From Anaerolineales bacterium (GTDB lineage: Bacteria > Chloroflexota > Anaerolineae > Anaerolineales > DRMV01): a stretch of DNA of 64,000 nucleotides. Under the pieces are notes generated by a model. That model was given only the letters and a program-made list of their open reading frames with translations, made no database searches and had not been told where the DNA came from. Both the position numbers and the translations under genes were made by a program. The stretch lies in the NCBI GenBank assembly GCA_027023425.1, contig JALVVL010000012.1, positions 68,285 through 132,284 on the forward strand, written 5' to 3'. Below are positions 1 to 64,000 of this stretch, piece by piece. Positions within the stretch are counted from its first letter, which is position 1; each line of letters opens with the position of its first letter.

Positions 1-536
1 ACTATTGTGCCGTCGCGGGTTATCCCCATCTTTTTGGCGAGGGCGGGTTGCGCCTCAGGGTCTACAAATTCATACTTGAATTTGCCGTGGGAGGCAAATT
101 GGTATTGATCCAGCAGATTCTTGGCGGTGTCGCGCGGTATCCGTTTTGAATAGAACGCTATCGCTTTCACCGGCTTGGGCAATTGCTTGAGGGTGTCAAT
201 GGTCACCTTGTCCAAAGTATGGGTTTTATCGGCCGTTAGGTCCCAGCGTTTGGGATATTGGTAGCCGATGTAGTTGATGACCGCCAAGATGCCGATGAAG
301 GCCAGAGAAAGCACCAGAGCGTTGCTACCGTAACGGGCTTGCCTGCCGGTGAGGGCTGCGCGCACTTTTTCGGGCACCAAAAGCATGTAAACAGCAATTG
401 CCAGCACTGCAACGCCCAGTGTGAGGAGAACGGTCGGCTTCCAGCCGCGCCAAATGTAGTATTCGGCGGCGGCGGCTACCAGCGCCACAACGCTCAGCGC
501 CAGAAGCCATGGGGCGATTCGTTCTTTAGTGTCCAT
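1..536 (-). CDS. GldG-like auxiliary protein of an ABC-2 exporter (N-terminal part; gene runs off the left edge)
   Basis: Not in ORF track because there is no stop in the window. Minus-strand ATG at 534-536 overlaps the permease stop (TAATG). My translation is MDTKERIAPWLLALSVVALVAAAAEYYIW...QYPKRWDLTADKTHTLDKVTIDTLKQLPKPVKAIAFYS: a TM anchor then a DLT..k..tL region as in GldG-type proteins. Gene order is ATPase-permease-GldG. Confidence 0.55.
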   Translation of the reverse strand, partial: MDTKERIAPWLLALSVVALVAAAAEYYIWRGWKPTVLLTLGVAVLAIAVYMLLVPEKVRAALTGRQARYGSNALVLSLAFIGILAVINYIGYQYPKRWDLTADKTHTLDKVTIDTLKQLPKPVKAIAFYSKRIPRDTAKNLLDQYQFASHGKFKYEFVDPEAQPALAKKMGITRDGTI

Positions 537-1273
537 TAGCGCCACCTCCGAGTTTCTACGATGATGCTACCGGCAAAAATGCCAAACGCCGTTACGCTTA
601 GGTAGTAGATGATGTCGCGCGTGTCAATAATCCCAACCGCGAGGGTGTTGTAGAAATGGTTGCTGAAGTCCAAATACTGCCAAATTTCGCTGCCGCCGAG
701 GCCGTGTGCGGGGAAGCCGATAATCCACAAAAGCAAGAAAAACGCCAATGAGGCGACAAAAGCCGCTATTTGGTTGTTGAACATGGCCGAAATTGCCGTC
801 CCGAGGGCGGTAAACGCCGCACCCATCAGGATCAGCCCGAGGTAGCCGCTGATAACCGGCCCCCAATCTATCCCCGGCTTCACCAAAAAATTGAGAGTTA
901 CCGGATACACCAGCGTTATCAGTGTGAGCGTGGTCACGAACAAGAAACTGCCCAACCATTTGCCGATGATGAGTTCCCAATCGCGGATTGGGGCGGTGAG
1001 GAGCAGTTCCAAAGTGCCATTGCGTTGTTCGGCGGCCAATAGGTGCATGGTGAGGGCTGGGGTGATGAACACCAGCAGGGTCGTTATCGGGTTGATGATG
1101 ATGTCAATGCCGGGGGCATATGGCCGCATAAAGGCGTTCATGGCGCTGGCGGCTACGTTGGCGTAGAAGATGATGCCTAACACCAGCAGGTAGAGGAAAG
1201 CGACCAAGTACGCCGCGGGCGAGGTGAAGTAACGGGCGTATTCCCGTTTGGTGATGATCCAGATGTTGCGCAT
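536..1273 (-). CDS. ABC-2 type transporter permease (GldF-like)
   Basis: 245 aa with multiple hydrophobic helices. It is sandwiched between an ABC ATPase and the GldG-like gene, and its stop overlaps the next start. Confidence 0.75.
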   Translation of the reverse strand: MRNIWIITKREYARYFTSPAAYLVAFLYLLVLGIIFYANVAASAMNAFMRPYAPGIDIIINPITTLLVFITPALTMHLLAAEQRNGTLELLLTAPIRDWELIIGKWLGSFLFVTTLTLITLVYPVTLNFLVKPGIDWGPVISGYLGLILMGAAFTALGTAISAMFNNQIAAFVASLAFFLLLWIIGFPAHGLGGSEIWQYLDFSNHFYNTLAVGIIDTRDIIYYLSVTAFGIFAGSIIVETRRWR

Positions 1274-1276
1274 GGT

Positions 1277-2293
1277 TTAGCCCTCCTCGCTGGCTTTTTC
1301 ATCTGCTTCATCTGCCGGGGTGTTGGATGGGGCTTCGCTCTCGGCAGGTGATTCTTCTTGCTCTTGCTCGGTTTCGCTTTCTTCGCCAACCAGTTGCAAG
1401 AAGATGTCTTCAAGGCTCATTTCGGCCAGCCGCATTTCAAGCAGGTCGTAGCCGTTTTCCAGCACGGTGCGGGCGATGAGGGGGCGCAGTTCTTCGTTTT
1501 CTTCTACGAGGATTTCCAAGCGCCCTTGCGATATTGTGCCGACGCCGCGCACGCCCGGAAGCCCGCTCAGCCGTTTTTCAAGGGCGTCAATTTTGTCGCC
1601 GCGCACTTCTACAATGATGCGCCTGCCGCCTTGCAGCCGCAACTGTAGCGCTTGCGGCGTATCTTCGGCTACGATTTTCCCTTGGTTGATGATGAGCACG
1701 CGGTCGCACAACTGTTGCGCTTCGGCAAGTATGTGTGTGGAAAGGATTACGGTGTGCTCTTTGCCGATTTCCTTGACCAGTTCGCGCACTTCCACCACTT
1801 GGGTTGGGTCAAGGCCGATTGTGGGCTCGTCTAAAATCAGCACTTCGGGTTTGTGGATGATTGCCTGTGCCAAGCCGACGCGCTGGCGCATACCTTTGGA
1901 AAGCGAGCCGATGAAACTGCCAGCGCGCTCAGCCATCCCTACGCGCTCAAGCACTTCCCATGCCCTGTCTTCCACATTTGGGGTGCGCCGCAATTTACCC
2001 ATGAAAATTAGGTAATCTATCACCGTCATGTCGGGGTAAAGCGGCACAGTTTCGGGCAGGTAGCCGACGCGCTTGCGCACTTCCAGCGAATCGTCCACCA
2101 CATCGTAACCGGCAATGCGCGCCGTCCCCGATGTGGGCGGCATGTAGCCTGTAAGTATGCGCATTGTGGTGGTCTTCCCTGCTCCGTTTGGGCCGAGGAA
2201 GCCGAGAATTTCGCCCTTGTTGGCGTGGAATGTAAGATTGTCTATCGCCAAACGGGGACCGTAGGTTTTGGTGAGGTTTTGGACATCTATCAT
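1277..2293 (-). CDS. ABC transporter ATP-binding protein (GldA-like) with acidic C-terminal tail
   Basis: Walker A GPNGAGKTT, signature LSKGMRQR, Walker B LILDEPT. The last ~40 aa are E/S-rich. Confidence 0.9.
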   Translation of the reverse strand: MIDVQNLTKTYGPRLAIDNLTFHANKGEILGFLGPNGAGKTTTMRILTGYMPPTSGTARIAGYDVVDDSLEVRKRVGYLPETVPLYPDMTVIDYLIFMGKLRRTPNVEDRAWEVLERVGMAERAGSFIGSLSKGMRQRVGLAQAIIHKPEVLILDEPTIGLDPTQVVEVRELVKEIGKEHTVILSTHILAEAQQLCDRVLIINQGKIVAEDTPQALQLRLQGGRRIIVEVRGDKIDALEKRLSGLPGVRGVGTISQGRLEILVEENEELRPLIARTVLENGYDLLEMRLAEMSLEDIFLQLVGEESETEQEQEESPAESEAPSNTPADEADEKASEEG

Positions 2294-2440
2294 GGTGACA
2301 ACTCCCCTGAGTGGGCTTTAACGGCAAGAGCGCGTTGTCGCTTTGCGGCAACGGCAAAGGTAAAACAACGCGCTTACTTTTATCACTATAGGAGCGCCCC
2401 TTTGATGTGTCAAGAGGGATGTGGATTTTCTAATAGAACG

Positions 2441-2668
2441 CTAATCTGTGGTTTCCTATCCACAGATTGACACAGATTTGCACCGATTGAGTAAGGAAAC
2501 CACAGAGGACACAGAAATTTACAGAGAACACAGAAAAATTTTTTCTTGGCGTCCTCTGTGTCCTTGGCGCCCTTGGCGTTAACCTCTGTGCTAATCTGTG
2601 TAATCTGTGGTTTTCTCTTTGCGTCCTCTGCGTTCTTGGCATCCTTGGCGTTAACTCCTTGGCGTTAT
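2441..2668 (-). repeat. Mosaic phased-repeat array L1 (reverse orientation)
   Basis: Read on the minus strand the module order is D-E-A-D-B-C. The outer end is C module 2458-2489 (ATCCACAGATTGACACAGATTTGCACCGATTG). The inner end (D units ACGCCAAGG) supplies the last codons and stop of the recombinase-like gene. Confidence 0.9.
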
Positions 2669-3571
2669 CTCATCCAGTCGTTGTAATTTTTGATACACCT
2701 CACGCCATTGCACTTTAGAAATGCCGAGTTTTTGGCGAATGTTGTTTGGCGGCATGCCGGCGCGCAAGTCTATCAGCGCTGCAGTCCACCGGCAAATGGA
2801 AAACGAAAGCCGGTGCTGGATGTTTGCGGCTTCGCCGAGGTCTTCAAGCACGTACTCCAGCAGGCGCGCCGTCCATGGAAAGAGGCGGTCGGTAAGCCGA
2901 TATTGCTGACGGTAGGCGTTGTAAATTTCTGCCCATTCTGCGGGCAGGGGGATTTTGCGCTCGCGATAGCGATGCTTTGGGCTGGGGTAGCGCACAAAGA
3001 GGTAAGGGGGGCTTTCTTCCAAGGCGAGGTGCTCTAAGTGGATGTTTACAGTTTCGCTTTTCTTGATTCCGGTGCTGAGTAGGAGCGAGGCCAGCGCGTA
3101 CGGGCGGGTATCGTGCGGCGGCTGTTTCCAAATTTTCTGCGCCGTTTGAAGCACGGCTTCTACCTCTTGCGGAGAAAGCACTTCGGGAAGGGGGCTGGTC
3201 ACCGAATGCTGTATTAGCCGCTCAGCAGGGTTGGTGAGTAGCACGCCGTTTTCAAAAAGCCACTTGAAGAACGATTTGAGGGAGGTGATGCGCCTCATGC
3301 AAGTTTTGGGTTTGCATGGCACGCCGCGCCCTTCCCGTACCCATTCCATGAAAGCGTTGAGGTGGTCGGTTGAAATGCGGTTGACGGGGTAGTCGGGCGG
3401 CAGGTATTTGGCGAGCAAGTTTAGGTCGCCGGTAAAGGCTTTGATGGTGTAGGGGGAATAGCCGCTGTCTTGCAGATAAACTTGCCATGCTTTGATAATC
3501 GGTGCGAGCGGCAAATTGCCGCTGATGTGCAAAGGAATTTGCTCTTTTTGGGATTGTGTGGTCTCGGGCAT
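2651..3571 (-). CDS. Tyrosine recombinase (XerC/D-phage integrase) family protein with apparently degenerate catalytic residues
   Basis: The track ORF is 2651-3670. I prefer the ATG at 3571, which sits 6 nt after AGGAGG. SAM-like core-binding region: YLQDSGYSPYTIKAFTGDLNLLAKYL...RRITSLKSFFKWL. Box I reads STGIKKSE (R to K). Box II reads SFSICRWTAAL (H to S; R and W kept). The tail LGISKVQWREVYQKL keeps the Tyr. Confidence 0.7.
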   Translation of the reverse strand: MPETTQSQKEQIPLHISGNLPLAPIIKAWQVYLQDSGYSPYTIKAFTGDLNLLAKYLPPDYPVNRISTDHLNAFMEWVREGRGVPCKPKTCMRRITSLKSFFKWLFENGVLLTNPAERLIQHSVTSPLPEVLSPQEVEAVLQTAQKIWKQPPHDTRPYALASLLLSTGIKKSETVNIHLEHLALEESPPYLFVRYPSPKHRYRERKIPLPAEWAEIYNAYRQQYRLTDRLFPWTARLLEYVLEDLGEAANIQHRLSFSICRWTAALIDLRAGMPPNNIRQKLGISKVQWREVYQKLQRLDEITPRS

Positions 3572-3599
3572 TTTACGCCTCCTGAGTTGCGCGTAGTGG

Positions 3600-3632
3600 T
3601 GCGTATAGTCACTGCGTATAGCCATTATAGCA
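3600..3632 (-). promoter_or_regulatory. Putative extended -10 promoter plus direct-repeat operator of the recombinase-like gene
   Basis: On the minus strand, TGCTATAAT (complement of 3624-3632) is followed by two copies of CTATACGCA (complement of 3600-3608 and 3613-3621, 13-bp spacing) before the RBS. Confidence 0.35.
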
Positions 3633-3676
3633 CAAACTTTGGTGGCGGGGGGGTATAATCTTTTCGGCAATTCAAG

Positions 3677-3899
3677 ACCGCAGAGGAAACCGCGAAATCT
3701 GCGGTTTCAGCAACCAAATCGGTGTAAATCTGTGTCAATCGGTGGATGAGCACGCCAAGGCCGCCAAGGGCACGGAGGACGCCAAGGATAAAAACCACAG
3801 ATTACACAGATTAGCACAGATTTTTTTGTGTTCTCTGTAAATTTCTGTGTCCTCTGTGTTTTTACTCCAATCGGTGTAAATCTGTGTCAATCGGTGGAT
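3677..3899 (+). repeat. Mosaic phased-repeat array L2 (forward)
   Basis: Module order F-C-D-A-B-C. The outer C module 3868-3899 (CAATCGGTGTAAATCTGTGTCAATCGGTGGAT) is a 30/32 inverted match to 2458-2489. Confidence 0.9.
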
Positions 3900-3928
3900 G
3901 GTAATGCCGTGCTCACAAGGAGGCTTGA

Positions 3929-4684
3929 ATGCCTGAGGTAACTCTCACTTTCCCTGCCGAGCATGTGGGCTTGATTGAAGTGGCGCGCCCGCAAGTTCTC
4001 AACGCCCTTTCCTGGGAGGCAATGGAGCAGTTTAGGGAACGGGTTGAAGAGGCGCTCGCCGCCGACCTGCGCGCATTGGTGGTTACGGGCGCGGGGCGGG
4101 CTTTCATCGCCGGCGGTGATTTGAAACAACTGGCCGATTACCCAACCGAAGCGGATGGCCGCAGGATGAGCGCGTTGATGACCCGCGCCCTCAACGCTTT
4201 GGAAGGGCTGCCTTTCCCGACCATCGCGGCGGTGAACGGGCCAGCGCGCGGCGGCGGCTCGGAGGTGGCGCTGGCTTGTGACCTGCGGGTGCTTTCCGCC
4301 GACGCTGACCTTGGCTTTGTGCAATCCCGCTGGTTTGTTACCCCGGGCTGGGGCATGGGACAGCGCCTGCTGAGGTTGGTGGGCTACGCGCGGGCATTGG
4401 ATTGGCTTCTCATGGGCAAGGTGCTCAGCGCCGATGAGGCCTACGAGCATGGCCTTGCCAACCGCGTTGTGCCCTCGGGTGAGGCAAAGTCGGAGGCGTT
4501 GAAATTGGCGCGCCAAATTGCCGAACTGCCGCCTGCGCTCACGCGCGCCATCAAAAGTATTTTGCGCGCCGGCATCACCTTGCCGCCCGCCACCGCCGCT
4601 ATGGTGGAACGGGAAGTCTTTCCCCCGCTATGGGCTTCGTCCGAACACATTGAAGCCGTGCTCCACTTTGCCCGCCGCCCTTAG
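3929..4684 (+). CDS. Enoyl-CoA hydratase/isomerase (crotonase) family protein
   Basis: LIEVARPQVLNALS...LVVTGAGRAFIAGGDLK...GGGSEVALACDLR is the crotonase fold signature. RBS AAGGAGG is upstream. Confidence 0.85.
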   Translation: MPEVTLTFPAEHVGLIEVARPQVLNALSWEAMEQFRERVEEALAADLRALVVTGAGRAFIAGGDLKQLADYPTEADGRRMSALMTRALNALEGLPFPTIAAVNGPARGGGSEVALACDLRVLSADADLGFVQSRWFVTPGWGMGQRLLRLVGYARALDWLLMGKVLSADEAYEHGLANRVVPSGEAKSEALKLARQIAELPPALTRAIKSILRAGITLPPATAAMVEREVFPPLWASSEHIEAVLHFARRP

Positions 4685-4706
4685 CCCCAATCCCTCAATC
4701 CCCCTT

Positions 4707-4735
4707 TTAACAATCCTCATACCTTTCTTTATCAT
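4707..4735 (+). promoter_or_regulatory. Putative sigma70-type promoter of hsp20
   Basis: TTAACA (4707-4712), 17 nt spacer, TATCAT (4730-4735). Confidence 0.4.
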
Positions 4736-4746
4736 TTTTCTTACAA

Positions 4747-4808
4747 ACACCTCCTATCCTATGCCATGAAAGGACATAAGACCACTGCCGTGAAGGAGGT
4801 GTGATATG
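4747..4808 (+). promoter_or_regulatory. Candidate RNA thermometer (anti-SD hairpin) in the hsp20 5' UTR
   Basis: ACACCTCCT (4747-4755) is perfectly complementary to AGGAGGTGT (4794-4802). The latter contains the Shine-Dalgarno 4 nt before the ATG at 4806. Confidence 0.35.
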
Positions 4809-5240
4809 ACAATCTATCGGTGGGATCCTTTCCGCAATGTTGAGCGGTTGATGGATGCGATGGACCGGCTGGTGGAAAGCAGTGTTGTGCCCATTGCAGG
4901 CGATGGTCGTGCTCAGGGTGTGCGCATTCCGCTCAATGTCAAGGCCGAAGAGGATGCTTTTGTGATAACAGCATGGGTGCCGGGCCTTGAAGCCGACGAT
5001 CTGCACATTGAGGTGTTGGAAGACACCGTTACGCTGGAAGGCGAATTCAAGGCGCCTGAGGGCGAAGGCTTGCTTTTGCAGGAAATTCCGGTTGGGCACT
5101 TCAAGCGTGTGCTGACCATGCCCACTCCGCTTGATCCCAGCAAGGCGCAGGCCGAACTGAAGAACGGTGTGCTCACCCTCACCTTGCCGAAGGCCGAGTC
5201 TGTCCGTCCGAAAGAAATCAAAGTGGTGGCTAAGAAATAG
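4806..5240 (+). CDS. Small heat-shock protein, Hsp20/alpha-crystallin family
   Basis: 144 aa. N-terminus MTIYRWDPFRNVERLMD, then an alpha-crystallin domain (VKAEEDAFVITAWVPGLEADDLHIEV...GVLTLTLPK). Confidence 0.9.
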   Translation: MTIYRWDPFRNVERLMDAMDRLVESSVVPIAGDGRAQGVRIPLNVKAEEDAFVITAWVPGLEADDLHIEVLEDTVTLEGEFKAPEGEGLLLQEIPVGHFKRVLTMPTPLDPSKAQAELKNGVLTLTLPKAESVRPKEIKVVAKK

Positions 5241-5262
5241 CGGCCGGATGGTCGCAAAGCCA

Positions 5263-5293
5263 CAAGCCCGCCAAGCGGCGGGCTTGTTTTTTT
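5263..5293 (+). terminator. Rho-independent terminator of hsp20
   Basis: CAAGCCCGCC-AAGC-GGCGGGCTTG followed by TTTTTTT. Confidence 0.85.
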
Positions 5294-5296
5294 GAG

Positions 5297-5723
5297 TAGG
5301 ACTTACGGAGTTGCCCGTAGAAGTGCGCGTTTCCATGTCATGGCGAGCCGCCGTAGGCGGCGAAGCCATCCCCCAGACAGTTTCAGGGGCGGACAGGGGT
5401 TTATCAAACCCCTGTCCTACCACCTCCAAAGGCGGAACAAGCGAAAAGTTGCACTTTTAGCGCCGAAAAAGTAATTTGGCAAAGTGAGGCGGCCGCCCGA
5501 ATTTTCCAATCTTATCGCTAATACTTGCTTTCTCGGAGGATGTTCTTATTGGAATGCGGCGACAAGTCACCGCTTTCCAAAGCGGTGCTGAGGCACCGCA
5601 CTCCAAAAAATGGTGTTTTCAGGGGCTGGTGTCCGCCCCTGAACCCAGACAGTGAGGGAGACCGCTTTGGCGGTCTACGACTGCCTCGCGGCGACATAAA
5701 GGAGGAGAACTGCGTAACTCCTA
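5297..5723 (+). mobile_element. MITE-like palindromic element H, copy 1 (interrupted by element K)
   Basis: Termini are TA-GGACTTACGGAGTT ... AACTGCGTAACTCC-TA, i.e. inverted repeats with flanking TA. It is collinear with the uninterrupted copy at 8351-8505 except for a 272-bp block. Confidence 0.75.
5382..5643 (+). mobile_element. 262-bp MITE-like element K nested inside H copy 1
   Basis: Perfect 13-bp terminal inverted repeats: TTCAGGGGCGGAC (5382-5394) and GTCCGCCCCTGAA (5631-5643). It is flanked by the 10-bp direct repeat CCCAGACAGT (5372-5381 and 5644-5653). The paralogous empty site is at 8425-8434. Confidence 0.8.
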
Positions 5724-5747
5724 ACATGATGACTGCGAGCATTTTGG

Positions 5748-7193
5748 ATGCTGAGTTATAATCACTCCATGGGCGAATGCGACCTTTTGCCGGAGCGCGT
5801 GGCCGCCTCTGCCGAGGAAATAGGCTTGCGGCGCGACGCCCTCATTTTGGTCGGGCTTTCTGGTGGGCCGGATAGCACTGCTTTGCTTGACGCTTTCCGC
5901 CGTTTGGGCTATTCTGTAGCGGCGGCGCACTACCATCACGGCTTGCGTGCGGAGGCGGACGCGGATGCCCGCGCCGCCGAGAACTTAGCCCGCAGGCTCG
6001 GCGTGCCCTTTGTACTGGGTAAAGCCGAGGACGAAGGCACGCCCATACCAAAAACTGGCACCGAAGAGGCCGCCCGCGAGCGCCGCTATCGCTTCCTCTT
6101 TTCCGCGGCGCGGCAACTAGGCGCTCGGGCTGTTGCCGTGGGGCACACCTACGACGACCGCGCTGAAACTGTGCTCATGCACATTATCCGCGGTACCGGC
6201 ATCCACGGCTTGGCCGCGTTGCGTCCTCGCGCTATCCTCCCGGGATGGGATGAAAACATCCCGCTGGTGCGTCCGCTGCTCGGCGTGCGCCGTGCTGAAA
6301 CGATTGCCTACTGCGCCTGCCGCGGCTTGCCCGTTCGCTGGGATTGGACAAATTGGCAACGGAAATACCTCCGCAACCGCGTGCGGCTTGATTTGCTACC
6401 GCGGCTCAGCAGTGAAAATCCGGCCATTGCCGAGGCACTCTGGCGCTTGGGCGAAGTTGCCGCGGCGGAAGACGAACTGCTGGAAAACTTAGCGCGGCGC
6501 GTGTTAGAAAAAACTGCCGTTCAGCAGGGCAAAGGCTACATCGGCTTGCGGCGGAGCGCTTTGCTCGCCGAGCCGCTTGCACTGCAACGGCGCACCCTCA
6601 AACTGGCGGCGAGGTTGCTTGGGGCAGAGGAGGTGCCTTTCAGCGCGATTGCCGACGCCCTGCGAGCCGCCCGTTCCACAAGCGGGCGCGCACGGCCGTG
6701 GTATGCTGGCGTTTTCCTGCTTGCGGAGGACGACGTGCTATGGCTAACGCGCTCGCCCGAAGCCTTGCCCGCTGAAGCCTTCCCGCAGATGCCCGCCGAG
6801 CGCCCCATCCCCCTACGCTTTGGCTCCAAAGTGGAATTGGCTAACGGTTGGGAATTTCGCCTTGGCGAGCCAGTGCCCCTTCCCCAGAATTGGCGCGAGC
6901 AAAGCGCCCCGCACAGCGTTTGGCTGGATGCAGATGCCTTCGTGCAACCGCTGATTTTGCGCCCGCCGCGCGTCGGCGACCGCATTGCCCCGCTTGGCAT
7001 GGGAGGCAGGTCGCAAAAAATTGGGGATGTGTTCACAAATGCCAAAATCCCGCTTCGCGCCCGCGGCCGCTGGCCTTTGCTGTGCGCGGGCGGTGAGGTG
7101 GTGTGGCTTCCCATGCTTCGCATCAGCGAGACGGCGCGGATCCGCCCTGCGACACGCTTGGCAGTGAAAGTAAGTGTACTAAAACGGGAGTGA
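5748..7193 (+). CDS. tilS: tRNA(Ile)-lysidine synthetase
   Basis: PP-loop LVGLSGGPDSTALL, central TilS domain, and a C-terminal TilS_C-like region (GRSQKIGDVFTNAKIP). The start codon is uncertain. Confidence 0.85.
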   Translation: MLSYNHSMGECDLLPERVAASAEEIGLRRDALILVGLSGGPDSTALLDAFRRLGYSVAAAHYHHGLRAEADADARAAENLARRLGVPFVLGKAEDEGTPIPKTGTEEAARERRYRFLFSAARQLGARAVAVGHTYDDRAETVLMHIIRGTGIHGLAALRPRAILPGWDENIPLVRPLLGVRRAETIAYCACRGLPVRWDWTNWQRKYLRNRVRLDLLPRLSSENPAIAEALWRLGEVAAAEDELLENLARRVLEKTAVQQGKGYIGLRRSALLAEPLALQRRTLKLAARLLGAEEVPFSAIADALRAARSTSGRARPWYAGVFLLAEDDVLWLTRSPEALPAEAFPQMPAERPIPLRFGSKVELANGWEFRLGEPVPLPQNWREQSAPHSVWLDADAFVQPLILRPPRVGDRIAPLGMGGRSQKIGDVFTNAKIPLRARGRWPLLCAGGEVVWLPMLRISETARIRPATRLAVKVSVLKRE

Positions 7194-7205
7194 GTGGAGG
7201 TTTGT

Positions 7206-7320
7206 GAGGCGTTAGGTCGTTGGGGCGTTAGGTCGTTGAGTCGTTGGGTCGTTAGGTCGTTGGGTCGTTGAGTCGTTGGGTCGTTGGGTCGTGAGTCGTT
7301 GGGTTGTTGCGTCGTAGTGG
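7206..7320 (-). repeat. Tandem 8-bp array (module G, reverse): about 14 units of GGTCGTTG / AGTCGTTG / GGTCGTTA
   Basis: Direct reading. It starts 13 nt after the tilS stop and is the complement of AACGACYY. Confidence 0.9.
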
Positions 7321-7670
7321 AGCAAAATTGCAAACCACAGAGAGCACAGAAATTTACAGAAAACACAGAAATTTTTTTCTTTGCGTCCTTTGCGCTTCTC
7401 CGTGCCTCTGCGTTACTCTTGGCGTCCTTCCGCAAATCCTAAATCGCTAATCTTCTCATCTGTGCTAATCTGTGTAATCTGTGGTTTTTATCCTTGGCGC
7501 CCTCTGCGCCTCTGCTTCCTCTGCGTCTCTGAGTTATCATCCACCGATTGACACAGATTTACACCGATTGGATTGTAAAACCGCAGATTTCACAGATTCC
7601 GCAGAAAAAAATCTGTGCTAATCTGTGTAATCTGTGGTTTTTATCCTTGGCGTCCTCTGCGTTACCATGG
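7206..7670 (-). repeat. Mosaic phased-repeat array L3 (reverse orientation)
   Basis: Read on the minus strand the module order is E-D-A-F-C-E-D-A-I-D-E-B-G. It ends 25 nt before the DUF47 gene start. Confidence 0.9.
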
Positions 7671-7695
7671 CAAAAACTTTCCACAGGAGCATACA

Positions 7696-8319
7696 ATGGG
7701 ACTTTTTAAGCGTAAGCAGAAGCAAAACCGTTTTATCCTTTTGTTGTTGCAACAAGCCGAACTCACGCTTGAAGGCTTCAACATCCTGCAAGAATACATG
7801 AGCCAACCCGATGAAAAACTGGCACAGCGCATCCGTGAGGTGGAAAAAGAGGCGGATGAGGTGCGCCGCATTCTGATTGACGAGTTGAACCGCACTTTTG
7901 TGACACCGTTTGACCGCGAGGATATTTTTGCCCTTTCGCTCACCATTGACGACATGCTGGACTACGCCTACACCACCGTTGACGAAATGGAAATTTTCCA
8001 AGCCGAGCCGAACGAATACCTGCGGCGCATGGTGTCGCTTTTGCACGATGCGGCAATGGAAATTTACCGCGGGGTGCAACGGCTTGGCGAGCACCCCGGC
8101 GTCGCAAATGAGCACGCAGTGCGTGCCAAGGCGCTGGAAAACCGCGTGGAAAAGGTTTATCGCGAAGCCCTTGCCCACCTTTTCAACACCCCGAAAACGC
8201 TTGACGACATTGTGGTAATGCTCAAATTGCGTGAAATCTACCGCCACCTTTCAAACGCTGCCGACCGCGGTGACGAGGCCGCTAATGTGATAGGCGATAT
8301 TGTGGTCAAGTGGTTGTGA
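7696..8319 (+). CDS. DUF47 / PhoU-like (Pit accessory, TIGR00153-type) protein
   Basis: The track ORF starts at 7615 inside the repeat. I prefer the ATG at 7696 after AGGAG. Helical repeats include EADEVRRILIDELNRTFVTPFDREDI...LNAADRGDEAANVIGDIVVK. No adjacent Pit transporter. Confidence 0.65.
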   Translation: MGLFKRKQKQNRFILLLLQQAELTLEGFNILQEYMSQPDEKLAQRIREVEKEADEVRRILIDELNRTFVTPFDREDIFALSLTIDDMLDYAYTTVDEMEIFQAEPNEYLRRMVSLLHDAAMEIYRGVQRLGEHPGVANEHAVRAKALENRVEKVYREALAHLFNTPKTLDDIVVMLKLREIYRHLSNAADRGDEAANVIGDIVVKWL

Positions 8320-8550
8320 GGAACCACAGATTACACAGATTTTACAGAAATAGGACTTACGCAGTTGCTCGTAGAAGCACTCGTTTTCATGTCATGGCGA
8401 GCCGCCGTAGGCGGCGAAGCCATCCCCCAGACGATGGGGGAGACCGCTTCGGCGGTCTACGACCGCCTCGCGGCGATATTGAGGAGAAGAACTGCGTAAC
8501 TCCTAAGAAAATTTGCGCAATTTGTGGTTTCTTCTTTGCGGTTTCTTTTT
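8320..8550 (+). repeat. Mosaic hairpin module L4 (A-like stub + F/B-like arm) split by H copy 2
   Basis: GAACCACAGATTACACAGATTTTACAGAAA (8320-8350) and AGAAAATTTGCGCAATTTGTGGTTTCTTCTTTGCGGTTTC (8506-8550) flank the H element. Confidence 0.7.
8351..8505 (+). mobile_element. MITE-like palindromic element H, copy 2 (intact, 155 bp)
   Basis: TA-GGACTTACGCAGTT ... AACTGCGTAACTCC-TA. Internal hairpins are ATGGCGAGCCGCC-GTAG-GCGGCGAAGCCAT and AGACCGC-TTCG-GCGGTCT. Confidence 0.8.
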
Positions 8551-8566
8551 GATTGGAGGCTTCGGA

Positions 8567-9538
8567 ATGCGTTTTCTCATTGCCGGGCTTGGCTCAATCG
8601 GTCGCCGCCACCTGCGGAATTTGCTCGCTCTGGGCGAGCGCGACATTGTGCTCTACCGCACCCACCGCTCCACCTTGCCTGATGATGAACTGGCGGGCTT
8701 CCCGACCGAAACCGACCTCCAAACCGCCTTGCGGCGATACCGCCCTGACGCGGTCATAGTAGCCAACCCGACAGCGTTGCACCTCGCGGTGGCAATTCCA
8801 GCGGCGCGGGCAGGCGCGCACTTGCTGTTGGAAAAGCCGGTCGCCCATGACCTAAGCGGCGTGGATGAGTTGCGCCGCGCTGTCCGCCAAAGCGGCGTGC
8901 GCGTGCTGGTTGCCTTCCAATTCCGCTTCCACCCCACCTTGCGACAAGTGCGGCAATGGCTCGCCGAGGGTGCAATCGGGCGCCCCCTTTTCGCCCGGGC
9001 CCACTGGGGTGAATACCTGCCCGATTGGCATCCGTGGGAGGATTACCGCCAAAGTTATGCCGCTCGTGCCGACCTCGGCGGCGGCGTTGTCCGCACCCTT
9101 TCCCACCCGCTTGACTACTTGCGCTTCCTGCTCGGGGAGGCCGACCTCGCGTGGGCTTTCACCGCCAAACTCAGCGACCTGCAACTTCAAGGCGTGGAAG
9201 ACACTGCCGAAATCGGCCTGCGATTCACAAACGGCGCGGTCGCCAGCGTCCACCTCAACTACCACCAGCGCCCGCCGGCGCACCACCTCACCGTGCTCGG
9301 CACTCAGGGCACAATACACTGGAATTACGCAAGCGGTGAGGCGCGCCTTTGGCGGGCAAATGCGGGTGAATGGGAAACCTCGCCGCTGCCGCCCAATTGG
9401 GAGCGCAACGCGATGTTTTTGGCCGAAATGCGGCACTTCCTGCAGGTGGTGCGAGGGGAGACCGAACCGATTTGCACCCTTGAAGATGGCATTGCTGTCC
9501 AGCGGCTTGTTTTATCTGCCCTCGGTGGCGAGCAGTAA
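8567..9538 (+). CDS. Gfo/Idh/MocA family oxidoreductase
   Basis: Start at ATG 8567 after GGAGG; the track start at 8513 lies in the repeat. N-terminal Rossmann motif MRFLIAGLGSIGRRHLRNL. Confidence 0.85.
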   Translation: MRFLIAGLGSIGRRHLRNLLALGERDIVLYRTHRSTLPDDELAGFPTETDLQTALRRYRPDAVIVANPTALHLAVAIPAARAGAHLLLEKPVAHDLSGVDELRRAVRQSGVRVLVAFQFRFHPTLRQVRQWLAEGAIGRPLFARAHWGEYLPDWHPWEDYRQSYAARADLGGGVVRTLSHPLDYLRFLLGEADLAWAFTAKLSDLQLQGVEDTAEIGLRFTNGAVASVHLNYHQRPPAHHLTVLGTQGTIHWNYASGEARLWRANAGEWETSPLPPNWERNAMFLAEMRHFLQVVRGETEPICTLEDGIAVQRLVLSALGGEQ

Positions 9539-9539
9539 T

Positions 9540-9567
9540 GTAACCTTTTCGCCCCTGCCTGCGTCTA
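9540..9567 (+). promoter_or_regulatory. Putative ECF-type (autoregulated) promoter
   Basis: GTAACC (9540-9545), 16 nt spacer, CGTCTA (9562-9567). This matches the AAC...CGTC pattern typical of ECF sigma promoters and lies ~50 nt upstream of the sigma gene. Confidence 0.4.
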
Positions 9568-9617
9568 AAAACCAGAGCAGTAGAGGCGACCATCCTGCTC
9601 AAAAGCGGAGAGCAAAC

Positions 9618-10205
9618 ATGAGTGCCAGTTCATACCCGAATGAAGCCGAATTGATAAAAGCCTTGCGGGCAGGTGAGGCGGCGGCATACGAGCAGTTGAT
9701 TGAGCAATATGCCGAAGTTGTGTACCGCACTGCCTACCGCTTGCTTCAAAACCCGCACGATGCCGAAGACGCTATGCAAGAGACTTTCCTCACGGTCTAC
9801 TTGCGGATAAACGAGTTTGAGGGCAAGGCGCGGCTTTCGTCATGGCTTTATCGCATTGTGACCAACAAAGCGCTGGATATTCTCCGCAAGCGCAGCCGCA
9901 AAACCGACGCGGCGACCGATTCCATTGACGACTTAAGCGAAGACGCCGCTGAACTTTTGGCCGACCAAGCGGCTGTTTTGCCCGAAGATTGGGCAGAGCG
10001 CCGCGAGACGGCGGCTCTTATCCGCGAGGGGCTTGAAAGCCTTTCGCCAAGTCTGCGGGCGGCATTTGTGCTGTTTGAAATGGAGGGTTTGAGCATGGAT
10101 GAGGTGGCCTCTGCGCTCAACATTTCCACCTCGGCGGCCAAAGTGCGCGTTCACCGCGCCCGTCGTGCTCTGCGAGATTACCTCCGCAAGCGCTTGGCCG
10201 CTTAA
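9618..10205 (+). CDS. RNA polymerase sigma factor, ECF (sigma-70 group 4) family
   Basis: The track ORF 8865-10205 has a spurious N-terminal extension. The real start is MSASSYPNE at 9618. Region 2: YRTAYRLLQNPHDAEDAMQETFL..SWLYRIVTN. Region 4: MEGLSMDEVASALNISTSAAKVRVHRAR. Confidence 0.9.
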   Translation: MSASSYPNEAELIKALRAGEAAAYEQLIEQYAEVVYRTAYRLLQNPHDAEDAMQETFLTVYLRINEFEGKARLSSWLYRIVTNKALDILRKRSRKTDAATDSIDDLSEDAAELLADQAAVLPEDWAERRETAALIREGLESLSPSLRAAFVLFEMEGLSMDEVASALNISTSAAKVRVHRARRALRDYLRKRLAA

Positions 10206-10231
10206 CCCCTCTTGTTTTAGGAGATTGCGCC

Positions 10232-11074
10232 ATGTTTAAGAAGGACCGCTCTTACGAAACCATGATTGCTGATTATTTGGATAACCTGCTGCCCGATGAC
10301 CTCAAGGCGAAATTTGAAAAGCGCCTGAAAGAGTCGCCTGCCCTTCGCAAAGCGGTGGATGAAATGCGCGCTTTGCGTGAAAAAGCAAAAGAGGCAACCG
10401 AGGGTGTGCTTTCGCCCGAGGCTAAGTTGCGGCTTTACGAGCGTTTGAACGAGGAGCGGGCACGTCGGGGCGAGGCCTTGCTCAAAATTCCGCAGGAATT
10501 GCTGGCGCTGGCAAAGGCAAAGGCTGCCGCGGCGGGTGATGCCGCCGCAGAAGTGGCAGGCGCGGGCGCAGACGCTTTCCGCACGGCCGCCAAAGGTGGT
10601 GCGAAAACAGCCGAAACCGCCGCTCGCAGCGTCGCCGAAACGGCAAAGCGGCTTGGCGATGCCGGTAAGGCCGTGGTGGAAGGAGGCTCGGAGATGGCGC
10701 GCGCCGGTCTTGAGACCGCTGCGGACGTCGCCTCAACATTGTCGGAAAGCGCAGAAGTGGTGAAAGATGTGGCGGATAGCCCGGTGAAAGGTGCGGTGAC
10801 TGCTCCACCCAAAATTGCGGGAAAAATGGCTAAGGCCGGTTTTCAGACAGCCAAGGGCATGGCTAAAACCGGCGCAAAGGCCGCCCAAACGGGGATCAAA
10901 GCCGCTGCTGAAACCGGTAAGGCTGCTGCTGAGGCCGCCAAAGGTACTTCTAAAACTACTGCCGAGGCCGTAAAAGCCGCTGCTGAAACGGCAAAGGCCA
11001 GCGCAGGCGTGCTGTCCGCGGCTGTAAAGGGCGCTAAAAAGGTGGCGAAAGCAAAGGATGAGGAGGAAGACTGA
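10232..11074 (+). CDS. Anti-sigma-factor-like protein with Ala/Lys/Thr/Glu-rich low-complexity C-terminus
   Basis: It lies immediately downstream of the ECF sigma gene. The N-terminus MIADYLDNLLPDDLKAKFEKRLKESPALRKAVDEMRAL resembles anti-sigma N-domains but has no Cys/His zinc ligands. I see no hydrophobic TM segment. Confidence 0.5.
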   Translation: MFKKDRSYETMIADYLDNLLPDDLKAKFEKRLKESPALRKAVDEMRALREKAKEATEGVLSPEAKLRLYERLNEERARRGEALLKIPQELLALAKAKAAAAGDAAAEVAGAGADAFRTAAKGGAKTAETAARSVAETAKRLGDAGKAVVEGGSEMARAGLETAADVASTLSESAEVVKDVADSPVKGAVTAPPKIAGKMAKAGFQTAKGMAKTGAKAAQTGIKAAAETGKAAAEAAKGTSKTTAEAVKAAAETAKASAGVLSAAVKGAKKVAKAKDEEED

Positions 11075-11547
11075 CAATCGGTGGATGAGAACCACAGATT
11101 ACACAGATTAGCGCAGATTTTTTCTGTGTTCTCTGCAAATTTCTGTGTTCTCTGTGGTTGTCTTTTTCAATCGGTGCAAATCTGTGCCAATCGGTGGATG
11201 ATAACTCAGAGACGTAGAGGAAACAGAGGCGCAGAGCGCAAAGAGGTTGACGCCAAGGTCGCCAAGATGACGCCAAGGTCGCCAAGAAAAAAATTTCTGT
11301 GTTCTCTGTAAATTTCTGTGTCTTCTGTGGTTTTCTTTTTTCAATCGGTGTAAATCTGTGTCAATCGGTGGATGATAACTCAGAGACGTAGAGGAAACAG
11401 AGGCGCAGAGCGCAAAGAGGTTGACGCCAAGGTCGCCAAGATGATGCCAAGGTCGCCAAGAAAAAAATTTCTGTGTTCTCTGTAAATTTCTGTGTCTTCT
11501 GTGGTTTTCTTTTTTCAATCGGTGTAAATCTGTGTCAATCGGTGGAT
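11075..11547 (+). repeat. Mosaic phased-repeat array L5 (forward), includes a near-identical 174/175-bp tandem duplication
   Basis: Module order c-A-B-C-E-D-B-C-E-D-B-C. C modules start at 11168, 11342 and 11517. The array begins at the first base after the anti-sigma stop. Confidence 0.9.
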
Positions 11548-11574
11548 AATAACCTACCATGCCGGCGCGCTGAT

Positions 11575-11612
11575 AAAAAATCCCCAACCCTGATGAAGGG
11601 TCGGGGATTTTC
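11575..11612 (-). terminator. Rho-independent (bidirectional-looking) terminator downstream of the octahaem cytochrome gene
   Basis: AATCCCCAACCCT-GATGA-AGGGTCGGGGATT, flanked by an A-run on the left and a T-run on the right. Confidence 0.7.
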
Positions 11613-11632
11613 GCTTTTAGCGGCCTTTCGGC

Positions 11633-12982
11633 TCACGGCTTCTCAATCTCACCAGTTTCCATGCGGTAGTTGTAGATATCCTGCATTTCATAGAGATTTT
11701 GTTGCAGGATGAAGAAGCCGTGCCAGTGTGCCCAGTCGGGGCCGCCCATCAAAGCGCCTTGACGTGCGCGCCGGCCTTGATGGTGCCAGAGGTGGTAGTA
11801 GAGAATTTGGAACCGGTCAGCCCACGGGTTCTTCTTGAGCAAGCCTTTGGCTTTGAGTTCATCCAGCATTTGCTTAGCCGGTGCGTAGTAGGCCTTGTTG
11901 TATAGTTCCACGGCTTTGTCTGCACTGGCGAAGTAGGAGTCCACCATAGTGCTGGAGTGGCACTGCATACAAACTTGCTTCATCTCCGCGCGGCCCTTTT
12001 CTGCGTGGCCGGTCAGCATGGACATTGGGTCGTCCGAATTGCGTGGCTTAGAAACTTTTGCCCACGCGTTCCAGTACAGCCGTTCGGAGACGTTGTGGGT
12101 TGGCTTGAGATTGCCGATGCCGCTCATGTGGCAGGTGGCGCAGGTGGGGGCGCGGTAATCGCCGGGCTCCCAGTCGCCGGGAGGGCTATCCCATTTCCAA
12201 GTTTCGCCCTCGGTGGCGTAGATTTGTCCGTGCTTGGTGTCTTCGTAAATCTCAATGTCGGGGTGGTCGGGCCCCAAGTGGCACGAGGCGCACGCTTCGG
12301 GATGGCGGGCTTCAGCAATACTGAACTTGTGGCGGGTGTGGCAAACGGTGCAGTTGCCGACCTCGCCGTTGGGGTAAATGTTGCCGATGCCCGAAGTGGG
12401 GTAAGTGTCCGGCGTTGGGATGCCGTGCTCATCCACCTTGATGCGTTTGCCATGGCATTGCATACAGCCAGTTTGCTCTGTTGCGTCGTCCAAGCCTTCA
12501 AAGTCGCGGCCTTCATGGTGATGAATCAGGGCTTGCATCGCGGGTTTGTTTTCTATTTGCAGGGCAGCGCGATGGTGACCGCTGGCGTTGAATTCCTTCA
12601 CTTCGTTGGGATGGCACTTAGCGCAGGTGGAAGGCGGCACCAGCATGGAGAGAGGCTCTTTGACGTTTTCGTGCCCTTTTATGCCTTTGAGGCGCATGGG
12701 CGAATCGGGCGTGGTTTCATGGCAATCCAGACAGGTTACGCCTTTTTGAGCATGAGCGCTGTGATCCCAGTCGTTTACCACGCCGGGGGTTTCTTTTGCA
12801 TGGCATTCAATGCAGGCTTTTGCCTCGGGTGTGATGCCCTTGGCGTGTGGGGCGACGCTTAGAGTTGGCTGTGGGGCGGCTTTCTTGGGTACTCCCCCGC
12901 AGGCGCTTAAGACGCCCGCACCTACAACTAATAGCCCTGCTATCAAAAGTGTGATGATGAGGATTCGGCGTTTGTTGTGCAT
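11633..12982 (-). CDS. Octahaem c-type cytochrome, hydroxylamine-oxidoreductase (HAO)-like family, lipoprotein
   Basis: Eight CxxCH motifs (CIECH, CLDCH, CAKCH, CMQCH, CTVCH, CASCH, CATCH, CMQCH) and no CxxCK. Lipobox LSACGG. The C-terminal YYHLWHHQGRRARQGALMGGPDWAHWHGF block recalls the HAO family. Confidence 0.75.
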   Translation of the reverse strand: MHNKRRILIITLLIAGLLVVGAGVLSACGGVPKKAAPQPTLSVAPHAKGITPEAKACIECHAKETPGVVNDWDHSAHAQKGVTCLDCHETTPDSPMRLKGIKGHENVKEPLSMLVPPSTCAKCHPNEVKEFNASGHHRAALQIENKPAMQALIHHHEGRDFEGLDDATEQTGCMQCHGKRIKVDEHGIPTPDTYPTSGIGNIYPNGEVGNCTVCHTRHKFSIAEARHPEACASCHLGPDHPDIEIYEDTKHGQIYATEGETWKWDSPPGDWEPGDYRAPTCATCHMSGIGNLKPTHNVSERLYWNAWAKVSKPRNSDDPMSMLTGHAEKGRAEMKQVCMQCHSSTMVDSYFASADKAVELYNKAYYAPAKQMLDELKAKGLLKKNPWADRFQILYYHLWHHQGRRARQGALMGGPDWAHWHGFFILQQNLYEMQDIYNYRMETGEIEKP

Positions 12983-13009
12983 ATATCCTCCTTCCGGGAT
13001 GGTTTTTGG

Positions 13010-13540
13010 TTAGTGGTATTTATTCGCCATTAAGTATTTGTTGAGCCCCTCGTGCCCTACTCCTTGATGGCAGTCAACACATTTGGCATCTATGACACCG
13101 GCAAAGTATTTTTCATGCGCCCCGTGGCCGGCCGCTATTTGCTGAAGGTTTTTGTGGCACTGCAGGCAACCGGAGTCGTAAACGTATTCGTTGCGCCGCT
13201 CCAAGTTTGCTTGCCAATCTAAACCTTCGGGATTGCCCAAAGTGTTGACCCAAATGTCAATACTCCCCGATTTTGTTTTAGAGAGCAGGTAGGAGAAAGC
13301 ATTTGTATGGGAGGTGTGGCAATCTGTGCATTTTGCCGCAACTCCGTACGGGTTGTTGCCGCCGTGCACGGATTGGTGGTAGGCCTCTACCATTGGTTTC
13401 ATCACATGGCACGATCCACAAAATTCTGTTCCTGAGGTCATTTCTATCCCAGTTTCTACCCCAACCCATGCAAGTGGTATGAGAAGTGCTACCACTATGA
13501 TGCCTACAATTATGTAAATACTCTTTTTGCTAACCCTCAT
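13010..13540 (-). CDS. NapC/NirT/NrfH family tetrahaem cytochrome c (membrane quinol dehydrogenase)
   Basis: N-terminal TM helix plus four CxxCH motifs (CGSCH, CTDCH, CLQCH, CVDCH). It ends 27 nt upstream of the octahaem gene. Confidence 0.85.
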   Translation of the reverse strand: MRVSKKSIYIIVGIIVVALLIPLAWVGVETGIEMTSGTEFCGSCHVMKPMVEAYHQSVHGGNNPYGVAAKCTDCHTSHTNAFSYLLSKTKSGSIDIWVNTLGNPEGLDWQANLERRNEYVYDSGCLQCHKNLQQIAAGHGAHEKYFAGVIDAKCVDCHQGVGHEGLNKYLMANKYH

Positions 13541-13622
13541 TTCACCTCCTTTCGTGGGCGTGCTTGGGCTGGAAAGTTGACGTTAAGAGTAAACATTAAC
13601 TGCAAATTAAAGCGATGCTCGC

Positions 13623-13651
13623 ATTCTAATCCCGTTTACCAGAAAAGTCAA
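13623..13651 (-). promoter_or_regulatory. Putative sigma70-type promoter of the nrfH-like/HAO-like operon
   Basis: On the minus strand: TTGACT (complement of 13646-13651), 17 nt spacer, TAGAAT (complement of 13623-13628). The region is AT-rich. Confidence 0.4.
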
Positions 13652-13701
13652 TTTTATTTACTATGAGGAAGAAAATTTTAAGTTTTCGGTAGCCTTCATT
13701 A

Positions 13702-14116
13702 GCGCCAAGGGTAACGCAGAGGCGCAGAGGAAACGGAGATGCAGAGACGCTGAAGGAAACCACAGATTACACAGATTAGCACAGATTTTTCTGCGGAATC
13801 TGCGGTTTCAGCAGCCAAATCGCTGTAAATCTGTGTCAATCGGTGGATAAGGACGCCAAGGACGCCAAGGGACGCAAAGGACGCCAAGAAAGTAACGCAG
13901 AGGCGCAAAGAAGCGCAAAGGACGCAAAGAGAAGTTTTTCTGTGTTCTCTGCAAGTTTCTGTGTTTTCTGTGGCTTGTGGCGTCGCTCCACCTACGACGC
14001 AACGACCCAACGACCCAACGACCCAACGACCTAACGACTCAACGACTCAACGACTCAACGCCCCAATCCCTCAGTACCTCAATCCTTCTCTTTCTGTGTT
14101 CTCTATGGTTTTCTGC
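13702..14116 (+). repeat. Mosaic phased-repeat array L6 (forward)
   Basis: Module order D-E-A-F-C-D-E-B-G, then CAATCCCTCAGTACCTCAATCC and a B-like stub. Confidence 0.9.
13993..14066 (+). repeat. Tandem 8-bp array (module G, forward): about 9 units of AACGACCC / AACGACCT / AACGACTC
   Basis: Direct reading; unit starts at 14001, 14009, 14017, 14025, 14033 and onward. Confidence 0.9.
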
Positions 14117-14147
14117 TATTTCTTGAGATGTCTGCTCGCATAAAACC

Positions 14148-14176
14148 TTGATAAATACGCGCTTGGTGAGTATAAT
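14148..14176 (+). promoter_or_regulatory. Near-consensus sigma70 promoter for tRNA-Pro
   Basis: TTGATA (14148-14153), 17 nt spacer, TATAAT (14171-14176). It ends 12 nt before the tRNA 5' end. Confidence 0.55.
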
Positions 14177-14188
14177 GCACCTCGCAGT

Positions 14189-14263
14189 CGGGGCGTGGCG
14201 CAGTCCGGCTAGCGCGCTTCAATGGGGTTGAAGAGGTCCCGAGTTCAAATCTCGGCGCCCCGA
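14189..14263 (+). tRNA. tRNA-Pro (anticodon GGG)
   Basis: Hand-folded cloverleaf. Acceptor CGGGGCG/CGCCCCG. D arm GCGC-AGTCCGGCTA-GCGC. Anticodon arm CTTCA-ATGGGGT-TGAAG with G37. T arm CCGAG-TTCAAAT-CTCGG. CCA is not encoded. Confidence 0.85.
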
Positions 14264-14265
14264 CT

Positions 14266-14292
14266 AATCCGGCCTTTTTAGGCCGGATTTTC
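14266..14292 (+). terminator. Hairpin terminator after tRNA-Pro
   Basis: AATCCGGCC-TTTTTA-GGCCGGATT followed by TT. Confidence 0.55.
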
Positions 14293-14353
14293 GCGTTTGG
14301 GGGATGGCGCACTTTGCTCGCTTTATTTTATCGCTCGGATTTTGCTTTTTCTC

Positions 14354-14382
14354 TTGCCAAAAAACGATTTTTATCCTATACT
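14354..14382 (+). promoter_or_regulatory. Putative dcw (mraZ) promoter
   Basis: TTGCCA (14354-14359), 17 nt spacer, TATACT (14377-14382). Confidence 0.45.
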
Positions 14383-14392
14383 GTGTGTACCT

Positions 14393-14417
14393 GTGGGTGA
14401 AAGTGTCGCGAAGTGGG
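14393..14417 (+). promoter_or_regulatory. Putative MraZ operator (three GTG-boxes at 10-bp spacing)
   Basis: GTGGG (14393), GTGTC (14403) and GTGGG (14413) lie directly downstream of the -10 box. This resembles the direct-repeat MraZ boxes described for mraZ promoters. Confidence 0.4.
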
Positions 14418-14463
14418 ACGCCGCGTGTCGGCGTCTTGGGCTTTAAAAGGCAAGGTAGAACGC

Positions 14464-14931
14464 ATGTTCTTGGGAAACTACAGGCATTCCATTGACAAGA
14501 AGGGGCGGCTTACTGTGCCGGCGCGCTTCCGCGAGGCTCTGAGCGAGGGCGCTTACCTGCTGCGCGGCTTTGAGCGCAACCTTATGGTGCTCACTGCTGC
14601 TGACTTTGAGCGAGTCTACCGCCGTGTGAACGCTCTGAGCATGACCGATCCCCTCGCCCGCCAACTCAAGCGCTTGATTTTCGCCACTGCCAGCCCCGTG
14701 GAAGTTGATAGAGCCGGTCGTATTCTGATCCCCCCTTATTTGCGTGAGGCCGTCGGTTTGGAGGATGAGGCTTTTGTGGTCGGCGTGGGCGATTACTTTG
14801 AAATTTGGCCTCCTGAGGGTTGGGAGGAGCAACTTTCCATCTTGGACGATGCCGAGGCCAACGCTCGCCGTTTCGCTGCGTTAGATCTCTCTTTGGAGCA
14901 TACCGGCGGTGAGCCCGATGAGCGAAGGTGA
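14464..14931 (+). CDS. mraZ: Transcriptional regulator MraZ
   Basis: MFLGNYRHSIDKKGRLTVPARFRE, with a second SpoVT/AbrB-like half (VEVDRAGRILIPPYLRE). The track start at 14413 is probably too early. Confidence 0.9.
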   Translation: MFLGNYRHSIDKKGRLTVPARFREALSEGAYLLRGFERNLMVLTAADFERVYRRVNALSMTDPLARQLKRLIFATASPVEVDRAGRILIPPYLREAVGLEDEAFVVGVGDYFEIWPPEGWEEQLSILDDAEANARRFAALDLSLEHTGGEPDERR

Positions 14932-15874
14932 GATTTGGCCTCACAGGCCGGTACTTTACCATAAAGTAATAGAGGCGCTGAACCCCCGCGCCGGCGGCCG
15001 CTATGTGGATGGCACTTTGGGCGCGGGCGGCCATGCTTTCGGCATTTTGGAGGCTTCTTCCCCAAACGGGCAATTGCTGGGCTTGGATGTTGACCCGCAG
15101 GCGCTGGAAATTGCCCGCCGCCGCTTAGCGCCGTTTGGTCAACGGGCAATCATCCGCCAAGGCTCTTACGCCAACCTGCAAGCGCACCTGCGCGCCGTCG
15201 GCTGGCTTGACGGCGTGGACGGCATTCTCTTAGACCTCGGCGTTTCCTCAATGCAACTTGACACTGCTGAGCGCGGGTTTTCCTTCCGGCACGATGCGCC
15301 GCTGGATATGCGCTTTGACCCTTCCCAGCCGCTCACCGCTGCCGATTTGGTGAATTCCCTGCCCGAAGAAGAGTTGGCCGATATTCTTTGGCGCTATGGC
15401 GAAGAGAAACGGGCGCGGCAGGTGGCGCGGGCAATTGTGCGCAACCGCCCAATAACCACCACCGCAGAACTGGCCGACATTGTGGCTTCGGCTACTTCGT
15501 CGGGCAAGCGCGGTATGCACCCTGCAACCCGCACTTTTCAGGCCTTGCGCATTGCCGTGAACCGCGAATTGCAGAATCTGGAGGCCGCCCTTCCGCAGGC
15601 GCTTGATGCTCTAAAGCCGCACGGCAGGCTGGTGGTTATTGCTTTCCATTCGCTGGAAGACAGGATTGTGAAGCATTTTATGCGCTCCGCGGCTGGCTAC
15701 TGCACTTGCCCGCCCGAACAGCCGTTGTGCGAATGTGAGCGCAAGGCCGTTGTCAGGCTGATTAAGCCTTTCCCGCTGATGCCCGGGGAAGAGGAGATTG
15801 CGCGAAACCCGCGTGCTCGCAGTGCTCGGCTGCGCGTGGCCGAAAAGTTGGCATTACACTTGCAAGGCAATTAG
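14909..15874 (+). CDS. rsmH: 16S rRNA (cytosine1402-N4)-methyltransferase
   Basis: HRPVLYHKVIEAL...YVDGTLGAGGHA...LLDLGVSSMQLD...FHSLEDRIVK. Confidence 0.9.
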   Translation: MSPMSEGEIWPHRPVLYHKVIEALNPRAGGRYVDGTLGAGGHAFGILEASSPNGQLLGLDVDPQALEIARRRLAPFGQRAIIRQGSYANLQAHLRAVGWLDGVDGILLDLGVSSMQLDTAERGFSFRHDAPLDMRFDPSQPLTAADLVNSLPEEELADILWRYGEEKRARQVARAIVRNRPITTTAELADIVASATSSGKRGMHPATRTFQALRIAVNRELQNLEAALPQALDALKPHGRLVVIAFHSLEDRIVKHFMRSAAGYCTCPPEQPLCECERKAVVRLIKPFPLMPGEEEIARNPRARSARLRVAEKLALHLQGN

Positions 15875-15878
15875 TGAT

Positions 15879-16337
15879 ATGGATACGGTGCGTGTTCTTA
15901 ACCAAACTTACAAAGAGTTGCCGTGGCGCAAACGCATTCGCTACATCGCCACAGCGCTTGCCTTTGTGCTGGCCGTTGGGGCGTTTTTCTTCCTTGAGGT
16001 GCATTTTTCTAACCGCGCCATCTTGCTCGGTCGCCAAGCCCAGCGCCTTCAGGCCGAAATTCAAAACAACAGGCTTGAAATCATCATCCTGCAAGGGCAA
16101 TTGGCAGAGCAAACTTCTCTCAAGCACCTGCGCAAGGTTGCCAAGCGCCTTGGATACCGGCCTCTAACCTTGCAAGATGTGCACTATGCACCTGTGCCGG
16201 CGTGGGCGCTTGCGGAAGACTCGCCAAGGCCAACTTTGCAAGCACCTGTTGTGCCCACTCCTCTCCCGCGCAAATACACCATTTCTCTGGCCGAATGGCT
16301 TAGCGAAGAAGTGCTCTACCCAAGGGCGACGCGATGA
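15879..16337 (+). CDS. FtsL-like cell division protein (single TM + coiled coil)
   Basis: Start MDTVRV at 15879. TM segment IATALAFVLAVGAFFFL is followed by LQAEIQNNRLEIIILQGQLAE. The position between rsmH and ftsI supports the call. Confidence 0.55.
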   Translation: MDTVRVLNQTYKELPWRKRIRYIATALAFVLAVGAFFFLEVHFSNRAILLGRQAQRLQAEIQNNRLEIIILQGQLAEQTSLKHLRKVAKRLGYRPLTLQDVHYAPVPAWALAEDSPRPTLQAPVVPTPLPRKYTISLAEWLSEEVLYPRATR

Positions 16338-18172
16338 CAAACATGGCCGCCGACTTCCGTGAAGATACCGTGCCTATCACCCAAGCCACATGGAGGTACA
16401 TTGTGGTGGCGGGGGTGCTGTTTGCTTTGGCGGCTGTTGTAGTCGCTCGGATGGCGCTGTTGGCCTTTGGGCCTGAGGGCAAACTCATCCTTCAGAGCGA
16501 AAACGCCTATTACCTCAAACCCAGCCCCAAGCCGCGCGGGCTGATTTATGACCGTTCAGGCCATTTGCTCGCCGGAGACCGCGAGGTCTACGAACTTGAC
16601 ATCAACCTAAACGAAGTGGCGCCAACCGATATTCCCCGCATGGCGCAGGAAATTGCCGCCGTTTTGTCGCTTGACACGAAGGTACTCCGGAAACGCTTGC
16701 TGGAGGCGAAATCCGAAGGCGTGCCCAGCGTGATGCTGAGCAAGGAGGTCACAAAATCCCAAAAAGCGGCTTTGGAAAGGCGCGCCGACGAATGGGTCTA
16801 CAAAGACAAAAACGGCAAAGAAGTGAAGCCGCTGAGCGCTCTCAATTTTGTTTTGACCACGGCGCGGCTTTACCCCGAGGGCGATTTGGCCTCTAATGTG
16901 CTGGGTTTTGTGCCCCCGCTGGCAGAGCGCGGTTACGGCGGGGTGGAGCAGTTTTATGATGCCCTTTTGCGCGGCGGCGTGGAAATGCAAAAGCATTCTT
17001 ATGCGCCGTGGGTGGTTTTCCCTACCGAGGGCTCGCAGCCTGCCTCGCTCTACCTCACGATTGACCGCAATTTGCAGCGCGCCGCTGAGGAAGAAGCCGC
17101 CGCCGCAGTGCAAAAGACCAAGGCCGAGTTTGCTGTCATCATTGTGGCCGACCCATACACCGGCGCTATTTTGGCGATGGCGACCTCGCCGCACCCTCCG
17201 CTCGGCGATTACGACAAGTTGATGGCCTACATCAAAAAATGGAACGCCTTCAACTTGGCAATTGAAAAGCCTTACGAACCCGGCTCGGTTTTCAAAACCA
17301 TCACGATGGCAATTGCCCTTGACATTGGCGCCGTCAAGCCCGATACGGAATTTGACGACACGGGCATTTACACCGTTTCGGGTGCCCGCATTTACAACTG
17401 GAACCGCGGCGCTTGGGGCAAGCAGACGATGGTTGGCTGCCTCGCCTATTCGCTAAACACATGCCTTGCTTGGGTTGCGCATGAGAAAATTCCGCAAAAC
17501 ACTTTTTACCGCTACCTGAACGCCTTTGGCTTTGGTGACTTGACGGGTATTGACCTTGGCGGCGAAGCGCCGGGAGGGGCAATGACGCCCACTACCCGCG
17601 ATTCATACGGCCGTCCTTTATGGTCGCCTGCTGATCAGGCTTCGCAAGGCTTTGGGCAGGCCATCATGGTGACGCCTGTGCAGATGGTGGCCGCGATTTC
17701 GGCGATTGCCAATGGCGGCTACTTGGTCACCCCGCATGTTTTGGCCTACGAATCTATGGGTGGCAGGCGCTTTGCCTATCACCCGGAGGGGCGCGGGCAG
17801 GTGCTTTCTCCTTCAACTACGGCTACGCTCCGCAAAATGCTCACCGAATCGTTGCCGGTGGAGACCAAGACGGCGTTGGTGCCGGGCTACTCGGTTGCCG
17901 GTAAAACCGGCACTGCCGAAATTGCTCTCCCCGACGTGGGTTATTCCACCAACTTGACCAATGCCTCGTTTGCCGGTTGGTTCCCGGCCGATAAACCTCG
18001 CTATGTGATTTATGTTTGGCTTTCCAAGCCAAAAACCTCACCTTGGGCTTCTGTGGTGGCGGCTCCCGTTTTTGCGGAGATGGTCAAAAGGACGGCTTTG
18101 ATTGAGAATGTGCCGCCCGACGATGTGCGCAAACGTTTTGAAGGCGTTTCGCAGGTTACAGGGAAGAAGTGA
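16334..18172 (+). CDS. ftsI: Penicillin-binding protein, peptidoglycan D,D-transpeptidase FtsI/PBP2 type
   Basis: SxxK (GSVFK), SxN (YSLN) and KTG (AGKTGTA) motifs, plus an N-terminal TM helix. Confidence 0.9.
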   Translation: MTNMAADFREDTVPITQATWRYIVVAGVLFALAAVVVARMALLAFGPEGKLILQSENAYYLKPSPKPRGLIYDRSGHLLAGDREVYELDINLNEVAPTDIPRMAQEIAAVLSLDTKVLRKRLLEAKSEGVPSVMLSKEVTKSQKAALERRADEWVYKDKNGKEVKPLSALNFVLTTARLYPEGDLASNVLGFVPPLAERGYGGVEQFYDALLRGGVEMQKHSYAPWVVFPTEGSQPASLYLTIDRNLQRAAEEEAAAAVQKTKAEFAVIIVADPYTGAILAMATSPHPPLGDYDKLMAYIKKWNAFNLAIEKPYEPGSVFKTITMAIALDIGAVKPDTEFDDTGIYTVSGARIYNWNRGAWGKQTMVGCLAYSLNTCLAWVAHEKIPQNTFYRYLNAFGFGDLTGIDLGGEAPGGAMTPTTRDSYGRPLWSPADQASQGFGQAIMVTPVQMVAAISAIANGGYLVTPHVLAYESMGGRRFAYHPEGRGQVLSPSTTATLRKMLTESLPVETKTALVPGYSVAGKTGTAEIALPDVGYSTNLTNASFAGWFPADKPRYVIYVWLSKPKTSPWASVVAAPVFAEMVKRTALIENVPPDDVRKRFEGVSQVTGKK

Positions 18173-18184
18173 TGGAGTGTTGAC

Positions 18185-19609
18185 GTGCTCACCTTGGCCG
18201 ACATCGTTGAGGCGCTCGTAGGCGTCCGCCCGCCGTATGAGGGTTTTCCGATTTCCGAAGCGGCGGTGGATTCGCGGCTTGCCATCCCTGCGAGCCTGTT
18301 TGTGGCGTTGCGCGGCAGCCGCCACGATGGGCACGACTTTGTCGGTGATGCTTTTGCTCGCGGCGCTTCGGCGGCTTTGGTTGCCCGCCCTGTAGGGGCT
18401 TGCGCCACAGTTTTGGATTTGCGCCATTCGGCCGTGGGCCGACCCTTCCCCCCTGTGACGCCGCCGGTTTGCTTGCTGGTTGAAGATCCGCTGAAGGCGC
18501 TTCAGCAAGCGGCGCGCTTTTGGCGGCGCAAATTGCCGCACCTGCGCGTTATCGGCATTACCGGCAGTGTCGGCAAATCCACCACCAAAGAATTGACGGC
18601 GCAGGTGCTTTCACGCCGTTACCGCACCTTGAAAAACCGCGGCAACTTCAACAACGAAATCGGCTTGCCGCTCACCCTGCTCAGCCTCACCACCGGCCAC
18701 GAGCGCGCGGTTCTGGAAATGGGCTTTTACGTCCCCGGCGAGATCGCCTTCCTCTGCGATTTGGCACTTCCGCAGGTGGGCGTAGTGACCAACATCGGCA
18801 CGGTGCACGCCGAGCGCGCCGGTTCTCAGGCCGAAATTGCCCGCGGCAAAGCGGAACTGGTTGAAGCCCTGCCGCCCGCGCCCGAAGGCGTTGCCATCCT
18901 CAACTATGATGACCCGCTGGTGCGGGCTATGGCTGAAAAGACCGCCGCGCGCGTCTTCTTTTACGGCTTGAGCCCGCAGGCAGACCTGTGGGCTGACCAA
19001 ATTGAAGGCTTAGGGCTGGACGGCATCCGCTTGCGTTTGCACTACCGTGGCGAAAGCCTTGTGGTGAAAGTGCCGCTTTTGGGGCGGCATTCGGCGCACA
19101 CGGTGCTGCGCGCGGCGGCGGTTGGTTTGGTTGAGGGCTTGGATTGGCAGGAAATTGTGGAAGGCCTCCGCCTTGGGCATACCCAACTTCGGCTTGTGGC
19201 GGTGCGAGCCGCCAACGGCGCTCTTTTGTTGGACGATACCTACAACGCCTCGCCGCAGTCCACCATGGCGGCGCTGAATTTGCTCGCCGATTTGGATGGG
19301 CGGCGGGTGGCGGTGCTGGGCGATATGCTGGAACTTGGGCAGTATGAGCGCATAGGCCACGAACGCGTTGGGCGGCGCGCCGCCGAGGTGGCTTCGCTGC
19401 TGGTTACCGTGGGCGAGCGCGGCAAAATCATCGCCGAGGCGGCGCTTTCTGCCGGAATGCCGCGCGAAGCCGTTTTTGTGGCCGATGATGCCGAGCAGGC
19501 AATTGCTTTTCTGCGCACCAACCTTCGCCCCGATGATGTGGTGCTGGTGAAGGGCTCGCGCGCCGTCCACATGGAAACCATCGTTGCCGCGTTGGAGAAA
19601 AACGAATGA
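18185..19609 (+). CDS. murF: UDP-N-acetylmuramoyl-tripeptide--D-alanyl-D-alanine ligase
   Basis: GITGSVGKSTTKE, NFNNEIGLPLTLL and DDTYNASP. Confidence 0.9.
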   Translation: MLTLADIVEALVGVRPPYEGFPISEAAVDSRLAIPASLFVALRGSRHDGHDFVGDAFARGASAALVARPVGACATVLDLRHSAVGRPFPPVTPPVCLLVEDPLKALQQAARFWRRKLPHLRVIGITGSVGKSTTKELTAQVLSRRYRTLKNRGNFNNEIGLPLTLLSLTTGHERAVLEMGFYVPGEIAFLCDLALPQVGVVTNIGTVHAERAGSQAEIARGKAELVEALPPAPEGVAILNYDDPLVRAMAEKTAARVFFYGLSPQADLWADQIEGLGLDGIRLRLHYRGESLVVKVPLLGRHSAHTVLRAAAVGLVEGLDWQEIVEGLRLGHTQLRLVAVRAANGALLLDDTYNASPQSTMAALNLLADLDGRRVAVLGDMLELGQYERIGHERVGRRAAEVASLLVTVGERGKIIAEAALSAGMPREAVFVADDAEQAIAFLRTNLRPDDVVLVKGSRAVHMETIVAALEKNE

Positions 19610-20613
19610 TTTCGTCCCCTGCCCCCACAACGCTTGCTTTGAGCCTCGCGGCGCTTAGTTTTGTGCTCACCGTGATTTGGGGCGACCCGCTTTTGCGGAT
19701 TTTGCGCCACTTTCACGTTGGCAAAATCATCCGCGTTGACGGACCCCAACGGCACTTTTCCAAACTCGGCACGCCCACAATGGGCGGCGTGATGATCGTC
19801 ATTCCGGTTTTCTTTATGACTTTGCTTATCAATGCCGGATGGGTTTTTGGGCATACGCACGCCGGGCGCTCGGTTTTGTTGCCGTTAGGCGTGATGGTGT
19901 CATTTGCGGCGCTGGGTGCGATTGACGATTGGGCTGGCTTGCGCGGCCGCAAGGGCGAAGGGCTGCGGGCGCGCACCAAGTTTGCCCTGCAACTGCTTTT
20001 GGCTTTGATCGCCGCCTACGGGCTCAAATACTACCTCGGCGTGCCCGAATTGATAATTCCCGGCATTCCGCAGCCGCTCAACCTTGGCGTGTGGTACTTG
20101 CTCATTGCGGTTTTCATCATTGTGGCCTCCAGCAACGCTGTTAACCTGACCGACGGCTTAGATGGGCTTGCTGGCCTCATCACCGCCACCTGCTTTGCCG
20201 CTTATGGCGGCATTGCACTGATGCAAGGGCAAATTTACCTTGCCCGCTTTGCTTTCATCGTGGTTGGCGGCATTTTCGGCTTTTTGTGGTTCAACGTGCA
20301 TCCGGCGTTGCTTTTCATGGGCGATACCGGCTCGCTTTCGTTGGGAGCGACTTTGGGCGTGGTGGCGCTGATGAGCGGGCAATGGCTTTTGCTGCCGATA
20401 ATTGCCGTTGTGCCGGTTGCGGAGGCGCTGAGCGTGATTCTGCAAGTTGCCTACTTCAAACTCAGCGGCGGGCGGCGGCTTTTCAAAATGTCGCCCCTGC
20501 ACCACCACTTTGAACTTATCGGTTGGAGCGAAACGCAGGTTGTTCAGCGGTTTTGGCTTGTGAGCCTGCTTTTTGCGATGATAGGCGTTGCCGTGGCGGT
20601 GGGGTATGGCTGA
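19606..20613 (+). CDS. mraY: Phospho-N-acetylmuramoyl-pentapeptide transferase
   Basis: SSNAVNLTDGLDGLA, FMGDTGSLSLG and SPLHHHFEL. Confidence 0.95.
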   Translation: MISSPAPTTLALSLAALSFVLTVIWGDPLLRILRHFHVGKIIRVDGPQRHFSKLGTPTMGGVMIVIPVFFMTLLINAGWVFGHTHAGRSVLLPLGVMVSFAALGAIDDWAGLRGRKGEGLRARTKFALQLLLALIAAYGLKYYLGVPELIIPGIPQPLNLGVWYLLIAVFIIVASSNAVNLTDGLDGLAGLITATCFAAYGGIALMQGQIYLARFAFIVVGGIFGFLWFNVHPALLFMGDTGSLSLGATLGVVALMSGQWLLLPIIAVVPVAEALSVILQVAYFKLSGGRRLFKMSPLHHHFELIGWSETQVVQRFWLVSLLFAMIGVAVAVGYG

Positions 20614-22054
20614 TAAATTCACTGGAAAGCGCGTTTTGATCATCGGCGCAGGGCGTCAGGGCACGGCGCTGGCGCGCTACCTTGCGCGGCACGGTGCGGA
20701 TGTGGTGCTCAACGACCGCCGTCCGGCGCAGGCGCTGGAGGCCGCGCGCTCCCACCTCGCCGATTTGCCCATCCGCTGGGTTACGGGTGGGCACCCGCTT
20801 GAGGCGCTTGATGGTGTGGATTTGGTCTGCCTTTCGGGCGGCGTGCCGCCGGAGTTGCCGCTGGTGCAAGAGGCGGTGCGGCGCGGCATTCCGCTCAGCA
20901 ATGAGGCTCAAATTTTCATGGAGGTTGCGCCTTGCCCTGTGGTGGGCATTACTGGCTCGGCGGGCAAAACCACCACGACCACGCTTGTGGGGCGCATGGC
21001 GGGCACAGCAGCCGAAGCCGTGCGCGGCGCTTCGTATAGCCAATTAGATGAGAGCCTGCGCCAAGCCGCCTCTGCCCTCCCCAAGCGCTGGCGAACCGTC
21101 TGGGTTGGCGGCAACATCGGCAACCCCCTCATTGCCGACGCCGATGAAATGACTGCCGACGACCTCGCCGTCATGGAACTTTCCAGTTTCCAACTTGAGC
21201 AGATGCACACCGCCCCGCAGGTTGCCGCGGTGCTCAACATCACCCCCAACCACCTTGACCGCCACGGCACGATGGAAGCCTACACCGCCGCCAAAGCCCG
21301 CATTGTGGCTTTCCAAACCCCCGATGATACGGCAATTTTGGGCTGGGAAGACGCGGGCGCGTGGGGCTTGCGCGAGCAAGTGCGCGGGCGGCTGATGGCC
21401 TTTGGCTTTGCTCCGCCGCCTGAGGACGTGGATGGCACTTTTTTGGACGGCGAAACGCTTGCCCTCCGCGAAGGCGGGGAGGTGCACCCGCTTTTTGCCC
21501 GCGACGTCATACGCCTGCGCGGCGAGCACAATGTCCTCAACGTGCTTGCGGCTTCAGCGGTGGCGGCGGCTTTGGGCCTGACCGCCGAGCACATGCGCCT
21601 TGGCGTGGAAAATTTTGGCGGCGTGCCCCATCGGCTGGAACTGGTGCGCGTGCTGGACGGCGTGGCGTGGTACAACGATTCTATCGCCACCGCGCCCGAG
21701 CGGGCAATTGCCGCCATTCGCTCGTTTGATGAGCCGATTGTGCTCCTCGCTGGCGGGCGCGACAAAAAACTCCCGTGGGATGAATGGGAGCAGTTGGTGC
21801 GGCAGCGGGTGCGGGTGCTGATCCTGTTCGGCGAGGCGGCGGATTTGATTTTGGACGCGCTTTCCAAGGCCACAGGCGACTTGCCCGAGACCGTCCTGCG
21901 TTGCGAGTCGCTGGAAGACGCCGTGCGCGCCGCTTACCATGCTTCCCAACCCGGCGATGTGGTGTTGCTTTCCCCGGGCGGCACCAGTTTTGACGAATTT
22001 CGCGACTTTGCCGAGCGCGGAGAGAGGTTTAGAGAATGGGTGAACGAACTGTGA
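20606..22054 (+). CDS. murD: UDP-N-acetylmuramoylalanine--D-glutamate ligase
   Basis: Start MADKFTGKRVLIIGAGRQG, with an 8-nt overlap on mraY. GITGSAGKTTTT. C-terminal LLSPGGTSFDEF. Confidence 0.9.
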   Translation: MADKFTGKRVLIIGAGRQGTALARYLARHGADVVLNDRRPAQALEAARSHLADLPIRWVTGGHPLEALDGVDLVCLSGGVPPELPLVQEAVRRGIPLSNEAQIFMEVAPCPVVGITGSAGKTTTTTLVGRMAGTAAEAVRGASYSQLDESLRQAASALPKRWRTVWVGGNIGNPLIADADEMTADDLAVMELSSFQLEQMHTAPQVAAVLNITPNHLDRHGTMEAYTAAKARIVAFQTPDDTAILGWEDAGAWGLREQVRGRLMAFGFAPPPEDVDGTFLDGETLALREGGEVHPLFARDVIRLRGEHNVLNVLAASAVAAALGLTAEHMRLGVENFGGVPHRLELVRVLDGVAWYNDSIATAPERAIAAIRSFDEPIVLLAGGRDKKLPWDEWEQLVRQRVRVLILFGEAADLILDALSKATGDLPETVLRCESLEDAVRAAYHASQPGDVVLLSPGGTSFDEFRDFAERGERFREWVNEL

Positions 22055-23259
22055 GCAGACGCCGCACGCCCAGATGGCTTTTAGGCACCGACGGCTGGCT
22101 GGTGGTGGCGGTGGCAACCTTGCTCCTTTGGGGCTTACTGATGGTGTATTCCAGCGGCGCCGATTTCGCTTGGTGGCATCTCGGTGGTGATGCTTTTTAC
22201 CTCTTCCGCCGTCAACTTTTCTTTGTGCTCATCACTTCGGTATGGGCTGTTTTGCTCGCGGCCGTTGACTACCGTTTTTGGCAGCGCTTTGCCGTGCCTG
22301 CTTTGTTTTTGATTTGGATTTTGCTGTTTTTGGCTCTGATTTTCGGCCATGCGCGCGCCGTAGGCCGCTTTTTGAGCGGGAGGTCGCTTCAGCCTTCGGA
22401 ATGGGCGAAGGTGGTGCTGATTTTCTACCTTGCAGTGTGGCTGGCGCGCCGCAAAGGGCATTTGGATAACCCCTGGACTGGTTTATACCCCTTGGCGGCA
22501 TTGGTTGGCATTACGGCAAGCCTTGTGCTTTTGGAGCCAGACCTCAGCGCGGCCATCACGATGGTGCTCCTTGGCATGATGATGTTCTTCCTTGCCGGTG
22601 GGAGATTGCGGCATTTGGCAGTGGCTTTTGTGGTCATGCTGGTTGTGGGCGCTTTGTTTGTGATGGTTTACCCACGAGGGCACGACCGGGTGGTGGCTTA
22701 TTTAGCGGGTTTGAACGATCCCCAACACGCTCTTGCTCAGATTAGGCTTGCGTTTGCGGCGGTGGCGCGCGGCGGCATTTTTGGCGTTGGCCCTGGCCAG
22801 TCTCAGATAAAGGTGCGCGGCCTGCCGCTCGCGCCGACCGACAGCATTTTCGCCGTCGTTGCCGAGGAATTCGGTGTGCTTGGCGCAACTGTGATGGTGA
22901 TTTTGTTCGGCTTGATCGTTTGGCGCGGCCTGAAAATTGCATTTGCCGCCCCTGATGAGTTTGGCAGGTTGCTGGCGGCGGGTTTGGCCTTTTGGATTGG
23001 GCTTGAAGCGTTTATGAACATGGCAATGATGCTCAACCTGCTCCCCCTTGCGGGGAACGCGCTGCCGTTCATCAGTTACGGCGGTTCAAACCTGCTGAGC
23101 GTGATGAGCGCGGTTGGCCTGATTTTGAGCGTCGGGCGGGCATCGGCGCGTGAACGCCTTTTGGAAAGGAGCGATACCGGTGCGGTTGTTAGTTTGCGCC
23201 GGAGGAACCGGCGGCGGCGTGTATCCAGCGCTGTCGGTGCTTCAGGCGTTAGGGAGTGA
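22036..23259 (+). CDS. ftsW: SEDS-family peptidoglycan glycosyltransferase FtsW/RodA
   Basis: Ten hydrophobic segments. PTDSIFAVVAEEFG and LPFISYGGSNLL. Arg-rich C-terminal tail. Confidence 0.9.
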   Translation: MGERTVSRRRTPRWLLGTDGWLVVAVATLLLWGLLMVYSSGADFAWWHLGGDAFYLFRRQLFFVLITSVWAVLLAAVDYRFWQRFAVPALFLIWILLFLALIFGHARAVGRFLSGRSLQPSEWAKVVLIFYLAVWLARRKGHLDNPWTGLYPLAALVGITASLVLLEPDLSAAITMVLLGMMMFFLAGGRLRHLAVAFVVMLVVGALFVMVYPRGHDRVVAYLAGLNDPQHALAQIRLAFAAVARGGIFGVGPGQSQIKVRGLPLAPTDSIFAVVAEEFGVLGATVMVILFGLIVWRGLKIAFAAPDEFGRLLAAGLAFWIGLEAFMNMAMMLNLLPLAGNALPFISYGGSNLLSVMSAVGLILSVGRASARERLLERSDTGAVVSLRRRNRRRRVSSAVGASGVRE

Positions 23260-24280
23260 GGCAGAAGTGCTCTGGGTAGGCGGCGAAGGCGGCATGGAGG
23301 CCGAGTTAGTGCGCCGCGCCGGCATTCCCTTCCGCACAATTCCGGCGGCGGGGGTGCATGGCGTTGGCCTGCGGCGGCTGCCTGGCAACCTTTTGCGCCT
23401 CGCACGGGGCTACTTCGCCGCGCACCAAATCCTCCGCTCTTTCCGCCCGGATGTGCTCTTTTTCACCGGCGGTTATGTTGCGGTGCCGGTTGGGCTCGCC
23501 GGTCGGCGTATTCCGACTGCACTCTATGTGCCCGATATTGAGCCCGGCCTCGCGCTGAAAACTTTGGCGCGCTTTGCCGACCGCATTGCCGTCACGGCCG
23601 AGGATTCGCGGCAGTTTTTCCCGAACCGCGACAAGGTGGTGGTAACCGGCTACCCTGTGCGTGCTACCCTCGCCCGCTGGAAGCGCCATGAGGCGCGCGA
23701 GGCCTTGGGTTTGCCGCAAGAGGCTTTTGTGCTCTTGGTTTTTGGCGGCAGCAAAGGCGCCCGTTCTATCAATTTCGCCTTGCTGGAGTCGCTGGAATCG
23801 CTTTTGCCGCAAATGCACATTGTGCACATCAGCGGCAAGTTGGATTGGGAAAAAGTGCAGGCGGTGGCGCAAGCCTTTCCTGCGGGGATGCGCGAGCGCT
23901 ACCATCCTTTCCCCTACCTGCACGAGCGGATGGGCGCGGCGCTGGCCTCGGCGGATTTGGTGGTGTCGCGCGCCGGAGCGTCGGTGCTGGGCGAGTTCCC
24001 GCTGTTTGGGTTGCCAGCAATTCTCGTTCCGTACCCTCACGCGTGGCGCTACCAGCGGGTCAACGCGGCGTATTTGGCCGACCGCGGGGCGGCCGAGGTT
24101 TTAGACGATGAGCGCCTTGCCGAATTGCCCGAGAGGGTGCTGGCATTGGTTCAAAATGCCGAGCGGCGCGAGAAAATGGCTCAAGCGATGCGCTCGCTGG
24201 CCGTTCCCGATGCCGCACGCCGCATTGCCGATTTGCTGGTTGAAATGGCCGCCTTGGAGGTAAAAAATGGTGACGTTTAG
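23180..24280 (+). CDS. murG: UDP-N-acetylglucosamine--N-acetylmuramyl-(pentapeptide) pyrophosphoryl-undecaprenol GlcNAc transferase
   Basis: I prefer the GTG at 23180, which sits 8 nt after AAGGAG; the track start is 23150. VRLLVCAGGTGGGVYPALSV. It overlaps the ftsW 3' end by about 80 nt. Confidence 0.9.
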   Translation: MRLLVCAGGTGGGVYPALSVLQALGSEAEVLWVGGEGGMEAELVRRAGIPFRTIPAAGVHGVGLRRLPGNLLRLARGYFAAHQILRSFRPDVLFFTGGYVAVPVGLAGRRIPTALYVPDIEPGLALKTLARFADRIAVTAEDSRQFFPNRDKVVVTGYPVRATLARWKRHEAREALGLPQEAFVLLVFGGSKGARSINFALLESLESLLPQMHIVHISGKLDWEKVQAVAQAFPAGMRERYHPFPYLHERMGAALASADLVVSRAGASVLGEFPLFGLPAILVPYPHAWRYQRVNAAYLADRGAAEVLDDERLAELPERVLALVQNAERREKMAQAMRSLAVPDAARRIADLLVEMAALEVKNGDV

Positions 24281-24773
24281 CGCGTTTCTCTTCCTTGGCA
24301 TATTGCTGTTTATGATAAACGGGCTGGCGCGCGGCTGGTATCGGGAACTGCTGGGCACTTTTGGCATCATCCTTGGGCTGAACCTTCTCCAATTTATAGA
24401 ACATCTCTATAGGTTGGACGTGGTTTTGTCGCCCAAGAACTTGTTTTTGTTCCGTTCTGTTGTGCTGGGCGTGAGTTTGTTTTTGGGCTACCAAGTGCCA
24501 AGCATCAGGGATTACCGCCGTGGCCCTAAAGGTTTTAGCGCATCACTGCTGGGCGGTTTTTGGGCGGCTGTGAATGGCTATTTGTTCATCGGCCTGTTGT
24601 GGTACTTCTTGGAGGCGGCTCATTATCCTTGGCCTACTTTTGTGAAACCGCCTATTGATCCGTTTTCTATCAAGATAGCACATCATTTGCCTTCTGTTTT
24701 GTTCCAAAATCCGCTGGCATTGCGCGGCAGTTTGTTATTGGCGTTTCTTATCGTGATTACGGTGATAATATGA
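24267..24773 (+). CDS. Small integral membrane protein, CvpA-like (tentative)
   Basis: 168 aa with 4-5 hydrophobic helices. The N-terminus FLFLGILLFMINGLARGWYRELLGTFGIILG resembles CvpA family openers. It is inserted between murG and murC with overlapping stops and starts. Confidence 0.4.
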   Translation: MVTFSAFLFLGILLFMINGLARGWYRELLGTFGIILGLNLLQFIEHLYRLDVVLSPKNLFLFRSVVLGVSLFLGYQVPSIRDYRRGPKGFSASLLGGFWAAVNGYLFIGLLWYFLEAAHYPWPTFVKPPIDPFSIKIAHHLPSVLFQNPLALRGSLLLAFLIVITVII

Positions 24774-26155
24774 GCCGAATTTGTGATGGGCGCGTACACC
24801 TGATAGGGATCGGCGGCACCGGTCTTTCGGCGATTGCGCGGGTGCTGGCCGAACGCGGCTGCGAGGTTAGCGGCTCGGACCGCACCGAATCGCCGCGCAC
24901 CGAAGCCTTGCGCCGTTTGGGTGTGCGCGTTTCCATCGGCCACGACGCCGCCGCAGTTGAGGGCGCAAGCATGGTGGTGCGTTCTTCCGCTGTGCCGCTT
25001 TCCAATCCCGAAGTGCAGGCGGCGCTTGCCGCTGGCATACCCGTGCTGACGCGCCGCGAATTTCTGCCTCTCCTCACCGAGGGCTACCGCGTGATAGCCG
25101 TTGCCGGTTCGCACGGGAAGACCACCACGACCGCCATGCTCGCGTGGGCGCTGAGCGCGCTGGGCGCCGACCCGACTTACATTGTCGGCGCTGAGGTGCG
25201 TGCCCTTGGCGCAAATGCCCATTCCGGCAAAAGCCCTTGGTTTGTGATTGAGGCCGATGAATACGACCATATGTTTTGGGGCTTGAGCCCCTACGCCGCT
25301 GTGGTTACCAACATTGAGCACGACCACCCCGATATGTTCCCTACTGCCGAGGATTTCTTTGCCGCTTTTCGGGGCTTTGCCGAGCGGATAACGCCTGATG
25401 GGTTTTTGCTGGCCTGCGCCGACGATGCCGGTAGTTTGCGGCTGGCCGAGGAGCATTCTCGCTCCGGCGGGCGGGCGTTCACCTACGGTTTGCAAAGCGA
25501 TGGGGCGCATTACCAAGCCGTTGCCTTGCGCACAAACGCCGCGGGCGGCTACGATTTCACCTTTGTTGCGCCGAGGGGCGCGGCGGCGGAAGTTTCGCTT
25601 GCCATCCCCGGCAAGCACAATGTGCAAAACGCCGTGGCCGCTTTGGGCGTGTTGCACCTTTTGGGGATGGACGTGCGCGGGGCCGCGGCGGCTTTGGCAA
25701 AATTCACCGGCGCGGGGCGGCGCTTTGAGGTGCGCGGCGAGGTGAAAGGAGTGCTTTTTGTGGACGATTACGGGCATCATCCCACCGAAATTCGCGCCAC
25801 CCTTGCCGCCGCTCGCGACCGCTACCCAAAGCGCAAAATTTGGGCGGTTTGGCAGCCTCACACCTACAGCCGCACTCTTGCCTTGCTTGGCGAATTTGCC
25901 GAGGCTTTTCACGATGCCGATGCGGTGGTGGTAACGCCAGTCTTCGCGGCGCGCGAAACCCCGCCGGACGGCTTTGAAGCCCGCCGCGTCGCCGCTGCAA
26001 TTCGTCACCCGCGGGTTCGGTTTGCACCTTCGCTGCGTGCCGCGGCCGATTTGCTTGTAAACGAGGTTGAGCCTCCGGCTGTGGTGCTGGTCTTTTCGGC
26101 GGGCGATGCCCCGCTTGTGAACCGGTTGGCAATGGAAGGATGGGAGCGAAAATGA
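24770..26155 (+). CDS. murC: UDP-N-acetylmuramate--L-alanine ligase
   Basis: HLIGIGGTGLSAIARVL, GSHGKTTTTAM and DDYGHHPTEI. Confidence 0.9.
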   Translation: MSRICDGRVHLIGIGGTGLSAIARVLAERGCEVSGSDRTESPRTEALRRLGVRVSIGHDAAAVEGASMVVRSSAVPLSNPEVQAALAAGIPVLTRREFLPLLTEGYRVIAVAGSHGKTTTTAMLAWALSALGADPTYIVGAEVRALGANAHSGKSPWFVIEADEYDHMFWGLSPYAAVVTNIEHDHPDMFPTAEDFFAAFRGFAERITPDGFLLACADDAGSLRLAEEHSRSGGRAFTYGLQSDGAHYQAVALRTNAAGGYDFTFVAPRGAAAEVSLAIPGKHNVQNAVAALGVLHLLGMDVRGAAAALAKFTGAGRRFEVRGEVKGVLFVDDYGHHPTEIRATLAAARDRYPKRKIWAVWQPHTYSRTLALLGEFAEAFHDADAVVVTPVFAARETPPDGFEARRVAAAIRHPRVRFAPSLRAAADLLVNEVEPPAVVLVFSAGDAPLVNRLAMEGWERK

Positions 26156-27147
26156 ACGCAGAACTGTTTGAGCGTTTGCAGGCGCTTTTTGGCGCAATGG
26201 TTGAGCGCGATGTGCCGCTTGCGCCGTTTACTTCGGCGCGGGTTGGCGGCCCTGCGGATGTGCTGATTACGGTGCGGCGCGCCCGCGAACTCGCGCTTGT
26301 TGCTCGCCGCCTTTGGGAGATGGACGTTCCGTTTTTGGTGCTCGGCGGCGGTTCAAACGTGCTCGTTGCCGATGCTGGCGTGCGCGGCGTGGTGGTGCTC
26401 AACCGCTCTAAACAGGTGGCCTTTGACAGGGAAAATGCCGAGGTTTGGGCTGAATCGGGTGTGAACTTGGGAAGCCTTGCCCGCCGCGCCGCTCAGCAGG
26501 GTTTGGCTGGCTTGGAATGGGCAGCGGGAATCCCCGGCACGGTTGGCGGCGCGGTGGTGGGCAACGCCGGCGCCCACGGCGGAGATATTTCCTCCGTCCT
26601 CAAAGTGGCAGAAATCTTGCAAAGGGACAAAGGCAAGGGCTTTTTTACGCCCGACGAGTTGGGCTACGACTACCGCACCAGCATTTTGAAGCAGAACTAC
26701 GACCAAATGGTTGTGCTTAGCGCCACTTTCAAACTGCGCTTGGGCGACCCTGCCGAAATTCAAAGCGAAATGGATGAATACCGTGCCCAACGCGAAAAAA
26801 CGCAGCCTCCCGGCGCGAGCATGGGCTCCATGTTCAAAAATCCCCCCGGCGATTACGCTGGAAGGCTGATTGAGGCCGCTGGGCTGAAGGGCGCTTCGGT
26901 CGGCGATGCCGAAATCAGCACACTGCACGCAAATTTTTTCATCAACAACGGCCACGCAACTGCTAACGAGATTTTGGCGTTGATGGATTTGGCGCGCTCC
27001 ACAGTCGCGGCCAAGTTTGGCGTGTGGCTTGAGCCTGAGATTGTGCTCGTGGGCGAATGGCCTGCCAAGGTGCGCGCGGCATTTTTGAGCAAAGAACCAC
27101 TCCCTGCCGATGATTTCCCTGCTCTCAGGAGGAGGCCAAATGGGTAG
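26140..27147 (+). CDS. murB: UDP-N-acetylenolpyruvoylglucosamine reductase
   Basis: FTSARVGGPADVL, LVLGGGSNVLV and GSMFKNP. The alternative start at 26152 is equally plausible. Confidence 0.9.
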   Translation: MGAKMNAELFERLQALFGAMVERDVPLAPFTSARVGGPADVLITVRRARELALVARRLWEMDVPFLVLGGGSNVLVADAGVRGVVVLNRSKQVAFDRENAEVWAESGVNLGSLARRAAQQGLAGLEWAAGIPGTVGGAVVGNAGAHGGDISSVLKVAEILQRDKGKGFFTPDELGYDYRTSILKQNYDQMVVLSATFKLRLGDPAEIQSEMDEYRAQREKTQPPGASMGSMFKNPPGDYAGRLIEAAGLKGASVGDAEISTLHANFFINNGHATANEILALMDLARSTVAAKFGVWLEPEIVLVGEWPAKVRAAFLSKEPLPADDFPALRRRPNG

Positions 27148-28234
27148 GAAAATGGATGTGGTTGTGCTCTTTGGCGGCAGATCGGGCGAGCACGAGGTTT
27201 CGCTGATGTCGGCGCGGTCGGTGCTCGGCGCGCTTGACCGCTCGCGCTACCGCATTCACCCCGTGGGCATTGCCAAAGACGGCACTTGGTGGGCCGGCGA
27301 GGAGGCGTTGGATGCCTTTCAGCGCGGCCGCGTTGCCGGCCTTACGCCGGTTACGCTTTTGCCCATCCCCGGCAAGCCTTACCTTTGGGAAGTGAAAGCC
27401 GGTGGAATCCGCCCTTATGCCCATGTGGATGTGGTTTTCCCAGTGCTTCATGGCACTTTTGGCGAAGACGGTACTTTGCAGGGCTTGCTGGAATTGGCCG
27501 ATTTGGCGTATGTGGGCGCTGGTGTGGTTGGCTCGGCTGTGGGCATGGATAAGGGCATTTTCAAAGATGTGATGCGCGCGCATGGCATTCCGACCGCGGC
27601 ATATGTGGTGCTTAGCCGCCGCGAAATTTTGGCCGATGCCGAGGCGGCGGCCGAAAAGTGCGAGCAGGTTGCACCTTACCCCTTGTTTGTAAAGCCCGCC
27701 AACCTCGGATCTTCGGTTGGTATAACCAAAGCGCACAATCGCGAGGAATTACTTGCCGGTTTGGAGTTGGCGGCGCGCTACGACCGCCGCGTGGTGGTTG
27801 AGCAAGGGCTTGACGCCCGTGAAATTGAGGTGAGCGTGCTCGGCAACGATGAGCCGCAGGCTTCGCTCCCGGGCGAAATTGTGCCGAGCGAGGAGTTTTA
27901 TTCTTACAAGGCCAAATACGAGGATGAAAATTCGCGCTTGCTCATCCCCGCACCGCTGGATGAGGCGCAAACCGACCTCGTGCGTCGCTTGGCCGTGCAG
28001 GTTTACCGAGCGGTTGATTGCGCCGGTATGGCGCGGGTGGACTTTTTGCTTGACCGCGCCACCAACCAATTTTTTATCAACGAATTGAACACCTTGCCCG
28101 GCTTCACTTCAATCAGCATGTACCCCAAACTTTGGGAAGCAAGCGGCCTTCCTTACCCGCAGTTGTTGGATAGGTTGATTGAACTGGCTTTAGAAAGGCG
28201 CGATGAAAGGCGTCAATTGAGAAGGGAGAAGTGA
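27140..28234 (+). CDS. ddl: D-alanine--D-alanine ligase
   Basis: Start after AGGAGG. VVLFGGRSGEHEVSL, FPVLHGTFGEDGTLQG and FINELNTLPGFT. Confidence 0.9.
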   Translation: MGRKMDVVVLFGGRSGEHEVSLMSARSVLGALDRSRYRIHPVGIAKDGTWWAGEEALDAFQRGRVAGLTPVTLLPIPGKPYLWEVKAGGIRPYAHVDVVFPVLHGTFGEDGTLQGLLELADLAYVGAGVVGSAVGMDKGIFKDVMRAHGIPTAAYVVLSRREILADAEAAAEKCEQVAPYPLFVKPANLGSSVGITKAHNREELLAGLELAARYDRRVVVEQGLDAREIEVSVLGNDEPQASLPGEIVPSEEFYSYKAKYEDENSRLLIPAPLDEAQTDLVRRLAVQVYRAVDCAGMARVDFLLDRATNQFFINELNTLPGFTSISMYPKLWEASGLPYPQLLDRLIELALERRDERRQLRREK

Positions 28235-29184
28235 TGAGGAGCAAAAGTGCCACCAGGGCAGAGCGCTTGCGGACGCGCCGCCGGGAAGATGGGCGGCGGG
28301 TAGGTGCGCGCCGCGCGGCTTCGGCTCAGGCCGTACCGGTGGTGGTGAGCCGCCATGGCGTGGTCAGCGGCGGAATTGCGGCGCCGACGCGCACACCGCG
28401 CCGACGGGTTACTGTGGCGCGCGACCGCAACACCGAAGTCGTTGCTTCCATCCCCGTGGCGCTTTCGGGCTGGCGCTGGCTTTCATTGCTCATTGCGCTG
28501 GGCTCGCTTTTGGGTTTGGTGGTTTTGTGGTATGCTCCATTTTTACGCGTGCACACTGTTCGCGTAGCCAAAACGCAATACATCCCGCCTGCCAAAGTTG
28601 CGGTGGCGCTCGCCGTTGAAGGCCGACCTGTGGTTTCGCTTGACCCGCAGGTGCTCAGGTCTATGCTTTTGCGCCGCTTCCCTGCGCTTTCGGCGGCGCA
28701 GGTGAGCGTTGGGCTTTCTTCGGTGGTGAAGGTGAAAGTAACCGAGCGCAAGCCTGTGTTTGTTTGGCGGCTGGGCAAGCGCACCCTTTGGCTTGCCGAA
28801 GACGGCACCGCTTTCACCCCGCCGTTTTCCCACACTCCGAAAGGGCTTGTTATGCCCAAAGTGCAGGCTTCTACCCTGCCGGAGGGGGCGCGGGAAATCC
28901 GGCCGGGGTTGTGGCGGATGCTGAGGCCGGAGCAGGTTCGCCAGTTGCACATTTTGGCGCAGAGTTTGCCCAAGGGCACCACTTTGGTTTTCCACAAGCG
29001 CTATGGCTTGGGATGGCGAGCGCCGCAGGGCTGGCAGGTTTTTGTTGGAGAAAACATCACTCAGATGGATAAGAGGTTGGCCGTTTATCAAGCACTTTCC
29101 AGTTGGTTTGAGGCAAACGGCATAAAGCCGGCGATTGTGAGCCTGCAATCGCTGCAAGCCCCTTACTATCGCATGGAGCCGTGA
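28231..29184 (+). CDS. ftsQ: Cell division protein FtsQ/DivIB-like (POTRA domain)
   Basis: Arg-rich cytoplasmic N-terminus, TM segment WLSLLIALGSLLGLVVLW, then a POTRA-like region VHTVRVAKTQYIPPAKV...VKVKVTERKPVFVW. The position before ftsA supports the call. Confidence 0.7.
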   Translation: MMRSKSATRAERLRTRRREDGRRVGARRAASAQAVPVVVSRHGVVSGGIAAPTRTPRRRVTVARDRNTEVVASIPVALSGWRWLSLLIALGSLLGLVVLWYAPFLRVHTVRVAKTQYIPPAKVAVALAVEGRPVVSLDPQVLRSMLLRRFPALSAAQVSVGLSSVVKVKVTERKPVFVWRLGKRTLWLAEDGTAFTPPFSHTPKGLVMPKVQASTLPEGAREIRPGLWRMLRPEQVRQLHILAQSLPKGTTLVFHKRYGLGWRAPQGWQVFVGENITQMDKRLAVYQALSSWFEANGIKPAIVSLQSLQAPYYRMEP

Positions 29185-30402
29185 ATGGAAGCGCCCGTTG
29201 TTGTTGGAATTGATGTGGGCACCACCAAAGTTTGTACCTTGGTGGCCCGTTTAGAGCCGGAAGCGCCGCACGTGATCGGCGTGGGGATTGAGCCTGCCCG
29301 CGGCATGAATAAGGGCATGGTGGTGGATATGCGCGCGGCTTCGCATTCCATCGCCCGCTCGGTGGATAAGGCCGCACGCACCGCCGGTTTGGAGATTGCT
29401 TCGGCTTTGGTGAGCCTTGCGGGCTCGCATGTTAGCGGCGAAATCAGCCGCGGCGCCGTTGGTGTTTCGGGCGGCGTGGTGGACGTGCGCGATGTCCAGC
29501 GGGCGGTGGAAGCGGCGCGCGCCATCGCCGTCCCGCACGACCGCGAAATCGTCCACATCATCCAGCGCACTTTCAAATTGGACGACCAAGAGGATGTGCG
29601 CGAACCCGTGGGAATGCACGGCTACCGCCTTGAGGCGGAGGTGCATGTCATCACGGCTTCCAAATCTTCGGTTGCCAATTTGCGGGAATGCGTGCAGTCG
29701 GCCGGGGTGGAGGTTTCGCACTTTGTGCTCAACCCTTTGGCCTCGGCAGAGGCGGTTTTGACCGACACCGAGCGCGAAATGGGCGTTGCCGTGTGCGATG
29801 TTGGCGGCGGCACTACCGACATTGCGGTTTACATCGGCGGCGACGTGTGGCACACTGCTGTGATTCCGGTTGGCGGCAATCACGTTACCCGCGACCTCGG
29901 CTATGTTTTGCACTTGCCGTTAGACCGCGCCGAGGAACTCAAATTGCGCTACGGCCACACTTTGCCTGATGTAGTGCCGCAGGATGAAAAAGTGACGGTG
30001 AAAACCTTTGGCGAAGGCGAGACGGTGCAGGTTTCGCGCTATGAAGTGGCGCAAATCATTGAAGCGCGGGTGCGTGAACTCCTTCAAATGATCCGCCATG
30101 AACTGCGGCGCTCGGGCTATGAAGGCTTGTTGCCCGCGGGTGTGGTTTTTACCGGCGGCAGCAGTTTGCTCGCGGGCTTCCGCGATGTTGCCGCCGATGA
30201 ATTGGAAATGCCTGTGCGCATTGCCAAGCCCGGCAAAGTTACGGGAATGGTTGACCGTTTGCGCACACCGGCATTTGCCACAAGCGTTGGTTTGTTGCAT
30301 TGGGCGCGGCTGTTGCAAACTTCGGCGGTGGAAGAGCCCCCCAAGCACCGCCCCGATTTTGGAGAGCAACTGAAGCGCTTTTTGCGTTCGCTTTTACCGT
30401 AA
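29185..30402 (+). CDS. ftsA: Cell division protein FtsA
   Basis: [27 protein letters not shown] and [11 protein letters not shown]. Confidence 0.9.
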
Positions 30403-30430
30403 TTCCCCGCGAGGGAGGAGGAGGCTTGTT

Positions 30431-31570
30431 ATGGAACAAATGTTTGCCAATCCACAAGGTGAATCGTTTGCCCGCATCAAAGTGGTTGGTGTGGGCGGCG
30501 GCGGCTGCAATGCAGTCAACCGCATGATTGAAGAAGAAGTGAAGGGAATTGAGTTCATCGCCATCAACACCGATGCTCAGGCTTTGCTCTTTTCCAAGGC
30601 CGAAACCCGCGTGCACATTGGCGAAAAGGTGACGCGCGGCCTCGGCGCGGGCGGCAATCCCGAAATTGGGCGCAAGGCCGCCGAGGAATCGCAAGAGGAA
30701 TTGGAGCGCGTGCTTGCCGGCAGCGACATGGTTTTCATCACTGCAGGCATGGGGGGCGGCACGGGCACAGGGGCGGCTCCGGTTGTGGCCTCTATTGCCC
30801 GCAAACTCGGTGCGCTCACCATCGGTGTGGTTACCCGCCCGTTCACCTTTGAGGGGCGCCGCCGCACTGAAATTGCCCTCAAGGGCATTGAAGCCCTCAA
30901 AGAGCAGGTGGATACCCTCATTGTTATCCCCAACGACCGCCTTTTGCAGATTGTGGACAAAAAAGCCAGCCTGCAGGATGCCTTCAAGGTGGCCGATGAT
31001 GTGTTGCGCCAGGGCGTTCAGGGCATTTCGGAACTCATCACGGTGCCCGGCTTGATTAACCTTGACTTTGCCGACGTGCGCACTATCATGTCCGAAGGCG
31101 GTGCGGCGCTGATGGCGGTTGGCGAGGCCGAGGGCGATGAACGCGCCCGCAAGGCCGCCGAAGAGGCCGTTGCCAGCAAGTTGCTGGACGTTACGATTCA
31201 GGGTGCGCGCGGCATCCTCTTCAACATCACGGGCGGGCCTAATTTGACCCTGCTTGAGGTGAATGAGGCCGCCGAGGTCATCCGCGACGCTGCCCGCTCC
31301 GACGCCAACCTCATCTTCGGTGCGGTAATTGACCCCGAAATGGGCGACCGCGTGCGCGTTACCGTCATTGCAACCGGCTTTGACTACAAGCCTTCGGAAG
31401 CGCACATTTTGCAGGGCGCGCAGAGCCGCCGGCCATCGGCTAAGGTTTCTGCCGAAAGTGAGCCTGCGCACCGTCCATCCAAGCCTTCAACCCCGCCGCC
31501 GTTGCCTATTGATGAGCCGGTGGATGTGGACATTCCCACATTCGTCCGCAAGCGCTTGAATCGGCGCTGA
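30431..31570 (+). CDS. ftsZ: Cell division GTPase FtsZ
   Basis: [33 protein letters not shown], and the C-terminal DIPTFVRKR peptide. Confidence 0.97.
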
Positions 31571-31577
31571 TAAAAGC

Positions 31578-31616
31578 AAAACTTCCGAGGTCTTGCGACC
31601 TCGGAAGTTTTGTTTA
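31578..31616 (+). terminator. Rho-independent terminator ending the dcw operon
   Basis: AAAACTTCCGAGGTC-TTGC-GACCTCGGAAGTTTT followed by GTTT. Confidence 0.85.
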
Positions 31617-31637
31617 TGGGGCAGAAATCGGCTTGGA

Positions 31638-31772
31638 CTCTATCCGAAAAATATCGTGATGGTGTCATTGCGAGCCCCGTAAGGGCGAAGCAATCCCCTT
31701 TTACCGATCAGGAGACTGCTTCGGCGGCTGTGCCGTCTCGCAGTGACAATCCGCGAAGGATTTTCGGATGGG
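31638..31772. repeat. Palindromic MITE/REP-like element J, copy 1
   Basis: Termini are TCTATCCGAAAAAT ... ATTTTCGGATGG. Core arms GTCATTGCGAGCC..CGAAGCAATCC and GGAGACTGCTTCG..CTCGCAGTGAC are mutually complementary. The element exactly fills the gap between the convergent ftsZ and nucleotidase genes. Confidence 0.8.
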
Positions 31773-31775
31773 CTC

Positions 31776-33650
31776 TTACTCGTTTTTGCCGCGTGCAATT
31801 GCCCAAATCGCTCCCAGCACTATGACGAGCGCCAAGAGAGCCACAGGCCAAATCCACGAAGAAGAGGTGGCCTTGGGCGCGGGGCTCGGCGTGGGCGAGG
31901 GAGCAATGGTGGCTGTGGGCTTCGGCTTGGGGGTGGCGGTGGGGGCAGTAGTGGGAGTTGCGGTTGGCACCGCGGTGGGCGTTGCAGTGGGTTGGACTTT
32001 GACTTTCTTGATGCGCCCTTCAAGTTTCACGCTGACCGGCGAGTGGGCTTTGATGTAGTCCACTACCACATCCGCCAGCAGGGGGCCGTAGTCGTAGGGG
32101 TTGATGGCGTGTTCTTTGAACATGGAATAGCCGTCGCCGCCGTGGCGGATGTAGTTGTTCGCGGCTACTTTGTAGGTGGCGTTGGGGTCAATGGGGCTGT
32201 AGGTGCCGTCGGCGTTGCGCACTTCGGCGCTAACAATGCGGTGCCCAACCGGCTGGCTGGGGTCCCACGAATAGCGCAAGCCCGCCACTTGGAGGAAGCG
32301 CCCCGTGCCTTCATTTTCGGGGTTGTCGGCTTTGCTTACGCCGTTCTCAAGCGCGGCCAAGAGATCGGAGCCTTTGATTTCAAAGGTGGCTACGGTGTTG
32401 CCGAAGGGGAGTACTTCCAGCACTTGCCCGACGGTCACATCGCCGGCGGGGATGCTGGCGCGGATGCCGCCGCCGTTTTGCAGGGCGATTTGTATGCCTT
32501 GATCCTTCATCTTCCATAGGATGGCGTCGGTCACGAGGTCGCCCATTGTGCACTCGGCAAAGCGGCAGTGCGAGCGCTCGCCGTCCAAATCAACGGCGGC
32601 TTTGCCGATAACGGTGTGGCGCAGTTTTTCCAGCGGTTTGGCGAGTTCTTTCACCACTGCGAGCACTTGCGGGTCTTCGGGGATGTTTTTGTCAAGCAAA
32701 ATGGGCTCCCCTTCCCACGCGGTGGCAACGCCATCTTGGTTGAAGGTGGCCTGCAGGTAGCCGAGGTATTGCCCGTAAGCCTTGGCGGTTACGATGAGGA
32801 CGGGCTCTTTGCGAGGTGATTCTACAACCGTTGGGTAAGGCCCGGCGGCTTTTTTGTTGTTGTTTGCCAAGAAGGTGTGCGAGTGCCCGCCGACGATGAT
32901 GTCAATGCCGGCGACTTTCTTTGCCAACTCTTGGTCGCGGTTGTAGCCGAGGTGCGAGAGCAAGATGATGATGTTTACGCCTTTGCCTTCCAATTCTTTG
33001 GCGTATTTTTGGGCTGTTTCAATCGGGTCGGAGAATTTGACCTTATCGCCCGGGCTGGAAAGGATGCTGGTCATCTCGGTAGTGACGCCGATGATGCCCA
33101 CTTTGTGCCCGTTGACGTTCAGGATCACATAAGGCTTGAGCAGGCCTTTGAGGTATGGGTCTTGCGAGGCGTCCACGTTTGCCCCAAGCACGGGGAATTT
33201 GGCGCCTTTGATGAACTCAGCGAGCACTTTGGGGCCAGAATCAAATTCGTGGTTGCCGACCACCATGGCGTTATAGCCGAGCATGTTCATGAATTTCTGG
33301 GCGGCTTTGCCTTGGTATTGGTTGAAGAAGAGGGTGCCCTGAAATTCATCGCCTGCGTCCAGCAAGAGGGCGTCGGGGTGCTCGGCGCGGATCTTTTTGA
33401 TTTCGGTCGCGCGTCGCGCAACGCCGCCGAAGCATTTGCCAGCCGCGGCCGCATCCTGCGAGCACGTCCCGCCGTATTTGTTGATTTGCTCAAAGTGGGC
33501 GTGCACGTCGTTGGTGTGCATGATGTAGAGCGTGAAGGAGCCTTTTTCGCCCGTGGCGGCTCCTGCCTGAGCCGCATTGCCCTTGTGCAGCGCCAAAAGC
33601 GCTATTGCAAGGGCGAAAACGGCAAGTAGTATGGGAATCTTTTTCTTCAT
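31776..33650 (-). CDS. Secreted bifunctional metallophosphatase/5'-nucleotidase with Pro/Thr-rich linker and C-terminal membrane anchor
   Basis: Signal peptide. Motifs MHTNDVHAHF, DAGDEFQG and GNHEFD, then a 5'-nucleotidase C domain. The tail reads QPTATPTAVPTATPTTAPTATPKPKPTATIAPSPTPSPAP + WIWPVALLALVIVLGAIWAIARGKNE. Confidence 0.85.
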   Translation of the reverse strand: MKKKIPILLAVFALAIALLALHKGNAAQAGAATGEKGSFTLYIMHTNDVHAHFEQINKYGGTCSQDAAAAGKCFGGVARRATEIKKIRAEHPDALLLDAGDEFQGTLFFNQYQGKAAQKFMNMLGYNAMVVGNHEFDSGPKVLAEFIKGAKFPVLGANVDASQDPYLKGLLKPYVILNVNGHKVGIIGVTTEMTSILSSPGDKVKFSDPIETAQKYAKELEGKGVNIIILLSHLGYNRDQELAKKVAGIDIIVGGHSHTFLANNNKKAAGPYPTVVESPRKEPVLIVTAKAYGQYLGYLQATFNQDGVATAWEGEPILLDKNIPEDPQVLAVVKELAKPLEKLRHTVIGKAAVDLDGERSHCRFAECTMGDLVTDAILWKMKDQGIQIALQNGGGIRASIPAGDVTVGQVLEVLPFGNTVATFEIKGSDLLAALENGVSKADNPENEGTGRFLQVAGLRYSWDPSQPVGHRIVSAEVRNADGTYSPIDPNATYKVAANNYIRHGGDGYSMFKEHAINPYDYGPLLADVVVDYIKAHSPVSVKLEGRIKKVKVQPTATPTAVPTATPTTAPTATPKPKPTATIAPSPTPSPAPKATSSSWIWPVALLALVIVLGAIWAIARGKNE

Positions 33651-33898
33651 TTTTCACCTCGCTAATTTGAAGATTGGTAGAAAAGCGGTGAAACGATTTT
33701 ACCAGATGCGGGATAATTTGGTGCAAGGATTTGGTCTGTTTATCTGCATTTGCCTTGTCTTTTCGTGCTTTTTCTACACGGTTGTGAAGGGGATAAGGGT
33801 ATTTCATAAGCCTCGTGATACAATCTTCGGTATATAAGCACAGAGCAAAGAAGTAATGCTCGTGGAAATTAAAGCCGCTAAAAACGGCCTTATCAGTA

Positions 33899-34735
33899 TG
33901 AATCTGTGGATGATACCAAGGACGCCAAGGACAAAAACCACAGATTACACAGATTAGCACAGAGGAGAAGATTAGCGATTTAGGATTTGCGGATCTTCCC
34001 TGAAATTGGTGAGAATCTGTGTCAATCGGCGGATGAAACAAACTACAGAGATTACGAAGATTAGCGCAGATTTTTTCTGTGTTCTCTGTAAATTTCTGTG
34101 TTCTCTGTGGTTTTCTCCTTCAATCGGTGCAAATCTGTGTCAATCGGTGGATAGGGACGCCAAGGTCGCCAAGGACACGAAGGGTGCCAAGGGTAACGCA
34201 AAGACGCAGAGGAAACAGAGGCGCAGAGGACACAAAGAAAAAGCCACAGATTACACAGATTGGCACAGATTTTTCTGCGGAATCTGCGAAATCTGCGGTT
34301 TCAATCATCCAATCGGTGTAAATCTGTGTCAATCGGTGGATAGGGACGCCAAGGTCGCCAAGGGTAACGCAAAGACGCAGAGGAAACAGAGGCGCAGAGG
34401 ACGCAAAGAAAAGAACACGGATTACACAGATTGGCACAGATTTTTCTGCGGAATCTGCGAAATCTGCGGTTTCAATCATCCAATCGGTGTGAATCTGTGT
34501 CAATCGGTGGATAGGGACGCCAAGGTCGCCAAGGACACGAAGGGTGCCAAGGGTAACGCAAGGGCGCAGAGGAAACAGAGGCGCAGAGGACACAAAGAAA
34601 AGAACACGGATTACACAGATTGGCACAGATTTTTCTGCGGAATCTGCGAAATCTGCGGTTTCAATCATCCAATCGGTGTAAATCTGTGTCAATCGGTGGA
34701 TGTTTTTCTGCGTAATCTGTGGTTTCTCCTCGCCG
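33899..34735 (+). repeat. Mosaic phased-repeat array L7 (forward), largest locus, with three tandem D-E-A-F-C units
   Basis: Module order c-D-A-I-c-a-B-C-[D-E-A-F-C]x3-B stub. C modules lie at 34121, 34310, 34481 and 34670, giving periods of 189, 171 and 189 bp. The short unit lacks exactly two 9-bp D units. Confidence 0.92.
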
Positions 34736-34842
34736 AGACTGAACAGTTGCACTTTTTCTTGTAATATTTGCTCTCAAAAGCGGCAAGGCTGATATAATTG
34801 GGTTTGCCAAGCGCAAAGATAATCCACCTAAGGAGTGACGAG

Positions 34843-36168
34843 ATGAAATTACGAGATGTGCCCGGCCCTAAGGCCAAAGCAATTATTGAGCGCGACAAAA
34901 AAGTTGTATCGCCTTCATACCCTCGCTCGGGTCCGTTTGTGATGGACCACGGCAAAGGCGCCGAGATTTGGGATGTTGACGGCTACCGCTACATTGACTT
35001 TGTGGCGGGGATCGCGGTCAATTCTACAGGTCACAGCCATCCCAAAGTGGTGGAGGCCATCCAAAAGCAAGCCGAGAAATTCCTCCACATTTCCTCGGAC
35101 TATTACAACCCCGTTTGGGTAGAACTTGCTGAGAAACTCGCTGAGATTGCACCGTTCAGCGAACCGGCGATGTCTTTTTTGGGCAATTCCGGCACCGAAG
35201 CAGTTGAGGCGGCGATTAAGTTGGCCCGCAGTTACACCAAGCGCAAGTTCTTCATTGGCTTCATCAGCGCTTTCCACGGGCGCACCCTTGGCTCGCTGGC
35301 TTTTACTGCGAGCAAGGCCGTTTACCGCCGCGATTTCTTCCCGTGGATGCCCGGCGTGATTCATGTGCCTTACCCCAATCCGTATCGCCCTGTGCTCCTT
35401 TCCAAGCCCGGCGAAGATTACGGCGAGACGGTTGTGCGCTACATTGAAGAGCAAATTTTCAACAAAGTTGTGCCTGCCGATGAGGTGGCCGGTATTCTGG
35501 TTGAGCCAATTCAGGGCGAAGGTGGGTACGTGGTGCCGCCCGATGGCTTCTTCCCGGCCTTGCGGAAATTGTGCGACAAGTACGGCATTTTGCTGATTGA
35601 CGACGAAGTGCAGGCAGGCATGGGGCGCACCGGCAAATGGTGGGCAATTGAGCATTGGGGCGTTGAGCCCGATATTGTGTGCGCGGCAAAGGGCATTGCC
35701 TCTGGCGTGCCTTTAGGTGCTACTATTGCCCGCAAGAGCATCATGGAAAAATGGGCAACCGGTGCACACGGCAACACCTACGGCGGCAACCCCATCGCCG
35801 CGGTGGCCTCTATTGCCACCATTGAACTTATCGGCGAAAAATACATGAAAAACGCCGCCGAAATGGGCGAATATGCTATGGGCAAACTTAAAGAAATGGC
35901 CGAGCGCCATCCCAACCTCGGCGACGTGCGCGGCAAGGGGCTGATGATAGGCCTTGAGTTTGTGAAGGATAAGGAAAGCCGCGAATACTTCCCTGAGTTC
36001 CGCAACAAGGTAGAAAACTACGCTTTCCGCCTTGGGGTGCTTGCTATGGGCTGCGGCAAGAGTTCACTCCGCATTGCCCCGCCGCTGGTCATCACCAAGG
36101 ATCTTATGGATGAAGGCCTCGCCATTTTGGAAGAGGCGATCACTTTGGCAGAAAAAGATTTTAGTTAG
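34843..36168 (+). CDS. Class III pyridoxal-phosphate aminotransferase (4-aminobutyrate/acetylornithine aminotransferase-like)
   Basis: Start MKLRDVPGPKAKAIIERD after AAGGAG. FLGNSGTEAVEAAIKLAR, DEVQAGMGRTGKWWA and CAAKGIASG. Confidence 0.85.
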   Translation: MKLRDVPGPKAKAIIERDKKVVSPSYPRSGPFVMDHGKGAEIWDVDGYRYIDFVAGIAVNSTGHSHPKVVEAIQKQAEKFLHISSDYYNPVWVELAEKLAEIAPFSEPAMSFLGNSGTEAVEAAIKLARSYTKRKFFIGFISAFHGRTLGSLAFTASKAVYRRDFFPWMPGVIHVPYPNPYRPVLLSKPGEDYGETVVRYIEEQIFNKVVPADEVAGILVEPIQGEGGYVVPPDGFFPALRKLCDKYGILLIDDEVQAGMGRTGKWWAIEHWGVEPDIVCAAKGIASGVPLGATIARKSIMEKWATGAHGNTYGGNPIAAVASIATIELIGEKYMKNAAEMGEYAMGKLKEMAERHPNLGDVRGKGLMIGLEFVKDKESREYFPEFRNKVENYAFRLGVLAMGCGKSSLRIAPPLVITKDLMDEGLAILEEAITLAEKDFS

Positions 36169-36181
36169 TATTGGTTTTGAA

Positions 36182-36215
36182 CAGATGCGGCGGGGTTTTA
36201 TACCCGCCGCATCTG
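36182..36215 (+). terminator. Stem-loop after the aminotransferase gene (no clear T-run)
   Basis: CAGATGCGGCGGG-GTTTTATA-CCCGCCGCATCTG. Confidence 0.4.
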
Positions 36216-36273
36216 CTACACTGCATGTGTGTTGCCTGTTGGGGCATAACGCAGAGCAGGGGAGGAATGGGTC

Positions 36274-37662
36274 GTGCCAAAGGCGCAGACGGTTTATGTT
36301 TGCCAGAACTGCGGCAAGCGCGTGCCTAAACCTTTGGGCAGGTGTCCGGTTTGTGGCGCGTGGAATTCGTTTGTGCCCGAGGTTGTTGTGCCCGAGGGAG
36401 GGGGCAAGAGAAAGGGGAGCCTGCCGCAAAGCCGACCGCGGCGCCTGAGCGAAATTGAAGGCGATGCCGAAGAGCGCATTCCGCTGCCGATAAGTGAGTT
36501 TGCACGTGTGCTGGGCGGCGGCATAGTCCCCGGCTCGGTGGTGCTTATTGGCGGTGACCCCGGCATTGGCAAATCCACCCTGATGCTCCAAACCGCTTTG
36601 GCAATGGCGCAGAGCGTGCCGGTGTTGTACGTTTCGGGCGAGGAATCGGAGCGGCAGATAAAAATGCGCGCCACTCGCCTTTGGAACACACCTGAAGGCG
36701 AAACGCGTCCTTTCCCTGAAAATTTGTTTTTGGTCACCGAAACTGATCTGCAAGCAATTTTGGAGCACGTCCAATCAGTTCAGCCGCAGTTACTGATTGT
36801 GGATTCAATCCAAACGGTGTACCTGCCCGAATTGCAATCTTCGGCGGGCTCGGTAACGCAGGTGCGCGAAACGGCCTCTCGCTTGCGTGAACTCGCCAAG
36901 ACCAGCGGCCTGAGCGTGTTTCTGATAGGGCATGTAACCAAAGAAGGCGTGATCGCGGGGCCGCGGGTGCTGGAGCACATCGTTGACACGGTTCTTTACC
37001 TTGAGGGTGACCGTTTTCAAGCCTACCGACTTTTGCGGTCGGTGAAAAACCGGTTTGGCACGACCAGCGAGGTTGGCGTTTTTGAAATGCACGCCGAGGG
37101 TTTGAAAGAAGTGCCTAACCCTTCCGAGGCATTTTTAGCCGAGCGGATGGTGAACACCCCCGGCTCGGCAATTGCCGTTACAATGGAGGGCACGCGCCCG
37201 CTTCTGGTTGAAGTGCAAGGCCTGACCAACCCAACGCCGTTCGGCAACCCCCGCCGCACCGCCAATGGCATAGATTTCAACCGCTTGTTGTTGGTAACGG
37301 CGGTGCTGAGCCGCCATGCCGGCGTTAGGCTTGGCGAACAGGACGTGTTTGTAAACGTGGTGGGTGGTCTTAAGGTAGGCGAGCCGGCGGTAGATTTGGC
37401 GGTTGCGGCGGCGTTAGCTTCCTCGGCGCGGAACATACCTGTGCGCGCCGACGCTGTCCTTATCGGCGAAATTGGCCTTTCGGGTGAACTGCGCACCGTG
37501 AGTCAAATGGGCGCGCGCTTGCGCGAGGCCGCAAATCTTGGCTTTAAGTTCGCTATAATTCCCAAAAGGCTGAGCAGGAATGCTACCTCAGCCCCCGATG
37601 GGCTTCAAATTGTTGAAGCCCGCTCGCTAAGGCAAGCGCTGAAATTTGCTTTCTCGGGGTAG
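36274..37662 (+). CDS. radA: DNA repair protein RadA/Sms
   Basis: Zinc finger CQNCGKRVPKPLGRCPVCGAW, Walker A GGDPGIGKSTL, KNRFG, and a Lon-like C-terminal domain. Confidence 0.95.
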   Translation: MPKAQTVYVCQNCGKRVPKPLGRCPVCGAWNSFVPEVVVPEGGGKRKGSLPQSRPRRLSEIEGDAEERIPLPISEFARVLGGGIVPGSVVLIGGDPGIGKSTLMLQTALAMAQSVPVLYVSGEESERQIKMRATRLWNTPEGETRPFPENLFLVTETDLQAILEHVQSVQPQLLIVDSIQTVYLPELQSSAGSVTQVRETASRLRELAKTSGLSVFLIGHVTKEGVIAGPRVLEHIVDTVLYLEGDRFQAYRLLRSVKNRFGTTSEVGVFEMHAEGLKEVPNPSEAFLAERMVNTPGSAIAVTMEGTRPLLVEVQGLTNPTPFGNPRRTANGIDFNRLLLVTAVLSRHAGVRLGEQDVFVNVVGGLKVGEPAVDLAVAAALASSARNIPVRADAVLIGEIGLSGELRTVSQMGARLREAANLGFKFAIIPKRLSRNATSAPDGLQIVEARSLRQALKFAFSG

Positions 37663-37787
37663 TGCTTGTCTGTGTGGCGGCGCTTTGCCGCTGAAATGGC
37701 ACGCGCCGCTGGTAGGTATTTTTTGCCGACGTGATGACAATGAGGCGCAGAGAGAAATTTCAGGGGTAATCTTTTAGGGATAACAAA

Positions 37788-38963
37788 ATGAAAAAGCGCA
37801 AAGAACGGCGGGAACGAATTTTAGTGGTTGAACCAGACCCTGAAATAGCAGATTTGGTGGCGCGCCAAAGCCTTGCCCCGTTGGGGTACAAAGTGAAGGT
37901 TGTAGGCGAGGCAGGAGCAGCGTTTGTGGAAAGCGCTCGCTTCGCGCCGCACCTAATAATTGCCGACTTGGCTCTTGATGGGCTGAGCGGCAAGGATTTG
38001 ATAATGGCGTTCAGGTCGCGCGGCAGCGAAGTGCCCATAATAGCAATAGGCCAGCGGGGCAAAGAAACGGACATCATACAAGCATTCAGGCTGGGGGCGG
38101 CCGATTATCTGCTCTGGCCGATGCGCGAAGCCGAGGTTGTAGCCGCAGTGGAGCGGGTACTGGCGCAGGTAAGGGAACGGCAGACTAATAAACGCTTGAC
38201 TTTAGAACTCCAACGGACAAACGAGGAGTTGCAAAAACGCGTCCGCGAGTTGACAACCCTCTTTGACCTCGCGAAAACTGTTGCTTCATCCACAAATCAG
38301 TCCCTTCTTTTACAGAGATTACTGGAAGGCTCAATTCAAGTTACTAATGCCGATAAAGGTTGGATGTTTTTAGTTGACGAAAACACCCGCAAACTGGTGC
38401 TCGGTGCTCAGAAAGGAATGCCCGCTTCGTTAGCCGCTCGTGTTGGCAAAGTGTGGGATGATGGCTTGAGCAGTTTGGTTATGCTTTCGGGCGAGCCGTT
38501 GAACATCTACGGCGATCCACTAAAGCGGTTCAAAATTTATCGCCTTGGTAGAGCGGCTTTGGTTGTGCCGGTAAAGGCTAAAAATCGGGTGATCGCCGTT
38601 ATGGTTGTGACGCGAGATATTCCAAAGCCGTTTACTTCTAACGAACAGGCTTTGTTGGAAGCAATAGGGGATTACGCAGCGGTGGCTTTGGTCAACGCGC
38701 GTTTGTTCAAAGCCCTTGAAGATAGGGCAAAACAGATGCGGGAGGTGGCCGATAGCGCCGTGGCAAACGAAAGGGCTAAGGAACTCGCACTAAAGCGAGT
38801 TGCGAACGAGGTAGGAGTTTCCCTAAAGGTTGTGACGGAGCAAATTGAGGCCTTGCTGAAGGGAGAATTGGGTGACTTAACGCCTAAACAACGGCGTGCT
38901 TTGCAAAAGGCACGAAGTGAAATAACACGTTTGAGTAAAATTTTGGGAGAAGTGCGCTCTTAA
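37788..38963 (+). CDS. Response regulator: receiver domain + GAF domain + C-terminal coiled coil
   Basis: REC region ILVVEPDPEIADLV...LIIADLALDGLSGKDLI...PIIAIG...GAADYLLWP. A GAF-like region follows the coiled-coil linker. Confidence 0.75.
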   Translation: MKKRKERRERILVVEPDPEIADLVARQSLAPLGYKVKVVGEAGAAFVESARFAPHLIIADLALDGLSGKDLIMAFRSRGSEVPIIAIGQRGKETDIIQAFRLGAADYLLWPMREAEVVAAVERVLAQVRERQTNKRLTLELQRTNEELQKRVRELTTLFDLAKTVASSTNQSLLLQRLLEGSIQVTNADKGWMFLVDENTRKLVLGAQKGMPASLAARVGKVWDDGLSSLVMLSGEPLNIYGDPLKRFKIYRLGRAALVVPVKAKNRVIAVMVVTRDIPKPFTSNEQALLEAIGDYAAVALVNARLFKALEDRAKQMREVADSAVANERAKELALKRVANEVGVSLKVVTEQIEALLKGELGDLTPKQRRALQKARSEITRLSKILGEVRS

Positions 38964-39077
38964 CTAATTTTTGTGACAGATGACCATCGGCGCTATAATC
39001 GCGGCGAACGGTAGGAACTGAGTATGACTTCAACATAGTCCACATTGAACCTGACGAGGTTAGAAAGGTCAACAAGG

Positions 39078-41021
39078 ATGTCAAAAACCCGGGTACTACT
39101 GTTAACAAGTCGGCCGGAATCACGCCGCCTGTTGGAAAGTGCTCTGCTGGGCACCGATTTCGTGCCATGCAGCGTGGATTTCGGCGAGGGAGCCGAGAAT
39201 ATTGAATCGCAGGCCGATGTTCTGCTTGCTGATGCAGAAGCGTTAGATTCTCCCTCAATTCGTGAATTTGTAAGGCGCAATCCGCAAATGCCGCTTGTGT
39301 TGATGACGCCGGATTTGCGCGTTGAAACCCTTTTAGATGTGATGAGGCTTGGCGGGGTGGAGGTTGTGCGTGCGCCTTCTCGGCGTGAAGAAATTTTGGA
39401 GGCTTTGCAGCGCGCCCTCAAGCGTCGGCAGGAACTTACGCAATGGGCAGAGCAAGAGGCTAACCGACAGGCTCTTCACCTTCGCCGCGAGGTTGACGAA
39501 CTGCGCTCTTTGCTCAAAGTAGGGCATGTTATTACGGCTAACCTTAACCTTGAGGAAGCACTCAAAGCAGTTGTGGACGCTGCGCGCGAACTTACCGGCG
39601 CTGAAGAAAGTGTGCTTATGTTGTTGGATGAAGAGGCCGGTGAATTGTATCTGCGGGCTGAAAGCAATCTGCAATCGGGGAATAAAACCTTGCGTCTCAA
39701 GATAGAAGATTCCCTTGCCGGCGAAGTGGTGCGCACCGGCAAACCGAGGGTAATTGACAAAGATACGCTTGAAAAAATAAAAACCGCTTACCTTGTGCAG
39801 GCCTTGATTTACGTTCCCCTTTACATGCAAGGTAGGGTTATAGGCGTGCTCGGTGTGGATAATCGCACCCGCCGCGGCTATTTTACTGAGCGCGACGTCA
39901 ATCGCCTTCGCGCTCTCGCCGACTATGCGGCTGTGGCTTTGGAAAACGCCTCCCTCTATGGCAAAGTGGAAGAAGAACGCCGCAAACTTGAACAGGTAAT
40001 ACGGCAGGTAAAAGAGGGAATGGCAGTCGTTGACCATGATGGCGATTTGATTCTTGTAAACTCTACTGCCGCGAGCATACTTGGCCTTTCATTGGAGGAT
40101 GCGTTAAACAAGGTTCGTTTTGCACAGTTTTGCTCAGATCCGGATGTTCTCTCGGCAGTTCAGGGCTCTATTTCGGAAAATAGAGAACACCACACAGAAT
40201 TGCAGGCGCGCGACGGTCGTGTTTTTGACGTGCACATTATGCCTGTGGAAGGTATAGGGGTAATACTAACTTTTTACGACATAACCCATTTCAAAAAGTT
40301 GGATCAGTTGAAGAGTAACTTCGTCAACGCCGTTTCCCACGATTTGCGTTCGCCGTTGACTGCGGCGCTCGGCTATATTGAACTACTGAGTCGCGTTGGG
40401 CCGCTCAACCCTGCCCAGACAGAATTTCTCAGCCGTGCACGTGCCAGTTTAGACAACATTACTGACATAATAAACAACCTATTAGACCTTGGCAAAATTG
40501 AGGCCGGTTTGGATAAGCACAACGAGATCGTGAATGTGGCCGTTGCAATTCAATACGCGGTGGAAGGCAACCTCCCTCAGGCAGAGGCGAAAAAACAGAG
40601 CATAGAGGTTTCAATAGATAAAAACTTGCCGCCGGTTTTAGGTAATGCTGTGCGCCTCAGGCAAGTAGTGGACAATCTTTTGGCTAATGCTATAAAGTAC
40701 ACGCCCGAGGGCGGGAAAATAAAAGTCACCGCCAAGGCGCAAGGGGGGCAGGTTATAATTACGGTGGAAGATACCGGCGCGGGCATTCCACAAGCGGAGC
40801 AACGTTACATTTTCAATAAGTTTTACCGCGCCAGCAATGTGGCCGGCGTGCACCCCGGTACAGGGCTTGGGCTTTCAATTGTGAAATCAATAGTTGAAAA
40901 CCACAAAGGGCGCATTTGGGTTGAGTCGGAAGTTGGCAAGGGCAGTAAATTCACTACTGTGTTGCCGGCTGCACCCCAAATAGATTCCGAGGAAGAAACT
41001 GAAAACCCTAATGATGAGTGA
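39078..41021 (+). CDS. Hybrid sensor histidine kinase (receiver-like N-domain, GAF, PAS, HisKA, HATPase_c)
   Basis: H-box FVNAVSHDLRSPLTA, N-box LLANAIKYTPEGG, G-boxes EDTGAGIP and GTGLGLSIVK. The start is uncertain (39045 or 39078). Confidence 0.85.
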   Translation: MSKTRVLLLTSRPESRRLLESALLGTDFVPCSVDFGEGAENIESQADVLLADAEALDSPSIREFVRRNPQMPLVLMTPDLRVETLLDVMRLGGVEVVRAPSRREEILEALQRALKRRQELTQWAEQEANRQALHLRREVDELRSLLKVGHVITANLNLEEALKAVVDAARELTGAEESVLMLLDEEAGELYLRAESNLQSGNKTLRLKIEDSLAGEVVRTGKPRVIDKDTLEKIKTAYLVQALIYVPLYMQGRVIGVLGVDNRTRRGYFTERDVNRLRALADYAAVALENASLYGKVEEERRKLEQVIRQVKEGMAVVDHDGDLILVNSTAASILGLSLEDALNKVRFAQFCSDPDVLSAVQGSISENREHHTELQARDGRVFDVHIMPVEGIGVILTFYDITHFKKLDQLKSNFVNAVSHDLRSPLTAALGYIELLSRVGPLNPAQTEFLSRARASLDNITDIINNLLDLGKIEAGLDKHNEIVNVAVAIQYAVEGNLPQAEAKKQSIEVSIDKNLPPVLGNAVRLRQVVDNLLANAIKYTPEGGKIKVTAKAQGGQVIITVEDTGAGIPQAEQRYIFNKFYRASNVAGVHPGTGLGLSIVKSIVENHKGRIWVESEVGKGSKFTTVLPAAPQIDSEEETENPNDE

Positions 41022-41826
41022 TTTGAGCGCAGAGCAAATGCTCAGCGATGAGCAGATAAGCACCCAAATAGCCTATGCTGCCCGGCTGGTTGTAAGTGCG
41101 AGGAACGGCGTCGTTATCACCGGTGCGGGAATTTCTACCCCCTCAGGCATACCCGATTTTCGCTCGCGCGATAGCGGCCTGTGGGAAAAACACAACCCGA
41201 TGGAGGTGGCTTCACTTTCCGCTTTTCGGCATCATCCTGAGCGCTTTTTTGCATGGGTGCGGCCTTTGCTCGCCAACATTTTGGCAGCAGAGCCTAACCC
41301 TGCTCATTACGCCATCGCTGAAATGCAAAAAGCGGGACACTTTAGCGCCATCGTTACTCAAAACATTGACGGCTTGCACCAGAAAGCCGGTTCGTCAAAT
41401 GTGTTAGAAGTGCATGGTTCGCTGGAGACGGCGACCTGCACCATGTGTTACCGCACTTATCGCTCTGAGCAGTTTATCCCGAAATTTTTGGAAACCGGCG
41501 AAATACCCAGATGCCCGCATTGCGGCGGCATACTCAAGCCGAACGTGGTCTTGTTTGGTGAGGCGTTGCCTTGGGAGGTGTGGCAAAAGGCGCAGGAAGC
41601 GGTGCTTGCCGCTGATTTGGTGCTTGTGGCGGGTTCAAGCCTTGAGGTGATGCCGGTGGCGCGCTTGCCAGTTGAAGCGGCAATGCGGGGGGCGCCCGTC
41701 ATCATCGTCAACAAAACCCCAACTTACATGGATGTGCGCGCCGACGTTGTGCTCCGCGGCGACGTGGCTGAAATCCTCCCCCGCATAGCAGAAGCCGCAC
41801 GCCGCGCCTTGAGCGCCGAACACTGA
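41011..41826 (+). CDS. cobB: NAD-dependent protein deacylase, SIR2/CobB family
   Basis: GAGISTPSGIPDFRS, TQNIDGLH, and zinc ribbon CTMC...CPHCGG. It overlaps the kinase stop by 11 nt. Confidence 0.9.
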   Translation: MMSDLSAEQMLSDEQISTQIAYAARLVVSARNGVVITGAGISTPSGIPDFRSRDSGLWEKHNPMEVASLSAFRHHPERFFAWVRPLLANILAAEPNPAHYAIAEMQKAGHFSAIVTQNIDGLHQKAGSSNVLEVHGSLETATCTMCYRTYRSEQFIPKFLETGEIPRCPHCGGILKPNVVLFGEALPWEVWQKAQEAVLAADLVLVAGSSLEVMPVARLPVEAAMRGAPVIIVNKTPTYMDVRADVVLRGDVAEILPRIAEAARRALSAEH

Positions 41827-41830
41827 TTAA

Positions 41831-41905
41831 CCTGACACTGTAGCACTTGACACTGTAACACTTGACACTGTAACACCTGACACCGCAACACCTGACACCC
41901 TAACC
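41831..41905 (+). repeat. Tandem 15-bp repeat x5 (CYTGACACYGTAACA), each unit carrying a TTGACA/CTGACA hexamer
   Basis: Units lie at 41831, 41846, 41861, 41876 and 41891, between the sirtuin stop (41826) and the L,D-transpeptidase start (41915). Confidence 0.9.
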
Positions 41906-41914
41906 CTCCCTCCC

Positions 41915-42961
41915 ATGCCTTCTCTTACCTTAACCCGCCGTGACGTGCTAAAACTTGCCCTTTTGGGGCTTGGGGCCGTTGCTTGGCGTCCGTTGGGTAA
42001 ATTAGGGGAATTTGCGACGCCGTTTTACGGATTGGGCAGGATTACCATCGCTCAAGTGCCGGTGCACCGCGAACCCAGCCTCACAAGCCCTACCTTGGGC
42101 TACCTCAAACGCGACCAAGTTGTGCGCTTGCGCGGCCTCATAATTTCCCCGTATGGCCCCTCCTACAACCCCCGCTGGTATCGCCTTCCATATGGCTACC
42201 TCCACACCGCATACGTCCAGCGGGTGAAAGTGCTCATAAACAAGCCTGTGCCTTCAGTGCCCGAGAAGGGGCGCTTAGCGGAAGTGAGCGTGCCCTACAC
42301 CCGCGCATGGCGGGAAGGCCGCAACGGCGAACGAATCCCCGTTTATCGGCTTTACTACGGCTCAGTGCATTGGGTGACCGGCGTGGCTGTTGGCAAATAC
42401 GGCGAACCGCTTTACAAACTCACCGATGACTTGCTCGGCGTGTCCTATTTTGTCTACGCGCCGCACCTACGCTTGATACCCGATGAGGAACTTGCCCCAA
42501 TTTCCCCCGACGTGCCCAAGAGCGAAAAGTGGATTGAGGTTGACCTCGGCGCTCAGGCGCTGATAGCCTATGAGGGCAAAAAAGAGGTCTATCGCACCAA
42601 AATTTCTTCCGGCATACCGAGCGACAAGCCCGGCGATAACGGCATTCCAACGCGCACGCCCTCAGGGCATTTTCACATTTTTGAAAAATGGCCTACCCGG
42701 CACATGGGGGAGGGCGCACTCACCGCCGCTCTGGACGCTTATGAACTCCCCGGTGTGCCTTGGGTGAGTTTTTTCGTCAAGACCGGCGTGGCCTTTCATG
42801 GTACGTATTGGCATGATAACTTCGGCCGCCCAATGAGCCACGGTTGCATTAACATGCGCAACAGCGATGCAAAATGGCTGTTCCGTTGGAGCACGCCGGT
42901 GAACTATCCCCCTCACAGCCATGAGGGCGGCTACGGCACGCGGGTTTGGGTGCACGAATAA
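41915..42961 (+). CDS. L,D-transpeptidase (YkuD domain) with twin-arginine signal peptide
   Basis: The N-terminus has a Tat-like motif, LTRRDVLKLALLGLGAVA. Catalytic block FHGTYWHDNFGRPMSHGCINM. Confidence 0.8.
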   Translation: MPSLTLTRRDVLKLALLGLGAVAWRPLGKLGEFATPFYGLGRITIAQVPVHREPSLTSPTLGYLKRDQVVRLRGLIISPYGPSYNPRWYRLPYGYLHTAYVQRVKVLINKPVPSVPEKGRLAEVSVPYTRAWREGRNGERIPVYRLYYGSVHWVTGVAVGKYGEPLYKLTDDLLGVSYFVYAPHLRLIPDEELAPISPDVPKSEKWIEVDLGAQALIAYEGKKEVYRTKISSGIPSDKPGDNGIPTRTPSGHFHIFEKWPTRHMGEGALTAALDAYELPGVPWVSFFVKTGVAFHGTYWHDNFGRPMSHGCINMRNSDAKWLFRWSTPVNYPPHSHEGGYGTRVWVHE

Positions 42962-42973
42962 GACCTTAGTTCG

Positions 42974-45391
42974 TTGCGGCAAGCATCGTGGGGAAATGGA
43001 TTTGTGCGAGGAAGGGCGGGAATGTGTGCGGCATATCCTTTGCTATGGCTTTCCGATGTTTTCCTTTTGGGCATTGTGGCGGGGGAATTGCTCTTTCCGT
43101 TCCCCCGCGCGGTGTGGGGGCTGGGGGCGTTGGCATTAGCGGTCGCGGCGCTGATGAGCCGCCGACGCCGCGCCAGCAGTGTTCTGCTCTTACTGGCCGC
43201 TTTCGCCGCGGGCGGCGCCCGCCTCGCTTTTGAGCGGCCTCCGCTCGGCGCACCCGATTTCATCGCCTCTTACGCCAATTCCCCACGGAGCGCAACCATT
43301 GTCGGCAAGGTGATTGCTCCGCCCGACTACCGCTTTTCATACGCCAACCTGACCGTGGCGGCGGAATATCTGCGCTTTGGGCACGATGAGGCCATTCCGA
43401 TAAAAGGTAAAGTTTTGGCGAAAATACCGCCCGAGCAGGCATCGCGCATCCATTACGGCGATAGGGTAGTGCTTACCGGCAGGCTCAAAACTCCACCCGC
43501 GGGTGGAGTTTTTTCGTATCGCGCTTATCTTGCGCGGAAAGGCATCTTTGTGGTCGTGAGGGCATCCAAAGTTGGGGTGCTTTCCCGCGGCGGCCCGCGG
43601 TTGTTGCGCGCCATTTACTCTTTGCGAGAACGGGCGCATGCAATTGCGCTCAAGATTTGGCCCGGGGCGGCGGGCGCTTTGCTCTCGGGCATACTGTTGG
43701 GTTTGGATAAAGGCATTCCGAAACCAATTTACGATGCCTTTCGGAGCACCGGTACTGCCCACATTATTGCCATTAGCGGGTTCAACATCACGATTTTGGC
43801 AGGGCTGTTTACCGGCTTGTTTGGCCGCCTGTGGGGCGAGATGAAAGGCGCGGCGCTGGCCGTGCTTGCGATAGCCGGCTACACAGTTTTCGTTGGCGCA
43901 GATGCCGCCGTGGTGCGAGCGGCGATTATGGGGTTTATCGGCATGCTTGCCCTGCAAACCGGCAGGAAGCAACACGCCTACACCAGCCTTGCCTTCGCCG
44001 CCGCCTTCATGGCGTTGCTCAACCCATATGTGCTGTGGGATCTCGGCTTTCAACTTTCATTTGCGGCTACGCTGGGTTTAGTGCGCTTTGGCGATGTCTT
44101 TGAAAGGGGAGCAAGGCGGGCATTGGAGCATTTTTTCAGACCGGAAGTGGCGCAAACCTTGTCGCGCCCCCTCAACGAATTTTTCTTCCTCACGCTCGCG
44201 GCGCAGTTAGCCACCTTCCCCATCAGCGCCTATCATTTCGGGCAGGTTTCGCTGATAGCCTTGCTTGCGAACCCTGCTATTTTGCCCGTGCAGGCTCCGC
44301 TTATGGTTGGGGGAGGGGCGGCTTTGTTGGCGGGTTTGCTTTGGCTGCCCGCAGGGCGCGCTTTGGGGTTGCTCGTCTGGCCGTTGGCGGAATACACCAT
44401 CCGCGCGGTAAAACTGTTTGCTGGCATGCCGGTCACCTCTGCAAGCGTAGTCAACCTGAGTTTGCCGATAATTTTGGCCTACTATGCCCTCCTTTTCGGC
44501 CTGCCCTATTTTTGGGAAAAGCGCGCCACCTTGCCTTTGCCCTCTGTTGCTGTTTCCAAGTCGGCTGTTTTGCTGGGATTGGCCGCTCTTGTTGCTGTGG
44601 TTTGGAAGCCCGCGTTTGCGGTTTCTGAGCATCGGCTTAGCGTCAGCATCCTGCCGGTTGGGAACGGCGAGGCTGTGCTGATACGCACTCCCTCGGGGCA
44701 ATGGGTGCTTTTAGACGGCGGCGAAAATGCCCGCGCTCTCCTTGCCGGGCTGGGAGAGCATTTTCTACCTTGGGCTGATAAGGTAGATTGGTTGGTGGTT
44801 GGCAGCACGGATGAAGAATCGGTTGAAGCGCTGCCAGATTTTCTGAGGATTTACCGGCCGCGCGCAGTGTGGTGGGCTGGCCGTGCCGCCAATTCGCCGG
44901 CGGCGCGGCTTGCATGGAGCAAAATCAAGGAAGAGAAAGTGCCCTTGCACGAAGTCCGGGCGGGGGCGGCGCTGGATTTTGGGGATGGGGCGCGCTTGGA
45001 GGCAGTAGCGGTTTCGGCGCGCGGGGCTGTTTTCCTGCTGCGGTGGCGGCGTTTCCGTTTCCTGCTGCCGTTGGGCGAAGGTGAAGGTACAGATGCCCGC
45101 CTGCGCCGCCTTGCCCCGAGTTTGCGCCCGCTCAGTGCCATGCTCCTTGCCGGAAGCGGCTATTACCCCTTGAACCCTCCCGAAACCGTTTGGGCGCTTG
45201 AGCCGTTAGTGCTGGTGGTTAGCGTGCGCCCGGCCGACCCGAGAGGCCGCCCCTCGCCGGAACTTTTGCAGGAATTGCGGCCTTTCACGCTCCTCCGCAC
45301 CGACCTTTGCGGCGAAATAAACATTGTGACCGACGGGGTTAGAATGTGGGTGAGCACTGCCAAAAAGTGCTCTCCGTATGAGCAAAGATGA
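42974..45391 (+). CDS. comEC: DNA internalization competence protein ComEC/Rec2 with C-terminal metallo-beta-lactamase-like domain
   Basis: Polytopic membrane core with TGTAHIIAISGFNITIL, and a C-terminal region LPVGNGEAVLIRTPSGQWVLLDGG. The start is uncertain. Confidence 0.85.
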   Translation: MRQASWGNGFVRGRAGMCAAYPLLWLSDVFLLGIVAGELLFPFPRAVWGLGALALAVAALMSRRRRASSVLLLLAAFAAGGARLAFERPPLGAPDFIASYANSPRSATIVGKVIAPPDYRFSYANLTVAAEYLRFGHDEAIPIKGKVLAKIPPEQASRIHYGDRVVLTGRLKTPPAGGVFSYRAYLARKGIFVVVRASKVGVLSRGGPRLLRAIYSLRERAHAIALKIWPGAAGALLSGILLGLDKGIPKPIYDAFRSTGTAHIIAISGFNITILAGLFTGLFGRLWGEMKGAALAVLAIAGYTVFVGADAAVVRAAIMGFIGMLALQTGRKQHAYTSLAFAAAFMALLNPYVLWDLGFQLSFAATLGLVRFGDVFERGARRALEHFFRPEVAQTLSRPLNEFFFLTLAAQLATFPISAYHFGQVSLIALLANPAILPVQAPLMVGGGAALLAGLLWLPAGRALGLLVWPLAEYTIRAVKLFAGMPVTSASVVNLSLPIILAYYALLFGLPYFWEKRATLPLPSVAVSKSAVLLGLAALVAVVWKPAFAVSEHRLSVSILPVGNGEAVLIRTPSGQWVLLDGGENARALLAGLGEHFLPWADKVDWLVVGSTDEESVEALPDFLRIYRPRAVWWAGRAANSPAARLAWSKIKEEKVPLHEVRAGAALDFGDGARLEAVAVSARGAVFLLRWRRFRFLLPLGEGEGTDARLRRLAPSLRPLSAMLLAGSGYYPLNPPETVWALEPLVLVVSVRPADPRGRPSPELLQELRPFTLLRTDLCGEINIVTDGVRMWVSTAKKCSPYEQR

Positions 45392-45427
45392 AGCCGTAGA
45401 TGGTTAGGTTGGGCGCTTGCGAAAATG

Positions 45428-45457
45428 TTGACTTTGCTTGCCCCTGCGTGATAAAAT
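45428..45457 (+). promoter_or_regulatory. Putative promoter for tRNA-Lys (extended -10)
   Basis: TTGACT (45428-45433), 18 nt spacer, TAAAAT (45452-45457), with TG at 45449-45450. Confidence 0.45.
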
Positions 45458-45468
45458 TGCGCCTGCAC

Positions 45469-45540
45469 GGGCGCGTAGCGCAACGGTAGAGCAGTGGCCT
45501 TTTAAGCCATTGGTTGCAGGTTCGAATCCTGTCGCGCCCA
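45469..45540 (+). tRNA. tRNA-Lys (anticodon UUU)
   Basis: Hand-folded. Acceptor GGGCGCG/CGCGCCC. Anticodon arm GTGGC-CTTTTAA-GCCAT. T arm GCAGG-TTCGAAT-CCTGT. CCA is not encoded. Confidence 0.85.
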
Positions 45541-45577
45541 CAAGATACGGCGGACTTTTACCGCCATGCTATGGAAT

Positions 45578-45609
45578 CGCCCGCGTCAAAGCCACGCGGG
45601 CGGTTTTTT
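45578..45609 (+). terminator. Rho-independent terminator after tRNA-Lys
   Basis: CGCCCGCG-TCAAAGCCA-CGCGGGCG followed by GTTTTTT. Confidence 0.8.
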
Positions 45610-45633
45610 GTGTAGAGACGGAGTTGTGTACCT

Positions 45634-46818
45634 ATGCCAACCCTCATTCTCAAGCCCGGCCGTGAAAAATCCCTCCTGCGGCGGCACCCGTGGGTGTTTT
45701 CGGGGGCGATTGCCAAAGTCAAGGGGAAGCCTGCCGCGGGTGACACAGTGGCAGTTGCCGATAGCAGCGGCCGCTTTCTCGCTTGGGCGGCGTATAGCCC
45801 CAAATCGCGCATTCGCGCCCGCGTCTGGTCGTGGCGAGAAAACGATGTTGTTACCCCTGCTTTCCTGCGCGAGCGCGTCCGTTCTGCCATAGCCCGTCGT
45901 TCGCCGTGGCTAAACGCCGACACTGACGCCTACCGCTTGGTTTTCGGCGAGGCTGATGGCTTGCCCGGCTTGATTGCCGACCGCTACGGTGATACGGTGG
46001 TGGCTCAGTTTCTCAGCGCGGGGGCAGAGGCTTGGCGCGAGGCCCTTGCCGATGCCCTGCTGGCCGAAACGGGGGCGCGGTGCTTGTATGAGCGCTCAGA
46101 TGCTGAAGTGCGCCGTCTGGAGGGGTTGCCGCCGCGGGTTGGCGCCCTTCGCGGCGATGAGCCGCCTGAGCGCCTTCGTATAGCCGAGAATGGATTGGCG
46201 TTTTGGGTGGATGTGCGGCGCGGCCACAAAACCGGCTTTTACCTTGACCAGCGTGAAAACCGTGCTTGGGTGGGGGCGCACGCCGCAGGTAAGCGCATCC
46301 TCAACGCTTTTGCCTACACCGGTGGCTTTGCGGTCTATGCCCTCGCCGGTGGGGCGGCCGAGGTTGTGTCGGTAGACACCTCCGCCGAGGCGCTTGCGCT
46401 GGCGCAGGAAAACATTGCTCTCAACGGCTTGCCTGCTGAGAAAGCGGCGTTTGTGCAAGATGATGTTTTCCACCTTTTGCGGAAATATCATTCTGAAGGG
46501 CAAAAGTTTGATATGGTTATCCTTGACCCGCCGAAATTTGCTCCCACCGCGGCGCAGGTGCCGCGGGCGGCGCGCGGCTACAAGGACATCAACCGCCTTG
46601 CCTTTCACCTGCTTCCCTCAGGCGGGCTGCTGGTGACTTTTTCGTGCTCTGGTGGCTTGGATGCCGCGCTGTTTCAGAAAATTGTTGCCGATGCCGCGGT
46701 TGATGCCGGGGTTGAAGCAAGGATTGTTGCTCGCCTTGCGCAAGGCCCCGACCACCCCGTTGCGCTCAATTACCCCGAGAGCGCCTATCTCAAAGGTTTG
46801 GTGGTGCAGGTAGGGTGA
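45634..46818 (+). CDS. rlmI: Class I SAM-dependent rRNA (cytosine-C5) methyltransferase, RlmI-like (PUA + MTase)
   Basis: MPTLILKPGREKSLLRRHPWVFSGAI opener, FAYTGGFAV and ILDPPKFA. Confidence 0.8.
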   Translation: MPTLILKPGREKSLLRRHPWVFSGAIAKVKGKPAAGDTVAVADSSGRFLAWAAYSPKSRIRARVWSWRENDVVTPAFLRERVRSAIARRSPWLNADTDAYRLVFGEADGLPGLIADRYGDTVVAQFLSAGAEAWREALADALLAETGARCLYERSDAEVRRLEGLPPRVGALRGDEPPERLRIAENGLAFWVDVRRGHKTGFYLDQRENRAWVGAHAAGKRILNAFAYTGGFAVYALAGGAAEVVSVDTSAEALALAQENIALNGLPAEKAAFVQDDVFHLLRKYHSEGQKFDMVILDPPKFAPTAAQVPRAARGYKDINRLAFHLLPSGGLLVTFSCSGGLDAALFQKIVADAAVDAGVEARIVARLAQGPDHPVALNYPESAYLKGLVVQVG

Positions 46819-46840
46819 GAGGGTTTGTGGATGCGCAGAT

Positions 46841-46880
46841 AAAAACAACGGCCCGCGTTGCTCGCGGGCCGTTGTTTTTT
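46841..46880. terminator. Bidirectional rho-independent terminator between convergent genes
   Basis: AAAAACAACGGCCCGCG-TTGCT-CGCGGGCCGTTGTTTTT. Confidence 0.8.
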
Positions 46881-46894
46881 GCGTTGCGGGACGT

Positions 46895-47965
46895 TTATTT
46901 GGTGCCGGGCTTGTAGCCGGTATCAATGCTGCCGTCCATCAAACCTTTCTGGATTTCCTTCAGCTTGTCTTTGACTTTCTGCGGGATCTTGCTGTCAAAG
47001 GCGTGGAATGGCGCCAAACCGGTCTTGCCGTAGTAGTTGCCGCTGGGGAACTTGCCCTGTTTGGCCAGTTGGATCAAGTCAAATACGCCGGGGGTGATCA
47101 ACTTCATGGCGCTGCTGACCAAGCAGGCGTGCGCTTCGGGAACGGTCAGCCACTGGTCGGTGTCAACGCCAATGCAGTAAACCTGCTTGCCAGACTTGGC
47201 CGCGGAGGCGACCTCAATCAGTGCACCGTTGCCGGTCTTGCCGCCTGCGCCGAAAACTACGTCCGCGCCCTGGTCCATAGCCTGCTTGGCGGTCGCGGCG
47301 CCCCATTCGGGGTCGGTGAAGGCGTTTTCAAGGCCGCCGGGGTGGTAGGTCGCAATGACCTTGATGTCGGGGTTGATGTACTTGGCACCGTTTTCGTAAC
47401 CTTCTTTGTAGGCAACTACCGGCGGCACCAGGTCCGTCCCCAGTACGGCAGCAATGGTGTTGGTTTTGGTGATCATCGCCGCCAGCGCGCCGGCCATGAA
47501 GCCAGCCCTGTCTTCATGGAAGATGAGGCCGGCAACATTGTCCACCTTCTTGCCTTGAAATTGGTCTACGCCGATGAACTTGATGTTCGGGTATTTCTTG
47601 GCCATGTTTTGGGTGGCCTGACCGAGTGCAAAGCCCACGGTCACGATCACGTCGTAGCCCTTCTTGGCAAACAGTTCAATGTTGGCCTCATAGTCTTTGG
47701 CGTCGGTGGTTTCAATGTAGTCAATCTTGTTGGCGACGCCCTTGGAAAGGGCCTCTTTCACGCCTTCCCAAGCGGATTGGTTGAAGGACTTGTCGTCAAT
47801 TTTGCCAACGTCGGTGACCAAGCCGACACAAAAGACGTCGGGGCTCTTGCAGTCCACATTGGTGTTTTGCCCCTTGTTGTTGGCTGCGCTTTGACCGCCG
47901 CACGCGCTCAGAATCGCTGCGACTACCAGCACAAGCGCAACTAAGATAAACCACTTCTTGCTCAT
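46895..47965 (-). CDS. BMP family (PnrA/Med-like) ABC transporter substrate-binding lipoprotein
   Basis: Lipobox LSACGG. VGLVTDVGKIDDKSFNQSAWEG. No adjacent permease or ATPase genes. Confidence 0.85.
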   Translation of the reverse strand: MSKKWFILVALVLVVAAILSACGGQSAANNKGQNTNVDCKSPDVFCVGLVTDVGKIDDKSFNQSAWEGVKEALSKGVANKIDYIETTDAKDYEANIELFAKKGYDVIVTVGFALGQATQNMAKKYPNIKFIGVDQFQGKKVDNVAGLIFHEDRAGFMAGALAAMITKTNTIAAVLGTDLVPPVVAYKEGYENGAKYINPDIKVIATYHPGGLENAFTDPEWGAATAKQAMDQGADVVFGAGGKTGNGALIEVASAAKSGKQVYCIGVDTDQWLTVPEAHACLVSSAMKLITPGVFDLIQLAKQGKFPSGNYYGKTGLAPFHAFDSKIPQKVKDKLKEIQKGLMDGSIDTGYKPGTK

Positions 47966-48212
47966 ACATTCCTCCTGCTAAAAGTTTGGGGTGAGTGTTG
48001 AACGCTATAAGTATACCGCATAAAATCAAAACATGGTAAAAAAGTAGCCAAAATGTTGCAAAGCGGGCTTAAAAAATTTTTTTGAGCGGCGATGCTGTTG
48101 CGAAAGGCGTCTTACTTTGAAATCTTGCAACTTGTAACTCTCCATTCCCGAGCGGCAGTTTGTGCTAAAATAAAGTGGTTTTGCTTATTGTTGGGAAAAT
48201 CAGCCTTGTATT

Positions 48213-51200
48213 TTGCAAACCACAGTTTGCGTTGGCATAGGTTTTGCACTGTTTAGTGTCATGAGATATTTGTGGACTTATTCCTTACCGATGCACTTGT
48301 TGCCCATAAGCCCGAGCGGGTGGGTGCTTTTCGCTTTATGGGCTTTTTTCATTGTTTGGCTTATCCATAAAACAAGAAAGAACCGCCCCAAATGGCAGCG
48401 GAGGCACTGGTTTCTATTCGCGGCTTTTTTGTTGAGTGAACCGTTGTTGGCGGGGATGAGTATTGAATTTGCGACCGCTGCTGCTCGTTTACAGTTAGTG
48501 GGGATGCGAGCCTTGATGATGCCTTTGCTGGCCGTACCGGTGGTGCTTGCAGCGGGCTATCTTGGCCCAGGAGCGGCGGCGGGCGTGGGGTTGGTAGCAG
48601 GCGCAATTGAAGGGCTTTTTGGCACTTCCCTCATCTTTCAACCGCTAATATGGGCTTCAATAGGATTGTTTTTGGGTTGGGGGTTTTGGCAGCCTTACAA
48701 AAATCGGTTGCGTGAGTGGCTGCGTCAACCTTTGGCGGGATGGATATTTGCCTCTCTGCTCTATGGCTTGCTCATTACTATCGCTTTCTTTGCGGCAGAT
48801 GGTCATGTATTAGCCGGCAACTTTGGCATGATGCTGAGAAGGGTTCAACTGTTTGTGGCTTTACAAACGGTTACTTTGTTTATAGGGGCGGCAATAGGCT
48901 ATGCACTAATACTGCTTCGTATTGGTGAATTCGGTTATCGGGGATATTTACAAATATGGGCAAACGGCCACTCGCTTGAGCGTAGGTTTTCGCGCTTGAT
49001 GGCCGGTGTGGTGGCCATCCTTTTGGTGGGTGTCTTGGTTGGTAACTGGGCTTTAGCCCAACGTTCGGCAAAGAGACTGGTAATTGGGCGTTTGAAGGGA
49101 ATGGCCGATATTGCCGCACAAAGCCTTCCATTCTTCACGGAGAATGGCCAAATCACCATTCAGCAATTAGCCAGTGACCCGGAGTTGTTGGATGAAAACA
49201 CCCCCGTTTTGCAGAAGCGTTTATCCAAGGCCGTATCGCAGAGCGCTTTTTTCAACCGTTTGATGCTTGTGGACCCGGGTTGTACCCTGATAGCCTCTGC
49301 ACCAGAGTCAAAGGAAGTAATGGGGGATACCGAGTGTAAACTGCTTGTCCTCACTTTGCTTCACGGTTCACCTGTGGTAAGACTACCTTATGCTGGAAGG
49401 GTGGACTTTGCCGCTCCGGTTAAGGACAAAACCGGAAAAGTGCGAAGGATTTTGGTAGGGTTTGCGAAGATTGAAGATAATCCTTACACCAAGCCGCTCA
49501 CTGACACTTTGAGCAAGATAGAATCAAAATACGGGGGCGGGGCAGGAATACTAAGTGAGCGCGGCGGCCTCTTGTTCGTTACTGATTCTGCTTTTAAGTG
49601 GTTGGCGGAAGCAAAAGTGCCGCTTGGGGAGTCAAAACTAACTGATACAAAAGGGGCACATTATATTTCCTATGCAGAGCGTGCCGTCGGCTCATCTTGG
49701 AAAGTGGTGGTCCTTTACCCGGAAAGCAATTTGAACGCCATTGCCGCTAACAACGCCTTGCCTCTATCGCTCATTGTTGGTCTACTGGCATTGGTCGGTT
49801 GGGGGGTGGGGCGAGCAATGGTGAGTCGGATAACACGCTCATTGCTAAAGTTGGCGCGCGCTGCCGATGATTTGGCTGCCGGGGAGTTGGACAAATCGGT
49901 GGAGGTTGAAAGCAAGGATGAGGTTGGGCGCTTGGGGCGTGCTCTTGAGCGAATGCGCGTCAGGCTTCGCAAACGCATAGCCGAACTGAACCGCTTGCTT
50001 TCTACAAGTCAGCAGGTTGCCGCTTCTTTGAAGGTGGATCAGGCTGCCGACGCCGTCTTGCGAGCGGCGCTTGCGACCAACGCGTCCGCAGCGCGGATTG
50101 TCCTTTCCAAAGAGGCAATCCCTGATGAATTGGTGGATGAGTATCCGGCCACAATGGGGCTTGGTGCGCGCCATGAACGATATGCCTTTCTGGATGAACC
50201 GCTCCTTGAACTTGCCAGTAGGCAGGTTGTCTTCAAATCGTTCCCTCCCCACAGCGATTTGTACCGTGCTGTTGGCGAAAAGGCTCTACTTCTGGACCGG
50301 GTCTCTGCTATTTTGAGCGTCACAATGTATTACGAACAGCGCTTTTTGGGGGTGCTATACCTTGTCTACAAAAAGCCACACTCGTTAGAAGAGGAAGACA
50401 TACGCTATGTAACCTCGTTGGCTTTGCAAATGGCGATGGCTACCTACACAGCGCGCCTCTATGCCACCGCCGAGGTGCGCCGCCAGCGCTTGCGCGCCAT
50501 TTTGGATGCTTCGCCCGACCCTGTTTTGGTGACCGACAAGCAAAATCGGCTCATCCTTGCCAACGCGGCGGCTTTCGCAAATTTGCCTTTAGATCCTTCG
50601 CTCATAGACCAGCCAGTGGAAATTGCCCTCCGCGGCACCGAACTGCTTTCGCTGTTCAAGAGCGACAGAACCCCGCCTTACTCCGAAGAAGTCGCCGTGG
50701 GGGATAAAATTTACTTTGCCACTGTCGCAAGTGTGGACAACAAAGGGCGCGAAATCGGTAGAGTGTGCTTGCTCAGGGATATAACCCACTTCCGCGAACT
50801 TGATGCCCTAAAATCGGACTTTGTGGCTACCGTCAGCCACGACCTGCGCGCCCCCCTTACCCTCATGCGCGGCTACCTCACCATGCTTGAAATGGTGGGT
50901 GACCTGAACGAGCGCCAGCGCAAATACATAGCCCACATCCAGCGCAGTGTGGATAACATGGCAAGGCTGGTAAGCAGCCTGCTGGACTTGGGCAGAATTG
51001 AAGCCGGAGTTGGCTTGCAAGTACAAATGTTGCCGCTATTTGATTTGCTTGAAGAAGTCAAAAAGCGATGGGAACCTCAAGCCTCCCGCAAACAAATTGA
51101 ACTGAGGTTGGAAATTGCACCGCGCACACCGCCTCTTATTGAAGCCGATCAAGCCCTCCTTGACCGCGCTATCAACAATCTGGTTGAAAACGCTATAAAA

Positions 51201-51503
51201 TATACGCCGAAGGGCGGACGGGTTACCATTTTTACCCGGCCTAAAGGCTCAGACAGGGTGGTGATAGGGGTGAGCGACACCGGTATAGGTATTTCGCAAA
51301 TTGATAAACCGCGCCTGTTTGAAAAATTCTATCGTGTGGCCAAAAGAGCCCAAACGGCCGAGCACGGAACTGGCCTTGGCTTGGCAATAGTGAAATCAGT
51401 GGTTGAACGCCATCACGGAAAGGTGTGGGTGAAGAGCAAAATTGGCGAGGGAAGCACTTTCTTCATTGAACTCCCTCTGCGCCAGCCCAAGGACGAAAGT
51501 TAG
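48213..51503 (+). CDS. Large multi-domain sensor histidine kinase (polytopic N-terminal membrane domain, extracytoplasmic Cache-like region, HAMP, GAF, PAS, HisKA, HATPase_c)
   Basis: H-box FVATVSHDLRAPLTL, N-box NLVENAIKYTPKGG, G-boxes SDTGIGIS and GTGLGLAIVK. Non-ATG start in the track; the 5' end is uncertain. Confidence 0.85.
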   Translation: MQTTVCVGIGFALFSVMRYLWTYSLPMHLLPISPSGWVLFALWAFFIVWLIHKTRKNRPKWQRRHWFLFAAFLLSEPLLAGMSIEFATAAARLQLVGMRALMMPLLAVPVVLAAGYLGPGAAAGVGLVAGAIEGLFGTSLIFQPLIWASIGLFLGWGFWQPYKNRLREWLRQPLAGWIFASLLYGLLITIAFFAADGHVLAGNFGMMLRRVQLFVALQTVTLFIGAAIGYALILLRIGEFGYRGYLQIWANGHSLERRFSRLMAGVVAILLVGVLVGNWALAQRSAKRLVIGRLKGMADIAAQSLPFFTENGQITIQQLASDPELLDENTPVLQKRLSKAVSQSAFFNRLMLVDPGCTLIASAPESKEVMGDTECKLLVLTLLHGSPVVRLPYAGRVDFAAPVKDKTGKVRRILVGFAKIEDNPYTKPLTDTLSKIESKYGGGAGILSERGGLLFVTDSAFKWLAEAKVPLGESKLTDTKGAHYISYAERAVGSSWKVVVLYPESNLNAIAANNALPLSLIVGLLALVGWGVGRAMVSRITRSLLKLARAADDLAAGELDKSVEVESKDEVGRLGRALERMRVRLRKRIAELNRLLSTSQQVAASLKVDQAADAVLRAALATNASAARIVLSKEAIPDELVDEYPATMGLGARHERYAFLDEPLLELASRQVVFKSFPPHSDLYRAVGEKALLLDRVSAILSVTMYYEQRFLGVLYLVYKKPHSLEEEDIRYVTSLALQMAMATYTARLYATAEVRRQRLRAILDASPDPVLVTDKQNRLILANAAAFANLPLDPSLIDQPVEIALRGTELLSLFKSDRTPPYSEEVAVGDKIYFATVASVDNKGREIGRVCLLRDITHFRELDALKSDFVATVSHDLRAPLTLMRGYLTMLEMVGDLNERQRKYIAHIQRSVDNMARLVSSLLDLGRIEAGVGLQVQMLPLFDLLEEVKKRWEPQASRKQIELRLEIAPRTPPLIEADQALLDRAINNLVENAIKYTPKGGRVTIFTRPKGSDRVVIGVSDTGIGISQIDKPRLFEKFYRVAKRAQTAEHGTGLGLAIVKSVVERHHGKVWVKSKIGEGSTFFIELPLRQPKDES

Positions 51504-51582
51504 CCCAACAAATTTGACGCCGCAAATGTGATAAAATTTGGACCGGCTTTAGCGCTAAACACCCGATTTTGAGGAGCAAACC

Positions 51583-51756
51583 ATGGCAAAACCCAGACGA
51601 CGAACTACTCGGCGACGTGCGCCGCGCAGTCCTCAAGCCGCCGTCGCTTCGTTCAATCCCGACTATACCTACATCAAACAAGACTTGAAACGCATTGCTA
51701 CATTAGCGACGGGCTTCATCGTTACCTTGGTGGTGCTCTCCTTCTTTATCAAGTGA
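51583..51756 (+). CDS. Hypothetical 57-aa Arg-rich, C-terminally membrane-anchored protein
   Basis: Below the track size cutoff. GAGGAG lies 6 nt before the ATG. My translation is MAKPRRRTTRRRAPRSPQAAVASFNPDYTYIKQDLKRIATLATGFIVTLVVLSFFIK. A terminator follows. Confidence 0.35.
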   Translation: MAKPRRRTTRRRAPRSPQAAVASFNPDYTYIKQDLKRIATLATGFIVTLVVLSFFIK

Positions 51757-51787
51757 CCCCGTTGAGAGCAAACCGTTTCTGTGCACA

Positions 51788-51820
51788 AAAAGCGCCGTTC
51801 ATCGGCGCTTTTGTGCTTTT
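51788..51820 (+). terminator. Rho-independent terminator
   Basis: AAAAGCGCCG-TTCAT-CGGCGCTTTT followed by GTGCTTTT. Confidence 0.75.
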
Positions 51821-51837
51821 GGGCTTTTTGGAGGTGG

Positions 51838-52172
51838 AAAAAACCACAGATTACACAGATTAGCACAGATTTTTTCTGTGCAATCTGCGAAATCTGCGGT
51901 TTCGGTCATTCAATCGGTGAAAATCTGTGTCAATCGGTGGATAGGGACGCCAAGGGCGCCAAGGACACGAAGGACGCCAAGAAAGCAACGCAGAGGCGCA
52001 GAGAGCGCAAAGGAAAAAATTTCTGTGTTTTCTGTGGTGTTTCTGTGTCCTCTGTGTTTTTTTCTTCAATCGGTGCAAATCTGTGTCAATCAGTGGATAA
52101 GCAACGCCCGACTTCACGACCCACCGACCCACGACGCAACGACTAACGACTCAACGACCTAACGCCCCACGA
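51838..52172 (+). repeat. Mosaic phased-repeat array L8 (forward)
   Basis: Module order A-F-C-D-E-B-C-G. The G end overlaps the 3' end of the ccmD-like ORF on the opposite strand. Confidence 0.9.
52101..52172 (+). repeat. Tandem 8-bp array (module G, forward, degenerate)
   Basis: GCAACGCCCGACTTCACGACCCACCGACCCACGACGCAACGACTAACGACTCAACGACCTAACGCCCCACGACC. Confidence 0.8.
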
Positions 52173-52321
52173 CCTCCTGCATCTTCCATTTCCTCCTGCA
52201 AGTATGCAATTTCGGCCGCAATGCGGCGGTGGCGAAGCCAGAGGGAAAGCACATACAGCGCCATCCCCAAAAAAATCACAACATAACCGGCGATCATGTA
52301 CGAAGTTGTATCGGGGGGCAT
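52151..52321 (-). CDS. ccmD: CcmD-like haem exporter protein D (56 aa)
   Basis: Below the track cutoff. GGAGG lies 5 nt before the ATG, 10 nt after the ccmC stop. My translation is MPPDTTSYMIAGYVVIFLGMALYVLSLWLRHRRIAAEIAYLQEEMEDAGGRGALGR: a single TM helix then a basic stretch. The last 7 codons and stop lie inside repeat module G. Confidence 0.55.
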   Translation of the reverse strand: MPPDTTSYMIAGYVVIFLGMALYVLSLWLRHRRIAAEIAYLQEEMEDAGGRGALGR

Positions 52322-52330
52322 GGAGACCTC

Positions 52331-53017
52331 CTAATCCAACATCTTTTGGCGTAGGGTTTCAAGGTGCGCGGCGAGTTGCCCCAACCGCGTCCTGTGCCAA
52401 AGCAGGTCGGCAAACAGAACGGTGTAGGTGAACAGGCTGAACATGAAAACGGTCTTCATCCGCGGCGAAAGTTGCGCTTTTGTGCTCGTGATCACCACCG
52501 GATGGATGCTCTGGAACAGCCGTATTGAGAAGAAAGTCAACGGCACGCTCAGAAAACCCACGATCGCGTAAACTGCGGCGTAGCGGGCGCGCCTGCCGGG
52601 GTCGTCAATACCCTGCCGCAGTAGAAAGTAAGCGATGTAAATCAAAACCATGATGGTCACGGTTACCAAGCGGGCGTCCCAAGTCCACCACGTGTTCCAA
52701 ATCGGGCGCGCCCAAATTGAGCCCGTCACAATACCAATGAGCGAAAACACCAAGCCGATCTCCACCGCCGCGACCTCAAGCACATCCCAAAAGCGCGTGC
52801 CCTTCACCAAATAAACCGCGCCGGCAACCGCCGCGACCAAAAACCCCAGCATCCCAACCCAGTTTGAGGCGACATGGAAGTAAAAAACCTTCTGCACCGC
52901 GCCCATCGTCCGTTCAAGCGGCGCGTAGGCAAAGACCAGCACAGTAGCAACGGCAAGCAAAAGCACAGTCGCCAAGTCTAAAAGCAACAAAGTTTTGGGA
53001 TATTTTTGCATCCTCAC
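52331..53017 (-). CDS. ccmC: Haem exporter protein CcmC
   Basis: W-rich motif WARPIWNTWWTWDARL and six TM helices. Confidence 0.9.
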   Translation of the reverse strand: MRMQKYPKTLLLLDLATVLLLAVATVLVFAYAPLERTMGAVQKVFYFHVASNWVGMLGFLVAAVAGAVYLVKGTRFWDVLEVAAVEIGLVFSLIGIVTGSIWARPIWNTWWTWDARLVTVTIMVLIYIAYFLLRQGIDDPGRRARYAAVYAIVGFLSVPLTFFSIRLFQSIHPVVITSTKAQLSPRMKTVFMFSLFTYTVLFADLLWHRTRLGQLAAHLETLRQKMLD

Positions 53018-53697
53018 TCCTCCACTACGAAATCAAACACCATCAGCGGCACGGCTAAAAACAGCACGTCGTAAGCCAAGAGCAAATTCACCCACGAACT
53101 CACATCTGCCCAAGCAGAACCGGCAAGGAAGGCGGCGCTTCCTTTCACCGCGGCTATCAGCACCGGAATTATCACCGGAAACAGCAACAGCGGCAGGAGC
53201 ATGTCGCGCGTGCGCGCCTGCGCCGCCATCGCCGCGAGCAAAGTACCGACTGCCACATAGCCCACCGAGCCCAAAACCACCATCAGCAACAAGCCGGGGC
53301 GAAAGAGGTTGACATTGTAAAGCGCGCTGTAAATCGGCAACACGACCGCTTCCACAATCAGCATGAAGACCAAATTTGCCAGCATTTTGCCGAAATAAAT
53401 CGCGCTTCGGTCAACCGGCGCGAGCAAAAGCCCATCCAAACAGCCGCGGTCCTGCTCGGTTGCCATTGAACGGTTGAGCCCCAAAGTGCCCGCAAAGATG
53501 AAAGACACCCACAACACGCCGCTGGTGACGCTGGCGCGCGTCTTCGGGTCTAAATCCAGCGCAAAGTTGAACGCCAAAATCACCAGCAGGGCAAAAACCA
53601 GCATGGCGGAAAGGAGTTCCTTGCCGCGCAGTTCGGCGGCTAAATCCTTCCAAAGGATGGCGAGCACCGCGCGCCCAAAGCCCGTGCTTTCTTTCAT
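53014..53697 (-). CDS. ccmB: Haem exporter protein CcmB
   Basis: 227-aa ABC-2-like permease between ccmA and ccmC, with 4-nt overlaps. Confidence 0.85.
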   Translation of the reverse strand: MKESTGFGRAVLAILWKDLAAELRGKELLSAMLVFALLVILAFNFALDLDPKTRASVTSGVLWVSFIFAGTLGLNRSMATEQDRGCLDGLLLAPVDRSAIYFGKMLANLVFMLIVEAVVLPIYSALYNVNLFRPGLLLMVVLGSVGYVAVGTLLAAMAAQARTRDMLLPLLLFPVIIPVLIAAVKGSAAFLAGSAWADVSSWVNLLLAYDVLFLAVPLMVFDFVVEE

Positions 53698-54434
53698 CTC
53701 TCCGCCTCCGCCGAAGCAAGCGCCCCGCGGTAAAAATCTAGCAATTCGGCGTCGGAAATTTCGCCGCGCCCCGCCGAAGCCGCGATTTTCCCGCGCGCCA
53801 GCACATCAAACCGCGAAGCCAGCAGTGCGGCTTTGCTCAAATCGTGCGAAGTGAGCACCACCGTGCGCTTTTGGGTTGAAACGCGCGCCAAAATCTCATC
53901 CAGCATCGCTGCGGCATCTTGGTCAAGCCCCGTGTAAGGCTCATCCAAAAGCAACACATCGGGGTCGGGAAGCAGGGCGCGGGCGATTGCTAAGCGCTGT
54001 TGCATCCCGCGGGAATAGGTGCGCACCAAATCTCGGCGATGGCGGTACATGCCCACCATTTTCAACACCGCCGCAATGCGCTCATTGGCATCGGGCAGGG
54101 AATAGAGGCGGGCGTAAAAGCGCAAATTTTCTTCGCCGCTTAGGTCGCCGTAAAGCAAAGGCTGGTGCGAAACAAACCCTAAGCGCCTGCGCACTGCCGT
54201 CGCCTGCTGGGGCAAGCGATGCCCCTTCACGCGCACATCGCCGGCACTGGGGCGGCTCAGCGAAGCCAAAATGCGCAAAAAAGTGGTCTTGCCCGCGCCG
54301 TTTGGTCCGAGCAAGGCCACAAATTCGCCCTCCTCGGCCTGAAAATCCATGCCTTTGAGCACGGTTTTTATGCCAAAGCGCTTCACCAAGCCACGCACGG
54401 CAATAACCGGGGCGCTTGAAGGCGTTGTGGTCAT
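53694..54434 (-). CDS. ccmA: Cytochrome c biogenesis ABC ATPase CcmA
   Basis: GPNGAGKTT, YSRGMQQRLAIA and LLLDEPYTGLD. Confidence 0.85.
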   Translation of the reverse strand: MTTTPSSAPVIAVRGLVKRFGIKTVLKGMDFQAEEGEFVALLGPNGAGKTTFLRILASLSRPSAGDVRVKGHRLPQQATAVRRRLGFVSHQPLLYGDLSGEENLRFYARLYSLPDANERIAAVLKMVGMYRHRRDLVRTYSRGMQQRLAIARALLPDPDVLLLDEPYTGLDQDAAAMLDEILARVSTQKRTVVLTSHDLSKAALLASRFDVLARGKIAASAGRGEISDAELLDFYRGALASAEAER

Positions 54435-56311
54435 TCCGCCTGCTCCTCTCCGACATCCAGCAGAGCCTTCAAGCGGGCTTTGAGTTCGGCGCGGCGCTTG
54501 TGGTATGCCTCTTCGTCTAATTTGCCCTGCTTGTAAAGGTCATCAAGTGCGAGGATGGCATCCATCAGCATTTCGGGGTTTTCGTATTCGGCGGAAGGGG
54601 CTTCCTCCGCCGCGGCGAGCCGGTTGCGGCGGGTGAGCACCACAGCCGCCACAATCAGCGCTATCCCAAGCGCAACCAATCCCAAAGCAAGGTTGCGGCG
54701 CGCCCCCGTGGGCATTTTCAACCCTTTCTTGGCGCGGCTGAGGCTAAATTGCAAACTCTCTCCTTGCTTGATGGGCGGTGTGATGTAGATGTGGTAATTG
54801 TTGCCCTGCTCATCCCTTTGCACGCCGTTATCCTGAAGCAAGTCGCCGCGGATGTTGACCTCGCCTTCCGGCGCCATCAGCACTGCTGAATCCACGGGCA
54901 AGGGGAATGAATGCGAAATTTTTACGGTTTTGCCCTCGGCAGGCAAAATGTAGCCAAACACCTCTTGCATTTGGGATTGGGCATAAATCGGCGCAGTGTC
55001 GCCGAAGCCGCTGTCGGTTTGGATGTAGCGATTTTTGAAATTCCCGCTCTGGAATTGGAGGTGGGTTGCGCCGGCGGGCAGTTCAAAGGAAAGGACCGGT
55101 TCGCCTTTCTTCTCGGCTACCACAGTTTTATCGCCGTTGTTGGCAATGAGGTACATCTCAATGATTTGGTAGGCGTTTTCGCCCGCGGGTTCAATGAAGA
55201 AATGCAAGCGCTCAATCTTCAGGGCGCTTTTATCGGTTGTGCTTTCGTAAATCACAAGCGGAAGGTCTAAAGTGGAGGTATCGTGCTGGCGCACAATGGC
55301 ATGTGAGCCGTAAGTTACCCCTTCGTAGGTGGTGCTCACAAAAAATAGCCTACTGGGGGAATTGGGCACATTTTCAAACCTAAATTTGCCGTTTTCATCG
55401 GCTTTTGTTTTCAAGTCCACCACTTTGTTGGGGTTGCTGGCGGCATCATCATAGCCCTGTAATTCCACCTCTATGCCGGGGGGCACTTTGGCGTTTGCCG
55501 TGCCGTTGGTGACGGTGCCGGTTATGGTTATCGTAGCGCCCGCGGGTGTGCCCGAAGGTGTTTGCCCGGGGGCGGGTTGTGTGCCTGATGCCGTTGGGGT
55601 TGCGTTTTGGGACTGTTCGGCTTCTGCACCAAGTGCCTCTTGGCGGGCAAATGAGAGCATTCGGATGTAGGAAGCCAGCGCGAGCCGGTCTTCTTTGCTC
55701 AAGCCGCTGTAAACGTCGGTAGGATGCTGTTTGCCAGTAATGGCGTTGGCAATTTCCTCATCCGAAAGGTTTGCCATGCGCTTTTGGTCGGTGAGGTTTT
55801 TGCCCTTGCCATCTTTGCCGTGGCAGGCAACGCAACGCTGGGCGTAGAGGCTTTTGCCTTTTTCCAGTTTCTGAGGCGAAACGCTGAAGGTGTAAACATA
55901 AGCAAGCACATCCCAGCGCTGGCGCTCGGTTAGTTTGCCCGCGAAGGGAGGCATCCCATCCTCTTCCTTACCGTGGGTGAGCACCAAAAAGCGCTTGATG
56001 GGAGCGTCCTCTTGCACTTCTTCGGCGGAAGCCAGCGCTGCGGGTGTAATGCCTAACTCCGCCGCTTTAGGTCCATCGCCCATCGCCCGCGGCCCGTGGC
56101 ACTGCTCGCATTCCTGCTGGTAAATTTGCTCACCGATTACGGGGTCGGGTGGAATTGCAGGGTAAAGGTTGGCGGTGTTGGGCGTAGGCGGCGCGGCGGT
56201 CGGATGCCAGCCGGGCGGCGGCGTAATATCTGCCGCGAGGTTAAATCCGCACGCAGTGGTGGTTAGAGCAAGCAAAATGAGCACGAGAATGATGACAAAA
56301 CTTCTACGCAT
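54431..56311 (-). CDS. Lipoprotein dihaem c-type cytochrome fused to a beta-rich ectodomain, a TM helix and a CcmI-like cytoplasmic helix
   Basis: Lipobox TTACG. CEQCH and CVACH. A CarboxypepD_reg-like segment ITGTVTNGTANAKVPPGIEVELQG...NGKFRFENVP. TM segment LALGLVALGIALIVAAVVL. Tail LDDLYKQGKLDEEAYHKRRAELKARL. The stop overlaps the ccmA start. Confidence 0.65.
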   Translation of the reverse strand: MRRSFVIILVLILLALTTTACGFNLAADITPPPGWHPTAAPPTPNTANLYPAIPPDPVIGEQIYQQECEQCHGPRAMGDGPKAAELGITPAALASAEEVQEDAPIKRFLVLTHGKEEDGMPPFAGKLTERQRWDVLAYVYTFSVSPQKLEKGKSLYAQRCVACHGKDGKGKNLTDQKRMANLSDEEIANAITGKQHPTDVYSGLSKEDRLALASYIRMLSFARQEALGAEAEQSQNATPTASGTQPAPGQTPSGTPAGATITITGTVTNGTANAKVPPGIEVELQGYDDAASNPNKVVDLKTKADENGKFRFENVPNSPSRLFFVSTTYEGVTYGSHAIVRQHDTSTLDLPLVIYESTTDKSALKIERLHFFIEPAGENAYQIIEMYLIANNGDKTVVAEKKGEPVLSFELPAGATHLQFQSGNFKNRYIQTDSGFGDTAPIYAQSQMQEVFGYILPAEGKTVKISHSFPLPVDSAVLMAPEGEVNIRGDLLQDNGVQRDEQGNNYHIYITPPIKQGESLQFSLSRAKKGLKMPTGARRNLALGLVALGIALIVAAVVLTRRNRLAAAEEAPSAEYENPEMLMDAILALDDLYKQGKLDEEAYHKRRAELKARLKALLDVGEEQAE

Positions 56312-56334
56312 AATAACCTCGGCGAGGAAAGTGA

Positions 56335-56390
56335 TTCAGTGTTTCAGTGTTTCGGTGTTCCAGTGTTCCAGTGTTCCGGTGTTCCAGTGA
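56335..56390. repeat. Tandem 8-bp array x7 (TYCRGTGT)
   Basis: The units in order are TTCAGTGT, TTCAGTGT, TTCGGTGT, TCCAGTGT, TCCAGTGT, TCCGGTGT and TCCAGTGA. The array lies 24-80 nt upstream (minus sense) of the dihaem cytochrome start. Confidence 0.9.
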
Positions 56391-56420
56391 TACAGCGTAC
56401 TCGGCAATCTCCAGAGTTCC

Positions 56421-56482
56421 AATTCCTTAATCCCTTAATCCCTGATTCCTAATTCCTGATTCCTCATTGCCCTCATTCCCTC
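56421..56482. repeat. Tandem 7-9-bp array x8 (AATCCCTN / ATTCCTN)
   Basis: AATTCCTT AATCCCTT AATCCCTG ATTCCTA ATTCCTG ATTCCTC ATTGCCCTC ATTCCCTC. The minus sense reads as repeated GAGGGAAT/AGGAAT. It overlaps the last 3 codons and stop of the 56473-56976 gene. Confidence 0.9.
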
Positions 56483-56976
56483 AACCTCGCACCGCAGCGG
56501 GGGCAGTAGCGGTCGGTTTTGAGGACTGGTGCGCCGCAATGAGGGCAAAATCCGCCTGCTTCGGCTTCGCGCTGGCGCTTGCGCTCGGCGAGCAGGGCTT
56601 CAATTTCGTCATCGGCAACCACCGGGCGACGCACGGCGCGCTCAGCACGTCGCTTGCGGATAAGTTCTTCTAAATTGTCGGATTTAGCCGCTTTGCCGCG
56701 CAAAGCGTCAAGTTCTCGCAAAATCTCAGCGCCGCGCCGCAAAAGTTCCGCGCGGCGCGCTTGGTAAGCGGCTTCGTCCATTTTTCCCATTTCATAGTCA
56801 AAATCTAACTCGGCGATGGCGTCCAAGACCTCCTCGCGCTCGGCCAAAAGCGCCGAAACGCGGCGGTCGCCTGCCGTGGTCAAAGCGTATTTTTCCGGCT
56901 CCAGCAAAGGCCAAGCGACAAACAAGCCGCTCAACAGCGCTAAAGCGAGCACAAACAAAACAGAACCCCAATCCAT
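56473..56976 (-). CDS. CcmI-like N-terminal module fused to a C-terminal zinc ribbon
   Basis: TM segment WGSVLFVLALALLSGLFVAWPLL. Then ELDFDYEMGKMDEAAYQARRAELLRR, which recalls the CcmI cytoplasmic loop. The C-terminus is CPHCGAPVLKTDRYCPRCGARL. Confidence 0.5.
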   Translation of the reverse strand: MDWGSVLFVLALALLSGLFVAWPLLEPEKYALTTAGDRRVSALLAEREEVLDAIAELDFDYEMGKMDEAAYQARRAELLRRGAEILRELDALRGKAAKSDNLEELIRKRRAERAVRRPVVADDEIEALLAERKRQREAEAGGFCPHCGAPVLKTDRYCPRCGARLRE

Positions 56977-56977
56977 T

Positions 56978-57550
56978 TCACTTCTCCAATGCGAGGGAAA
57001 GGGCGCTTAGGATTTCTTGGAGGCTTTGGAAGGGACCGATTTTCTTGTAAGCCAGCCGCCCGTTCCGATCAACAATGTAAGTTTCGGGCACACCGCGCAG
57101 GTGAAAGGTCTGCGCCCAGCGGGTTGCCTTATCCGGCCCGTTTGGGTAAGTGATGCCGTATTTTTTGATGTAAGCGAGCGCGTCGGGGTCGGTATCCACG
57201 TAATCCAAGCCCAAAAAGACCACATCGCCGCGGTCTTTGTACTGCTCCCAAGCCTGCTCCAGCATCACCGCTTCGTCCTTGCAGGTGTTGCACCACGAAG
57301 CCCAGAAGTTTATCAGCACCACTTTGCCGCGCAGGTCGCCCAAGCGGTAGGTGTGCCCTGAAAAATCGGTCATGGTGAGGTCGGGAGGCACTTTGCCGCC
57401 GATGGCAATGCCGCCGCGTTGGGTTTTCACCAATGCAATGCCAATGATCGCGAGCAGGACTAAAAAGCCCCCCCAGACCAAAATTTTGCCCCAAGGCACG
57501 CGCTTGGCGGCTTCGGGCTGTTGGGGTTCCGATTGCGGCAAATCTGACAT
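56978..57550 (-). CDS. ccmG: Thiol:disulfide oxidoreductase, CcmG/DsbE/ResA (TlpA) family
   Basis: TM anchor. Thioredoxin motif FWASWCNTCKDE. GVPETYIVDRNG. Confidence 0.85.
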   Translation of the reverse strand: MSDLPQSEPQQPEAAKRVPWGKILVWGGFLVLLAIIGIALVKTQRGGIAIGGKVPPDLTMTDFSGHTYRLGDLRGKVVLINFWASWCNTCKDEAVMLEQAWEQYKDRGDVVFLGLDYVDTDPDALAYIKKYGITYPNGPDKATRWAQTFHLRGVPETYIVDRNGRLAYKKIGPFQSLQEILSALSLALEK

Positions 57551-57657
57551 GGGTTACCTCCGAGTTCGGCGTCTACGCGAGTGTGGGAGCAATATGCCAT
57601 CTTGGGCTTGTCTTTCCCAAAAGTCGCCGTAGGGCGACTTTGCAGAGAGAGTAGGTG

Positions 57658-57933
57658 CAGTTTCAACTGCCGCCGCTTGCGCCCGGGAGCACTGAAGAGG
57701 TGTTGAAACAGGTACTCACAAGTGTAGAAGCCTCATCCAGCCCTCACCCCACTTTGGCTCGCTGCGCTCGCCGTTTCTCCCCTCTCCCAGCGGGAGAGGG
57801 GAGAAGGCTGCCGTTAGGCGGTTTGAGGGGTGAGAGCGGAGCAAGGCGTTTCTCAACAACCTTTTAGTGCTCCCTTGCGCCCTGCGACTGAAGTCACGGG
57901 CTACAAGTTGCGAAGTCCGCCTGCGTGGATTTT
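57658..57933. repeat. Composite palindromic element(s) in the ccmH-ccmG gap
   Basis: Arms TTGCGCCCGGGAGCACTGAAGAGGTGTTGAAAC (about 57676-57710) and GTTTCTCAACAACCTTTTAGTGCTCCCTTGCGCC (about 57848-57881) are inverted. The central hairpin is TCTCCCCTCTCCC-AGC-GGGAGAGGGGAGA (57776-57804). It is followed by GACTGAAGTC..CGAAGTCCGCCTGCGTGGA. Confidence 0.7.
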
Positions 57934-58028
57934 TGCTCGCACCGCGCCGAAGTGTTTACTCTCGCCTACAGGACAGGTAGGCAGTTACCCAAATTCGGCG
58001 TAAAGCGCCGGCTGGGGTTGCAAAAATC

Positions 58029-58568
58029 CTACCGCCGCGAGCGGAGTTCCTCTTCTAACTTTCGCAGGTACTCATCCTCTTCGGGCTGAGGCGGGGAAGG
58101 CGTTGCGCCCGCGGTGCTTTCGCCTGCGTGGGCTTTGCGCGGCTTGTACCACGCCTTGAGCGAGCGGTAAAGCAAATATAGCCCTGCCAAAATCGCCAGC
58201 GGCGGCACAACGTAGGCCAGCCACCAAAAGCCCTTGCGCGGCGGAGCGGCTAAGACGCGCGCACCGTAGCGCTCAACAAAATACTGCTGAATTTGCTCCT
58301 TTGTCCAGCCCTGTTGCAGTTGCTGGCGGATGAGTTCGCGCCATTGCGCGCAGGCTTTAGTGCCGCACACATCCAACGGCGTGTTTTCGCACACGGGACA
58401 ATAGAGCGTGTGGGCGATTGCGTTGACCTGATCATCGGTGATAACCGGCGTGGCGGTAGGCGCAGGCGAACCGGCAACCGCCGAGAACGACGGCAACGCC
58501 GCCGCGGCTAACGCCACCACTACGGCGGCAAATAAAACCCAAAATTGCCAGCGTTTGAAGGAGTGCAT
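58029..58568 (-). CDS. ccmH: Cytochrome c-type biogenesis protein CcmH/NrfF
   Basis: Signal peptide. LYCPVCENTPLDVC...AQWRELIRQQLQQGWTKEQIQQYFVERYG. A C-terminal TM helix. Confidence 0.85.
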   Translation of the reverse strand: MHSFKRWQFWVLFAAVVVALAAAALPSFSAVAGSPAPTATPVITDDQVNAIAHTLYCPVCENTPLDVCGTKACAQWRELIRQQLQQGWTKEQIQQYFVERYGARVLAAPPRKGFWWLAYVVPPLAILAGLYLLYRSLKAWYKPRKAHAGESTAGATPSPPQPEEDEYLRKLEEELRSRR

Positions 58569-58604
58569 TGTTTTCTCCTACGGTAGGGCAAGTTCGCGTA
58601 TACT

Positions 58605-59002
58605 CACACGGAGAACACGGAGGGCACAGAGAGAAAACCACAGATTACACAGATTGCACAGATTTTTTCTGCAGAGTCTGCGAAATCTGCGGTTTAAACC
58701 ATCCAATCGGTGAAAATCTGTGTCAATCGGTGGATAGTAACGCAGAGACGCAGAGGGAACAGAGGCGCAGAGAGCGCAAAGAAGGGACGCCAAGGGCGCC
58801 AAGGATAAAAACCACAGATTACACAGATTAGCACAGATTTTCCGCGGAATCTGCGAAATCTGCGGTTTCAACCTTTCAATCGGTGAAAATCTGTGTCAAT
58901 CGGTGGACAAAAACCACAGATTACACAGATTTTTTCTGTGGAATCTGCGAAATCTGTGGTCTTGGCAACCAAATCGGTGAAAATCTGTGTCAATCTGTGG
59001 AT
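58605..59002 (+). repeat. Mosaic phased-repeat array L9 (forward)
   Basis: Module order e-A-F-C-E-D-A-F-C-A-F-C. It fills the ccmF-ccmH intercistronic gap. Confidence 0.9.
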
Positions 59003-59016
59003 AACAACTTCTGTAG

Positions 59017-61071
59017 TTACGCCCGCGCTACCGCTCGGCGGGTGCGGCGGACGCGTTTCTTCCGCTTTTCGGGCGCGGCTTCAGGCCACGCGGCAATCAG
59101 TGTGCCTAAAATCAGCACTAAACCGCCCGTCCAAATCCAACTCACAAGCGGCTTGTGGAAGACTTTGAAGGTCGCGCCTTCTTCCGAAATCTTCTGCCAA
59201 TCAACCAAAATCACATAAAAATCGTCTTCCCACGTGCTCCGCACGCCGGGGATGGTCATCGGCTGTTGTGAATCAAAGTAAAAATCGCGGCGCGGGTGCA
59301 GGACTGCCACCTTCTTGCCGTCTTTGTAAACGCTGATGATGGCACGCGCCACATCCCGCCCGTCGTTGGTGCGCCATTCCTGCAAGCCGTCGTAAGTCAT
59401 GGTGTAGCCGTCAAGTGAAATGCTTTGCCCTTTGGCGATTGTGGCTTGGGTTTCGGTGGCGAAGAAGTGCGTGCCGACAATGCCAATTGCCATCAACACA
59501 ATGCCGAGGTGGACAATGTAGCCGCCGTAACGGCGGCGGTCGCGCTCCAGCAACCGCATAAAGGCGACCGGCAGAGATTCGCCGCGGCGCATACGCGCCC
59601 GCACGCCGCGCACAAATTCATCCAAAATCACCGCCGCCACAAACGCGCTCAGCCAAAAGCCCAGCAAAGCGCCCCACTTGTGAATGCCGATGGCATACAC
59701 GCCAACGGCTACCAGCACCGAAATTCCAAAAGGGACTGCCAGAAGCCGCCCAAGCCGTTTGGCGCTGGCATAGCCCCAAGCCGAGAGCGGCGCAATTCCC
59801 ATGAGCAACAGCATCAACGCGAAGAGTGGGCCGGTCGCTTTTTCAAAAAACGGCGGCCCAACCGTGACCTTTTGCCCCGTTACCAACTCGGAAATCACCG
59901 GAAAAATCACGCCCCAAAAGCAAATCACCAAAATTCCCATGAAAATCATGTTGTTGAAGGCAAAAAGGGCTTCGCGCGAAAGCAAAGATTCAATCCGCAA
60001 ATCGCTTTTGAGGTCGTTCCAGCGGTACATCAGCACCGCCAGCGAAATGGTGAAGGTGATGCCGATGAAGGTGAAGAAAAGCGGGCCAATGGCGCTTTGG
60101 GCAAACGCATGAACCGAAGAAAGCACGCCGGAGCGGGTGAGGAAAGTGCCGAAAATCACCAAGGCGTAGGTGGTGATTATCAAAATCATGTTCCAGTGCT
60201 TCAGCAAGCCCTCTTTTTCTTGAATCATCACCGAGTGCAGAAAAGCCGTGCCGCTGAGCCAAGGCATCAACGCCGAGACTTCCACCGGATCCCAGCCCCA
60301 ATAGCCGCCCCAGCCGAGCACGTCGTAAGACCAGCGCATCCCCAAAAGCAAGCCCAGCGAGAGGAAAAGCCAAGCCGCAAGCGCCCAGCGGCGGGTCAGG
60401 GTGATCCAGCGGGCATCGGTGCGCCCAGTCACCAGCGCCGCCATAGCGAAGGCGTAAGGGATGACAAAAGCCACAAAGCCAAGGTAAAGCATCGGCGGAT
60501 GCGCAATCATGCCGGGATGGCGCAAAAGCGGGTTCAGCCCCTGCCCATCCGGCGGCACATAAGGTATTGCCCCGTGCGGGCGGAACATGGCTTTGATAAT
60601 GTGCCCATCCGCCAAAGCCCACAGCCGCGCAAACGGGTTTTCCACAAACACATTCAAGCCCACAAAAAACGCAAGCGTGACCATCGTGACGATGAGCACC
60701 CAAGGGAGGAATTCGCGGTCGCGCTTCCACGGGCGGCCAAGGAGCACAAACGCAAAGCCCGACATCAGCCACGACCAGAAGACCAATGACCCCGCTTGCC
60801 CACCCCAAAGCGCCGTGATTTTGAGGTAAAGCGGCATTTCGCGGCTGGTTACCGACGAAACGTATTCAATTCCGAATTGGTTGGAAAGCAGAAGGGCGAC
60901 TATGCTGACCACCGCGAGGGTCAACATGGGGAAGGTGAGCACCGCGGCGTTGCGGGCGCTCTCAACCCACGCGGCGTTTTTGCGATAAAGCCCGTAAGAA
61001 GCGGCAATTACGGCATAAAGCGTCAACAGGAAAGTGAGCACTAACGCGCCGTAGCCTATGTTGGCAAGCAT
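59017..61071 (-). CDS. ccmF: Cytochrome c haem lyase subunit CcmF
   Basis: I prefer the start MLANIGYGALV at 61071 after AAGGAGG; the track start is 61110. W-rich motif WGGYWGWDPVE. About 15 TM helices. Confidence 0.95.
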   Translation of the reverse strand: MLANIGYGALVLTFLLTLYAVIAASYGLYRKNAAWVESARNAAVLTFPMLTLAVVSIVALLLSNQFGIEYVSSVTSREMPLYLKITALWGGQAGSLVFWSWLMSGFAFVLLGRPWKRDREFLPWVLIVTMVTLAFFVGLNVFVENPFARLWALADGHIIKAMFRPHGAIPYVPPDGQGLNPLLRHPGMIAHPPMLYLGFVAFVIPYAFAMAALVTGRTDARWITLTRRWALAAWLFLSLGLLLGMRWSYDVLGWGGYWGWDPVEVSALMPWLSGTAFLHSVMIQEKEGLLKHWNMILIITTYALVIFGTFLTRSGVLSSVHAFAQSAIGPLFFTFIGITFTISLAVLMYRWNDLKSDLRIESLLSREALFAFNNMIFMGILVICFWGVIFPVISELVTGQKVTVGPPFFEKATGPLFALMLLLMGIAPLSAWGYASAKRLGRLLAVPFGISVLVAVGVYAIGIHKWGALLGFWLSAFVAAVILDEFVRGVRARMRRGESLPVAFMRLLERDRRRYGGYIVHLGIVLMAIGIVGTHFFATETQATIAKGQSISLDGYTMTYDGLQEWRTNDGRDVARAIISVYKDGKKVAVLHPRRDFYFDSQQPMTIPGVRSTWEDDFYVILVDWQKISEEGATFKVFHKPLVSWIWTGGLVLILGTLIAAWPEAAPEKRKKRVRRTRRAVARA

Positions 61072-61113
61072 AAAACCTCCTTGACGCCCGCGGCGTCGTC
61101 CACAATGCAAGGG

Positions 61114-61605
61114 CTACTTTTTGCCGCCTTCAACTTGGTCGGGCACGGCGTCTTCGTAGTGCGAAGGGCATTTGAGCAGGAGTTCATCGGCGTAAAACAC
61201 CCCATCCTCGCCAAGGTGGCCGGTGATGATGGCCTGCGCCTCGTTTTTGAGCATATCGGGGCGCGGTCCGTGGTACACAACCTTCAAATGCTTGCGATTT
61301 GGGTCAATCACTGCCTCGTGCAAAACCTTTTCCAATCCGCCCTCGGCTTCAATTTCTTTATTGCTACCGGGGACGTTGGCAATTGTGAAACTAAGCACAA
61401 GTTTTTGCGGGTCGTATTTGATGGTATCGCCTATCACCGCGCCAGAAATGCGCACATTTTTCCCCACAAGTTCGCTTTTGCGCGCGAGCAACTCGTTCAC
61501 GGTCAAAAAATACTGGGCGCTGGCTTTGGTGGCGGTGAAAATGAGATACACCACCGCTCCGGCAATCAACACCCCGCCGATGATAAAACGAAGCCGACCG
61601 CTCAT
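61114..61605 (-). CDS. ccmE: Haem chaperone CcmE, CxxxY variant
   Basis: TM anchor plus an OB-fold region (VRISGAVIGDTIKYD...). The haem-binding site reads LLKCPSHYEDA, i.e. Cys where canonical CcmE has His (HDENY). Confidence 0.85.
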   Translation of the reverse strand: MSGRLRFIIGGVLIAGAVVYLIFTATKASAQYFLTVNELLARKSELVGKNVRISGAVIGDTIKYDPQKLVLSFTIANVPGSNKEIEAEGGLEKVLHEAVIDPNRKHLKVVYHGPRPDMLKNEAQAIITGHLGEDGVFYADELLLKCPSHYEDAVPDQVEGGKK

Positions 61606-61692
61606 GGTTGTTCCTCCTGAGGGAAAAGGGGACTACTGCTTCCTTGATTTTGGCACAAAGTGCTTAAACTAAGATGAGATAAGCCCCCTGAT

Positions 61693-62631
61693 TCAATCTC
61701 TCAACTTTGCCCCGCAAACGCGGCAAAATCTATCGCCGGGCTGAACGCGCGCGCCGCAGACGGGGCAGTAGTTGACCACGCCTTGCTCGGCATCGGCGGA
61801 GCGCGCTTCTGGTGGGAGCGGTTGTTTGCGCCCGCGGCGGCGAGGGGGGGCAGGCGCGGCCGGAGCGCGCCGCAAATTCCAGTACACCACTGCGCCTCCT
61901 ACAACAAACAGTAGCCCCAAAATTATCGCCAGCCACGGCAAAATGCGCCGGAAGGTCGTTTCCCCTTTTATGGGTTTCGCAAGCGCTTGGGTGGGAGGCG
62001 CGGCTGAGGCAATGCTGAGCGAGTCGGTTTCTTTGTCGTATTCTATCTTCACCGTAAACTTATCTCCCGGCTTCAACGCTCCCATATCGGCATGGTAATA
62101 AATAAATCCATCGTCAGCGGGCGTTCCTTCGCCAATTTTTGGAGAAATGCTCATGTTTTCCGCCCCTTTGGGCTGTTGCACAATGACTTTGAACGAATCC
62201 ACGCTAAACCCGCCGGGCCATTCGTAAACGAATGAGCGGTGTTTGCCGTTTTTGGCAAGGGCGGGGTCGTAATACTCAATATGCACGGCTGGGTGCAAAG
62301 CGTTCAATTCAATGGTTTCCCACTGTTGACTGGCGCTGTAAGTGTATTCGGCGTTGGTGAAGTTGCCGTTTGGGTTTATGTAAGCCACGGCATTAGGGGC
62401 GCCGGCGCGCGCCGGTATTGGTATCCGTAGTTGCGCGGGCAGCGAAGTCCCCTTGGGTAGGTAAATGTTGTACATCACCAACACTGAGGGCTTGTCATAT
62501 TCAGGCCAAATGGATACTTGAACTTCGGTGAAATGCACCACCGTGTTTGCGGCAGACACTCTTACAGAAAGCACTGTCATTACAGCAGTAAGCGCGGCTA
62601 ACACGAAGGCTAAGAAAGCGGCTTTCTTCAT
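61693..62631 (-). CDS. Membrane protein: signal peptide, beta-rich ectodomain, TM helix, Pro/Arg linker and C-terminal zinc ribbon
   Basis: This is the first gene of the ccm cluster. TM segment ILPWLAIILGLLFVVGGAVVYW. The tail is APAPPRRRGRKQPLPPE...YCPVCGARVQPGDRFCRVCGAKL. Confidence 0.5.
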   Translation of the reverse strand: MKKAAFLAFVLAALTAVMTVLSVRVSAANTVVHFTEVQVSIWPEYDKPSVLVMYNIYLPKGTSLPAQLRIPIPARAGAPNAVAYINPNGNFTNAEYTYSASQQWETIELNALHPAVHIEYYDPALAKNGKHRSFVYEWPGGFSVDSFKVIVQQPKGAENMSISPKIGEGTPADDGFIYYHADMGALKPGDKFTVKIEYDKETDSLSIASAAPPTQALAKPIKGETTFRRILPWLAIILGLLFVVGGAVVYWNLRRAPAAPAPPRRRGRKQPLPPEARSADAEQGVVNYCPVCGARVQPGDRFCRVCGAKLRD

Positions 62632-62826
62632 AGGTGCGCTCCGTTATTTGTGTTTTGACCAATACTTGGGAAAGATAAGTTGTCTAATGGGCGTAATGCC
62701 GTCATGCAGATGAGCAATTTATACCACAGAGAGAATGAGATGGACAAAGCGCGGCAATAATCCCTTGCAAATGGTAGCGCCCTCACTTCCCCCGCGGGTG
62801 CTTCGGCAAAGCCTCAGAACCGCGGC

Positions 62827-62893
62827 GGGAGAGGTCGCTTCGGCGGCCTACGACCGCCTCGTGGTGATATAAAAAGGGGGAACTGGGTAAGTT
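62827..62893 (+). repeat. Partial (right-half) copy of element H
   Basis: GGGAGAGGTCGCTTCGGCGGCCTACGACCGCCTCGTGGTGATATAAAAAGGGGGAACTGGGTAAGTT aligns to 8437-8503. Confidence 0.65.
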
Positions 62894-62976
62894 TTATTCA
62901 TTACTTGGCTTTTGTTACCTTTGGAGTTACAATTAGAGCAGTGAATCAGTCAAACTTTATCATTAAGGAGGACAGG

Positions 62977-63381
62977 ATGAGTACTAATCCCGCCGATGAA
63001 TACGACAAGATTTTTGAAGAAGACCGCAGGCGCATTCGCGAGCAACAGGCTGAACGGGCGCGCGCCGAGGCTGAGGAGCGCGCCGAACGCCAGCGCAAGG
63101 CTCAAGAGGCCTTGGAAATGCTGAACGCTCAGGCCAAAAAAGCGGAAGAAAAGGTTGCAAAAGTGGAGGCCGCGCCCAAAGACGCAAAGAAAGCCGAGCG
63201 CCCCTCTTTGCCTACCGTGCATGTGGTACAGCCTGGCGACACCCTCAGCGCTATAGCGCAAAAGTATTATGGCAACGCCGCCCTCTGGACTGAAATTTTC
63301 AAGAAAAACAAGCACATCATAGGCGACGACCCGGGCAAAATTTTCCCCGGCCAAGAACTTCAAATCCCCGCCCTTGACTGA
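62977..63381 (+). CDS. LysM domain protein with charged coiled N-terminal half
   Basis: Start MSTNPADE after AAGGAGG; the track start at 62905 is unlikely. LysM region HVVQPGDTLSAIAQKYYGNAALWTEIFKKNKHIIGDDPGKIFPGQELQIP. Confidence 0.8.
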   Translation: MSTNPADEYDKIFEEDRRRIREQQAERARAEAEERAERQRKAQEALEMLNAQAKKAEEKVAKVEAAPKDAKKAERPSLPTVHVVQPGDTLSAIAQKYYGNAALWTEIFKKNKHIIGDDPGKIFPGQELQIPALD

Positions 63382-63384
63382 GAA

Positions 63385-63522
63385 TCTATCCCCAAAAATA
63401 TCGTGGCGGTGTCATTGCGAGCCTCATGGGGGCGAAGCAATCCCCCTTTTACTGGTCGGGAGACTGCTTCGGCGGCTCCGCCGCCTCGCAGTGACACACC
63501 TACAGAGAATTTTTGGATAGAC
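63385..63522. repeat. Palindromic MITE/REP-like element J, copy 2
   Basis: Termini are TCTATCCCCAAAAAT ... ATTTTTGGATAGA. It has the same core as 31638-31772 (GTCATTGCGAGCC..CGAAGCAATCC..GGAGACTGCTTCGGCGGC..CTCGCAGTGACA). Confidence 0.8.
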
Positions 63523-63551
63523 TTTAAGCCGAGCAAAGCAGGTGGAGTGAA

Positions 63552-64000
63552 ATGAGCAACCAGTTAGACATCAGCCAACTTTTCGAACTTGTGACCCAAA
63601 CTTTGGGGCAAAAGCGTGAGGAATTGAACGCAGCGGACAAGTACAATCACGACCACGGCGACCACGTTCTTGAGGTGTTTGAACTCATCACCCAAGTAGC
63701 GAAAGAAAATCCTCACCTTGAGGCCGCCGAAATTTTGGAGCGCGCCAGCGAATTGCTACGCCAAAAGCAGACTGGCACCGCTCAAGCCTATGCCCAAACA
63801 ATGGCAGAAGGCGCAAAAAATCTGCGCGGCAAACCTCTCACCCAACAGACAATCCCTTTGCTTATGCAGGCTTTGCTGGGCTCGGCTCAGGGTGCAGCGC
63901 CTGCACAACAAGCGCCCGCCCAAAGCCAGCCCGCTGGCGGTTTGGGAGGATTGCTTGGGGCATTGATGGGCGGCGGGCAATCTTCTGCCCAGCCCGCTTC
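63552..64000 (+). CDS. Hypothetical protein (5' part; runs off the right edge), His/Asp-rich N-region and Gly/Gln/Ala-rich tail
   Basis: Not in the track because there is no stop in the window. The ATG at 63552 follows GGTGGAG. My translation is MSNQLDISQLFELVTQTLGQKREELNAADKYNHDHGDHVLEVFELITQ...GGLGGLLGALMGGGQSSAQPA with no in-frame stop. Confidence 0.4.
   Translation, partial: MSNQLDISQLFELVTQTLGQKREELNAADKYNHDHGDHVLEVFELITQVAKENPHLEAAEILERASELLRQKQTGTAQAYAQTMAEGAKNLRGKPLTQQTIPLLMQALLGSAQGAAPAQQAPAQSQPAGGLGGLLGALMGGGQSSAQPA

Follow-up and report, generated by a model that had tools for sequence, protein, structure and literature searches.

Mosaic intergenic arrays in an Anaerolineales bacterium may be piled-up gene-less arms of a widespread selfish palindrome

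What are the nine mosaic repeat arrays that lie between the genes of an Anaerolineales bacterium, and how did they come to be there? We analysed a 64-kb stretch of its DNA (the window) and, on reading the sequence, confirmed all nine loci as the original prediction had described them (Table 1). Their lengths add up to 3,605 bp, which is 5.6% of the window, compared to an earlier estimate of about 3.4 kb and about 5%. Three AATCKGYG units separated by N1-2 matched 23 times in the window versus 0.00 times by chance (100 dinucleotide-preserving shuffles of the window). The top 8-mer was AATCTGTG/CACAGATT (n = 63), and the nine loci held 112 of the 122 AATCKGYG units in the whole window.

Table 1. 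Position, setting and module order of the nine arrays in the window.
Array	Position	Strand	Setting	Module order
1	2441..2668	.	Xer-like recombinase stop on one side, ABC-ATPase start on the other	reversed orientation; solo AATCTGTGG, rc-C (2461-2488), rc-B (2501-2540), rc-D, rc-A (2593-2609), rc-E/D
2	3677..3899	.	gap of divergent recombinase and enoyl-CoA hydratase genes	F', C (3717-3744), D (3752-3788), A (3796-3822), B, C (3869-3896), then GGAT
3	7206..7670	.	inserted between TilS and PhoU_div	reversed orientation; G (CGTTGGGT x13, 7210-7315), rc-B, rc-E/D, rc-A, rc-E, rc-C (7542-7569), rc-F (7581-7605), rc-A (7610-7636), rc-D/E
4	8320..8550	.		partial A (8325-8341); TTTGCGGTTTCTT x2.3 (8521-8551)
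5	11075..11547	.	between convergent genes; begins 1 nt past stop of gene 10232-11074	C unit + GGAT, A (11093-11119), B, C, then (E-D-B-C) x2
6	13702..14116	.	flanked by NrfH-like cytochrome gene and tRNA-Pro/mraZ promoter region	E, A (13761-13787), F, C (13817-13845), D, E, B, G (ACGACCCA x9, 13994-14066)
7	33899..34735	.	gap of divergent 5'-nucleotidase and aminotransferase genes; largest array	degenerate A/C/I modules (33899-34120), then (C-D-E-A-F) x3 + C (34121-34701, unit 171-189 bp)
8	51838..52172	.	gap of convergent histidine-kinase and ccmC-like genes	A (51845-51871), F, C (51912-51939), D, E, B, C, G
9	58605..59002	.	inserted between ccmF and ccmH, both minus strand	E-like, A, F, C, E, D, A, F, C, A, F, C

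The arrays had been proposed to derive from one phased 8-mer. This holds for modules A, F and C (GATT type), whose A-F-C core repeats a single 8-mer nine times, some copies direct and others inverted. It does not hold for B and E (AGAG type), D (CAAGG type) or the 8-mer linkers of G, which share with A, F and C only a C-R-C start and an 8-10 bp period. Module spacings were as predicted (strictly 10/10 in C, 8-9 bp in E/B, 9 bp in D, 8 bp in G); GATT-type units in the window were 9 bp (n = 23) or 10 bp (n = 42) apart. The predicted orders C-D-E-A-F (34121-34701) and C-E-D-B (11168-11547) were correct, and the BIME-like mosaic architecture is real. Tandem Repeats Finder recovered the sub-arrays together with higher-order repeats, which record recent tandem duplication: a 174 bp unit in array 5, E-D-B-C (11121-11553, 2.5 copies, 96% identity), and the array 7 unit (~3 copies, 86-91% identity). 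All loci were intergenic, in divergent, convergent and co-directional gene gaps, except that the recombinase ORF (2651-3571, minus strand) takes its stop and the four codons before it from array 1. The final C module of array 2 stops 30 nt 5' of the hydratase ATG. Array 4 also holds an unrelated 155-bp dispersed repeat (8351-8505) with a second genomic copy that is 95% identical (L339 2176-2329).

We found the arrays at 98-100% identity in four ENA metagenome assemblies, three NCBI MAGs and one Logan assembly. Their recurrence in independent assemblies of ~99% identical strains shows that they are not an assembly artefact. Fragmented assemblies broke at the arrays. Between these strains, modules were gained and lost: array 1 was ~190 bp longer in strain L338, and in strain L002 array 6 carried another module in place of its F-C-D segment and an altered G copy number. 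Two orthologous sites in relatives lacked an array. In relatives with 82-84% amino-acid identity, the stop codon of TilS and the start codon of PhoU_div overlap in the sequence TAATG, and the ccmF-ccmH gap is only 15-19 bp in relatives with 73-79% amino-acid identity. These empty sites show that the arrays were inserted at tight operon junctions and do not represent ancestral regulatory DNA. The empty-site relatives were too diverged to catch a new insertion at nucleotide resolution, and we saw no target-site duplication or other transposition scar.

Nor are the arrays peculiar to the source genome; they belong to a pan-bacterial family. Its core module, (AATCTGYG + 1-2 nt) x3 followed by GGAT and in most cases opposite an inverted partner, ATCCRCAGATT x3, occurred in Verrucomicrobiota, Planctomycetota, Acidobacteriota, Proteobacteria, Bacteroidota, Cyanobacteria, phages and other groups. 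The triple motif was present in at least 120 IMG/VR contigs and at least 120 genome stretches, spanning more than 15 phyla among the matches listed, and also on Bacteroides, Segatella and Persicobacter plasmids. Positions after the third unit, which our pattern left unconstrained, were conserved (G 83%, A 81%, T 52%). Among the genome matches listed, the partner arm lay within 150 bp upstream in 58 of 122 and within 600 bp in 11 more (four of these at 422-439 bp), versus only 13 of 122 in a downstream control. Gene-less short versions, either hairpin-shaped inverted pairs or solo arms, were far commoner than gene-bearing ones. An Rfam search returned no family matching the arrays, and the motif was printed in no paper of the literature searched. 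Across more than 15 phyla, the same arms flank one small, uncharacterised gene.

That gene encodes a GxxExxY protein (PF13366). We sampled 80 GxxExxY loci by protein only, blind to the motif. Flanks were inverted-complementary in 53 of 73 loci, above all 20 shuffles, and 45 of 61 carried at least three C-R-C-type 8-10-mer units (GATT 22, GAAT 11, GAAA 6, GATG/A 5, CAAG 1); the other 16 genes lacked recognisable arms. The modal run was three units. Arm types included the A/F/C and D modules of the window; elsewhere, its D type (L335, L199) and E/B type (L262, L159, L213, L143) recurred as inner or outer arms. Arm type followed protein similarity, with the same type in the nearest neighbour in 27 of 34 cases versus 11.4 expected, a covariation that could stem from shared host ancestry. 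Neither the window nor ~20 kb of additional sequence from the source genome contained a GxxExxY gene or its remnant, so within this organism the gene link is one of arm similarity only.

The AlphaFold2 model of GxxExxY (pLDDT 91.6) best matched the folds of Cas4 SSO0001 (E = 4e-5), lambda exonuclease and the MGME1/AddAB nuclease domains. E27, D67, K79, Q91 and Y95 were invariant in the alignment and E77 nearly so. The protein thus models as a minimal RecB/Cas4-like PD-(D/E)XK nuclease, with its predicted catalytic residues all intact.

Because the same triple 8-letter arms bracket this nuclease gene, the arrays look like amplified gene-less copies of a selfish element. Our best reading is that they are non-autonomous, 23S-IVS-like or REPIN-like selfish palindromes, and we think it somewhat more probable than the opposite that they are piled-up gene-less copies of terminal arms from widespread small palindromic elements. 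We found no description of such an element in the literature searched. The complete unit, seen in other bacteria and absent from the window, comprises a left arm, the gene and an inverted right arm. The left arm is three tandem 8-10-mers starting C-R-C (most commonly TTATCC[GA]CAGATT-n-C[GA]CAGATT-n-C[GA]CAGATT), the middle a ~390 bp gene, and the right arm AATCTG[CT]G x3 then GGATAA, starting at the stop codon of the gene. In an Anaerolineae-like lineage, gene-less arms of several types would have landed between genes, some inside tight operons. Mosaics would then have grown by further insertions beside or into one another and by unequal recombination between repeated modules.

How the arms move we can only infer. 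The triple 8-mers may be putative protein-recognition sites, three per element end, by analogy with multi-site transposon ends. The nuclease or a partner protein might work on these sites as DNA, for instance through a break and repair copying as in homing. Transcribed paired arms could form an RNase III-cleavable stem, as in 23S rRNA intervening sequences, and such cutting would make operon insertions tolerable. On its own, a nuclease of 125 residues is unable to integrate DNA, which counts against the selfish-element reading.

Several known systems resemble the arms. To our knowledge, mosaic arrays do not occur among 23S intervening sequences (IVSs), which sit in fixed 23S rRNA helices and not between protein-coding genes as the window arrays do. 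In other respects IVSs and GxxExxY cassettes are alike: both are small selfish palindromes with ~28-30 bp terminal inverted repeats round a small ORF, both have gene-less hairpin versions, and both are distributed sporadically and horizontally. The IVS ORF, however, encodes a four-helix-bundle S23p protein and not a predicted PD-(D/E)XK nuclease. The Coxiella burnetii IVS is 428 nt long, with 28-bp terminal inverted repeats, three tandem GACAGAT and a small ORF, and its stem is cut by RNase III (PMC4990558). GxxExxY cassettes measure 422-439 bp arm to arm and carry CACAGATT x3 near the 5' end, where the IVS has its strain-variable GACAGAT repeats. The IVS 7-mers lie on one side (PMC4990558), whereas GxxExxY arms have 8-mers with 1-2 nt spacers on both sides.

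E. coli REP/BIME and REPIN-RAYT sequences (PMC3116915) are likewise high-copy intergenic palindromic units, strain-polymorphic and arranged as mosaics of alternately oriented units and linker motifs. In both systems, inverted doublets (REPINs) are the likely mobile form, and a single-copy gene is flanked by the repeats. The sequences are unrelated, however: arms end in ATCC...GGAT and not in the REP tetranucleotide GTAG, and each arm is three tandem 8-mers where a REP is a single palindrome of 20-40 nt. REPIN-RAYT repeats flank a Y1 HUH transposase gene and the arms a RecB/Cas4-like nuclease gene, and REPs are species-specific whereas the arm unit is common to many phyla. MITEs and multi-site transposon ends (Mu L1-3/R1-3, Tn7) share with the arms terminal inverted repeats, a variable interior, gene-less miniatures that outnumber full forms, and three direct sites per end, inverted between ends. 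Unlike them, the arms have 8-bp units, show no target-site duplication that we could find and enclose no DDE/integrase-type gene; solo arms and mixed-type arrays are common.

Alternatively, the arrays could have a selected role in transcripts, where paired modules would form long interrupted hairpins. These might act in termination or attenuation, in REP-like stabilisation of 3' ends, or as cistron-separating RNase III sites like those of 23S IVSs and phage T7 intercistronic regions. On either strand, array 7 folded into much more stable structures than shuffled sequence did (z = -4.4 to -6.2). In all three arrays between co-directional genes (four hairpins), A/F hairpins had G.U and not A.C pairs on the sense strand, which hints at an RNA-level role. 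On one true phage contig (Mu F-like protein), a hairpin followed the stop codons of four consecutive genes at 9-15 nt, and the RNase III-cut Coxiella IVS has the same layout. The R/Y positions of paired units covaried (69 of 96 Watson-Crick, P = 7e-4, Fisher), but spacers between units were mostly non-complementary (24 of 64) and did not covary, so the conserved element is the 8-mer units and not a continuous helix. Arms without a partner made up 43% of the genome matches listed. The more stable strand was the sense strand 19 times versus 12 against in other genomes, which is not significant. Arm-to-arm mismatches of GxxExxY cassettes on the known sense strand comprised 36 of G.U type, 57 of A.C type and 160 transversions; this absence of wobble bias points to a DNA-level signal. 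Terminator-like T-tracts were absent, the Rfam search was negative, and divergent promoter gaps held arrays as often as gene 3' sides. We consider a transcript-level function fairly unlikely.

The original prediction suggested a cooperative DNA-binding array. On this view a host protein would bind the phased 8-mers cooperatively, at three sites per module, and the arrays would be retained for chromosome organisation or regulation. Candidates would be a nucleoid-associated protein or an AbrB/MraZ-like factor recognising GTG-containing direct repeats at ~10 bp spacing. Conservation of the 8-mers but not of the helix or spacers fits such binding, as does the frequency of solo arms. The number three and the 9-10 bp spacing were kept in copies from unrelated bacteria across phyla, which leaves the original prediction unrefuted on this count. 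The tRNA-Pro and mraZ genes lie downstream of array 6, and MraZ itself binds a set of three direct repeats whose period is 10 bp. The helical phasing itself is loose: the 8-10 bp period is real, but 9 bp (n = 83) outnumbered 10 bp (n = 30) among GxxExxY arm units, well below 10.5 bp per turn, and the dominant spacing drifts ~50 degrees per unit on B-DNA. Arrays were missing from orthologous sites in relatives (73-84% amino-acid identity), differed between ~99% identical strains and interrupted translationally coupled genes. Their arms also occur in phages and flank a horizontally transferring nuclease gene, and no candidate binding-protein gene was linked to the arrays in the window. We rate host binding as quite unlikely.

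We judge equally improbable that the arms are pre-existing target sites, host-derived or from an independent repeat, with GxxExxY as a homing-endonuclease-type parasite only and the window arrays spread by another route, unrelated to the nuclease. The gene always sits at the centre of a palindromic arm pair, and gene-less pairs vastly exceed filled ones, with the gene in only ~5 of 120 motif-selected genome loci among the matches listed. Free-standing PD-(D/E)XK homing endonuclease genes are similarly small, lie amid a (pseudo)palindromic site with uninterrupted sites elsewhere in the genome, and occur in phages. I-Ssp6803I is a small PD-(D/E)XK homing endonuclease, and I-Bth0305I was among the fold matches of the GxxExxY model (weak, rank 49). 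However, the putative GxxExxY sites are multi-copy repeats and not a unique gene target, the closest folds of the protein are exonuclease-type (Cas4, lambda exonuclease), and its homing role is putative. Arm dispersal would stay unexplained; the covariation of arm type with protein is compatible with either reading.

Clusters of DnaA boxes titrating the replication initiator, as at datA, are very improbable. In their favour, the outer unit with its flank, TTATCC[AG]CA, is close to the DnaA box TTATCCACA, arms in other phyla often have TTATCC[AG]CAGATT as their outer end, and the window held 25 box-like 9-mers (at most 1 mismatch) versus 6.6 expected. Against them, just 6 of these 25 lay inside arrays, most C modules of the window finish with ATCCACC, inner units agree with the box at only 6 of 9 positions, and the conserved A7 of the box is lost in the G variant. 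The other module types, nuclease link and insertions would also be left unexplained.

Cyanobacterial STRR heptamer arrays and small dispersed Nostoc repeats were reportedly described by Mazel in 1990 and Elhai in 2008. STRRs differ from the arms in sequence and period and extend as long homogeneous stretches, where the arms are triplets arranged in inverted pairs; we know of no nuclease-gene link described for them. Like the window arrays, these repeats have very short nested units and no known enzyme. The window contained further intergenic tandem arrays of 7-8-mers at 41830 and 56337, which, together with the G module, resemble the cyanobacterial repeats.

The original prediction described nine intergenic loci built from shuffled modules of a phased 8-mer. 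We confirmed this upon reading all nine (arrays 1-9), and their contents matched the description. AATCTGTG/CACAGATT was the most frequent 8-mer in the window (n = 63), and 112 of 122 AATCKGYG units fell inside the nine loci. The triple 8-mer modules also held up: AATCKGYG-N1-2-AATCKGYG-N1-2-AATCKGYG had 23 matches in the window and none in 100 dinucleotide-preserving shuffles. Coverage, predicted as ~3.4 kb or ~5%, was measured at 3,605 bp (5.6% of the window). Tandem Repeats Finder recovered each of the sub-arrays and two higher-order repeats. A unit-level parse gave the module order and spacings of every array. GATT-type units (modules A, F and C) were spaced by 9 bp (n = 23) or 10 bp (n = 42), AGAG-type units (E, B) by 8-9 bp, CAAGG-type units (D) by 9 bp and the G linker by 8 bp. 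The outer end of the C modules was GGAT, or GGAC in one case. In arrays 2 and 5-9, module A lay opposite F and C; in arrays 1 and 3, the reverse-complement module forms paired in the same way.

An assembly artefact is refuted, because NCBI MAGs and contigs of other samples carried the arrays at 98-100% identity. An ENA metagenome scaffold contains the window sequence unchanged, and fragmented assemblies terminated at the arrays. Strains ~99% identical differed by whole modules: in one (L002), array 6 had its F-C-D segment replaced and a different copy number of G, and in another (L338) array 1 was ~190 bp longer.

By the names of its closest homologues, the window belongs to Chloroflexota/Anaerolineae. 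Pfam scans showed that the genes flanking the arrays include those for ABC transporters, an Xer-like tyrosine recombinase, enoyl-CoA hydratase, TilS, PhoU_div, an ECF sigma factor, multihaem cytochromes and a histidine kinase, along with the mraZ-mur cluster and ccm genes. Divergent, convergent and co-directional gaps were occupied alike, including gaps between protein and tRNA genes. TilS and PhoU_div overlap, stop on start (TAATG), in relatives at 82-84% amino-acid identity; the window has a 490-bp gap there, which contains array 3. Relatives at 73-79% identity have a ccmF-ccmH spacing of 15-19 bp, and the corresponding 448-bp gap in the window contains array 9. Because these orthologous junctions are empty in relatives, the arrays are, on this comparison, lineage-specific insertions into tight operon junctions.

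The recombinase next to array 1 takes its final four codons and stop codon from that array. We considered it as the enzyme of the element, as inverted arrays with outer C modules lie on both sides of it, and rejected it. No homologue was found by tblastn in 1.1 Mb of motif-bearing and related loci. In two relatives without arrays (L252, L253), the recombinase gene keeps its synteny with PhoU_div and thus behaves as a housekeeping Xer-like gene.

Coordinates of features in the window and in retrieved contigs
Feature	Sequence	Positions	Strand	Remark
Array 1	Window	2441-2668		
Array-derived end of recombinase ORF	Window	2651-2668		Final four codons and stop
Xer-like tyrosine recombinase ORF	Window	2651-3571	minus	
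Array 4	Window	8320-8550		
Segment within array 4	Window	8351-8505		155 bp
Copy of array 4 segment	L339	2176-2329		95% identical
Higher-order repeat	Window	11121-11553		174 bp, 96% identity
Higher-order repeat	Window	34121-34701		171-189 bp
Short tandem array	Window	41830-41898		ACCTGACACTGTAAC x4.6
Short tandem array	Window	56337-56389		CAGTGTTC x6.6
Short tandem array	Window	56417-56483		TTCCTAA-type 7-mers
Second palindrome-rich element	Window	57600-57990		~450 bp
Pieces of second element	L337	13568-13699		
Pieces of second element	L339	47-214, 2555-2612		
Array 9	Window	58605-59002		
GxxExxY cassette after avd gene	L178	1-620	minus	Planctomycetaceae MAG contig
Alternating arms and genes	L205	1500-3900		Candidatus Thiosymbion oneisti

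We scanned IMG/VR with the triple pattern and obtained at least 120 matching stretches from many metagenomes. A second scan covered one genome per GTDB species. Among the matches listed, carriers belonged to Verrucomicrobiota, Planctomycetota, Acidobacteriota, several Chloroflexota classes, Nitrospirota, Desulfobacterota, Armatimonadota, Gemmatimonadota, NC10, WOR-3, Lentisphaerota (Oligosphaera ethanolica), Cyanobacteria, Bacteroidota, and Alpha-, Beta- and Gammaproteobacteria (Asticcacaulis biprosthecium C19, Polaromonas, Thiosymbion). BLAST added plasmids of Bacteroides finegoldii, Segatella copri and Persicobacter, where CCACAGATTACACAGATTnnCACAGATT lies opposite its complement between convergent genes. 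When aligned by their third unit, the hits also showed conservation beyond the scanned pattern (G 83%, A 81%, T 52%), so the module ends ...AATCTGYGGAT. Module-like neighbors accompanied the triples in unrelated phyla: E-like (GCAGAGG), B-like (CCTCTGTG), D-like (GACGCCAAG) and G-like 8-mer runs.

The usual form was an inverted pair of arms, each arm being one triple-unit module: TTATCC[GA]CAGATT x3, any 1-134 bp, then AATCTG[CT]G x3 GGATAA, with arm-to-arm distances filling that range continuously. Among the matches listed, 58 of 122 non-redundant genome hits had an upstream inverted partner within 150 bp and 11 more within 600 bp, compared to 13 of 122 in the control (downstream) direction; 53 of 122 (43%) were solo arms. 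The R/Y position of partner units covaried (69 of 96 Watson-Crick, P = 7e-4). Most of the 1-2 nt spacers of paired arms were not complementary (24 of 64 were); the conserved entity is the 8-mer, not a continuous helix. Beside 76 paired elements inspected there were no direct repeats that could mark a target-site duplication, and the flanks extend the palindrome (TTATCC...GGATAA). No transposase was found between the arms, and no gene family recurred among clustered ORFs that end at right arms.

The prediction had left room for a match to a known repeat family. Rfam scans of the whole window (gathering threshold and E <= 1) returned two tRNAs and two chance-level matches only. In the literature searched, 17-mers of the motif were not in print, and 11-mers matched only unrelated primers.

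A 24.5-kb IMG/VR phage contig with a Mu F-like head protein (IMGVR_UViG_3300047508_000082; L061, L010, L030) carried seven hairpin copies; in L061, each of four consecutive genes had one in the gap behind it, 9-15 nt past the stop codon in three cases. Some other IMG/VR hits (L027, L043, L097, L099, L102) were tandem runs, long and homogeneous, such as AATCTGTGG xN in a giant-virus MAG, with neither the GGAT end nor the three-unit limit. These runs are probably unrelated simple or coding repeats.

On a Thiosymbion contig, two arms enclose a 129-residue ORF that encodes GxxExxY (TIGR04256, NCBIfam), also known as PDDEXK_3 (PF13366, Pfam). We observed the same arm-gene-arm arrangement (hereafter, cassette) at four further motif-selected loci. 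We then used a motif-blind sample of GxxExxY genes, made up of 3 IMG/VR loci and 80 metagenome loci. Inverted-complementary flanks exceeded all 20 shuffles at 53 of the 73 loci with both flanks (median score 35 vs 15.7 in shuffles). The aligned arms consisted of three tandem 8-10-mers beginning C-R-C. The right arm starts around the stop codon, and the consensus C-terminus NLRESA is encoded by AATCTGCGnGAATCTGCG. At least three C-R-C units were present at 45 of 61 genes; by our own estimate from pattern degeneracy, fewer than 0.1 units per locus would be expected by chance. Arm types were GATT (22), GAAT (11), GAAA (6), GATG/A (5) and CAAG (1), the last being module D of the window. Arm type tracked protein similarity: in 27 of 34 cases it was shared with the nearest neighbor (11.4 expected, maximum 24 in 1,000 draws). 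In these unselected flanks, CRCNGATT spacing was 9 bp (n = 83) or 10 bp (n = 30), and runs had three units most often (n = 42), then two (n = 29), with five in one case. The 9-10 bp phasing and the modal three units are therefore conserved beyond the window. Cassettes had a median arm of 35 bp and measured 422-439 bp from arm to arm.

The window holds gene-less arms only. An HMM of 61 members detected no GxxExxY gene or remnant in its six reading frames (E <= 10), and none in ~20 kb more of the source genome (L337-L340; E <= 1). A protein that seemed a paralogous copy defining the element ends (P0138) was rejected, being the same locus in other strains. A four-helix-bundle (bAvd-like) gene was likewise rejected as a second cargo. 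Its sole case, L178, has a GxxExxY cassette directly after the avd gene (bAvd-like, PF22296) of a diversity-generating retroelement (DGR). A related avd locus (L343) is without arms, and the DGR reverse transcriptase occupies the position of the cassette; the L178 cassette appears to have inserted within the retroelement. A 2.4-kb stretch of L205 alternates between arms, a solo ATCCGCAGATT, a GxxExxY gene and an RHH-PIN toxin-antitoxin pair, a layout that resembles a cassette array with arms as separators.

The GxxExxY family comprises at least 7,972 proteins at E <= 1e-10. It is uncharacterised in the literature searched, where its mentions do not concern genomic context, and it had no sequence match in the PDB. 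An AlphaFold2 model (mean pLDDT 91.6) matched the fold of Cas4 SSO0001 best (E = 4e-5, TM 0.61), followed by lambda exonuclease/LHK-Exo, MGME1 and the AddAB/AdnAB nuclease domains. In the alignment E27, D67, K79, Q91 and Y95 were invariant and E77 nearly so; we take these residues to correspond to RecB-family motifs including QxxxY. GxxExxY looks like an active nuclease.

We modestly favor the reading that the arrays are non-autonomous derivatives of a GxxExxY element family, inserted intergenically and then expanded. Gene-less arms would have entered intergenic sites, and further insertion and unequal recombination would have enlarged the arrays. The triple 8-mers may be protein-recognition sites of the element, and the nuclease may drive copying by a break-and-repair route. 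By analogy with the stems of intervening sequences (IVSs), transcribed arm pairs could be cut by RNase III. More tentatively, and with somewhat less than even confidence, we propose a class of mobile elements across bacteria in which a minimal RecB/Cas4-like nuclease gene (GxxExxY, PF13366) is framed by 3 + 3 phased 8-mer recognition sites. Its derivatives without the gene, as hairpins and solo arms, would have spread through chromosomes and phages as a nuclease-driven counterpart of RAYT/REPIN; 23S IVSs would be a special case, and mosaic arrays would make up ~5% of the DNA in this Anaerolineae lineage.

An RNA-level function of the arrays is unlikely. It would draw on their folding, much better than that of shuffles on both strands, and on sense-strand G.U pairs in A/F hairpins of three window arrays between co-directional genes (four hairpins). 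In other genomes, however, strand preference agreed with gene direction in 19 cases and disagreed in 12. In GxxExxY cassettes, whose sense strand is known, arm mismatches showed no wobble signature (36 G.U-type, 57 A.C-type, 160 transversions). Neither of these two versions of the RNA strand test supported RNA-level selection. Together with the free spacers and the 43% of solo arms, these data point to recognition of the units at the DNA level. A scan of array 7 gave no terminators and one weak promoter, TTGACA-N17-GATGAT, inside reverse-complemented C.

A host DNA-binding array, proposed in the original prediction, is improbable. The interpretation given there is supported in part: its BIME-like mosaic stood and the arrays are polymorphic between strains, but the system extends across bacteria and links to a nuclease gene. 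We give equally little credence to the arms being mere homing targets of GxxExxY. DnaA titration is scarcely credible: DnaA-box-like 9-mers (TTATCCACA, <=1 mismatch) were enriched in the window (25 vs 6.6 expected), but only 6 of the 25 lie in arrays. An MraZ idea was tried and rejected, and a resemblance to 16S rRNA h43 (AATCGYGGATCA) was dropped as probably coincidental.

Palindromic repeats between genes (REP, BIME, IVS, STRR) were described decades ago, and we know of no enzyme or mode of movement for most of them. Like REP/BIME-REPIN sequences, the window arrays are high-copy intergenic imperfect palindromes in mosaics; unlike them, they end in ATCC/GGAT and not in a GTAG-type 5' tetranucleotide. 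In contrast to RAYT systems, Pfam scans found no Y1 transposase among 20 window proteins, and the gene between arms elsewhere is PF13366. Like MITEs, the arm pairs are terminal inverted repeats that enclose a short non-coding stretch, but they lack a target-site duplication (76 paired elements) and a parent-IS transposase between the arms. CRISPR arrays have 23-50 bp direct repeats and unique spacers of similar length, whereas the window units, which occur in both orientations, measure 8 bp and are separated by 1-2 nt. Integron attC arrays have R''/R' core sites (RYYYAAC ... GTTRRRY), co-oriented cassettes and an IntI integrase; the window arrays end in ATCC/GGAT and lie dispersed among housekeeping genes, and the nearby recombinase behaves as a housekeeping Xer-like gene.

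The closest described layout is that of the RNA-processed Coxiella 23S IVS, which has 428 nt, 28-bp terminal inverted repeats, a small ORF in the loop, three tandem GACAGAT repeats of strain-variable number, and a stem cut by RNase III (PMC4990558). GxxExxY cassettes share its inverted repeats, small ORF, short tandem repeats and approximate length; the likeness applies to cassettes, as the window itself holds only arms. Unlike the arrays, IVSs lie in helix 9, 25 or 45 of 23S rRNA, and the window contains no rRNA.

Three things converge: a precise and unusually conserved repeat grammar (inverted pairs of three C-R-C 8-mers at 9-10 bp spacing, common to more than 15 phyla), the very large GxxExxY/PF13366 family and the 23S IVS layout. 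We found no description of this grammar or of its link to a nuclease; palindromic selfish DNA itself, IVS-like or REPIN-like, is known. The convergence raises the questions of whether the nuclease recognizes the 8-mers, whether it mobilizes gene-less arms and whether IVSs are rRNA-borne members of the same family. It would explain short-read assembly breaks at such loci in carrier lineages and the 450-bp inserts in the TilS-PhoU_div and ccmF-ccmH operons, and the arm signature is a simple handle for masking or cataloguing such repeats.

Other repeats were present in the window. Part of array 4 is not made of 8-mer modules and has GC-rich hairpins such as GGCGAGCCGCCGTAGGCGGCGAAGCC; a copy lies elsewhere in the genome. 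The ccmH-AhpC/TSA gap, 33-72 bp in relatives, contains a second, unrelated palindrome-rich element. Its pieces recur in two other contigs, and it is therefore another dispersed repeat family. Three short intergenic tandem arrays may be related to module G as linker-type arrays, and the CAGTGTTC array was altered in length in strain L339.
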